A stretch of 41,137 nucleotides of DNA, taken from positions 69,628 through 110,764 of the IMG/VR virus record IMGVR_UViG_3300000062_000003. The stretch is one strand, 5' to 3'. Shown in pieces: positions 1-41,137 of this stretch. A program made the position numbers and the translations under genes. The notes beneath the pieces are model-generated. The model was not told the DNA's origin and did not search any database. It saw only the letters and a program-made list of their open reading frames with translations. Source of the stretch: a virus. Positions within the stretch are counted from its first letter, which is position 1, and the number at the start of each line of letters is the position of its first letter.

Positions 1-1
1 A

Positions 2-3000
2 CTTATAGATGCTATACGAAGATTATTTGGAGGAAAAGTAAATGCGCAGACATACAATAATATTAATACACTAAATAATCAAATAACTGAATACTTATTT
101 AGTGAGAGATTTGGAGAGCAGGTTAATGCATTTAATGGCACCACCCTGACTCTGTTCAATATAAACAACATAAGTACATTTCATCAAGAACTATACACTA
201 AAGTCCAAAATGCAGCAGAAGCTATCCGAGCCCATAGTAAAAATGTAGAAATACAAACTGTCACTGATGAGGCTATGAATAGTAGTATATGGAGTTCTGC
301 TATCAAAGTAGCAGGTATTGCAGAATATGAGGTAAATGCTTTAGCAGCTGAACTACGTACTGCTGTATCCAAAGATACTGCTATATCTCAATCAGCAATG
401 ATGACTTATAGTAATATTAAGAATTATATAATACCTGCATTTAATGAGTTCAGAACATTTGTATCAGATAACAAAAACTCATTTCCGATAGATAATTTAT
501 CAGCTTTGCGTCAGTTAGAAGAATCTATGGATGCTGTGATATTGAATTATTCCAGAGTTGAGGGATATTACACTTCTATAAATACAGAGGGAAGGGTAGA
601 CGAAGCTATTGATAGAATGGCAAAGAAGGAGAACTGGAGTGCTGAAACTGTTGATGCATTAAAACAACAAGCCAAGGCTAAGAGAAAAGACCAAAATTCA
701 ATTTGGTTGGCTATTGGTTCGCTTGCTCATAGGAATAATCCATTCATGTCAATGGTTAATAAGTTGATACATGGGATTAGTGCTAAAGTAGGGTATATGA
801 TGAGCAATCTTAAAACTGTCCTAGACCCTGCTGTACAGAAGGACTTACATAAGTATATGCCCAATCTTATAAAAAGAGTAGATGGTAAAAATTCAGGATA
901 TGTAACTGCACCTGTTAGAATAGCAGAGGCAGAGAAGGCACAGGCAGAGTGGGAAAGAAAAACCAGATTGAGGTATATTCATAAGACCTTGCCTACTTTA
1001 GAAGATATTGATGCAAATGACCCAGATGCCACTCAACAATTATTTAGGCATCTGATGCTTAAAGTGATAGAATCAGATAATCTTTCTAATGTACAAGAAT
1101 CCGAGGATGGAGAAGTAAAAGTAACATTAAGTCAAGCATTGCCAACTGAAGTTAAGAAGGAATTACAAACAATTTTAGATAAGATTAATGAAATTAATAA
1201 GTTAAAGGATACTAAAGAAGCAGTAGCACTTTCTCAAGTGATGAAAACTCCCAGAGAAAAAACAGTAGTTTTTACAACTAATGAGGTGCAAGATGTTACT
1301 ACAAAGGGACTTTTATCAGCGGAGGCCAGTGAGTCTCCACTTAGATTAACGAATAGCCAAGATGCTGAGTATCAGTATGAACTATCTAAGAGACGTTTAA
1401 TTCACAATGAGCAGCAATTTTCTGATGAGTATTACCAACAGGAGATGGAAAAGACTGTTGCTAATAAAGATATCTGGATGTCCATTCTGGTATCTAAACA
1501 GATAAATGGAGAAATAGCCAAGATTAGAGCTAAGTACATGGAAAATGGCAGGGTTAATGATGCAGCCCTCCGTGAAAATGAAGCAGATAGAATGGCAGTA
1601 GATGCTTTGGAAAAGCAATTACGACAGGCTAGGTCAGCCTACTATTCTACTCCAGTAGGGTTAGATGCTACGGAAACACATCTCAAGGCCTATTTAGCAG
1701 AGGGAGATAACGCCACAGAGCTAAAAGCAGATATTAGACAGAAACTTGCTGGCAAATTCACACCTGTTGAAATACAGGAATTTATAACATCACTGGAGGA
1801 GAAAGGTTTCTTCCAAGGTAAAGAGAGAAGACACCAAGTGGTAGCCCTTCCCCTGACCGAACAAGATAGAAATGATATATCACAAGACGAATTAATTACA
1901 TGGGGATTCTTGAAAAGACAAGAAGATTACACCAGAGAGTTTGATTCTATTAGTGAGGAATTTAAAGGAGAGGTACAGCGTTTTCTAGATATGGCGACTA
2001 CAGGTGAACTTACACAGGAGGAAGCATATCAACGAGCATATGCCTTCTTATCAAGTTCAGGTGCCATTGGTATGACTGAGGAATACTACAACTCAATGGG
2101 AGAGCATGAGTCGTACATAAAGAGAGCAGCTGCTGCTATTGCAAAGGTTCCAGATAATCCTGCCGATACTAGTGGTAATTCTAGAGAACAGTATCAAGCA
2201 GCATTAGATGCATATGAAAACAAATGGAAACGGCTAAGATATTTAAATTCTATATACAAAAGTTCTTCTAATATAGGCGAAGTGGACTACTCTGGTTTTG
2301 AATCAATAAAACGTGAAGTTCTTCAACTGAACAGAAGTATGACACAGCTACGCAGGTCAATTCCTAAAGTGGATTCCATAGCACAATCAACTGCTGAAAA
2401 GGGGATGAATGAGGCCTATCATAGAGAGTTACAATCTAAGAATATAGCTGAAGGCTCTGTCCAAGAGAAACATTTTTTAACTCAACATCTAGTAGATGAC
2501 GAAGGTTTCTACAAGTTTAAGGCTCAAATGACATGGTATGTAAAAGGAAGACAAGTATCAGAGAAGTATCAAAAGTATACCATAGCAGCAGTCCAACAAC
2601 TTCCAAGAGAAGCAAATGAAACTAATGAGCAGTATTTAGCACGGCTGGCTCCGCAAGCAGAGATTAATTTCTTACGAGATAATGTAGCATCTTATTATAT
2701 GAGATACAGTCCAGTTGGATTTAATTCCTTAATGGATGGGCTAAGAGCAGGTCAGGTTAACCCAATGTCTTTGATAGACCATGATTCCACATCCCTGCCC
2801 CCAGAGCAATCTCAAGCATTACCATTTGTACAAGTTACTCCTAGATATGACTGGAGAGAATCTGTATATAATGACCGAAATCTAAATCCTAGATATGATA
2901 TAAATGGTACATATAACCAGTACAAAGCATTTACTAGAAATGCAGCAGGAGAGCTGGTAGATTATGTAGATGACCCTACTGAAGTAAATGAAGATGGGAC

Positions 3001-5110
3001 ACCAGTAAGACATCAACTATGGGCAGACCATGACTTCTTTAGTACATATGGAATTTCTAAGGAGGATTATTATGCAGGACAGCGAGTAATGGGTAGCGAC
3101 ACCACCCTGACAGCGACTCAAAATACTGCACAATATGAAGCCCTACAAATATGGACAAACTTAATGAGAGAAGGGTTACAAAAATATGATAGTGCTAGGC
3201 AATACAGTGAATTTATGATTCCTCGCATGTCTCGTAATACCATAGAAAAAGTAAAAGCCTTTTCTAAAGACCCTAAGAGTGCAATGAAAGAGATATTTAA
3301 AGATTTGGTATTATACCGTGTCGATGATACTGATATTGCATCTGATGTTACAGGAAAAAGTGTAGCAGGGCTGGGGGAAAAACGTACTATACCTAAATAT
3401 TACTTACGCCCATTAGAAGATGCAGATACTCAGTCAGAGGATATGTTCTCTATTCTTGCAGAGTTTATGAAACAATCATATGTATATAGAGCACGAACAG
3501 AGGCCGAGGATAGTATATTATCCACTCTGAATATGCTTGGTATGCAAAATTATGTGAATGGACAAACAGGGGTTTCTACAAATGAATATAGATTTTTAAA
3601 GGAGGCTATTGATGGGTTGTTTTATGGTATTACTAATAACTCAAATATTGATATAAATATTGGAGGTAAGACAATCTATATCTCTAAGTTTCTTAAAAAT
3701 ATGAAGAATGCATTTTCATATACCAACTTGGCATTCAATCCATTAGTAGATATTACAGGTATGACAACTGGTAAAGTAACCAGGTTTATAATGCGCCGTG
3801 CGGGTGAATACGGAGACGACAGAACTTGGAAGTTTGCTATTAGTGGCTCTACTGCTATGGTACTAGATGCTACAAAAGAGATAGGAAGTGTTCTACAAGT
3901 ATCTGAGGGTATCAGCATGTTGGAGACTATTGGAATACAGAGTCCTACTGAAAGATATGAAGGGGCAAGTTTTTCTGGAGCAGCCAGGGTTGCTAATAAG
4001 TCTTCTTTTATGGGGGCTACTATTTCCAATTACACTGCTACTATACAGGTTGCTAGGTTTGTAGCAAAAGATTTGAGATGGGATGGAGAGAAGATTTTGA
4101 GTTATAAACAATTCTTGAATGATGAGGCTAATAAGAAACCTGAAAACCCTACCCTGACCGCGAAACAATGGCGTGAGAAAGTAAATGAAAAGTGGGACAC
4201 ATTATTTGATAAATCTGTATACGATATATTTGATTTATCAAAAGGAATGCAAGTAAGAGAAGGACAACCATATGAATTTACTGAGGAGCAGATAATAGAC
4301 ATTCATGGTAGACTGTATTCTAAAGCACGACATATGATTGAAGCAATAGATGGGGTAATAGCTCCTGAAAACCAATCATTTATTCAACGACACCCCTTAG
4401 CTCGTCTAATGACAACACATAAAGGATGGTTATCTATAGCTCTAGATAGGAAGTTTAAAGCACATCAGTATAATATGTTAACTAATCAATGGGAGATTGG
4501 GCATTATCGTGCAGTTGCTAAATTAGTATCTGATGCATATAAAGAAACTGGTACATTAAATCCTATAAAATTATTTGCCCATGCTAGAGCTACTCTAAAG
4601 AATTTAGAACAAGATGACCCAACTGCTATAGGTACAAGTTATGCAAAGAAAGAAGTTGCCGCTGCTCTAATTCTGACTGCCCTAGGGGCTGTTTTGCTAG
4701 GATTTAGTGAGGATGATGATAATAAAGATTTATGGGCTTTACAAGCAGGTTCCTTGCTTTTTATACGTACACTATCTGAGTCCAACTCAGTTTCTGCATT
4801 AGGAATAGGTGGAGCAGCTATGGAGACTTTTCAAAAGCCATTTGTTTCTGCCGAATGGCTTGGTAATATCTTTAAATTGGAAGATTACAGTTTTGAAGAA
4901 GTAAGGTCAGGTAAATATAAAGGACATTCTAAGCTATATAAAAAGTTGATGAAATTAACATTAGGAAAGAGATTTTATGATTTATATGACATCAGAGAAA
5001 CACAGAAAGCCTATAGACTCTATCAAGGTAGTACATTACCATTCCTTAGTCATGGTGGGTTTGCAGAGCGAGTAATTTTAGACAGTATTCTAGATAATGA
5101 TAATGATTGA
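2..5110 (+). CDS. Giant virion-associated protein (crAss-like cargo/ejected protein type), 5'-truncated
   Basis: Seen: the frame is open from nt 2 into the listed ORF at 275, so the gene starts before the window (>1700 aa). It looks helical, with a hydrophobic segment near the C-terminus (AAALILTALGAVLLGF). Inference: resembles the very large virion proteins of crAss-like Bacteroidota phages; no catalytic motif recognised. Confidence 0.55.
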   Translation, partial: LIDAIRRLFGGKVNAQTYNNINTLNNQITEYLFSERFGEQVNAFNGTTLTLFNINNISTFHQELYTKVQNAAEAIRAHSKNVEIQTVTDEAMNSSIWSSAIKVAGIAEYEVNALAAELRTAVSKDTAISQSAMMTYSNIKNYIIPAFNEFRTFVSDNKNSFPIDNLSALRQLEESMDAVILNYSRVEGYYTSINTEGRVDEAIDRMAKKENWSAETVDALKQQAKAKRKDQNSIWLAIGSLAHRNNPFMSMVNKLIHGISAKVGYMMSNLKTVLDPAVQKDLHKYMPNLIKRVDGKNSGYVTAPVRIAEAEKAQAEWERKTRLRYIHKTLPTLEDIDANDPDATQQLFRHLMLKVIESDNLSNVQESEDGEVKVTLSQALPTEVKKELQTILDKINEINKLKDTKEAVALSQVMKTPREKTVVFTTNEVQDVTTKGLLSAEASESPLRLTNSQDAEYQYELSKRRLIHNEQQFSDEYYQQEMEKTVANKDIWMSILVSKQINGEIAKIRAKYMENGRVNDAALRENEADRMAVDALEKQLRQARSAYYSTPVGLDATETHLKAYLAEGDNATELKADIRQKLAGKFTPVEIQEFITSLEEKGFFQGKERRHQVVALPLTEQDRNDISQDELITWGFLKRQEDYTREFDSISEEFKGEVQRFLDMATTGELTQEEAYQRAYAFLSSSGAIGMTEEYYNSMGEHESYIKRAAAAIAKVPDNPADTSGNSREQYQAALDAYENKWKRLRYLNSIYKSSSNIGEVDYSGFESIKREVLQLNRSMTQLRRSIPKVDSIAQSTAEKGMNEAYHRELQSKNIAEGSVQEKHFLTQHLVDDEGFYKFKAQMTWYVKGRQVSEKYQKYTIAAVQQLPREANETNEQYLARLAPQAEINFLRDNVASYYMRYSPVGFNSLMDGLRAGQVNPMSLIDHDSTSLPPEQSQALPFVQVTPRYDWRESVYNDRNLNPRYDINGTYNQYKAFTRNAAGELVDYVDDPTEVNEDGTPVRHQLWADHDFFSTYGISKEDYYAGQRVMGSDTTLTATQNTAQYEALQIWTNLMREGLQKYDSARQYSEFMIPRMSRNTIEKVKAFSKDPKSAMKEIFKDLVLYRVDDTDIASDVTGKSVAGLGEKRTIPKYYLRPLEDADTQSEDMFSILAEFMKQSYVYRARTEAEDSILSTLNMLGMQNYVNGQTGVSTNEYRFLKEAIDGLFYGITNNSNIDINIGGKTIYISKFLKNMKNAFSYTNLAFNPLVDITGMTTGKVTRFIMRRAGEYGDDRTWKFAISGSTAMVLDATKEIGSVLQVSEGISMLETIGIQSPTERYEGASFSGAARVANKSSFMGATISNYTATIQVARFVAKDLRWDGEKILSYKQFLNDEANKKPENPTLTAKQWREKVNEKWDTLFDKSVYDIFDLSKGMQVREGQPYEFTEEQIIDIHGRLYSKARHMIEAIDGVIAPENQSFIQRHPLARLMTTHKGWLSIALDRKFKAHQYNMLTNQWEIGHYRAVAKLVSDAYKETGTLNPIKLFAHARATLKNLEQDDPTAIGTSYAKKEVAAALILTALGAVLLGFSEDDDNKDLWALQAGSLLFIRTLSESNSVSALGIGGAAMETFQKPFVSAEWLGNIFKLEDYSFEEVRSGKYKGHSKLYKKLMKLTLGKRFYDLYDIRETQKAYRLYQGSTLPFLSHGGFAERVILDSILDNDND

Positions 5111-5116
5111 TAAAAT

Positions 5117-5623
5117 ATGAACCAAGATAAATTATATCCATGTGTGGAGTGTGGTAAGGAGGTTAAAATTCGTAGTAAAGGGAAATGCTCCTATTGTCGT
5201 GCAAAAGAACTGCAAAACAGTACAACAGTGAGTAAACCAACTGCACCAACAAAGACTGTTAATAGATTAATACAAGAAAGGAAAAACAGGGTACATAACT
5301 TTTTTGTACAGTTATTGGAAGAAATGTTGCCGATATCGGCAGAAAGTGGTACTTTTATAACAGATTTTAGTAAAAAGAATTTATGTCACATTCTTCCAAA
5401 ACGCATCTACCATTCAGTAGAAGAGGATGTAATGAATATAGTTATATTAACTTGGTCAGAGCATGCTAGATTCGATGAGTTACTAGATAACAGAGAAAAG
5501 GAATTACTATTGAAAGAATTTCCTACTGTTTGTGCTATTATCAGAGAGAGAATGCCATATTTTAGAGACCATGTTACAGAGACTACAGGTTCATTGTTTA
5601 ATTTCCTAAAGCAGCTAAAGTAA
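5117..5623 (+). CDS. Zn-ribbon plus HNH-like nuclease protein
   Basis: N-terminal CVEC...CSYC; C-terminal HILPK...H...NIVILTWSEH fits an H-N-H pattern. Confidence 0.55.
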   Translation: MNQDKLYPCVECGKEVKIRSKGKCSYCRAKELQNSTTVSKPTAPTKTVNRLIQERKNRVHNFFVQLLEEMLPISAESGTFITDFSKKNLCHILPKRIYHSVEEDVMNIVILTWSEHARFDELLDNREKELLLKEFPTVCAIIRERMPYFRDHVTETTGSLFNFLKQLK

Positions 5624-6654
5624 TGATTTACAACAAGTTTCACGAAGATTCCTACATACTTACTCAGGATGGGTTACAAAAAATCTCTTTCTTACTTCAA
5701 GAAGGACAACCTTTTAAAATCTACACATTAGAACAAGGATTCATCCCAGCCACCCTGACCTACGAACCTATAGATGTATCTACCAGAATAACAACAGCAG
5801 TTCTAGATAATGGACATACTAATATTACAACTAGCCCTACAATATACCTTACATCACATGATATAGATGTAGCTGCCTCTGGAATACTAAACAAACCACT
5901 TAAAACTCTACATTATTATAATAATGCTTGTAATGATTATGTATATGCTGGGTTTATAGCAGCCTTCTGTGATTATTCAGTAAGAGAGCAAGACTATTAT
6001 ATAGAACCTGCTAAAAGTCCATATTTTAGAGATGATTTATTTTGTTTGTTGTGGTCTAATGCATGGGACAGATGTCATGACTTTATCTATTTACATGACC
6101 CATATTACAGGGAAGTTGTCTTAAAGATATTTGGAGCACATGTAGCTGCAAAAGCCCCAATGTTACCTAGAGATATAGATGCTTTCTCTGAATATGATAA
6201 AACTAGCTTTCTCAGAGGCATGCTGAGTGTGTATATAGAAATGTCTGACAGTACTAGATTTAGTTTTAGACTACCATCAGAGACATTAATGAATCAAATA
6301 AGTAATTTACTTACTGATTTAGGAGTGGAAAATATTGCTAAGGTGGAGAGAAGAGCACCATCTTTCAATCCCCTGACCCCAGGAAAACTAGTAGACTTTA
6401 CTCCTACAATAACTATTAAGCCAGCTTTTATAGACCAATTTATGAATACCATAGGAGTAGTAACAAGTTGTGCAATAGAACATATAGAAAAAGTAGCAAG
6501 AAAAAGAGCTACTAGAGCAATAGAAGTACAGAATATTAGATATCAAGGAGAAGCAATAGATGGAAAGTTCTATGGTATTAAACCAGACAATTTCAATAAT
6601 ACAACTTCGAAATATTGTGTTATAGGCAATGTGTATTGTAAAATATTTGAATAA
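5623..6654 (+). CDS. Free-standing degenerate intein-like protein (Hint plus LAGLIDADG-like)
   Basis: Block A-like KFHEDSYILTQDGLQKISFL; LAGLIDADG-like helices YAGFIAAFCD and SFLRGMLSVYIE; block H-like SETLMNQISNLLTDLGVE; block F/G-like FYGIKPD...YCVIGNVYCK. No exteins, and no Cys1 or terminal Asn. Confidence 0.65.
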   Translation: MIYNKFHEDSYILTQDGLQKISFLLQEGQPFKIYTLEQGFIPATLTYEPIDVSTRITTAVLDNGHTNITTSPTIYLTSHDIDVAASGILNKPLKTLHYYNNACNDYVYAGFIAAFCDYSVREQDYYIEPAKSPYFRDDLFCLLWSNAWDRCHDFIYLHDPYYREVVLKIFGAHVAAKAPMLPRDIDAFSEYDKTSFLRGMLSVYIEMSDSTRFSFRLPSETLMNQISNLLTDLGVENIAKVERRAPSFNPLTPGKLVDFTPTITIKPAFIDQFMNTIGVVTSCAIEHIEKVARKRATRAIEVQNIRYQGEAIDGKFYGIKPDNFNNTTSKYCVIGNVYCKIFE

Positions 6655-6656
6655 GT

Positions 6657-6767
6657 ATGACTAAGGAAATATTACTTATTTGTCCGCATGACTATAAGAG
6701 CGCGCTTTCCTATTATGAATATGCCTATATAATAAGAGCAGGAGACTATAAGTATTATATTAACTAA
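6657..6767 (+). CDS. Small hypothetical protein (36 aa)
   Basis: ATG 2 nt after the previous stop; ends just before the terminator (MTKEILLICPHDY...YYIN). Confidence 0.4.
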   Translation: MTKEILLICPHDYKSALSYYEYAYIIRAGDYKYYIN

Positions 6768-6783
6768 ATAGTTAAATAACATT

Positions 6784-6809
6784 AAGCCAGTAAATTTTAC
6801 TGGCTTTTT
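6784..6809 (+). terminator. Intrinsic terminator
   Basis: Stem AAGCCAGTAA/TTACTGGCTT followed by a T-run, at the end of a gene block. Confidence 0.75.
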
Positions 6810-6810
6810 C

Positions 6811-6842
6811 TTTGTTTTATAAAAAAGTAATACTTACCTTTG
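6811..6842 (+). promoter_or_regulatory. Bacteroidota primary-sigma promoter (-33 TTTG / -7 TACCTTTG)
   Basis: TTTG at 6811-6814, 20-nt spacer, TACCTTTG at 6835-6842; matches the established TTTG-N19-21-TAnnTTTG consensus. Confidence 0.8.
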
Positions 6843-6859
6843 TTGAAACTTTAAATAAA

Positions 6860-7396
6860 ATGGTTATGGGATGTGACATACATTTATTCGTAGAGAAAAG
6901 AAAGAAAGATTCAAAGGACGATTTTTTGCCTTGTGCATTTCGCTCAGAGTTTAGTGAGAGGACATATAGTATGTTTGCAAAACTTGCAAATGTTAGAAAT
7001 TATGATAAGGTGGAACATCTACCTATCAGGGGATTACCAGAAGATATATCTTATATAACATTTGAAGCACTATATAAAAAGGTAATATTCGACCCTATTA
7101 ATGAATGGGACGAAGAAAATTGTTATACTATAGACCAGGTGAATAAATGGGTGAAGGATGGTTACTCTCATGTAATTCATAAACATGAGAAAGAATGGTG
7201 CTCAAACCCAGATGCGCATTCTTATAATTGGTGCACTTCTCAAGAGATAATGGAGTGCTTAACAGAATTTACTACTGGAGAGAACCATAAATATCGTGGT
7301 AACTATCTTAACTGGGTTGGACTGGCAGCTTACATGAAAGCATTGGAAGATAATGGTAATTATGAAGTAAGGGCTGCTTATTGGTTTGACAATTAA
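6860..7396 (+). CDS. Conserved phage hypothetical protein (MGCDIH family)
   Basis: Start moved downstream of the promoter (ATG 6860 or 6866); has the MGCDIH...YWFDN pattern common in phage proteins. Confidence 0.7.
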   Translation: MVMGCDIHLFVEKRKKDSKDDFLPCAFRSEFSERTYSMFAKLANVRNYDKVEHLPIRGLPEDISYITFEALYKKVIFDPINEWDEENCYTIDQVNKWVKDGYSHVIHKHEKEWCSNPDAHSYNWCTSQEIMECLTEFTTGENHKYRGNYLNWVGLAAYMKALEDNGNYEVRAAYWFDN

Positions 7397-7940
7397 AGGG
7401 ATAACAATGAATAGAGTAAAGAGAATTTATCAGAGCTGGAAGTATTCGTGGTTAGGGTCATGGGTAGGCATCTTGGATTCACCATTCAGATTGCCAAAAT
7501 TGAAGTTTTATTGGGGAGAGATACAGGTTGGTGTTCCATATTTTCTTCCTAGGAAGTGGAAAAAAGGAAAAGATGGAATAAACTTTCCGCATTATATCAC
7601 AAAATTTGGTATAGATTCCTGTGAATTAGGTTGGAAGACTAAGTGGACGAATACTGATTATAGGTTTGAGTGGAGTCCGCTGATTTCTTTAGTTATTTTT
7701 GGGAAGCAATTGGCTATTTGGGTCAAAGCCCCTGTCCACGAAGATAGCTACTGGACAGCATGGTTATACTATAAAAACCATACAAAAGGAACTAAAGTAC
7801 AACGTATACAACAATGTATAAATGATTTTGGATGTACATGGATAAGCTACAAGAAGGACAACGAGCCTGAAAGAGTAGACCACTATCTAACTATATTGAG
7901 ACCTAAGTATCTAAAATATGTCACTCAGGGTAGTGAATAG
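7386..7940 (+). CDS. Hypothetical protein (Trp-rich)
   Basis: 184-aa ORF in the + strand operon; the true start may be ATG 7407. Confidence 0.65.
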   Translation: MTIKGITMNRVKRIYQSWKYSWLGSWVGILDSPFRLPKLKFYWGEIQVGVPYFLPRKWKKGKDGINFPHYITKFGIDSCELGWKTKWTNTDYRFEWSPLISLVIFGKQLAIWVKAPVHEDSYWTAWLYYKNHTKGTKVQRIQQCINDFGCTWISYKKDNEPERVDHYLTILRPKYLKYVTQGSE

Positions 7941-7977
7941 AAGTTAATAACTCCAAAAGAACACTAAATAATTAGAT

Positions 7978-8003
7978 AGGTAGGACATAATTTACTTCTT
8001 TTG
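7978..8003 (+). promoter_or_regulatory. Degenerate copy of the AGGTAGG palindrome/promoter
   Basis: AGGTAGGACATAATTTACTTCTTTTG about 20 nt upstream of the 8023 start; partial match to the five intact copies. Confidence 0.35.
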
Positions 8004-8022
8004 TACAGGAAATAAAAAAAAA

Positions 8023-8763
8023 ATGAAACAAGTCATTTATCAAGAGTGTAAAGACAATTATGGACTTTCTGTAATAGAAGCTATTCCTACAACGGTTAAG
8101 AAAGCTCTACAAGAAGAAAAATGTTACTTAGCAGGTGGGTTTATTCGTTCTTTCTTTGACCATACAATAAACTTAGAAGAAGTTGCATCTTGTTCTATAC
8201 TTAACTTCTTGGAGAAACAAGATATTGATATAGATATTTTTTGTTCATCTAAAGAACAGGCTCATAGAATAATGAAAGTAGTTCTTCCAGATAAAGAAGT
8301 TAAGGAAACAGAGAATAGTGTGTATGGAAGACTTGATTCCATATTAGAGGATAGAAGGGGAGGGGTTGTAGTACAGGCAGTTTACAGATGGCCAGCCCCT
8401 GACCCAGAAACAGTAATAAAAGGATTTGATTTTGTATGTTGTCAAGCAGTAATATATTATGAAAATAATAAGTTTATTTTAAAATATCACCCACAATTTA
8501 GGCATGATACTTTTAGTAAAGTTCTAACTTATACACAACCTATTAGAGAGGAAGAAAGTGCAGGTTCTTTAGTCAGAGCATTAAAGTATAAAGGCAGAGG
8601 TTGGAATATTCCAGCGGAGGACTTGGCAGAATTAGTATATCGTGCTTCTAGTGGCCATATTCCTGCAATAAAGAAGAGTAAGAAGAGGGTAAAGGAGAAG
8701 GCCAAGAAAGTTAAGAGAATAACTAGGTCGGTTAGGAGAGTAAGTAGAGATAATTATTGTTAA
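8023..8763 (+). CDS. Nucleotidyltransferase (poly(A) polymerase/CCA-adding head-domain-like)
   Basis: YLAGGFIRS...DIDIF Pol-beta-type motif, FDF motif and RALKYKGRGW. Confidence 0.7.
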   Translation: MKQVIYQECKDNYGLSVIEAIPTTVKKALQEEKCYLAGGFIRSFFDHTINLEEVASCSILNFLEKQDIDIDIFCSSKEQAHRIMKVVLPDKEVKETENSVYGRLDSILEDRRGGVVVQAVYRWPAPDPETVIKGFDFVCCQAVIYYENNKFILKYHPQFRHDTFSKVLTYTQPIREEESAGSLVRALKYKGRGWNIPAEDLAELVYRASSGHIPAIKKSKKRVKEKAKKVKRITRSVRRVSRDNYC

Positions 8764-8792
8764 TTATTATAAATATTTAAAACAAATTTAAG

Positions 8793-9248
8793 ATGAGTTG
8801 GTTTAAAGTAAGTGTAGAAAGCGAGAGAATGCAAGAAAATGGAATGTACAAGAAGGTAACTGAAGTCTATTTGTTGGATGCAGTTTCATACACAGAGGCA
8901 GAGGCGCGTACATTGAAGGAGATAACTATTGATATTTCTGGAGAGTTTAAAATAGCAGATATTAAACGAATTAAACTAGCTGAGATATTCCAATACTCAG
9001 AAGCAGAGCCAGATGGGTTCTTTTTAGCTACAGTAAAATATGTGACATTAGATGAGAGAAGTGGGATGGAGAAGGAAAAACCAGTTAAAATGTTGGTCAT
9101 CGCCCCTGACTTCGATACAGCATTAAAAACACTACATACAGGTATGAGAAATACAATGGTTGCTTATAAAGTAGCAAACTTAACTGAGTTTCTTATTGAA
9201 GGCATCTATCCTTTTTCAGATGACCAAATTACTGAGGTAAAGTTCTAA
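8793..9248 (+). CDS. DUF4494-like protein
   Basis: MSWFKVSV...MQENGMYKKVTEVYLLDAVSYTEAEAR...TLDERSGMEK, recognised as the Bacteroidota DUF4494 pattern. Confidence 0.8.
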   Translation: MSWFKVSVESERMQENGMYKKVTEVYLLDAVSYTEAEARTLKEITIDISGEFKIADIKRIKLAEIFQYSEAEPDGFFLATVKYVTLDERSGMEKEKPVKMLVIAPDFDTALKTLHTGMRNTMVAYKVANLTEFLIEGIYPFSDDQITEVKF

Positions 9249-9268
9249 TAGATAATAACCAATAAAGT

Positions 9269-9464
9269 ACACAGGTGGCGGAATTGGTAGACGCTATTAA
9301 GCAGTAGGATAATGCTCTTAGTCTTAGACCTGTAGGAAATGGCAGGTGTTCAGAGAAGCGAAAAGCTCTATAACTCGCATAACAAAAGGTATGGTTCGAC
9401 TCCATATTAAACAGGGAAAATGAGCAGCACAATATCCATGCAGGTTAGAATCCTGCTCTGTGTA
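9269..9464 (+). ncRNA. tRNA-like structured RNA with a large internal insert
   Basis: Acceptor ACACAGG (9269-75) pairs with TCTGTGT (9457-63); D-arm TGGCGGAATTGGTAGACGC; T-arm GCAGG-TTAGAAT-CCTGC (9440-56); about 145 nt between the D and T arms; no canonical anticodon loop. Confidence 0.7.
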
Positions 9465-9545
9465 CTTTATGATTGATGTTTTGGTGTTGATAAATTAAAA
9501 ACACTATACTCACAGAGTAAAAACTATTAAATAAAAAAACTAATT

Positions 9546-9767
9546 ATGACTAAAGAAACCTTTGAAGAGGCACTCCAGCTAACACATAGCCTAAGCCATT
9601 GTGACAATATCATCCACTTATTAGAGGACAATATGTGTATCACAGTAGGACATGGTACCAGACTAGATGAGGAAGGGTTGGAAATACATGATAGAATTAA
9701 AGCACTTATAATCAAAGAACTGGAAGCTATAAAAGTAGAGAAGGAGAAGCTATTGGATGAGTTGTAG
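9546..9767 (+). CDS. Hypothetical protein
   Basis: 73-aa ORF with an A-rich leader. Confidence 0.6.
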   Translation: MTKETFEEALQLTHSLSHCDNIIHLLEDNMCITVGHGTRLDEEGLEIHDRIKALIIKELEAIKVEKEKLLDEL

Positions 9768-10512
9768 TAACTTAAACAAAGATTGCTTAGGATATGAAGA
9801 AGTGGAATGGAGAGATGTTGTAGGGTATGAAGAACAGTATCAAGTATCTAGTCATGGGGATGTGAGGAGGAAGAAAAGTGGGAGACCAAGAAAACTAACA
9901 ACAACATATGCTGGGTATTTGTGTGTTATTCTGTGTAAGAATAGTAAAACGCAACAGATACAGACACATAGATTAGTAGCCCAAGCATTTATTCCTAATC
10001 CTGACAACCTTCCAATAGTAAATCATAAAGATGAAAGTAGAGATAATAACCATTATTCTAATCTGGAATGGTGTACTTACTCTTATAATTCTAGATATGG
10101 AAGTCTAAAGGACAGAAGAAAACAATATTCAGGACAGGCAGTACCTGTTAGGCAATATAGTTTAGAGGGGTATTTTATTCAAGATTTTGTGTCAACAACT
10201 GAAGCTAGTAGAATATCAGGTGCAATGCAGTCAAATATAGTTTATTGTTGTAAAGGAGATAGGCCTACTGCTGGTGGTTACAGATGGAGCTATTTGGATA
10301 CTAGTAACTGTAAGCCCAGGCCAAAAATAATTCAGGTAGAACAACTAGATAAACATGATAATGTTATAGGAATATTTGAGTCTGCTAGAGATGCAGCAAG
10401 GAAGTTAAATTGTGCACAAACACATATTTCTAAATGTTGTAAGGGAGTGAAGAAAACTTATAAAGGATGTTTTTGGAGGTATAAGAGGCATGAAAACACT
10501 AAAAAAGACTAA
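9757..10512 (+). CDS. NUMOD4-HNH-NUMOD1 homing endonuclease
   Basis: EWRDVVGYEEQYQVSSHG (NUMOD4); HRLVAQAF...VNHKDESRDNNHYSNLEW (HNH); two C-terminal NUMOD1-like HTH repeats. Confidence 0.9.
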   Translation: MSCSNLNKDCLGYEEVEWRDVVGYEEQYQVSSHGDVRRKKSGRPRKLTTTYAGYLCVILCKNSKTQQIQTHRLVAQAFIPNPDNLPIVNHKDESRDNNHYSNLEWCTYSYNSRYGSLKDRRKQYSGQAVPVRQYSLEGYFIQDFVSTTEASRISGAMQSNIVYCCKGDRPTAGGYRWSYLDTSNCKPRPKIIQVEQLDKHDNVIGIFESARDAARKLNCAQTHISKCCKGVKKTYKGCFWRYKRHENTKKD

Positions 10513-13500
10513 ATGAATACTCAAACATATTTTATAGCACCCTACACAGTAGAGGAGGTACAAAATGCGACCATACAAGATTGTTTAGACTATATCACTA
10601 CTAAAACAGTATTAGGAATAGATGTGGAAACAACAAGAAGATATCCCAAAGGTAAGTATGATGAGTCGATATATAAAGGTGGACTTGACCCATATTTATC
10701 AGATGTAGTCATGTTACAGTTAGGGTATTTCGAAAAGATATTTGTGATAGACACCAGATTTGTGACACAAGAAGAGTTGCAACCTATCTTGGATTTCTTA
10801 CAATACAACAACAGTGTAGAGTTGGTTGGGGTAAACTTGAAATTTGAAGCCAAGCATCTTAGGCATAAATATGGATTAAGGCTTAGAAAAGTGTTTGATT
10901 GCATGCTAAGTGAAATGGTACTTTTCAATGGGATGCCTATGGGGTATAGTTTAGCTGCAATGGCAGGGCGATATCTAGGAATTTCTAAAAAAGAGGATAA
11001 TTTACTCTTTGAAGAGATGTATAACAAAGCTACAATAACAGTAGACCAAGAATTACTAGAGGAAAACGAGCATCTTTTAACACCTTTTGAAATAGCAGAT
11101 GCACAGGAAATAGACAAGTCTACTCGTTTGGAGTTCCTTAGTATTGGTGATAAACCCTTTTCTAAGAGGCAAATTTTATATGGGTCTGATGATATTCTTT
11201 ATCCACTGAAAATCAGGGAGTTACAAATGCTCGGCCGTAAAATCTCAGAAAATGATATCTATTGTCCTACTAATTGTATTCGAATAGAAAATGCTTTTTC
11301 TCAAGTACTTGGAGATGTAGAATTATCAGGAATGCTCATAAACCAGAAGTTATGGTTAGAAATAGCAGCAGAAAATGAAGTAGAATATAACAAACGTAAG
11401 GTAGAACTAGATGATTATGTTTGTGAGTTATTCCCACAGTATGCAGGATTACCTGATTTATTCTCAGATAAACCATTATGTCATGTACAATGGAGCTCCT
11501 CCACTCAGGTTGTTAAGTTTTTAAGGAAGCTAGACCTCTGCCCACGAGCTCGGTCAATGCAAACTGGAAAAGAAGAATGGACAGCAGGAGCAAAAGAACT
11601 AGTTAAAACTCTTCCCAATAAGTATAAGAACTTATACATGAAAAACAAATGGGAACCTTTCTCAAAAGATGAAAATGGAAAATACATCTATGATAAAGAT
11701 AAGTTAAGACTGGCAATTCTAAATCTAAACAAGTCCTTTCAGGCTATCACTACATTTGGAGCTGATTGGTTAAAATATATTCATCCAATAACTGGAAAAG
11801 TACATTCAAGTTATCGTCAGATATTAAATACGGGTAGGATTTCAAGTACTAATCCTAATTGCTTTTCCTTAGATACCAAATTATTGACTAAAGATGGTTG
11901 GAAAGGATATGATGAAATTAAAATAGGGGATGCAATTCTATCTTATAACATGAAGACTCGTGAATTGGAGACAGATACTGTGTTGGACTATTATCTTGGA
12001 GAGGGAGAGTTATTGGAGTTTGTAGGGAATAGAAATTTTGATGGTTGTATGACCCCTAACCACCGACAAGTAGTAGTAACAAGTGCAGGTGAAAATGATA
12101 TAAAAGAAGCCCAAGATATCTCTGGTTATGAAAGGATTATAAATGCAGGACATTTACGTGAGGGCAGAGATGAACCTGAGTGGTTTATTGAGTTACTGTG
12201 TGCAACTCAAGCAGATGGGAAGAAAGTAGGTGAGAGTTGGAATTATGAATTTACTAAGAAGAGGCAGGCGGATAGGTTTAGGAGGAGTTTGAATAAAATC
12301 ACCCCTGACTATGTTATAATTTGGGAAGAAACCCAACACGAAATAAATGACACAACACAATATAGTTTCTCTGTAGCATTTTCAAACGATTTCTTCAACA
12401 ATTATCTACAAGATGGACAGTTTACTTGGACATTAATGAAAATGTCTCACAGGTCTCGAAAATACTTCATAGAAGAGTTACATCATTGGGGAGAATCATT
12501 TACATATAGTTCAATTATAAAATCAAATGCTGAAATAGTTCAAGCAGTTGCTACAACTATAGGAGTCAGGGGAAGGTATGAAACATATCCCCACAAAAAA
12601 GATGGTATTATCAGACACCAAATAGCCTTAGAAAGTAAACAACTTACAGGAGCCAATAGGCTAGAGGTTAATAACTTGGGAGTAAATAAAGTTTGGTGTG
12701 TTAAAACCAAGAACACTACAGTTGTTGCCAGTAGAGGAGTGAGTGTATGGGTATCAGGGAATTGTCAGAATATTAGTAATGGAAAATGGAGGAAGGCATT
12801 TATTGTTGAGGAGTGTGAAGATTTACTTAATTTAGATTTTTCAGCACAGGAGCTCTCGCTCCTAGCTGATAGAGCAGAAGAAAAGAATATGCTTGACTTT
12901 TTTATAAATGGTAATCCAATTTTCGGAACTGATTTACATTCATACTCTGCTACACGAATTGCCAAGTTAACTACAGGAGACCCAAATGCCTTTATACCAC
13001 CAAAAGAATTAGCAGATGGGTCAGATAATCCTGAATTTAAACCAGAGCATAATGAGTTACGTAACAAGTCAAAAGCAGTTTCATTTGGGATAGCATATGG
13101 CAAACAGAATTTTGCTGATGATTTCGGGTGTTCTGATGAGGAAGCTAAAGACTTTGTTCAAGGCTATTTAGGAGCATTTCCAGGGTTGCCATCATACTTT
13201 ACACATATACAGGAGGTTTCTTTAAAACAAGGCTATGTACTTATAGATTCTTTTTCTGGTAGGCGGTGGTTCTCGCAAGATTATCAAAAACTACAAGAAT
13301 TACAAAAGGAATGTATGGCACCCTACCAGACACCAGAGTATAAAGCAATGTCTAAAGAGGAGAGAGAGAAATGGCGTATTGAGTACAAAGAAGAAAACCC
13401 TTGGTTTAAGCAACTTTGGCGAAATAATATGATATTAAAAGGTTCCTTAGGACGTAAGGCCTTAAATTACCCTCTGCAAGGCAGTGCTGGAACCCAAACT

Positions 13501-13725
13501 AAGGTGGCAGCATGTATGTTACGACATCTAATAATATCTGAAAATCTACCAATAGAATTAATAAATATGGTACATGATGAAATGCTGGTAAAGTGTACTG
13601 ATACTACACGAAGTGATGAGATGGGAAAGGTGGTACAGAGATGTATGGTTGATGGGGGGAACATGCTTTGTAATAATAAATTGATGAAGAGTTCATATAA
13701 AATTGGTAAACACTGGATTCACTAA
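10513..13725 (+). CDS. polA: Family A DNA polymerase with 3'-5' exonuclease domain, intein-containing
   Basis: ExoI GIDVET; TGRISSTNPN; motif A DFSAQEL; motif B RNKSKAVSFGIAYG; motif C VHDE. Confidence 0.93.
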   Translation: MNTQTYFIAPYTVEEVQNATIQDCLDYITTKTVLGIDVETTRRYPKGKYDESIYKGGLDPYLSDVVMLQLGYFEKIFVIDTRFVTQEELQPILDFLQYNNSVELVGVNLKFEAKHLRHKYGLRLRKVFDCMLSEMVLFNGMPMGYSLAAMAGRYLGISKKEDNLLFEEMYNKATITVDQELLEENEHLLTPFEIADAQEIDKSTRLEFLSIGDKPFSKRQILYGSDDILYPLKIRELQMLGRKISENDIYCPTNCIRIENAFSQVLGDVELSGMLINQKLWLEIAAENEVEYNKRKVELDDYVCELFPQYAGLPDLFSDKPLCHVQWSSSTQVVKFLRKLDLCPRARSMQTGKEEWTAGAKELVKTLPNKYKNLYMKNKWEPFSKDENGKYIYDKDKLRLAILNLNKSFQAITTFGADWLKYIHPITGKVHSSYRQILNTGRISSTNPNCFSLDTKLLTKDGWKGYDEIKIGDAILSYNMKTRELETDTVLDYYLGEGELLEFVGNRNFDGCMTPNHRQVVVTSAGENDIKEAQDISGYERIINAGHLREGRDEPEWFIELLCATQADGKKVGESWNYEFTKKRQADRFRRSLNKITPDYVIIWEETQHEINDTTQYSFSVAFSNDFFNNYLQDGQFTWTLMKMSHRSRKYFIEELHHWGESFTYSSIIKSNAEIVQAVATTIGVRGRYETYPHKKDGIIRHQIALESKQLTGANRLEVNNLGVNKVWCVKTKNTTVVASRGVSVWVSGNCQNISNGKWRKAFIVEECEDLLNLDFSAQELSLLADRAEEKNMLDFFINGNPIFGTDLHSYSATRIAKLTTGDPNAFIPPKELADGSDNPEFKPEHNELRNKSKAVSFGIAYGKQNFADDFGCSDEEAKDFVQGYLGAFPGLPSYFTHIQEVSLKQGYVLIDSFSGRRWFSQDYQKLQELQKECMAPYQTPEYKAMSKEEREKWRIEYKEENPWFKQLWRNNMILKGSLGRKALNYPLQGSAGTQTKVAACMLRHLIISENLPIELINMVHDEMLVKCTDTTRSDEMGKVVQRCMVDGGNMLCNNKLMKSSYKIGKHWIH
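11860..12762 (+). mobile_element. Intein (301 aa) in the DNA polymerase
   Basis: Begins CFSLDTKLLTKDGW, has block B MTPNH, and ends WCVKTKNTTVVASRGVSVWVSGN followed by +1 Cys. It splits NPN/CQNI. LAGLIDADG-like LLCATQADG is present; the second motif looks degenerate. Confidence 0.9.
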
Positions 13726-13799
13726 TAAAAAATTCCAACATATACCCGAAATGATTGTCGACACAGAAGTATTAATACAAACAATAAAAACTACTAAGC

Positions 13800-14075
13800 A
13801 TGGATAAAGTGATTTTTAACAAAATACATGCCTGTTCACTATATGCAAGGGAAGCAGAAGGACTATTAAATACTTATTGTGCTAAGATTAGCAATGAAAT
13901 TGCCCCATACCTTCCTCTTAACAAGTCAGATTACGAGGACTTCGGAGTTCAATGGATGACTGATGGATTATGCTGTTATTTTGATGAGATGATTGTACCA
14001 GTCAGCTTTCTTGCTAAGTCTCTATATATGGGGGAAATTGAAGATTTTGAAGATATTAAGAAATTAGCAATATAA
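13800..14075 (+). CDS. Hypothetical protein
   Basis: 91-aa ORF in the + strand block. Confidence 0.6.
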   Translation: MDKVIFNKIHACSLYAREAEGLLNTYCAKISNEIAPYLPLNKSDYEDFGVQWMTDGLCCYFDEMIVPVSFLAKSLYMGEIEDFEDIKKLAI

Positions 14076-14101
14076 TATGTTCAACTTTTAGTAAAATAAT
14101 T

Positions 14102-14306
14102 ATGGAAAAAGAGAAAAGAAAGAAAGAATTTTCCAGAGAATGTCCTAATAAACTACCCTAAGTCTTTTCGGTCTTGGATAGACAAAAGAAATGTAGAACA
14201 GTTTCGAGAATGGATTTCCAACCAAACTTATAAAAAACCAATAGAGAATGATTCTGAGAGCATATTTCTTGAGGTGAAGGAGTGTTTCCACGCTTTTAAT
14301 AGTTAG
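14102..14306 (+). pseudogene. Possible frameshifted small gene
   Basis: The ATG frame stops after 19 aa. Removing one AAAG unit (or one T) joins it to an ATG-less open frame ending at TAG 14304-14306. Confidence 0.4.
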
Positions 14307-14366
14307 TCAAGTCCTTGAACAATTTAAAGTAATAAAAACAATGAAATTTATTAAACAATTAAAAAC

Positions 14367-14612
14367 ATGAAAGCAATTTACAAATTGAATGCCGATTTTG
14401 GCAGACAAGGTATTTTATCAGGTGTTTTTGTAGCAGATACTGAAGAAGTAGAAAAGTTATTAGGGACAGAAATTTATTTTGGGGAGGTACTGGGTAAGCA
14501 CTCAGTAGTTCTTGTTACTAAAGATAAAGAAGTAGTAGCCTTATTTGAAGAGTATGATTTGGAGTCAGGGATTAACCCTTTCCATTACCTAGAAGAAGAA
14601 GAAGAAGAATAG
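14367..14612 (+). CDS. Conserved phage hypothetical protein
   Basis: 81 aa with the GRQG...YFGEVLGKHS motif seen in many phage proteins. Confidence 0.7.
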   Translation: MKAIYKLNADFGRQGILSGVFVADTEEVEKLLGTEIYFGEVLGKHSVVLVTKDKEVVALFEEYDLESGINPFHYLEEEEEE

Positions 14613-14613
14613 T

Positions 14614-14913
14614 ATGAAAGAACCAGACACAAGTATTTGGGAAGATATAGCAAGAAGAATAATGCGAGGATTAGTAGACAGAGTAGAGTTGAAGAATCCA
14701 GATTCTCCCCACCACTACCCTGACTACTGGGTTAGTAAAATAACTGAAGCAGCTAAGAATCTATTCAGTAACCATTACCAAGATAAAAGAGAGGTAGTTA
14801 TTTCAGACTTAATTAACAATAATATAGAAAGTAACCTAAGTAAATATGGTGACCTCCTTGAGTTTTGGATATTAGATACTGAAATAGATTTGTGGTTTGA
14901 TGAAATTGTATAA
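14614..14913 (+). CDS. Hypothetical protein
   Basis: Tightly packed 99-aa ORF. Confidence 0.6.
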   Translation: MKEPDTSIWEDIARRIMRGLVDRVELKNPDSPHHYPDYWVSKITEAAKNLFSNHYQDKREVVISDLINNNIESNLSKYGDLLEFWILDTEIDLWFDEIV

Positions 14914-14928
14914 TTGAAAATTAATAAC

Positions 14929-15189
14929 ATGAAAAAATTTACAGAAGCATTAAATGAGTTTTTAGAAAGTGAAGAAAACAGAAAGAGAATGGAAGACCTT
15001 TCTGTACAACAGTTAGCAAAAGAAATAAATAAAGTAGCGAATCATTTGAACAACTTAATATATCAAGGCCTTATCACTGAAAGACTTTTGATTGTTACTG
15101 GAGAGGATACTCTTCAAGAATGTGAGTTAGTTGCTGAAGGTAGAATACAACCCTACTATATAAGAGTACAAGCTGCTATAAAACCATAG
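14929..15189 (+). CDS. Hypothetical protein
   Basis: ATG at 14929 preferred over TTG at 14914. Confidence 0.6.
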   Translation: MKKFTEALNEFLESEENRKRMEDLSVQQLAKEINKVANHLNNLIYQGLITERLLIVTGEDTLQECELVAEGRIQPYYIRVQAAIKP

Positions 15190-15195
15190 TTTAAT

Positions 15196-15369
15196 ATGCA
15201 AATAGTAAAAACAATTATAGCTAGACCATTAGCCAAGAGTATATTTGGCCGATTTATTAAGGTATATGTTACGGATAATGGACTATTCTTTGTTGATTCT
15301 CCCCAATTCCCTGACCTCATACAAGTATATGAAGGCACTCATTTTGAATACATAGAGGATGGGATTTAG
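15196..15369 (+). CDS. Small hypothetical protein (57 aa)
   Basis: MQIVKTIIARP...EYIEDGI fills the gap between neighbours; it is below the ORF-track size cutoff. Confidence 0.55.
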   Translation: MQIVKTIIARPLAKSIFGRFIKVYVTDNGLFFVDSPQFPDLIQVYEGTHFEYIEDGI

Positions 15370-15985
15370 TCAACTTTATTCAGAGGATAAATATATGGAA
15401 CTTTTAGTAACTAGATTTATGGATGCTAATTTCTACAATGTAAGTCCTCTGATTACAGGTTTTGAAAGAATAGAGACCAAAGAGTTGCAATTACAAGGGG
15501 TAGATATTAGACTAGCCATTCCTACAAGAAAAGTTCAACTAAGTGATATTGACGAAAAGGCTGCTGTTAGATATATTAATAAAGATTTACAGACTTTTTC
15601 TTTTGAGTTAAGTTTTGTGAGTCCGAAAGGTATCAGGAGGTCAGGGTGGCTGATAGACCCTCACAAAACAACCAAATACTATGCTTTAATGTGGTTAAAA
15701 GCAACTACTTCACCAATAAAACTTATCTCACAAATAACTGAAGTAGAGTGGTTACTGATATCTAGGAAGATAGTTAAAGAACTTTTAAATACTATGGGAC
15801 AGTTCGAAGAGTACATGAAGATACTAGCAGATAACCCTAGTAGAAAAGTGATTAAACCAACCCCTGACCATCCATTCTTCATGCTGATATCACAACAACT
15901 AACCGAACAACCAATAAATATAATAGTAAAGAAAGGTTGGTTAATAAACAACTCTGTATATCATAAAATAATAAAACCAATATAA
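15359..15985 (+). CDS. Putative PD-(D/E)XK-fold nuclease
   Basis: QLQGVD...DEKA...TFSFEL pattern resembles the restriction-endonuclease-like fold (inference). Confidence 0.5.
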   Translation: MGFSQLYSEDKYMELLVTRFMDANFYNVSPLITGFERIETKELQLQGVDIRLAIPTRKVQLSDIDEKAAVRYINKDLQTFSFELSFVSPKGIRRSGWLIDPHKTTKYYALMWLKATTSPIKLISQITEVEWLLISRKIVKELLNTMGQFEEYMKILADNPSRKVIKPTPDHPFFMLISQQLTEQPINIIVKKGWLINNSVYHKIIKPI

Positions 15986-15986
15986 A

Positions 15987-16018
15987 CTTGTTCAGGGGGG
16001 GGTGAATCTGTAACTTTG
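15987..16018 (+). promoter_or_regulatory. Bacteroidota promoter with a G8 tract in the spacer
   Basis: CTTG at 15987-90, 20-nt spacer TTCAGGGGGGGGTGAATCTG, TAACTTTG at 16011-18. Confidence 0.7.
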
Positions 16019-16042
16019 TAACTTAATTAAAGCTATTAAAAT

Positions 16043-17419
16043 ATGAGAAGACATCATAAAGCAGATGGAGGAATTATTCTACCTGATGCATATGAATCCC
16101 CTATTGTACCAAAGAATACAGGAGTAGTATTGTTAGAACAACAGTGTTCACTTGGCGGAGTTCCTTTCAATCAAGGGTCAGCAGGTATTACTCCAGGTAA
16201 TTACATGGAGTGGTTAGGTATAGAATCAGCAGGCAAGGTTACAGATGGATTTTGGCCATCTTGGACTATTAACAAGTTTGTGGTAAATGCTTTCGATAAA
16301 TTTAATACTATCGAAACTGATGAAATAGCTTGGTTTGACCGAAACGTAACTTTTCATACAGGATTGAATGGTAATGGATGGGTAGACGCACATCTAGGAA
16401 CTGCTGACCTAACCACCTTTAAGTTTTTCGACAGGGTAGATGCACCAGGAACAAATGATTTTCTTCATAATTATGGTGGATATTTTCCTTGGGGAGATGT
16501 AACACATAGGTCTTTATTTTTCCCTACAACTGTACAAGATGGTGTACTTGATGGGAATGTAGGGTTTAGAGTATTTGATATAAGTCCTGGTCAGGTTCAG
16601 CCATATTTTGATACAGTAGACCAAGCTTACCGAAGTACTTTTAACATCCTGAACTGGCAGGGTAAAAGTCCTGACTGGACAGCTATGAAAAATGTTACAG
16701 GTGGCACAGCAGATTATGGTTCCCATAAGACAGGAGTATGGAAAGTACCAGAAACAAATGTTATTCTTCAATTAATCGGACAACTACCTAGACATAATGA
16801 AATTAATGGTACTGGTAACCGTTGGGATGATGTCTTGGATTTCTTCTTGATTAATAGGGAAGCTGACCCTATAAAGCGCATTCCTGCCCCTATAGGAGAT
16901 AATTGGTATCACAAGAATATTTCAGGATTAGGATTTCTACCAAATGGTAAGTTTCAATCTAGATTTGAGGGACAAACTGTTGTGAATCCAGACCATTTTG
17001 GGGTAGCTGCATGTATAACAACTTTTAAAAGTACAGGAAATCATGCAAATGGTCACACAATGATTGCAATGGGAACTTCTAGAAATACTACAGATATTCA
17101 AGGAAACCCAGTAGCACCTGTTACTTGGACAGGAATGTCAGTAAGTTCAATATGGACAATACCTGGACATGGGGGAGGTCTTAGATATTGTAGAATAAAA
17201 ACAGTAGAGGAAAGAGGGTATAAATTAGTGGTAGATACTGGTAGTGATAGAGTATTAGTCACACCCCCTGACGACCCAAGGACTGACATCCCAATAGGAC
17301 TAGAACGTGGAGTAGCTTTACGGTATATGAATAGAGAAAAGAAGAGGGTAGTACAAAAGTGGTCAACCATTCAAGCAGAGGCAACTGCATTAGCTGGTAC
17401 AGTTACAATAGAAGCGTAA
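16043..17419 (+). CDS. Putative virion structural/receptor-binding protein
   Basis: 458 aa rich in G, T, N and W, with a likely beta-rich composition and its own promoter. Function is inferred. Confidence 0.45.
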   Translation: MRRHHKADGGIILPDAYESPIVPKNTGVVLLEQQCSLGGVPFNQGSAGITPGNYMEWLGIESAGKVTDGFWPSWTINKFVVNAFDKFNTIETDEIAWFDRNVTFHTGLNGNGWVDAHLGTADLTTFKFFDRVDAPGTNDFLHNYGGYFPWGDVTHRSLFFPTTVQDGVLDGNVGFRVFDISPGQVQPYFDTVDQAYRSTFNILNWQGKSPDWTAMKNVTGGTADYGSHKTGVWKVPETNVILQLIGQLPRHNEINGTGNRWDDVLDFFLINREADPIKRIPAPIGDNWYHKNISGLGFLPNGKFQSRFEGQTVVNPDHFGVAACITTFKSTGNHANGHTMIAMGTSRNTTDIQGNPVAPVTWTGMSVSSIWTIPGHGGGLRYCRIKTVEERGYKLVVDTGSDRVLVTPPDDPRTDIPIGLERGVALRYMNREKKRVVQKWSTIQAEATALAGTVTIEA

Positions 17420-17472
17420 CACTTTTTAACATCCCAAACACAAGGTAGGTAAAATTAATTACCTACCTTTGT
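17418..17472 (+). repeat. 55-bp promoter/palindrome repeat, copy A1
   Basis: AACACTTTTTAACATCCCAAACAC-AAGGTAGGTAA-aattaa-TTACCTACCTT-TGT; identical to 25806-25860 except for the inverted spacer; overlaps the -7 element TACCTTTG. Confidence 0.9.
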
Positions 17473-17494
17473 CTTTATATAAAAGTAAACAAAT

Positions 17495-17971
17495 ATGGAT
17501 AGTCAACTAAAAGTAAACAAAACGAATGTACTCAGAGCATGGAGAGAAACAGATAAAGATGGCAAGTTATTACTTGAAAACCTCTATGGAAAAGAAGTAT
17601 TCCAAAATCAAGATGTAAGGAAACGTATCAAAACATTCGAGGATGCTTTAGCTGAAACAGGTAAACCTCCGGTACCATCTTTCTCGGATGTACCCGAAGA
17701 CATGAAAGCGTATTTCATAGCACAATACAAGATGTCGGTTATTGCAGAAGCACTCAACGAGGGATGGATTCCTAATTGGGATAACGACAATGAAAGAAAG
17801 TGGAGAGTATGGTTTGTTATGTCTCCTTCTACCTTCGCCATCGATGCTTCGGATTACGATTACTCGTATGCGCTTGCTGGTAGCAGTTCTCGCCTTTGTT
17901 TTAAAAGCGAAGTGTTAGCAGCATACTGTGCAAAACAGTTCCTAGATATTTGGAAAGATATTCAGCTTTGA
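17495..17971 (+). CDS. DGR-target-like protein (paralogue 1)
   Basis: IKTFEDA...ALNEGWIPNW...SSRLCFKS; a VR-like C-terminal stretch at about 17825-17899. Confidence 0.6.
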   Translation: MDSQLKVNKTNVLRAWRETDKDGKLLLENLYGKEVFQNQDVRKRIKTFEDALAETGKPPVPSFSDVPEDMKAYFIAQYKMSVIAEALNEGWIPNWDNDNERKWRVWFVMSPSTFAIDASDYDYSYALAGSSSRLCFKSEVLAAYCAKQFLDIWKDIQL

Positions 17972-18029
17972 TAATAGCTTATGGAATACAATTTAGACAT
18001 AAAGCAAATGCACAAAGAGCGGGGAAGAG

Positions 18030-18329
18030 ATGGTAGAACTGCAATTCATAAAATTGCGTAAAGCCATCAATAAACGCATATTTCAAATGGTAGAATTTAT
18101 GGATGACCCAAACAGATACTATATAGGGAGAAGCATATCCAAGAGGCTATTTGAATATGAAAATGATTGGGCACTTGCTCCTATTTTTGGAATAGGCGTA
18201 AAACGCGCCCTGTCAGAAGGACATAGAATTTGTATGGATAACTTAATACAAAATGAATACTCTTACATTTTGAAGCTTCAAGCCGAGAATGATAGATTAA
18301 AAAGAGAATTAGCAGTATGGAAATTGTAG
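18030..18329 (+). CDS. Hypothetical protein
   Basis: 99-aa ORF. Confidence 0.55.
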   Translation: MVELQFIKLRKAINKRIFQMVEFMDDPNRYYIGRSISKRLFEYENDWALAPIFGIGVKRALSEGHRICMDNLIQNEYSYILKLQAENDRLKRELAVWKL

Positions 18330-18700
18330 AGCAATTAGGCAACTTTAAGGAGTTCCAAAATAGGTATCACTTTGTGCTTTGGGATACTTTTTATAAGCAC
18401 GTGGAAATTTTTTGGCCATGTGATGTCAATAAAATAGGAATATCTTCAGTTTTTTCGGCTGCTGAAATATTAAGAAATATAATATGGGAGAAGTGGGGAC
18501 TGCTATTGAGCTTTGAGATAAACAACAGCGGGGTGTACTGGGAAATAGTCGATTCAACAAAACATGACTGCACAACATTTTATAAAGAATTTGAAAGCAC
18601 AGGAGGAGATGCTATTAAAGAAGTGTTAGTAGATAGCTTCTCAGGTGTTATAGATTGGTATTTGAATAAACTTTTTAATTTACAGAGATATGGAAAATAA
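18317..18700 (+). CDS. Hypothetical protein
   Basis: 127-aa ORF overlapping its neighbours in operon fashion. Confidence 0.6.
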   Translation: MEIVEQLGNFKEFQNRYHFVLWDTFYKHVEIFWPCDVNKIGISSVFSAAEILRNIIWEKWGLLLSFEINNSGVYWEIVDSTKHDCTTFYKEFESTGGDAIKEVLVDSFSGVIDWYLNKLFNLQRYGK

Positions 18701-19205
18701 CAAACCAACACCAAGTGAGTTTTTAGAGGTACTTAGAGATAGTTTTGAAGGTTCAACCATCATTTATACAGAAGGAAGTTGTGGAGAGCTACATAAGATT
18801 TTAAAGTGTGTATATCCAGAGGCTCAAGCATATTATGATGGAGACCACACCCTGACTAAGATAGGGGACAGATGGTACGATATTTTAGGAGAGTATACAA
18901 TAGCACCTAAATATATGCCAGTTAATACAAAGGAACTGATTCAAAGTAAAGCAGACATTTATAACTTAGAAATAGATTGTGATAAATTACTAATTTGTAG
19001 AAGAGAAGTACTCAGACTAATATCAGCTAGTATAAATGAATTAGCAGAGAAGGTCAATCAGAGTGATAAACTAGTTCTAAAAGAGTTACTAAGTGATGTC
19101 GCACTATCACAACCTTTAAATAATGCATTTATCGAACTATATGGAGTGGATGTAAATGCAGCAACATTTATTAGATACTCTAAAAGACGACTAGCAAATG
19201 ATTAG
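18690..19205 (+). CDS. Hypothetical phage protein
   Basis: YTEGSC...DH...WYDILG motif seen in a common small phage family. Confidence 0.65.
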   Translation: MENNKPTPSEFLEVLRDSFEGSTIIYTEGSCGELHKILKCVYPEAQAYYDGDHTLTKIGDRWYDILGEYTIAPKYMPVNTKELIQSKADIYNLEIDCDKLLICRREVLRLISASINELAEKVNQSDKLVLKELLSDVALSQPLNNAFIELYGVDVNAATFIRYSKRRLAND

Positions 19206-19977
19206 TATAGAAGAGTGTAAAAAAATACGAGCAGACTTATTAAATAAGTTTAAAGACCTTCAATTTGAAGAAGAGTCACATACTTATACACTACATGGGA
19301 AGGTACTGAAATCAGTATCTTCTCTTATTAAATATTTTGAGGTTCCTTTTGATGATGAGGTACAAGCAGCCTCTTATGCCAAAAAATATGGATTTACTAC
19401 TGAGCAAGTTTTGTCTTCTTGGAGAGGACATGCTAAAATGGCTACAGATAGGGGACATAAGGTACATACATTTGGGGAAAATTGGATAAACTACCAATTC
19501 TTTGAACAAGATAAGGAATTACCAATTCCCAAATGTTTACAAGAACTTGGTATAGTCCAATTTTGGCAGGATAATATTTTAAAATACGATTATCTTTATC
19601 CATTAATTATGGAACTTCAGATGTTCAGTCCAAAATATTATTATTCTGGAACAGCTGACATTTTGATACTAGATAGGCGTAATGGAAGCCTCCTCTGCCT
19701 AGACTACAAGACAAATGCGGACATATTCAAGAAAAGTTATAGTAATTTGATAGTTGATGGTTTTACAGATTATCCAAATACTGCATACTCACATTATGTA
19801 CTTCAACTATCTTTTTATAGTATCATGTTAATGGAGATGGGATATACTGTTAGTAACAGGACATTAATATGGCTAAATAAAGATGAACAAAACAAGAAAC
19901 TTTACAGACTTTACAAACTTCCATTTGTAGGAGAGTGGCTGTATCCCTGGCTAGAGGCTGGTGTATTTTTGAAATAA
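19198..19977 (+). CDS. PD-(D/E)XK (RecB/Cas4-like) exonuclease
   Basis: HTYT...SVSSLI...RGHKVH...SGTADIL...LDYKT...QLSFY. Confidence 0.8.
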   Translation: MISIEECKKIRADLLNKFKDLQFEEESHTYTLHGKVLKSVSSLIKYFEVPFDDEVQAASYAKKYGFTTEQVLSSWRGHAKMATDRGHKVHTFGENWINYQFFEQDKELPIPKCLQELGIVQFWQDNILKYDYLYPLIMELQMFSPKYYYSGTADILILDRRNGSLLCLDYKTNADIFKKSYSNLIVDGFTDYPNTAYSHYVLQLSFYSIMLMEMGYTVSNRTLIWLNKDEQNKKLYRLYKLPFVGEWLYPWLEAGVFLK

Positions 19978-19991
19978 ACTCTCAATAGGAA

Positions 19992-20023
19992 TTTGTAAAT
20001 CTGATAATTAATACTTTTCTTTG
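19992..20023 (+). promoter_or_regulatory. Probable Bacteroidota promoter for the tail-fibre cassette
   Basis: TTTG-N20-TTTCTTTG, with one mismatch in the -7 element. Confidence 0.5.
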
Positions 20024-20053
20024 TAGATTAGATAAACCTTAAACACAGTACAT

Positions 20054-20350
20054 ATGAATATCATCCTACAAAGAATGTTATGTTGTATAAAATCCCAAAT
20101 AAAAGAGTTATTTATTCTTTTGGATGGGAAGCAAGACCTATTAATTTCAGGAGTCAATATCAAGACTATAAATAATGAAAGTTTATTAGGTTCAGGCAAT
20201 ATTGATATCTCAGGAGGCTCTACCACAACAGTCCTAGACACCCTGACCTCTTCTTCCGCCACCGATGCTCTTTCTGCTAACCAAGGTAGGGTTTTAAATG
20301 TAATCAAAGCAGATAAAACAGACCTTGAGTGGAAAACTGAAGAGTGGTAA
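20054..20350 (+). CDS. Small tail-fibre-associated protein
   Basis: KQDLLISGVNIKTINNESLLGSGNIDI and ALSANQGRVL are recurrent phage tail-fibre repeat motifs. Confidence 0.7.
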   Translation: MNIILQRMLCCIKSQIKELFILLDGKQDLLISGVNIKTINNESLLGSGNIDISGGSTTTVLDTLTSSSATDALSANQGRVLNVIKADKTDLEWKTEEW

Positions 20351-20383
20351 ATCTTAATTTAATAACCTTAATATACTTAGAAA

Positions 20384-23300
20384 ATGATTCAGAATCATAA
20401 AACACTATCTGTTCCATTAGCTACTGACCCAGAAGATATATACTATGTATGGAGTCCCTCTAATAAACTTACAGGGATTTATTTAGTTTCTGGGGGTGCT
20501 GTATATGACATGTTAGATAAGGTGGTCAGGGTAGAGGATGGGAAAGGACTTTCCACCAATGACTTTACTGATGCCTATAAAAACCAAGTAGATGTTAATA
20601 AGCAAGATATTCTTGATTTAATTACAAACTTGGAGTCTTACTCTGTAGTAGCAGCTTTAAATAAAGCAGTAAAAGTGAGTACTACAGCAGGAGTATCTAC
20701 TGTAGATTTTGTGATAGACCCTAGTGATAAGGTACTTTCTCAATCTACAACAGGACTTCTATCAACTCTTTCACTCACACATGACTCTGATACAGGAGTA
20801 GTTTCACTAAAAGGAGTAGGGGATGTAGTTATTAGTTCCTTCAACTTACCATTAGATATGGTACTTGATTCAGTTGAACTTGTAGTAGACCCAGCAGGAC
20901 AACCTCCAGGAACATATATTAAATTTATTTTTGAGACAGCAAGTGGAAAAGAGCCTATATACTTAAATGTTACTGACCTTATTGTAGTATACACTGCAGG
21001 AAATGCGGGGATTAATGTCTCAACTGACTTTAAGATAAGCTTAGTAGTTGACCCTGCTTCTAACTTAGAAGTTAATACCAATGGTATTGGTATAAAAGCA
21101 GGATTTCAATTATTGTCTGATGCGCAGGCTACTAAGATAGCAAATTCTATTACAGAAGTAGTAACAACTGATACTACACATATTGAGTTACATGGTAAGG
21201 GAACAACTGCTGACCCACTTTCAGCAACTGCTGTAGGACTTGCAACTGCACAATCTGTCAGTGACTTGAAAAATGTTGTCTTAGAGTTAGATGGCAATAT
21301 TAAAACATATGAAGTACTAGGAGCAGCCAATAATGCTGTAGATGTTCAAACCACAGTCTTAACTAAACGAACAGTAGTTCAGTTAAAAATAGACCCAGTT
21401 GACCAAGTTCTAACACAATCTTCTGCTGGATTGTTGGCAAATTTAGCTATTCAGAAAATAACCACTCCTGCCACAGGAATGGAAGCCCAGTATAAGTTAG
21501 TAGGTGAAGATGGTACAACAGCTATTGGAGTAACTATTGATATACCAAAGGCGCAGTCATTTACTGATATAAATCTGATTTATAAAGCAGACCAAGCAGC
21601 AGTAGATTTGGCTGATGATAGAGGAACAACCCTGACCCTGGGAAATTCATATTTATGTGTAGAACTAACACTAAGCACAGGAAGTGTATGGTTATATAGA
21701 GATGTAACAGATTTAGTTGATACTTATGCCTCAGGTAATGCTGCTATTGATGTAACAGATTATAAAATAAGTCTGGTTATTGACCCTACATCCCATTTGG
21801 AGATTAACACTAATGGTTTAGGCATTGAGAATGGCTATCAATTAATGACAGATGCTCAAGTAGCAAAGTTAATAGAAGCTTTAACTGAAGTTATCACAGA
21901 GGATACTAGGCATATAGCATTTTCAGGTAAGGGTACTGCTGCTAATCCTCTAAAAGCAGAGCCTATTGATTTGGTTGAAGAGGTACTTGAACCAGACCCT
22001 ACAACTTTAGTATCAATTTACCAACATTCTAATTATCAGGCTCCTTATAATTGTGGTGTGAAGGCTCCAAATGGATTAATATATTTTGGAACACAAGCAT
22101 CTACCATTATACAGATAGATGAAACAACAGATACAGCAACTGTTATGACTTTACTTCCAGGAGCAGTGGCCAATGATAGAATCAACTGTTGTATTGTTAG
22201 TAAGGCAGGAGATACTTACTTTGGGGGAGTAAAGGGACTGTGGAAGCTTGACCCTTCTTCTGGTAGTTTTATTCATGTAGTGGATAATCTAACTATTCAA
22301 GGACAACCTGTTGATATAAACATTGAAACTATAGTAGAACATTCAGATGGGAGTATATACTTTACTAACACTATGTCAGGTATATACAGAATAAATGCGG
22401 ACAATTCAGTAGACCACATATATTATAGAATAGGTACCCCCAGTTCTCAAAATAGAACATATTTAGCAGAGAAGATATTGAATGGTGAGGTATTTGTTAC
22501 TTTGTATACTAATTATGCTATTTTAAATGTAAATGGTACCCTAACAAATATTTCTGGAGCTTCTTCTACTACTGTTAAGTTTATCCGTGGTACAGATGGT
22601 ATTATATATTGTTATAGGCGTAGTGTATCTCCCTTCCCATTGTTCAAGATTGAGCAAATAGGACAAAGTTATCAGTCATCACAGGTAATTGGAATGTACG
22701 CCGATTTAGTTTGTACTTATAAGAATGACACTTATGCTTTCCATCAAGGAATTTACAAATTAAATAAGAATACAGGATTATTTGAAACTTTTCAAACAAT
22801 AGGAGGGTATTATGTTGTAATGGCAGATACTGATGTAAATGGAGATTTAATACTATTTACAAGGAATGAAGGTGAATGGATACTAGATATGTCTAAAAAC
22901 GAATTTGTTCGGCTTACCCCACGGACTGACTATGGAGGAGTTGCTGTTAAAGATTCTGGAAATTCTTTTTATATAGGAGGCAATGGAGATTATAACAATA
23001 GGATATGGAAATTAACATTAGGAAATGACCCAATTTGTGCTCGTAGGTATAAACAATGGGTTGATATCTCTGGAAAACTTAGGGAAATTGATGGTTTACA
23101 AGCTGATGTTAATGTTCTGAGAGACGAACTAGATACTATAGAACAAGAAAAGCTCTCTAAAGTAATTACTCAAGATTCTTCAACAGTAACATTTACAGGA
23201 GAGGGAACTCAAGCATCACCCCTGACTGCCATAGCATCCACTACAGGAGGAGTAGAAGAAGCTCCAAATGATAATAAGGTATATGCTAGACAGAATGAAG

Positions 23301-25048
23301 ATTGGACAGATATAACAGATACTCTAGCTGCTGTAACAACCATTCAAACTTCTATCACAAATATTGAAGGTGATATTTCGGATATTCAAGATGAGTTAGA
23401 TGGATTTGTTAAGTTAGAATCAGCGACTACACAGGTAATAGATTCGAACCTCACCCTGACCAAGGATAGTAAATTAATGCTCCAACGTTCTAATGGAGCA
23501 CATGAAAATGCAATATCAATTGGTATATATGGCACATATGAACAAGAAGAGATAGGCTCTGAGGCTGACCCAACTTGTTTAAATCATAATGCTAAAGCAT
23601 CCGATGGAACAGTTGTAGGGAAAAACATTATTGTTAATTACAAAGATGAACTAGGAGTTAATCAAGTAGATGCAGTAGCTTATCTATCAGATATTCCAAC
23701 TGTAGAACCATTAGAGACAGAAGATACAACTCATATCCATCTTTCTGGAGCTGGCTCTTTAATAGACCCATTAAAGGCAACAGCTGTAGACTTGGTGGAG
23801 GAGGTATCACCACCCTCTGGTTCTGAAGGTATAGTACCTACAAACCTTATTACTGGAGGATTTCAAGGAGGAGGACTATCTGCGGATGAAACATTGTATT
23901 TTTTTAGTAGTTCAGGACTGGGAATTTGGAAATTAGACCCTACCACAGAGGATATAATCTCTACAAATGATACTACAGGGTGGTTCAGGACAAGTGTCCA
24001 ATCTGCTGCTGGGGATTTATATTTTGGTACAGCCAGTTCGGGTATTCTGAAACTCAATTCTAGTACTGGCAATATAGACCAAACTAATGTTACTACAGGT
24101 ACATATCCTTCAGGTGAGGTATCTAGTGATGGTGTCTTATATTTCTGTGGTTCTGGTTCTGGTGGTACTTTAGGAATCCGTAAACTAGACTCAGTTACTG
24201 GAAATATCATTCCAACAAATATTACTTCTGGTACTTTTAATTACTGTGGTCTCTCTTCAGATGGTACTTTATATTTCTGTGGTTCGGCACCTTCTCCAGG
24301 CATCTGGAAACTTGATTCTAACACAGGAGATATAATTCCTACAAATGTTATCACTGGAGGGTTCAATTATTGTGGACAATCTGCTGATGGAACATTGTAC
24401 TTTCTTGGGAACTCTACCACAGGCATCTGGAAACTTGATTCTAACACAGGAGATATTGTCCCTACTAATGTTATAGATAAGAGTTTTATTCATTGTGGAA
24501 TAACAAGTGATGGTGTCTTATATTTTTGTGGTGCAGCAGGTATTTATAAGTTGGATATAGATGGAAGTATAGTAGAAGTTAGTTCAACTATTAACACAAG
24601 ATATTGTATATTGGCAGTAAATAATGATTTTTATTTTTGTAGTGTTAGTAGTGGTATCTACAAACTAGACTCAGTTACTGGAAATATCATTCCAACAAAT
24701 ATTACTTCTGGAGGATTTAATAGTGGAGTTTTATCTAGTGATGGAATGTTATATTTTTGTAGTGATTCAGAAGGACTTTTCAAATTAAACCCTTCCACAG
24801 GTTTAATATACGCCCGAAAATATCAAGAATGGCTACCAATAGATGAGCAGATTGCGAAAGCAAATGTTATTCAACTTGGAGGTTCAGCTACAGAGTTCTT
24901 AGCCAAAGATGGTCAATACCATCCTGTAGCAGCGCCAACAGATGTAGTAAAGAGTACAGATGTACAAATAATTAAGTATATGACTCTGGCTGATTACCAT
25001 GATGTTTCATTCACTCCTGTACCTGGGGTATTATATCTTCTATCATGA
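20384..25048 (+). CDS. Long modular tail fibre/receptor-binding protein with two beta-propeller-like domains
   Basis: GKGLSTNDFTDAYK, GxGT..PL and EEAPNDNKVYARQNEDW fibre motifs; about 40-aa repeats (DGxLYF...GIWKLD...GNIIPTN). Confidence 0.75.
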   Translation: MIQNHKTLSVPLATDPEDIYYVWSPSNKLTGIYLVSGGAVYDMLDKVVRVEDGKGLSTNDFTDAYKNQVDVNKQDILDLITNLESYSVVAALNKAVKVSTTAGVSTVDFVIDPSDKVLSQSTTGLLSTLSLTHDSDTGVVSLKGVGDVVISSFNLPLDMVLDSVELVVDPAGQPPGTYIKFIFETASGKEPIYLNVTDLIVVYTAGNAGINVSTDFKISLVVDPASNLEVNTNGIGIKAGFQLLSDAQATKIANSITEVVTTDTTHIELHGKGTTADPLSATAVGLATAQSVSDLKNVVLELDGNIKTYEVLGAANNAVDVQTTVLTKRTVVQLKIDPVDQVLTQSSAGLLANLAIQKITTPATGMEAQYKLVGEDGTTAIGVTIDIPKAQSFTDINLIYKADQAAVDLADDRGTTLTLGNSYLCVELTLSTGSVWLYRDVTDLVDTYASGNAAIDVTDYKISLVIDPTSHLEINTNGLGIENGYQLMTDAQVAKLIEALTEVITEDTRHIAFSGKGTAANPLKAEPIDLVEEVLEPDPTTLVSIYQHSNYQAPYNCGVKAPNGLIYFGTQASTIIQIDETTDTATVMTLLPGAVANDRINCCIVSKAGDTYFGGVKGLWKLDPSSGSFIHVVDNLTIQGQPVDINIETIVEHSDGSIYFTNTMSGIYRINADNSVDHIYYRIGTPSSQNRTYLAEKILNGEVFVTLYTNYAILNVNGTLTNISGASSTTVKFIRGTDGIIYCYRRSVSPFPLFKIEQIGQSYQSSQVIGMYADLVCTYKNDTYAFHQGIYKLNKNTGLFETFQTIGGYYVVMADTDVNGDLILFTRNEGEWILDMSKNEFVRLTPRTDYGGVAVKDSGNSFYIGGNGDYNNRIWKLTLGNDPICARRYKQWVDISGKLREIDGLQADVNVLRDELDTIEQEKLSKVITQDSSTVTFTGEGTQASPLTAIASTTGGVEEAPNDNKVYARQNEDWTDITDTLAAVTTIQTSITNIEGDISDIQDELDGFVKLESATTQVIDSNLTLTKDSKLMLQRSNGAHENAISIGIYGTYEQEEIGSEADPTCLNHNAKASDGTVVGKNIIVNYKDELGVNQVDAVAYLSDIPTVEPLETEDTTHIHLSGAGSLIDPLKATAVDLVEEVSPPSGSEGIVPTNLITGGFQGGGLSADETLYFFSSSGLGIWKLDPTTEDIISTNDTTGWFRTSVQSAAGDLYFGTASSGILKLNSSTGNIDQTNVTTGTYPSGEVSSDGVLYFCGSGSGGTLGIRKLDSVTGNIIPTNITSGTFNYCGLSSDGTLYFCGSAPSPGIWKLDSNTGDIIPTNVITGGFNYCGQSADGTLYFLGNSTTGIWKLDSNTGDIVPTNVIDKSFIHCGITSDGVLYFCGAAGIYKLDIDGSIVEVSSTINTRYCILAVNNDFYFCSVSSGIYKLDSVTGNIIPTNITSGGFNSGVLSSDGMLYFCSDSEGLFKLNPSTGLIYARKYQEWLPIDEQIAKANVIQLGGSATEFLAKDGQYHPVAAPTDVVKSTDVQIIKYMTLADYHDVSFTPVPGVLYLLS
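24182..24711 (+). repeat. Exact direct repeats inside the second propeller
   Basis: 50-bp identical copies at 24182-24231 and 24662-24711; 37-bp identical copies at 24297-24333 and 24420-24456. Confidence 0.9.
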
Positions 25049-25803
25049 TAATATTAAATAACAACACAATGACTGACTTGCATGTGGGAAGTATTCCTCT
25101 CATGCAAGCAGTGTTAGATACAAATATTGTATGGGAACGGGAACTTATCAAACCTGGGTTAGTTCAACACTACGATGCTATAAACAACACAGGCAGCGGG
25201 CATAATTCCTCAGCTACTACATGGAAGGATTTAGTTGGTACTAATGATGGTACTTTACAATTAGGAGTAAATTGGTTACCTAATTCTTTAAATTTTACTG
25301 CTGGAAGAGTACAGTTTAATGGAGCGTTAACAACATCATTTACTTTAATGTCAACTATGAGTATAGAAAAAACAGGTACTCATCCAAGATGGACAGCTGA
25401 CCCACAATATCCAACTATATACCATCATACAAATGCAGGTGCTCAAAATATGTATGCATTTGGTTGGTACTCTTTAGCAGGTGGGGGTCTTACTACATAT
25501 GATGACACATTCAATGCTAGACCACAAGCAGTATTACCTCCTGACAACGAGATTTATCATATAGCAGTTAGATATGATGAGAATACTAGAATTGCAGAAC
25601 TATTTTTGAATGGTACTAAAGTAGCACAAACAACTAGACCTGTATGGAGTGGACAATCTGTAGTTACTGCTTATTTAGGAGGGAATGCTACAACTACACG
25701 ATTTATGACAGGTACTATTTCAGACTATTTAAGGTATGATAGGCCACTGGAAGATTGGGAAATTCATCATAATTCTCTAGTATCTTTGAAAAGGTTTACT
25801 TAA
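25045..25803 (+). CDS. LamG/concanavalin A-like domain tail-associated protein
   Basis: GLVQHYDA...WKDLVGTNDG...YHIAVRYD...LFLNG...GTISDYLRYDRPL. Confidence 0.75.
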   Translation: MIILNNNTMTDLHVGSIPLMQAVLDTNIVWERELIKPGLVQHYDAINNTGSGHNSSATTWKDLVGTNDGTLQLGVNWLPNSLNFTAGRVQFNGALTTSFTLMSTMSIEKTGTHPRWTADPQYPTIYHHTNAGAQNMYAFGWYSLAGGGLTTYDDTFNARPQAVLPPDNEIYHIAVRYDENTRIAELFLNGTKVAQTTRPVWSGQSVVTAYLGGNATTTRFMTGTISDYLRYDRPLEDWEIHHNSLVSLKRFT

Positions 25804-25805
25804 TA

Positions 25806-25860
25806 AACACTTTTTAACATCCCAAACACAAGGTAGGTAATTAATTTTACCTACCTTTGT
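25806..25860 (+). repeat. 55-bp promoter/palindrome repeat, copy A2 (spacer inverted)
   Basis: AAGGTAGGTAA-ttaatt-TTACCTACCTT at 25830-25857, with the same flanks as A1. Confidence 0.9.
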
Positions 25861-25883
25861 TGTATAAATAAAATACAAAAAAA

Positions 25884-26261
25884 ATGAAAACATTACAGAA
25901 AGTAACAGACTGCATTAAAACCTATGAAGATGCGTGTGCGGAATTGGGCATTGTGCCTATTGATGAAAATACATTGTTAAGCAATGGATTTACCAAAGAT
26001 GAAATTGCATACCGTAAAATTAAAACCATCACCGCCGCATTGAATGAAGGCTGGCTTCCTGATTGGAGCGATGAAAATCAAAAGAAGTGGATACCATGGT
26101 TCTATCCTAATTCTTCTTCGGGCTTCGTTTTCGACGATACGACTTACAGCTATTCGACTGCGTATGCGGGTTACGGGTTGCGCCTTTGCTTCAAAACGGA
26201 CGCGTTGGCAAAATATGCAGGAACACAGTTCACAGACTTGTATGAGGAATTTATGATGTAA
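25884..26261 (+). CDS. DGR-target-like protein (paralogue 2)
   Basis: IKTYEDAC...ALNEGWLPDW...GLRLCFKT; CG-rich codons unlike the flanks; a VR-like stretch at about 26112-26189. Confidence 0.6.
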   Translation: MKTLQKVTDCIKTYEDACAELGIVPIDENTLLSNGFTKDEIAYRKIKTITAALNEGWLPDWSDENQKKWIPWFYPNSSSGFVFDDTTYSYSTAYAGYGLRLCFKTDALAKYAGTQFTDLYEEFMM

Positions 26262-26265
26262 AAAT

Positions 26266-26748
26266 ATGATGCTGAATAAAGAAACATTATCAGAGGTTGT
26301 TACCATTATTAATGATACTCTTCCGAAACTACAAAATAAATTAGTTATAACAGGGTCATTTGCACTTTGTTGTTATGATTTAGTGGATGAAATTAATGAT
26401 ATTGATATAGTAGTACATTGGAAAGATTGTGCTGCTATAGAAAAGTACATAGAACAATGTTTGGGTGGCAAGAAAATGTGTATGAACATTAATGAGGAAG
26501 ACTATGATGATGTATTAAACTATAAAGTAGTTATAGGAGACTATACATTTAACTTTCTTAGTGATACTTTTATTACACAAACTCCACTATTTAAAGTAGC
26601 AGATAATATTTGGATGGATACTTTAAACAATATTATTACTGCTAAAAAACACTGTAAAAGACAGAAAGATGCGGAGATGTTTAAACATATTCTTACAAAA
26701 TTAGCTTATAAAATGAACCAAGACAATGATATGGTTTTAATAATTTAG
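26266..26748 (+). CDS. Nucleotidyltransferase (Pol-beta superfamily)
   Basis: VITGSFAL...NDIDIVV motif and C-terminal K...RQKD. Confidence 0.7.
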   Translation: MMLNKETLSEVVTIINDTLPKLQNKLVITGSFALCCYDLVDEINDIDIVVHWKDCAAIEKYIEQCLGGKKMCMNINEEDYDDVLNYKVVIGDYTFNFLSDTFITQTPLFKVADNIWMDTLNNIITAKKHCKRQKDAEMFKHILTKLAYKMNQDNDMVLII

Positions 26749-26755
26749 AATAAAT

Positions 26756-27001
26756 ATGTTAAAATTAACCAGAAATATAATAATATTTATAGGAATACTT
26801 ATAGGAGGTATTTCTTGCAATACCAGAGATAATATAGTATATTATGGACATGATAGGGTAATTGTCCAGTTAGATAGTATTACTTATTGTTTAGTTCCTG
26901 CTCAAGGTGGTGGTAAGCCAACTGTTTTTACGATTAATTCTATTAACAATCATATTATAGAGAATAATGAAGAAAAAAGTACTAGTAATTTATCACAGTA
27001 G
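26756..27001 (+). CDS. Putative lipoprotein
   Basis: Basic N-terminus, hydrophobic stretch and lipobox-like GISC. Confidence 0.5.
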   Translation: MLKLTRNIIIFIGILIGGISCNTRDNIVYYGHDRVIVQLDSITYCLVPAQGGGKPTVFTINSINNHIIENNEEKSTSNLSQ

Positions 27002-28148
27002 TGATTTAGATGGGATTTGCTCCAGAGACATCTCTAAGAAGTGGGCACGAGAGTGCGGTCATGATATTACAAGTATTGGGTGGACTCATAACAACCCTGA
27101 CCCCGTGATAGGAGATGAATATAACATAGTAGTAATAGCTGATATAATGTTAGGTATTCAAACAATGTGCAATCTCCATAAGCAAGCACTAGAAGGTAAA
27201 AAGGAAGTTATTTGGATAGACCATCATTTCACCTCTATGGAGCTAGCTAAAGAGCATGGTTTGACTCATTTTAAAGGTATCCAGAGAATTGGAACCGCAG
27301 CATGTGCACTTTGTTGGGAATACTTCTTTGATAGCCGTGTACCGCAAGCAGTGCAGTTATTAAGTGCATATGATGTCTGGGATAAAAACCTAGCTGATTG
27401 GAATACTATAACACTGCCTTTTCAGTATGGTATGAGATTGTATGATGAAATTCCTGAAACATTTCTCCAATATGATTATAAAAGTATTGGAAAGCTAGTA
27501 TATCTGGAGGATGTAATTAACATAGGAAATAGTATTATAGCTTTCGAAAAACAGAAACATACAAAAAATTGTGCAAGTTCAGCTTTTGAAGCACATATCT
27601 ATGGTTACAAAGCTATCTGTCTAAACACTTTAGATTTCTCTTCCAATACATTTTCTTCAATTTGGGATGAGGATAGGTATGATGTAATGTTTGCATTTGC
27701 ATATACAGGACAGGGAGTAAGGTGCAGTCTTTATACTACAAATGATATAAATTGTGGTGATATAGCTAAGAAGTTTGGTGGCGGTGGTCACAAGAAAGCT
27801 GCTGGATTTCTTTTATCTGTAAATAAGTTAGCAGAATTTTTATATACAAGGCAACTAACTATTCCAATAGATGAAAAAGCAGAACAAGCAATTTATATAG
27901 TAGAGGAGTATGACAATGGAGAATATCCTGGAATTAATGGCAATGAGATTAGGTTGATAGTTGGTAATAATCCCACACCAGGGTCTTTATTTACACCAAA
28001 TAAAGGACAAGACATTTTGAGAGTGATGGATACAGTTGCCTCAGGAGTTGGGAGGTATGAAGTAATTTTTAGAATATACACAGATAGCATGACTAAGTAT
28101 ATTTCTAATGTTCATTTGTGTAAAGACCAAATTTTAACTTTTTATTGA
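26967..28148 (+). CDS. DHH/DHHA1 phosphoesterase
   Basis: YH..DLDG, WIDHH and GGGGHKKAAGF motifs, plus an extra C-terminal region of about 100 aa. Confidence 0.9.
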   Translation: MKKKVLVIYHSSDLDGICSRDISKKWARECGHDITSIGWTHNNPDPVIGDEYNIVVIADIMLGIQTMCNLHKQALEGKKEVIWIDHHFTSMELAKEHGLTHFKGIQRIGTAACALCWEYFFDSRVPQAVQLLSAYDVWDKNLADWNTITLPFQYGMRLYDEIPETFLQYDYKSIGKLVYLEDVINIGNSIIAFEKQKHTKNCASSAFEAHIYGYKAICLNTLDFSSNTFSSIWDEDRYDVMFAFAYTGQGVRCSLYTTNDINCGDIAKKFGGGGHKKAAGFLLSVNKLAEFLYTRQLTIPIDEKAEQAIYIVEEYDNGEYPGINGNEIRLIVGNNPTPGSLFTPNKGQDILRVMDTVASGVGRYEVIFRIYTDSMTKYISNVHLCKDQILTFY

Positions 28149-28154
28149 AGGAGA

Positions 28155-28628
28155 ATGCACAGAGATACTATTTCTAAAGTTCTAGAGCTACAGCAAGATG
28201 GCGAAATTGCATTAGGATATCATGACATACTATGTGGCGAGCATATCGCCACTGGTGCTTATAGAACTGTGTATGATTGTGCAATTGGAAAAGACCTTGT
28301 AGTTAAAATCGAGTATGATATTTCTGGTTTTGAAAATGTAACAGAATATAGAATTTGGGATTTAGTTGCAGGGACAGAGTATGAAAAGTGGTTTGCTCCA
28401 GTAGTACGTATTGCAGATAATGGTAGAATACTTTTACAAAAGAAAGTAAAACCACTTCCTGAAAATTATGAACTTCCTAAGAGGCTTCCTGCTTTCCTTA
28501 CAGACATTAAACATGCTAACTTCGGGTTGTATAAAGGACATTTAGTTGCATGTGATTACTCATTTACTCTTTATAGACTAGGGGATATGGGATTAAATAA
28601 CAAAACTCGAAAAGCTGATTGGTATTAA
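28155..28628 (+). CDS. Minimal protein-kinase-like protein
   Basis: IATGAYRTVY (Gly-loop-like), VVK, E, DIKHANFG (catalytic loop) and CDY. Confidence 0.65.
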   Translation: MHRDTISKVLELQQDGEIALGYHDILCGEHIATGAYRTVYDCAIGKDLVVKIEYDISGFENVTEYRIWDLVAGTEYEKWFAPVVRIADNGRILLQKKVKPLPENYELPKRLPAFLTDIKHANFGLYKGHLVACDYSFTLYRLGDMGLNNKTRKADWY

Positions 28629-28633
28629 TATAT

Positions 28634-28679
28634 TTTAACTCAAAAGCGCATATAATTTGTGATTTAAAATATATCTTTG
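28634..28679 (+). promoter_or_regulatory. Promoter (-7 TATCTTTG with upstream TTTAAC)
   Basis: TATCTTTG at 28672-79; TTTAAC starts 38 nt upstream, as in the other promoters. Confidence 0.6.
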
Positions 28680-28702
28680 CATAACAATAAAAAAAATTAA
28701 GT

Positions 28703-30064
28703 ATGGAAACGAAACAAGAGGACTACTCTTATAATGTTGAGGAGCAGCAGTATGACTATCTAGCCAAAGAGTTTAAGTTGAAGAAGTCTCCTGTATATCG
28801 CACAAGTGTACCAGGTGTAAATGGTAGATTTTATGTTACTTTTGATGAAGAAAACAGACCTATCCTATTAACATCAGGTACCACATGTATCGCTGATGGA
28901 TTTGCTGACCCTTATAAAGCTAAGATGCTAGCTGATTGGAGACTCTCAATGATTCTTAAAGGGAGCAACCCTGAGCTTCATGTAATACGAAGAGCGCATT
29001 ATGGGACGCTGATGCATATCTTATATGGTCATTTACTTATGGGAAAGACAATTCCTATGACAGAGTCCCTTGGTCGTGATGCATTGGAAGATTACATCCG
29101 CACCCTTGACCACGGAATAGATGAGACCAACCTTCAGTATATCTTTGCTAACTATAAGTTAGAGTTAAAGAAAGACATCCTTTCTTTCCTACAATGGGTA
29201 AAAGATTACAAGGTAAAGCCATTAGCAATAGAATTAATGGGATGTTATGCTAAGTACAAAGTAGGGTCTGCAATAGACCTAGTGTGTACCTTGGAAGATG
29301 AAGTAGATGGTTATTGGGGGGAAGTTTATAAAGTGAACTATGGTGACAGAAAAAAAGGTGACCCTAAAAAATCTAAGAAGAAGGTTAGAGTAGTAGCTAT
29401 TGTTGACTATAAGTCAGGAAAAAAAGGGTTTTATGATTCTTATATTTTACAACTGTACCTGTATCGTAAGATTCTGGAAGACCAGTATGGGGTCAAGGTT
29501 GATGCTACCTATAATTTTGCACCAAATGATTGGAGAAAAACTCCTACTTATAAATTTGTACAGCAGGATGACCGAAAGCTAGGTAATCAGTACTTTGACT
29601 CAGTAATGGAGCAAGGCATGAAGAAGTTTGAGGATAAGCCAAAGACATATTCAATTTTTACAGGTAATGCAGCTGTAGATTCTGAACATAGTTCTGTAGA
29701 GTACCAAGAGGTAAATCTCCTTGAAGAATTGTATAAGAGGTATTGTCCTGATAAAGTTCATGAACTTACAGGGGTCACGGAGATTGTCTCACAAGTTTCA
29801 AACAGTACTCCCGACCCCGAACATTTAGAAGTTATACAACAACTTGCAACAAAAGGAGAAGGTGCTTCTATTCTATTTCTAAGTAAACAATCAATGGAGG
29901 TTTTATATTTCATATATGAACAAACTTTCAGAAATAAAGAAATAGTAGAACAAGAACTTACAAAAGCAGAGTTAATAGAGGCAATAAACCAACGACTATT
30001 TGATGGGAAATATAATATGGAAGCACAGGTTTTTACGGAGAACGAGGAAGCTCAAATGTCCTGA
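28703..30064 (+). CDS. PD-(D/E)XK exonuclease-like protein
   Basis: YGTLMH...E...GSAIDLV...IVDYKSG...QLYLY. Confidence 0.7.
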   Translation: METKQEDYSYNVEEQQYDYLAKEFKLKKSPVYRTSVPGVNGRFYVTFDEENRPILLTSGTTCIADGFADPYKAKMLADWRLSMILKGSNPELHVIRRAHYGTLMHILYGHLLMGKTIPMTESLGRDALEDYIRTLDHGIDETNLQYIFANYKLELKKDILSFLQWVKDYKVKPLAIELMGCYAKYKVGSAIDLVCTLEDEVDGYWGEVYKVNYGDRKKGDPKKSKKKVRVVAIVDYKSGKKGFYDSYILQLYLYRKILEDQYGVKVDATYNFAPNDWRKTPTYKFVQQDDRKLGNQYFDSVMEQGMKKFEDKPKTYSIFTGNAAVDSEHSSVEYQEVNLLEELYKRYCPDKVHELTGVTEIVSQVSNSTPDPEHLEVIQQLATKGEGASILFLSKQSMEVLYFIYEQTFRNKEIVEQELTKAELIEAINQRLFDGKYNMEAQVFTENEEAQMS

Positions 30065-30992
30065 TTGTGGTAGGCTGACACTGGTTCCGTTTTACAATAT
30101 AGAGACTAATCAACCTTTTGAAGGAAATATTTTTGGAAAATGTGATAGGCAAAATAATTGTAATTATTATAGAAAACCTATATGGCAAGACTATAAGAGA
30201 TTAGGTATATTAGAGTTCGAAGATGAAGTACCCTCTGATTACAAACTTAAAGTACACCCAAAAGTAGTTCAAAAAATAAATGAGGAGGAAGATGATGCTT
30301 TTAACTCTATAGAAATAAAAGAAGTTCTTTCCACCACAATAGTAGACTACTCACAGATATCATTATTTAGATGGTTATGCAGTATTTGGGAGGAGAACAA
30401 GGTTAGGGCAGTGTTTCAGAGACATATGGTTGGATATGACCAAAGATGGGGGGGAAGTCCAGTATTTTGGTATATGGATTATGATGGAAGTACACGGTCA
30501 GGGAAGGTGATGGGGTATGATGACAAGACAGGTAAGAGAGTTAAAACTCCTTATAGCCAAGTTTCTTGGTTACATATTCGTGACCGACAATTACGAGAAA
30601 TAAGGGAGCCTACTTTTTCTATAAAGTTATGTTTGTTCGGAGAACATTTGATAGACCACTATCATAAATTTAGGGTAGTAGAATCCGAGAAAACAGCTAT
30701 AATCTGTCAATTAGAGGAGAAAGACCCTTTTACATTATGGTTGGCTGTGGGAGGTTCCGAAAACATATTAAATAGTATATTTAGAGTATTGGAAGGTAGA
30801 CCAGTAGTTTTCCACCCTGACAAGGGAAAAGCATTTCATAAATGGAATCAAAAGATACAACTACTAGATGAAGATATACGACATAATTTCAAAATATCTA
30901 GTTGTTTGGAAGGTACTCCTTTACCAGAAGAAAGTGATTTAGCTGACTATATACTATCAAAGAAACAACAAGTTTTCTTTCACAAAGTTTAA
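30003..30992 (+). CDS. Putative primase (Zn finger plus Toprim; DUF6371-like)
   Basis: CPDCG...GKCDRQNNCNY; CLFGEHL; VVESEKTAII; WLAVGG; FHPD; DLADY. Confidence 0.7.
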   Translation: MGNIIWKHRFLRRTRKLKCPDCGRLTLVPFYNIETNQPFEGNIFGKCDRQNNCNYYRKPIWQDYKRLGILEFEDEVPSDYKLKVHPKVVQKINEEEDDAFNSIEIKEVLSTTIVDYSQISLFRWLCSIWEENKVRAVFQRHMVGYDQRWGGSPVFWYMDYDGSTRSGKVMGYDDKTGKRVKTPYSQVSWLHIRDRQLREIREPTFSIKLCLFGEHLIDHYHKFRVVESEKTAIICQLEEKDPFTLWLAVGGSENILNSIFRVLEGRPVVFHPDKGKAFHKWNQKIQLLDEDIRHNFKISSCLEGTPLPEESDLADYILSKKQQVFFHKV

Positions 30993-31033
30993 CAGTATAC
31001 CAAGGCATATATCAAGTCAATTGAGTATCTTTG
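30988..31033 (+). promoter_or_regulatory. Promoter (-7 TATCTTTG with upstream TTTAACA)
   Basis: TATCTTTG at 31026-33; TTTAACA at 30988, 38 nt upstream. Confidence 0.6.
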
Positions 31034-31062
31034 TAAAGTAAATAACAATAAGTTAAAATAAT

Positions 31063-31647
31063 ATGAAAATAATTGGAGAAAATGTATTGGTACTATTAAC
31101 ACCTACTATTTCCAGTATTATGGAAGGCACAGGATTAGTTACAAATGGTAATGCTATGAATGTGAATAATGTAGTAATTATGGAGGTGTCAGACCAAATA
31201 GCTGGAGCAGAAGTAGACTTCCTCATTAAAGGAGATAGAGTAATTGTTGCTACTGCTGCATTATCTAAAAACAATGTCATTAACTACAAAGGAAAGGATT
31301 TTTTATTAGTAAAGAAAGCAGGAGTTCGAGTAGTGGAACAAGTAGTAGGATTAACTTACAGAAAATTTCATTTTGAAGAAGGAGAATTATGTGTAAGAGT
31401 CTTAAACTCTCAGGAGATTGCAATTCAGGCACCTCCGAATGAGGGGATAAATGAAAAAGGAATAGAGACCTTTTACACACCAGATTTACTACCTCTACTT
31501 TATACAGATACATATTTTTTGCAATCTACAAGGGTGTATTCACCAGAACAGTTACAGGAAATAGAGGACAAATATGGTAAGCAAGTAGGCAAGTATATTA
31601 AGGAGGAACTCGAAATTCTAGAAGCAGCAAAATTATTTAGAGATTAA
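31063..31647 (+). CDS. GroES-like co-chaperonin with a C-terminal extension
   Basis: MKIIGENVLV...GLV...IKGDRVIV...YKGKDFLLVKKAGV aligns by eye with Cpn10; about 100 extra C-terminal residues. Confidence 0.55.
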   Translation: MKIIGENVLVLLTPTISSIMEGTGLVTNGNAMNVNNVVIMEVSDQIAGAEVDFLIKGDRVIVATAALSKNNVINYKGKDFLLVKKAGVRVVEQVVGLTYRKFHFEEGELCVRVLNSQEIAIQAPPNEGINEKGIETFYTPDLLPLLYTDTYFLQSTRVYSPEQLQEIEDKYGKQVGKYIKEELEILEAAKLFRD

Positions 31648-31679
31648 CTAGTTTTATTATAAATTTATAAATTAACTTT

Positions 31680-32201
31680 ATGGCAATCAGAAAATCATTG
31701 GATTTAGGTAAGAAAAAAGAAGTATCAAATTCGGAAAGCGAAGGCGCACCACTAATGTCTTTGAAGGATATCATCGCAAAGGGGTATAATTATGACCCAA
31801 ATGTTGAGGTACCTGTACCTACAGGAGTACTATCTGAACTTATCTCTATTGCAAATGTGTACTTGGATGACAACACTGAGCAAGTAATGCAACGTATCCC
31901 TAAAATTGAAGAAGGCCAGGTTACAGGATTTACTACTTCTATTTCAATTATGATGAAAGGGGCTGCACCACATGTTGATGAGTTCTTAAGTAAAACTATT
32001 GAACCATTAGCAGTACAACATTTCTATGATGGGTACTTTGTAAATAGTAGTACTGATGGAGCTTGTAAATCAGACATATCTTCAGATGAAGTTGAGCCAT
32101 ATGTGGAACAAAGATGCTCGGAAGATGAATGTAGGGGTGAGAACAAATGTAAATCTACTGACCAGTGTCAGTGTAAAAAAGAAGTAGCTGAGGTAGAATA
32201 A
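31680..32201 (+). CDS. Hypothetical protein with a Cys-rich tail
   Basis: 173-aa ORF. Confidence 0.65.
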   Translation: MAIRKSLDLGKKKEVSNSESEGAPLMSLKDIIAKGYNYDPNVEVPVPTGVLSELISIANVYLDDNTEQVMQRIPKIEEGQVTGFTTSISIMMKGAAPHVDEFLSKTIEPLAVQHFYDGYFVNSSTDGACKSDISSDEVEPYVEQRCSEDECRGENKCKSTDQCQCKKEVAEVE

Positions 32202-32220
32202 GTAACTAAATTGAGGTAAT

Positions 32221-32913
32221 ATGAATCAACCAACAAAAAGAACAAGGGAAGAAATATTTCATTACCTCACTCTAGTGCTTGAGAGGGTAATTGAGACCTC
32301 TACACAACCAGCAGCAGTACCTAGGATAGAGGAAGGGATAGGAGAGTTATCAACAGCACTAGCAGATATTAACTCCTACCTGGCTCTCTTGAAAGGGTAT
32401 ACTCCTGAAGAAATAGAGAAAGCGATTACCTTCTTAAAAAACTACGATTCTTTAGAGGTAGTAGTAAAGGAAGAGCAGATAGACGAACTAGACCAGGATA
32501 TTACACTAGCTATTGATAAGGTTAAGCAATTAACTACTTACTATCAGAAAGCAATAGCACATTCGGATGTATATGAGATGGAAAGGTTGAAAGGCGAGAT
32601 TAATCATTTATCAGCCTCCCTGACCCCAGTATGGATAACATCTGAAAAGCTATATCGTAAAACTGACCAGTTTGCATCAAAGTATTTATTGCCTAGACTA
32701 ACTGAAGAAATAGAAAGACGAGAGTCAATATCTACTGCCAGTGCAAAAGCTAAAGCACAGCGTACTCCTGAATTTATAAAACTAAAGGAAGTAGTAGACC
32801 AGTTATTCATGTTAAAATCTACGGTGTCAGTGGTGTCGGATAAGCTATCTCCCTTTCAAAAGGATGTAATGCAATCAGTTTCAACTATTAACCGTGCTAT
32901 TCCAAATAAGTAA
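32221..32913 (+). CDS. Hypothetical coiled-coil protein
   Basis: 230-aa ORF with helical composition. Confidence 0.65.
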   Translation: MNQPTKRTREEIFHYLTLVLERVIETSTQPAAVPRIEEGIGELSTALADINSYLALLKGYTPEEIEKAITFLKNYDSLEVVVKEEQIDELDQDITLAIDKVKQLTTYYQKAIAHSDVYEMERLKGEINHLSASLTPVWITSEKLYRKTDQFASKYLLPRLTEEIERRESISTASAKAKAQRTPEFIKLKEVVDQLFMLKSTVSVVSDKLSPFQKDVMQSVSTINRAIPNK

Positions 32914-32923
32914 ATTATTAATT

Positions 32924-33121
32924 ATGAGTGATTTTAAAACACGTTTAGAGGCAGAACAATCAGAGTTAGTGGATAAGATGGTCAAACTCAGCTCTTTTAT
33001 GTCAAGCGAAAAGAACAAAGATATTGCCTCAATACAGAAAACCCTTTTACTTATTCAATATAGTGCAATGATTACTTATAATCATTGTTTAATGGAAAGG
33101 TTAAAAGGATTAGAATCCTAA
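32924..33121 (+). CDS. crAss001_48-like small protein
   Basis: MSDFKTRLEAEQSELVDKMVKLSSF...LLLIQYSAMITYNHCLMERL pattern; ATG at 32924. Confidence 0.7.
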   Translation: MSDFKTRLEAEQSELVDKMVKLSSFMSSEKNKDIASIQKTLLLIQYSAMITYNHCLMERLKGLES

Positions 33122-33149
33122 TATCTAAGTTAAAATAATAGTAAACATT

Positions 33150-33179
33150 AGGTAGGTAACAACCAATTACCTACCTTTG
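33150..33179 (+). promoter_or_regulatory. Palindrome/promoter copy C, upstream of groEL
   Basis: AGGTAGGTAA-caaccaa-TTACCTACCT-TTG; -7 element TACCTTTG at 33172. Confidence 0.85.
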
Positions 33180-33196
33180 TTTTAAAATTTGATAAT

Positions 33197-34906
33197 ATGG
33201 CAAGATTAGTTAAAGGACAAGAATTTAGATTAAGAAGTTTGTTTGGACTTCGACAATTAGTTACTGCTATAGGGTCTACTATGGGAGTTAATGGGGGCAA
33301 TGTTATGTGGAAATATACTGAACAACACTTCGGCCTTACAAAGGATGGAGTAACAGTAGCAACTAACTTCTTCATAACCAGGGACTCAGTAGCACATGCA
33401 ATTAGTTCTTATGTTAAACAAGTTTCTCAACGTACTAATAAGTTAGTAGGAGATGGTACGAGTACTAGTAATGTTTTAGCTACAGAACTTTATGAGCGTG
33501 GACTCATGTTTACAGGGCAATATCCAAAAACAACTTTTTTGAGGGAGATGTTGCCAAAAAGCATGACATTATCTGATGCTTCCAGATTGCCAGCAATTGA
33601 CTATGAAGCGTACGATTACTTTAGTTTAAAGGAGAACACATACTCTCCAACCACTTACCTGACTCCTAGGAAATTCAGAGATGTATTAGATGACTATACG
33701 GATTCCGCAGTCAAGTATCTTTACCATCTGAGAGAGAAAATGAATCTCACACCAGAAGAAATAGTACGACATGTAGCACACACTTCCAGTAATGGAGATG
33801 CACTAATCACTGACTTGTTTGTAGAAGCATTCAAATCTGTTAATATGGATGGTGTAGTTATTGCAGAGGCAGATTTAGTTGGAAGTAATACAGTAGGCCA
33901 GATAGATGGTTTTTCCTTTGAAGGACATGCAATAAATCCTGTATTGTTGAACCCCAATACAATGAGTCAGGAGTATGAGAATCCATTGGTATTGGTTACA
34001 GACAAGTACCTTGATTCGGATGCAGATGTAGCACAAGCTATCAAACTAAGTCGTGATTATCAAAGACCATTTGTATTAGTGTGTTCAGACATTAGTGACC
34101 AGCTACTTAGTGCCATGGTACGAGCTATGATTAGTGAAGGTGTTAAAGGTATTCCTGTTAAGGCACCATATTATGGAACTGAGCGCGTCGATTTCCTCCA
34201 TGACCTCTGTGTTGCAACTGGGGCAACTTTTATAGATACAGAAGGAAATGCACTTAGAAATTATGAAAGAAGACATTGTGGTACAGTTCCAAGAGTAATC
34301 GTGAATAGTACAGGTACAAAACTAATAGGACATTTAGATAATCCTAAAATTGCTGAAAAGGTAGAAGAACGTGTACAAGCTATCCGAACCACATTAGAAG
34401 ATGTAAAATCTGAAAGAGAGCGCGAGATTCTTGAGAAACGTATCAATAATTTGAAAGGAAAGGTAGCTACAATCTCTGTGAAGGTTGAAACAGAAGCAGA
34501 GCGAGAAGAGGTAGCCTACAGGCTAGAAGATGCCTTAAACGCAATCCAAGGAGCTTTAGAGAAGGGAGTATTACCTGGAGGAGGAACATCACTTATCTTG
34601 TGTGCTCGACACATGCAAAAAGAGTTCTATAATAAGGATTTTGCAAATATGATGTTCGATGTTTTAGTAGAGCCATTTAATGTTCTTATTAAAAATTCAG
34701 GAGGAGACCCTGCTGAATACATTAAGAAGTTAGATGCTTTATCTGAGGATAATCCCATTGGTATTGAACTTAGGTCTATGGAGGTTGCAAATATGATTAG
34801 TCAGGGAGTACTAGACCCACTCAAAGTAACAGAATCAGTATTAAAGACTGCCTGTTCGATATCAAAAACTTTGCTACAAACTCAGATTATGTTATCGAAC
34901 GACTAA
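33197..34906 (+). CDS. groEL: Phage chaperonin GroEL (Cpn60)
   Basis: TKDGVTVA, GDGTST, KAPYYG, RLEDALNA, GVLPGGG and GVLDPLKV motifs. Confidence 0.92.
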   Translation: MARLVKGQEFRLRSLFGLRQLVTAIGSTMGVNGGNVMWKYTEQHFGLTKDGVTVATNFFITRDSVAHAISSYVKQVSQRTNKLVGDGTSTSNVLATELYERGLMFTGQYPKTTFLREMLPKSMTLSDASRLPAIDYEAYDYFSLKENTYSPTTYLTPRKFRDVLDDYTDSAVKYLYHLREKMNLTPEEIVRHVAHTSSNGDALITDLFVEAFKSVNMDGVVIAEADLVGSNTVGQIDGFSFEGHAINPVLLNPNTMSQEYENPLVLVTDKYLDSDADVAQAIKLSRDYQRPFVLVCSDISDQLLSAMVRAMISEGVKGIPVKAPYYGTERVDFLHDLCVATGATFIDTEGNALRNYERRHCGTVPRVIVNSTGTKLIGHLDNPKIAEKVEERVQAIRTTLEDVKSEREREILEKRINNLKGKVATISVKVETEAEREEVAYRLEDALNAIQGALEKGVLPGGGTSLILCARHMQKEFYNKDFANMMFDVLVEPFNVLIKNSGGDPAEYIKKLDALSEDNPIGIELRSMEVANMISQGVLDPLKVTESVLKTACSISKTLLQTQIMLSND

Positions 34907-34932
34907 AATATTGATATTCAGTACTTTAGTAG

Positions 34933-34987
34933 TTAACTAACTTTAACAAATATATTTAGGTAGGTAAAATAAAATTACCTACCTTTG
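34933..34987 (+). repeat. Promoter/palindrome repeat, copy B1
   Basis: TTAACTAACTTTAACAAATATATTT-AGGTAGGTAA-aataaaa-TTACCTACCT-TTG. Confidence 0.9.
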
Positions 34988-35032
34988 TTTTTAAGTATCT
35001 ACAATACAAAATAGAGATATAAAAACCAAAGA

Positions 35033-35290
35033 ATGACCAGAGAACAATACTTAGAAATCAGGCGAGCAGGAGACCTACCTAGTCTTTTTCGATACTTTTA
35101 TTCAGTTTATGTAGAGGCAACTGATAAACCAGTGCCTTTTCAGATGTTTTATATAACTTTTAAACAGTGGTTGCAATCAGACATGTTCAACACCCCTGAC
35201 TACTGGAGTGCATTAGATACCAAATATGAATTAAATTTTGTATACAGTACTACTGATAAACAACCTCAAAATATAATCTATATTTATTAA
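35033..35290 (+). CDS. Hypothetical protein
   Basis: 85-aa ORF directly upstream of the helicase. Confidence 0.6.
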   Translation: MTREQYLEIRRAGDLPSLFRYFYSVYVEATDKPVPFQMFYITFKQWLQSDMFNTPDYWSALDTKYELNFVYSTTDKQPQNIIYIY

Positions 35291-35292
35291 AT

Positions 35293-36357
35293 ATGAAGTT
35301 CATTAAATGTTCTACAGAAGTTATTGAGCAGGCTGCAAATGAATTAAGACAGTATGAAACAGGGGAAATTAAACCTATCAAAACTAGATATGACCATTTG
35401 AATGAAAATACTTATGGGGGTATCTTACCTGGTACTATTACTGTTATTGCTGGAACGTCAGGTACAGGAAAAAGTTTTGTAGCACAAGAACTAGAGGAAG
35501 ACTTTCTTAATCCAGACCTTAATCCAGGAGCAGAAGAGCATATTCTACTTCGTTGTAATTGGGAAATGATATTTAGGTCATTACTTGTACGTTCTATTCG
35601 TAAACAAATGCCTCTAACTCTGAAGGATATATATTATAAGGAGAAGTCAGAGGCGGAGCGACAAGTAATTGAACAAGTAATCGCCAGAGAACAATCAAAG
35701 AATATATATTATTTCTCCCAACCTGTGACCCCAGAAGAGTTCGAAAAAGATGTAAGAGCTTTTCTAGAAATGCATAAATCAGCTAAACGTATATGGGTAA
35801 CTATAGACCATATGGGACTAGTAGAAGGAAGGGATAAATTTATAGCAATGAATACTCTGATAGCTGTTTTAAATAAGATGAAATTGACTCAGGAATTTTC
35901 TAATACTTCTTTTATTCCATTAATGCAGCTTAATAGGGAGATTGAGGGGAGAACTGATGTTAGGTTTTTGAGTCCGAGACGTGGCGATTTCTATGGTGCG
36001 GATTCTATCTTTCAAACAGCCGACCTTGTAATGGTATTACATCGACCTGAAAGACTGTCACATGAAAAATATATGCAATTTCATCCTAGCAAGTATTCAC
36101 ATCTAAAAGAGTTCATGGATAAGCCAGGAGCACAAAGAGCATCTTTCTTAACAGATAACTTAATATTCTTCCACTATCTTAAATTACGAGAGGAGGATGA
36201 AACTATGAATGATGTACATATTGAAAGACTGTCTCATAAAGCAAAGACAGAGATAGAGTTTCAACAGTCTGTAAAAACTGACCAAGAAAGAAAAGTAGAG
36301 GACACTATAGAAAAGCATTTTGCGATGCAGGGAGAAGAAGCTCCATTACCATTTTAA
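35293..36357 (+). CDS. dnaB: DnaB-like (SF4) replicative helicase
   Basis: Walker A GTSGTGKS; Walker B-like VTIDH; QLNRE; ADLVMVLHRP. Confidence 0.85.
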   Translation: MKFIKCSTEVIEQAANELRQYETGEIKPIKTRYDHLNENTYGGILPGTITVIAGTSGTGKSFVAQELEEDFLNPDLNPGAEEHILLRCNWEMIFRSLLVRSIRKQMPLTLKDIYYKEKSEAERQVIEQVIAREQSKNIYYFSQPVTPEEFEKDVRAFLEMHKSAKRIWVTIDHMGLVEGRDKFIAMNTLIAVLNKMKLTQEFSNTSFIPLMQLNREIEGRTDVRFLSPRRGDFYGADSIFQTADLVMVLHRPERLSHEKYMQFHPSKYSHLKEFMDKPGAQRASFLTDNLIFFHYLKLREEDETMNDVHIERLSHKAKTEIEFQQSVKTDQERKVEDTIEKHFAMQGEEAPLPF

Positions 36358-36387
36358 TGGTACTTAATGATATTTAATTTCGAATAG

Positions 36388-37872
36388 ATGGCAACTAAAC
36401 TAGATACTGAAACATATATAAAACTAGCTACAGAAGTACATAAAGGAAGGTATCTGTACCCTAACTTAAAATACTTAAGTATTCACGAGAAGGTAGAAAT
36501 ACTTTGTCAGGTACATGGTGCTTTTTGGCAGTCAGCTAATTCTCACAAAAGAGGTAATGGCTGTCCAAAATGTAGGGTTGATGCACATAAGGCAAGGTAT
36601 GATAACCAGTTTGAGACATTTAAAAGTAAAGCTAGAAAAGTTCATGGAGATATTTATGATTACAGCTTAAGTGAGTATAAAAAGGCTAAGATAAATATAG
36701 CTATAATTTGTAAAAAACATAATAAGTTATTCTATCAAACACCAGACTCTCACATAAACAGACAAGCAGGGTGCCCTATATGTGCAATAGAAAAATCTGC
36801 GAATAGTAAGAAATCAAATAAAGCTTCGTTTATCAGAAAAGCTAAGGAAGTTCATGGAGAGACTTTTGATTATAAAGATGTAACATATGTGTCAAGTTTA
36901 GAGAAGGTATTAGTAACATGCAATAATAATCATACATTTTTAGTAACTCCTGGTAATCATTTACAAGGGAGAAATTGTCCTTATTGTAGTAGGGGACAAA
37001 CTACTTCTATACAGGAGAAAGAATTAGAGGCTTTTGTTAACACTGTTATCTCTAACTATTATACTAATACCAGAAAAGTACTAAGTGGAAAAGAACTAGA
37101 CATTTACATACCTTCTAAGAAGATAGCTATGGAGTTTGATGGTGCATATTGGCACTCTGAAAAGTTTGTAGATTATAAGTATCACTTGTCTAAGACAGAA
37201 GAGTGCGAAAAGCAAGGAATCCAACTCATCCACATCTTTGAAGATGAGTGGGAAACTAAACAGCAAATAGTAAAATCTAGATTAAGACAAATACTAGGCT
37301 GTCAAGTATCGAAAGTATATGCACGCCAAACCGAGGTCAGGGAGGTGCCACCAACAGAAGCCCGACTCTTTCTACAAAGGACTCACATACAAGGAGCTGT
37401 GGGAGCAACTGTGAGACTCGGACTCTACTACGAGGACAAACTTGTAGCCTTGATGACCTTTGGAAAGCCTCGCATTTGCCTAGGTAGAAAGACCTTCGAG
37501 GAAGGTGAATGGGAGCTACTGCGCTTCTGCACAGAATTGGACACCACTGTTGTAGGCGGAGCTTCCAAGCTCCTTAAGTACTTTGAGAAGCATTACTCGC
37601 CTAACAAGGTCTTTTCTTATGCAGACAGGCGATGGTCACAGGGAGGCTTGTACACCCAGCTGGGTTTCACCCTTGCTTCGAAGACAAGACCTAACTATTT
37701 TTATGTTAAAAATGGTAAAAGGTATAATAGATTTAAGTTTAGAAAATCTGAGTTAAGTGGGCGAGGAGAGACAGAGCATGAGAAGGTGCTGAATACTGGG
37801 TATCTTAGAATCTATGACTGTGGCTCTTTAAAGTTTATTAAATTATTTCCCCAAACCCTCAACCTCGGCTAG
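36388..37872 (+). CDS. Putative homing endonuclease (repeated Zn-binding modules plus Vsr/PD-(D/E)XK-like domain)
   Basis: Three VHG..YDY...C..H...CPxC repeats; ELDIYIP...EFDGAYWH; C-terminal domain with ELLRFC...SYADRRWSQG...IYDCG. Confidence 0.75.
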   Translation: MATKLDTETYIKLATEVHKGRYLYPNLKYLSIHEKVEILCQVHGAFWQSANSHKRGNGCPKCRVDAHKARYDNQFETFKSKARKVHGDIYDYSLSEYKKAKINIAIICKKHNKLFYQTPDSHINRQAGCPICAIEKSANSKKSNKASFIRKAKEVHGETFDYKDVTYVSSLEKVLVTCNNNHTFLVTPGNHLQGRNCPYCSRGQTTSIQEKELEAFVNTVISNYYTNTRKVLSGKELDIYIPSKKIAMEFDGAYWHSEKFVDYKYHLSKTEECEKQGIQLIHIFEDEWETKQQIVKSRLRQILGCQVSKVYARQTEVREVPPTEARLFLQRTHIQGAVGATVRLGLYYEDKLVALMTFGKPRICLGRKTFEEGEWELLRFCTELDTTVVGGASKLLKYFEKHYSPNKVFSYADRRWSQGGLYTQLGFTLASKTRPNYFYVKNGKRYNRFKFRKSELSGRGETEHEKVLNTGYLRIYDCGSLKFIKLFPQTLNLG

Positions 37873-37904
37873 CCAGTAAAAAGTAATTATTAAATAAAGA
37901 CATT

Positions 37905-38237
37905 ATGAGTACAAAACATGAAGAAAAACCAAGTAACTGGTTTCCTGTAAAACAAAGATTTGTAGTTGAATTAGAGTTTGATGACATCAATGAGGAGACT
38001 GCCAGACAACTGATACTGAGTTGTATAACCAAGGATACAACAATATTACCCAATTTATATGTGAGACGATTTTATAACAAAGTTACTTCAGTTGAATCAG
38101 TTATAGAGAAGTACAAAAATGATACTATATCACAAGTAAAGGATGAACTAACTAATATGATAACTGATATCAATAATAACCTGGATGCATTCGCACCTTT
38201 ACCTGTAGACATAGGATGGATAGATTTTGAACATTAA
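37905..38237 (+). CDS. Hypothetical protein
   Basis: 110-aa ORF. Confidence 0.6.
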   Translation: MSTKHEEKPSNWFPVKQRFVVELEFDDINEETARQLILSCITKDTTILPNLYVRRFYNKVTSVESVIEKYKNDTISQVKDELTNMITDINNNLDAFAPLPVDIGWIDFEH

Positions 38238-38288
38238 CTAACTTTAACAAGTATATTTAGGTAGGTAATTTTATTTTACCTACCTTTG
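38234..38288 (+). repeat. Promoter/palindrome repeat, copy B2 (spacer inverted)
   Basis: TTAACTAACTTTAACAAGTATATTT-AGGTAGGTAA-ttttatt-TTACCTACCT-TTG; the spacer is the reverse complement of the B1 spacer. Confidence 0.9.
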
Positions 38289-38336
38289 TTATATGTAATA
38301 AGAGCATCTTATAAAGTAAAACAAAACAACAAACAG

Positions 38337-38573
38337 ATGGAAGTAGTAGCATTTTTATCATTAATATTATGTGTTGTAGTCGGATGTTATACAGTCAAGT
38401 ATCTATATACTCCTAACACTGTTATTTTACCTACTAGACATTATGCAGGTGATTTTATAACCCTACCTGATTGCAATACTCAATATTATGTAGTAGCAGT
38501 TAGAAGGATTCTTCATAGCTATCAAAATGGAGAAACATGGTATGAATATGAATTAACTAAGACAACTAAATAA
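38337..38573 (+). CDS. Small membrane-anchored hypothetical protein
   Basis: ATG at 38337 lies downstream of the promoter; N-terminal hydrophobic helix. Confidence 0.55.
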   Translation: MEVVAFLSLILCVVVGCYTVKYLYTPNTVILPTRHYAGDFITLPDCNTQYYVVAVRRILHSYQNGETWYEYELTKTTK

Positions 38574-38575
38574 AC

Positions 38576-38728
38576 ATGGAACAAGTCATTAAAGAAATTG
38601 TTAAGAATGCAGAGATAATCTCATATAACCAAGCTATAGATGATGTACTATACCTTATGGATAAACATGAAGAAGAGATTTATGTGGGTGTAATTAACGA
38701 TATTTTAGAACTTAAGAAAGATATTTAA
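38576..38728 (+). CDS. Small hypothetical protein (50 aa)
   Basis: MEQVIKEIVK...LKKDI exactly fills the gap between its neighbours. Confidence 0.55.
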   Translation: MEQVIKEIVKNAEIISYNQAIDDVLYLMDKHEEEIYVGVINDILELKKDI

Positions 38729-38729
38729 T

Positions 38730-39398
38730 ATGGCACAGTTTTATCCTAAAATTCATACTCTTTATAAAAGAGATGAAAAAACTAAGAAGATTATTGTAGG
38801 AGACTATTCTCGACCAGAGTTTGAGATTCTGAAAGATGTAAAATGGGATGCTACATATAAAACTGATGGTACAAATATCAGCATCTGTTTTGATGGGAAG
38901 ACTGTACAGTTTAGAGGAAAAACAGACAGGGCGGACATACCTAAACATTTATTGAAAAAGTTACAAGAAATTTTTACTCTTGAATTATTAAATAATGTAT
39001 TTACAGAAGAACAAGGTACAGATGGTAATATAAACCCTAGGTATATTGAAATATTTGGAGAGGGATATGGGATGAAAATACAAAAAGGTGGAAATTATAT
39101 ACCTGATGGTGTAGATTTCATTTTATTTGATGTTCGTATAGGTAAATGGTGGTTAGATTATGAGACATGTGAAAAGATAGCTCAATCCCTAGGAACTAAG
39201 ATAGTGCCTTCTTATGGGAAACTAACAATAAAACAAGCAGAAGAGATGGTAATCAAAGGTTTTAAAAGTCCGATAGCTCATAATAAAGACTATGAGGCTG
39301 AGGGTTTAGTACTAAGAGCACCTCTTGGATTGTTAGACAGGTCTGGTAATAGAATTATTACTAAAATTAAACATGTAGATTATAAGCATTTATCATGA
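38730..39398 (+). CDS. RNA ligase (Rnl2-like nucleotidyltransferase domain)
   Basis: YPKI; motif I KTDGTN; FGEGYG; LFDV; EGLVLR; KIK. Confidence 0.8.
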   Translation: MAQFYPKIHTLYKRDEKTKKIIVGDYSRPEFEILKDVKWDATYKTDGTNISICFDGKTVQFRGKTDRADIPKHLLKKLQEIFTLELLNNVFTEEQGTDGNINPRYIEIFGEGYGMKIQKGGNYIPDGVDFILFDVRIGKWWLDYETCEKIAQSLGTKIVPSYGKLTIKQAEEMVIKGFKSPIAHNKDYEAEGLVLRAPLGLLDRSGNRIITKIKHVDYKHLS

Positions 39399-39892
39399 AT
39401 GATTTAAAATTAGGATATAAAGAAGTAGCTATTATTCTAGGAATTGAATATTATGATGCTAAAAGAATAGTGTGGAGAGCTTTAAATCCTGATACAGATA
39501 TTTTGGAGTTCGTTCCTAGTAAGATAGGAGTAAATACGAAAGCACCCCTGACCTCTTTTAAATCAAAGACAACCAGTTGGATAGATGAGTTACATGGTAA
39601 GAACTATTTGCAGCATATGGTGTATTGCATACATGCTAATGGGCTAAGTACCACTACTTGTACTAACATTCTTTGCGATATTGATTGTATTATAAAAGCA
39701 GACTTAGTAGGAGATTATAAAGTATTCAAAGACATTCTATCGCCAAAGCATTTACAAGAGATTATAGGCACTTTGGTTAAAAGACGAGGAGAATACCTAT
39801 CCTCTGGGGAGAAAGTTCCTTCTCGTCTTTTAAAATTTGTGAGTAAAGTAGATATTAAATCCACTTGTTATAAAATACCATATGAAGACTAA
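39395..39892 (+). CDS. Hypothetical protein, possibly DNA-binding
   Basis: N-terminal YKEVAIILGI resembles an HTH. Confidence 0.55.
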   Translation: MNDLKLGYKEVAIILGIEYYDAKRIVWRALNPDTDILEFVPSKIGVNTKAPLTSFKSKTTSWIDELHGKNYLQHMVYCIHANGLSTTTCTNILCDIDCIIKADLVGDYKVFKDILSPKHLQEIIGTLVKRRGEYLSSGEKVPSRLLKFVSKVDIKSTCYKIPYED

Positions 39893-39916
39893 GAAAAAAA
39901 CTACAAAAATTAAGAG

Positions 39917-40762
39917 ATGAATAAAAAAGAAATTACACTTATAAGTTGCTCAGGTAAAATAGCCTCAGGTAAGAATATGGTAACAGCTATCATACAATAC
40001 TATGCAAGATTTTTTAGAACAGGAGAAAACAAGGAGGCGTTTAGAGCTACCATAGAACAACTGATTCTAACTAAACAATCACAATTATTATCCACTGAGT
40101 TTAAAGAAATTAGTTGGGCAGATGGTCTGAAAGATATGGTATGTATTCTTCTTAGTTGTACAAGAAGTCAATTGGAAGACCGTGAGTTTAAGGAGAAAGA
40201 GTTAGGGGAAGAATGGTGGTCATGGGTGGTTGTTCAAAACAATCTAACTATGCGCATACCATATCTTAGAGCTACAGCAGATGAGGTATGCGATATGTTT
40301 GGAACATTAGACATCGACTTAGAAAAACTAACTCCTAGGTTAATTTTACAAAGATTAGGTACAGGAGGACTTCGAGACCTGATACATCAGGATGCTCATA
40401 GCAATATGCTACTGAATAAGCTCAAACAGCACCCTTATCAGAGATTTATCATTACAGATACTAGATTTGAAAATGAGGACTTAGCAGTTATAGATAAAGG
40501 AGGATTAAGGATTCGTATAGAGAGAGAACTTATGTACAGGTTTCCTGAAGTATGGAAGGAGTACAAGACAAGTGAAGCAACTTGTCCTTATGTTGATTGG
40601 ATAGAGAAACATCATCCTGACCTCCATGAACGAATCAACCATCAATCAGAAGTTGAATTAGACTATACTAAAATGGATGAAACTATTTATAATAATGGAA
40701 CTATATTAGAAACTATAACTCAAGTAGAGAACTTATTATTTAAGTATAAAATTATTCAATAA
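39917..40762 (+). CDS. Deoxynucleoside monophosphate kinase
   Basis: SGKIASGK P-loop; WADGLK; TPRLILQRLGT; IITDTRFENE; HQSE. Confidence 0.85.
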   Translation: MNKKEITLISCSGKIASGKNMVTAIIQYYARFFRTGENKEAFRATIEQLILTKQSQLLSTEFKEISWADGLKDMVCILLSCTRSQLEDREFKEKELGEEWWSWVVVQNNLTMRIPYLRATADEVCDMFGTLDIDLEKLTPRLILQRLGTGGLRDLIHQDAHSNMLLNKLKQHPYQRFIITDTRFENEDLAVIDKGGLRIRIERELMYRFPEVWKEYKTSEATCPYVDWIEKHHPDLHERINHQSEVELDYTKMDETIYNNGTILETITQVENLLFKYKIIQ

Positions 40763-40763
40763 T

Positions 40764-41027
40764 ATGGCAAGAAAAACAGTAGTTAAAGCCAAACCAGTTT
40801 CTAAATTGTTTAAGAAACTGCAACAGTTTTCCAAGATAGATATTTACTATTTAAAAACTAAGTACCCTAAAGATTCTGTAGAAATAGCAGATATAGAAAT
40901 ATTAGACAGAGAAGTTAAGATTAGTCTTGAAGAAATCCATCTGGCTGACCTATATCTAAAGTCGGTGTATTATAATTTTAAAACAAACATTTATAAGGAT
41001 GATATCTATAAATTGGTTTTCTATTAA
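40764..41027 (+). CDS. Hypothetical protein
   Basis: 87-aa ORF ending the operon. Confidence 0.55.
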   Translation: MARKTVVKAKPVSKLFKKLQQFSKIDIYYLKTKYPKDSVEIADIEILDREVKISLEEIHLADLYLKSVYYNFKTNIYKDDIYKLVFY

Positions 41028-41062
41028 ATTTTGGCACCTATATATCACTTTACACCCAACCA

Positions 41063-41093
41063 AAGTCAGGGGAGGGATGAGCCTCCCTGACTT
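41063..41093. other. GC-rich hairpin built from two inverted CCCTGAC motifs
   Basis: AAGTCAGGG...CCCTGACTT with an inner AGG/CCT pair; intergenic; no clear U-tract. Confidence 0.6.
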
Positions 41094-41137
41094 CCTAGAA
41101 TTTCAATCAGAGATTTTGTTATAAAGAACTTTTAATT

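Follow-up and report, generated by a model that had tools for sequence, protein, structure and literature searches.

The window analysed here, 41,137 nucleotides of DNA, spans positions 69,628-110,764 of a 110,764-bp record of an uncultured crAss-like phage; coordinates below are those of the window unless a genome position is named. The terminase, portal and ring proteins of the record are of crAss type, which relates it to the Crassvirales (epsilon/Lightbulbvirus-like), and the closest named genomes, those of the epsilon crAss-like phage csAssE-Sib and the Cellulophaga phages phi4:1 and phi17:2 (Lightbulbvirus), have portal, capsid, ring and muzzle genes in common with it and a terminase 34-35% identical to its own. 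The virion RNA polymerase motif D[FYLHV]D[GI]D, sought as a simple pattern only, had 0 matches among the 11 proteins longer than 700 aa, and several open reading frames have no family assignment. Among the phage's own replication genes are those for a primase-like protein, a DnaB-like helicase and PolA, and it also has a RecA (E=3e-45) and two nucleases. Within the window, all on the + strand, lie a Family A DNA polymerase with an intein-like insert (10513..13725), an exonuclease (phrog_298; 19198..19977), a PD-(D/E)XK nuclease (28703..30064) directly upstream of the predicted primase (30000..30992), a DnaB-like replicative helicase (35293..36357) and a homing-endonuclease-like gene (36388..37872). 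Six host-type parS sites, all perfect, are also present in the record, as is a dif-like 28-mer (genome 714-741, close to one of the polarity switches) that is absent from five of five control phages and whose pattern matched one Rubrivivax genome. GATC is wholly avoided (0 copies), and CCGG, GAATTC and CTGCAG are avoided too.

Throughout this stretch the heptamer CCCTGAC recurs. On the + strand it lies at 144, 1851, 3105, 4152, 5753, 6371, 8397, 9104, 12303, 14718, 15309, 15862, 17266, 18850, 20241, 21630, 23220, 23454, 27095, 30815, 32618, 35194, 39546 and 41085 (24 copies, 144..41091), and on the - strand, read as GTCAGGG on +, at 12565, 14564, 15640, 20525, 30497, 34800, 37336 and 41065 (8 copies, 12565..41071). 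Every one of these positions agrees exactly with the sequence-only reading of the window, whose rough expectation of about one copy is in line with the 1.76 given by an order-2 Markov model. The whole record carries 57 + 25 = 82 copies where 4.5 are expected, a density of one per 1.35 kb and an overall enrichment of 10-20 times over chance. Within 113 curated coding sequences 57 copies are sense and 13 antisense, with 12 more being intergenic, and the excess survives each of the codon-preserving shuffles (57 sense copies versus 2.7-6.3). Synonymous shuffling gene by gene gave a sense mean of 2.7 (maximum 8 of 300) and an antisense mean of 2.2 (maximum 7); keying the shuffle on the next amino acid gave 6.3 (maximum 15) and 1.9, and also forbidding GATC, CCGG, GAATTC and CTGCAG gave 4.6 (maximum 10 of 60) and 2.1 (maximum 6). 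The excess over codon-preserving nulls bears out the earlier suggestion that selection acts on the DNA itself; an artefact of codon or dicodon usage is ruled out by four nulls. Copies had also been called frame-independent, which holds for two sense frames (a 28/29 split) and all three antisense frames; the third sense frame is unused, because there the word would be a stop. As had been noted, copies occur even inside the polymerase intein (12303 and 12565) and the homing-endonuclease-like gene (37336). They are uniform along gene length (KS p=0.57), without gathering at promoters, and show no helical phasing among the periods tried.

Two simpler accounts were rejected. Strand bias as mere coding opportunity is ruled out by fill rates: of the codon triples whose amino acids permit the word, 57 of 148 carry it in sense and 13 of 135 in antisense (p=9e-9), and four control phages use 0-6 of 121-220 such triples; under the restriction-aware null, though, the sense:antisense excess has only p=0.012. 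An antisense-strand T7-like GGTC site likewise fails: the GACC excess (247 versus 124) is confined to one frame and exists because GATC is absent, and a GATC-free relative (G003) has the same GACC excess without the heptamer.

The heptamer forms the core of a polar site, under selection as DNA and about 16 nt long. It is preceded by a 6-nt C-rich, G-poor 5' tract with a sharp limit at -6 and followed by Y-N-C, the core itself reading CC(C)TGAC. Flank information is 0.22, 0.41, 0.18, 0.57, 0.08 and 0.27 bits at -6 to -1, only 0.00-0.03 bits at -10 to -7, and 0.64 and 0.77 bits at +1 and +3, for a site total of about 14+3 bits. This flank bias is common to all four site classes and partly synonymous (C at +1 in 31 versus 12.5, C at +3 in 35 versus 20.8), and genome-wide the flank score is 2.8 for 66 major-orientation and 3.0 for 16 minor-orientation copies (p=0.78). 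The only core position that tolerates change is position 3, the C of CTG. Variants there of the form CC[AGT]TGAC-Y-N-C number six in the window, on + at 3028, 29104 and 34198 and on - at 29489, 29771 and 40216 (3028..40225), and position-3 variants number 28 in the record (15 major, 13 minor). Other one-mismatch variants are mostly without enrichment, CCCTHAC having 9 copies versus 6.7 expected, and shorter sub-words show no enrichment after the sites are masked.

The strand bias reported earlier is present, tied to the genome arm and not to the + strand as such: the left arm, 18 kb long, has 4+/13- copies and the right arm, 92 kb long, 53+/12- (Fisher p=1.4e-5). Set against GC skew, orientation flips at the switch in gene direction and skew, the cumulative skew minimum being at genome 17,006, and we infer that replication starts near this switch, at genome ~18 kb. 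AT-rich DNA at the switch contains a perfect 7.1x16-bp array with one copy 19 bp to its left and another 5 bp to its right, both in crossing orientation (chance ~5e-5 per array); by its flank the left one is weak, ranking 73 of 82. The 53 major copies of the right arm are evenly spaced (mean 1,781 bp, CV 0.74, P=0.013; largest gap 5,085 bp, P=0.013), at distances that fit Okazaki fragments. Because all genes in each arm are co-directional, the polarity of the sites does not separate replication from transcription, and the three copies at genome 251-1038 are aligned with transcription. At the convergence end of the + gene block an inverted pair of copies (41065 and 41085) makes up a 12-bp hairpin (41063..41093; -10.2 kcal/mol, z -2.6) that lacks a T-run and is therefore not a classical terminator; a scan for terminator-like sites found 0.

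Given this polarity, even spacing and short 5' tract, the reading that fits best is that the site is a start signal on the lagging-strand template for the phage's own Zn-ribbon/TOPRIM-like primase, to which we give a probability of about 0.45. The candidate reader (30000..30992, +), whose gene carries copies at 30497 (-) and 30815 (+), combines a Zn ribbon (PF21957) with DUF6371 (PF19898) and a TOPRIM-like E...PD...DxxD signature. Zn_ribbon_16 and DUF6371 are found by Pfam in 97 of 97 aligned members of its family, in which E227, D273, D312 and D315 are invariant. It is predicted to be a primase from these domains, from source annotations (the csAssE-Sib homologue is entered as 'DNA primase/helicase') and from a weak profile match to T7 gp4 over a short shared motif (probability 14%, E=0.002); it matched none of the PDB sequences, and its structure model is of low confidence (pLDDT 49). 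The sequence-only reading had proposed a priming site partly because E. coli DnaG uses 5'-CTG, a link that loses force here, the C of CTG being the core position that tolerates change.

Under the priming reading, replication would begin near the gene-direction switch, and the DnaB-like helicase would travel 5'->3' on the strand carrying CCCTGAC. The primase would read TGAC-Y-N-C, start opposite T and copy CCC and the 6-nt tract (T+CCC+6 = 10 nt) into a G-rich, C-poor primer of about 10 nt that would open with pppAGGG and be (G/U)-rich. The primer of bacterial DnaG is about 11 nt, near the 10 nt counted here, in the available part of one account (PMC10359460), and binding and primer length of T7 primase are governed by flank composition (PMC6136900). 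Chance would supply a 7-mer only about every 25 kb, which means that sites at Okazaki intervals (major-strand mean 1.8 kb) would need to be written into the genes by the phage itself. From the copies on either side of the array both leading strands could be primed across the origin, and minor-strand copies might serve restart or recombination-started forks. More tentatively still, although as a serious candidate, a phage primase of DnaG/T7 type may have been narrowed from a triplet to a site of 7-10 bases, with genes, the intein included, rewritten to put that site at Okazaki intervals along both replichores; the genome would then directly reveal the recognition site, the primer length of about 10 nt and the origin. 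Against priming of either kind stand the p=0.012 for the sense:antisense excess under the restriction-aware null and three relatives (G003, G005 and csAssE-Sib) that have the same primase family (33-36% identity) without a comparable word, their best two-frame word score being at most 6.3 versus 22 here.

A Chi-like site, also raised by the sequence-only reading, would have a host AddAB/RecBCD-type enzyme or either of the phage's two PD-(D/E)XK nucleases (28703..30064 and the second exonuclease, 19198..19977, being the candidate readers) slow or stop resection and hand the DNA to phage RecA. One copy per 1.35 kb and near all-or-none specificity resemble Chi in phages P1 and LLS, P1 having 50 Chi sites in 94.8 kb in the accessible part of the source (PMC12315714). 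The phage has RecA and two nucleases and carries other host-type signals (parS, dif-like). CCCTGAC would also be on the leading-strand sequence, which is the usual orientation of Chi. What survives of the proposal is the enriched asymmetric word, and in a comparison that rests on two control phages, P1 and MD8, the rest fits poorly because Chi there is clustered (CV 1.24 and 1.39, versus even spacing here), has uninformative flanks (at most 0.13 and 0.20 bits per position measured in the same way, versus up to 0.77) and does not flip with gene direction, the 32 MD8 sites all being top-strand, with 17 falling in the block annotated as leftward genes. Moreover, Chi-rich phages are without a recombination module of their own, known Chi words are not enriched in the record, and one Prevotella chromosome (1.77 Mb) has 14+/12- copies versus 10/12 for a control word. 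We consider the Chi-like reading unlikely. Slightly less likely again is a polar operator or roadblock, in which a phage or host protein binding double-stranded DNA at the ~16-bp sites silences or organises the genome, as in a plasmid-like state. Polarity tracks transcription exactly, down to the copies at genome 251-1038, a 16-bp span suits a protein footprint, the six parS and the dif-like site suggest a maintained circular form, and open reading frames without a family could supply the protein. The uniform placement along genes and away from promoters, the general lack of enriched one-mismatch variants, the modest total information and the lack of a repressor family among the ORFs scanned all speak against it.

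Two further readings are much less probable. A KOPS-like signal orienting host FtsK towards the dif-like site draws on the nearness of that site to one polarity switch, on its absence from the control phages and on the commonest 8-mer form of the word, GGTCAGGG (47 copies). KOPS itself is GGGNAGGG, with the fourth base free. The proposal of the sequence-only reading fails on sequence, since the base free in GGGNAGGG is fixed here and GGGNAGGG has only 4+8 copies, and on direction, since on either arm the G-rich strand leads away from the dif-like site and the copies at genome 251 and 272, just left of that site, share their orientation with those to its right; in the available text of PMC3025954 the G-rich strand of KOPS runs towards dif. 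It is accordingly a remote prospect. Programmed nicks or base modifications in virion DNA, the last of the earlier proposals, are remoter yet. Nicking and modifying enzymes typically act at a strict asymmetric word, as with T5-type nicks, and complete GATC avoidance implies enzyme-driven sequence selection on the phage DNA. Known virion nicks lie on one strand, and nick sites fit poorly because the copies are on both strands, with orientation flipping twice; the ORFs scanned gave no match to a methyltransferase or nickase family.

Distant relatives lack the enrichment. csAssE-Sib has 7 copies versus 5.6 expected and phi4:1 1 versus 4.1; five named phages (1-8 copies) and five whole relative records (1-12) are not enriched. 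Homologous proteins 45-76% identical exist, the best match in viral and metagenome contigs being at most 42%. Enrichment was absent from all the distant-relative loci covered, which were 24 from a set of 80, 72 from a set of 77 that span at least 4 kb, and 161 of at least 3 kb with 133 copies versus 134.7 expected. Three extended-motif scans of viral contigs (177 loci) found none near the 8-14 copies per 16 kb of this phage, although extra copies came to 286 versus 211 expected. A protein-level trace in muzzle homologues is 2.04 for the closest (61%), 1.88 for the record and 0.91-1.19 for four others, with 1.25+-0.34 (maximum 2.55) in 101 distant homologues. No polar enrichment was seen in one Prevotella chromosome and two Bacteroidales fragments, and a literature search, mostly without subscription papers, found nothing on such a phage motif.

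The implications differ with the reader. Because known primases read ubiquitous triplets, their start sites and Okazaki length are hard to see in vivo; a primase tied to one long site supplied every 1.5-2 kb would allow a direct test of Okazaki length. If the priming reading is true, the recognition code is much longer than the three-base code of related primases, the uncharacterised DUF6371 family gains a function and a specificity, and the enzyme would prime site-specifically and be expected largely to ignore host DNA. If a host enzyme is the reader, the word becomes a candidate Chi-like or chromosome-organising signal in Bacteroidota, where we know of none.

Mycobacteriophage stoperators, the model for the operator reading, have a long conserved consensus and a cognate repressor. 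Like them, the sites here are oriented with transcription (57 sense versus 13 antisense); unlike them, they consist of a 7-nt core plus about 3 bits, with no repressor family match among the ORFs scanned. Like KOPS and SRS octamers, the word is asymmetric and G-rich on one strand, has a polarity that goes with the arm and sits in a replicon that has a dif-like site; it departs from them in direction and in the degenerate position. Chi in P1, LLS and MD8 is also a short asymmetric word in genes, at one per 1.3-1.9 kb and near all-or-none in the part of PMC12315714 available, whereas the word here is C-rich on the leading-type strand, with informative flanks, even spacing and an arm flip, uses rare codons and belongs to a phage with its own RecA. 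With primase sites (T7 gp4 5'-GTC, DnaG, NrS-1) it has in common its asymmetry, its single-strand-type character, a fixed core and a 5' tract of biased composition; it would lie on the lagging template and accompanies a Zn-ribbon/TOPRIM-like protein. Known DnaG-type primases read triplets, CTG/CTA for bacterial DnaG, as far as the accessible text of PMC2978363 goes, whereas the core here is 7 nt plus Y-N-C and not a trinucleotide. T7 primase sites, measured as a control, are enriched only 1.1-1.7x sense and 0.9-1.5x antisense, and ordinary primase sites therefore do not mark a genome in this way; here enrichment is 10-20x versus at most 1.7x. The 8-base primase site of NrS-1 PrimPol, 5'-TTTGGTTA, is proposed for initiation at a specific site, in the part of PMC8718748 available, and belongs to an unrelated enzyme of AEP type that also uses a shorter site.

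CCCTGAC in the G000 record (IMGVR_UViG_3300000062_000003) is a real feature under strong selection. The window contains 24 copies of CCCTGAC and 8 of GTCAGGG, at exactly the positions listed by the sequence-only reading, where an order-2 Markov model expects 1.76, and the whole record contains 57+25 (82 copies against 4.5 expected). The 113 curated coding sequences contain 57 copies in sense and 13 in antisense. Synonymous shuffling yields 2.7 sense and 2.2 antisense copies (300 shuffles), a shuffle keyed on the next residue 6.3 and 1.9, and a null that forbids avoided restriction words 4.6 and 2.1 (60 samples); the excess therefore outlasts codon-preserving shuffles under all synonymous nulls, one of the two tests on which that reading had staked its claim of selection on DNA. 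Avoidance of restriction words is itself pronounced, the record having neither GATC nor GAATTC and a single copy each of CCGG and CTGCAG, and the missing words produce a false enrichment of GACC.

The core behaves almost as an all-or-none word: once true sites are masked, CCTGAC occurs 11 times against 8.8 expected and CCCTGA 5 times against 7.8. Only the third C yields. Variants at that position retain the flank signature (scores 2.5-3.6 versus 3.4 at true sites), and of the remaining 18 one-base variants 17 score no more than 0.1, the other being present just once. The pattern CC[AGT]TGAC-Y-N-C, one of 29 all tried post hoc, has 8 sense occurrences against 0.6 expected. Flank information is 0.22, 0.41, 0.18, 0.57, 0.08, and 0.27 bits at positions -6 to -1, near zero at -10 to -7, and reaches 0.64 bits at +1 and 0.77 at +3. 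C is common and G scarce in the 5' tract (192 and 43 of 492 bases), compared with 63 C and 59 G in 328 bases further out. Given these informative flanks, a bias common to both sense frames, antisense copies, and intergenic copies, and its partly synonymous nature, the signal spans some 16 nt and works at the DNA level.

Copies are distributed 4+/13- to the left of the gene-direction switch (genome 17.7-18.4 kb) and 53+/12- to its right (p=1.4e-5), and cumulative GC skew turns at genome 17,006 and 110,661. The strand bias exceeds coding opportunity: among codon triples that could accommodate the word, the filled share is 57 of 148 in sense and 13 of 135 in antisense, although the sense excess is weaker under one null (p=0.012). 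In four control phages, 0-6 of 121-220 such triples are occupied. The 53 right-arm copies in the major orientation are spaced more evenly than random (mean 1,781 bp, CV 0.74, P=0.013) and are uniform along genes (p=0.57). AT-rich DNA at the gene divergence contains a perfect tandem array of 7.1x16 bp (L001:17963-18114, L001 being a locus of G000 numbered in genome coordinates). Two copies flank it, one on the bottom strand 19 bp to the left and one on the top strand 5 bp to the right. The opposite switch has a pair of copies that make up a hairpin lacking a T-run (window 41063-41093). We class CCCTGAC as a putative polar replication or recombination signal. Elsewhere, the copy at window 20241 (flank 20226-20262) shares an identical flank with one in a tail-fibre gene (L002:17593-17629, genome ~37,600), which suggests that a stretch was recently duplicated from one tail gene to another within the genome.

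G000, of which the window forms the last 41 kb, is 110,764 bp, classed as linear with an estimated completeness of 73%, and a 111,699-bp contig of a relative suggests that it is near full length. Its nearest named kin by terminase, portal, ring, and muzzle genes are the epsilon crAss-like csAssE-Sib and Cellulophaga phages phi4:1 and phi17:2 (terminase identity ~34%). Window genes encode PolA with an intein-like insert, two exonucleases, a DHH enzyme, a Zn-ribbon+DUF6371 protein, GroEL, and a DnaB-like helicase; RecA is encoded outside the window. A homing-endonuclease-like gene (window 36388-37872) has a C-terminal Mom-like domain just at the Pfam cut-off. Typical crAss-like phages have a DxDGD-like RNA polymerase motif, whereas a simple pattern search finds none in the large virion proteins of G000 (L004:2008-19737, genome 57-75 kb). 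Comparable CCCTGAC density is absent from the distant relatives scanned, five named phages, and one Prevotella chromosome, and none of 177 viral loci chosen by the extended motif approaches it. Closer relatives are represented by protein sequences only; among these, the nearest muzzle homologue resembles G000 in its excess of peptides compatible with the word, a level that is also exceeded among distant homologues. Literature searches, which most subscription papers and supplements lay outside, returned nothing relevant on CCCTGAC, phage primase-site enrichment, or crAss-like motifs.

Promoter-like words of the form TTTG...TAnnTTTG, a Bacteroidota-type consensus, point to a Bacteroidota host. 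Several such words open a 7.4-kb segment bounded by two opposed arrays of TATGTTGTG-type short repeats (L001:1350-1520 and 8820-8960, each beside a G/C run); this segment could be a long terminal repeat or the part of the genome that enters first. Within it, outside the window and between small early genes, lie six perfect 16-bp parS-type palindromes, TGTTCCACGTGGAACA (L001:1727, 3235, 3929, 5513, 6605, and 7022), a word appearing in the parS literature, with related words in PMC7022226. No ParB_N domain is found in the record, and no perfect parS-type palindrome in five control phages; phage phi29 is described as carrying host parS sites (PMC2731898). Just downstream of a gene lies a dif-like 28-mer (L001:714-741) whose XerD-type arm is perfect and whose spacer is TGAATA; a near-identical 23-mer pattern matches one bacterial genome. 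The palindromes show that G000 borrows host-type DNA signals, which keeps rivals with a host reader alive.

Weighing the counter-evidence, we give a priming site a probability of about 0.45. That CCCTGAC is a Chi-like site is unlikely: P1 and MD8 are described as Chi-rich phages (PMC12315714), but CCCTGAC differs from Chi in these, just two controls, in flanks, spacing, and strand behaviour. As measured here, Chi stands at 31+/19- in P1 (spacing CV 1.24) and 32+/0- in MD8 (CV 1.39), with 17 top-strand sites inside an annotated leftward gene block, and flank information per position is at most 0.13 and 0.20 bits, respectively. An operator or roadblock is doubtful. The KOPS-like signal proposed from sequence is improbable: the base free in GGGNAGGG, the KOPS sequence, is fixed in the heptamer, and GGGNAGGG itself is present 4+8 times. 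Direction fails as well, as FtsK is reported to travel towards dif along KOPS (PMC3025954), whereas the G-rich strand is directed away from the dif-like site at genome 714-741. Nick or modification sites are very improbable.

A priming site best joins the polarity, even spacing, and sharp-edged 5' tract, although we infer the replication origin, the reader, where the primer starts, and how long it is. Primer synthesis would start opposite the T of CCCTGAC and copy CCC and six biased bases, giving a G-rich, C-poor 10-nt primer. The candidate reader, the Zn-ribbon+DUF6371 protein as a predicted primase (window 30000-30992, +), has a C4 Zn ribbon, invariant acidic residues, and a homologue annotated as primase; its alignment with the primase core of T7 gp4 covers 25 columns and is weak (probability 14%). 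Against priming, no comparable word, ungapped or gapped, is seen in three relatives whose primase belongs to this family (33-36% identity), which would require specificity to have narrowed in the G000 lineage. Also counting against it, replication would run with transcription everywhere, three copies at genome 251-1038 are oriented with transcription, the two arms are highly unequal, position-3 variants have no polarity (15 major, 13 minor), and the bracketing copy left of the array has a poor flank (rank 73/82).

T7 primase 5-mers are enriched only 1.1-1.7x in sense, so an ordinary triplet primase would not leave such enrichment. On T7 coding strands, CCTTGAG, CTTTGAG, and CTTTAAG are enriched 6-9x (synonymous shuffle, frame-blind count). 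T7 primase binding and primer length are reported to vary with flank composition (PMC6136900), and DnaG specificity to depend on residues of the Zn-binding domain, two changes switching it (PMC2978363). The bacterial DnaG primer is given as ~11 nt (PMC10359460), compared with the 10 nt proposed here. If the priming reading is true, the G000 enzyme is a candidate long-site primase; for NrS-1, an 8-base site is described together with a shorter, stronger site in use (PMC8718748), but NrS-1 is an unrelated enzyme.
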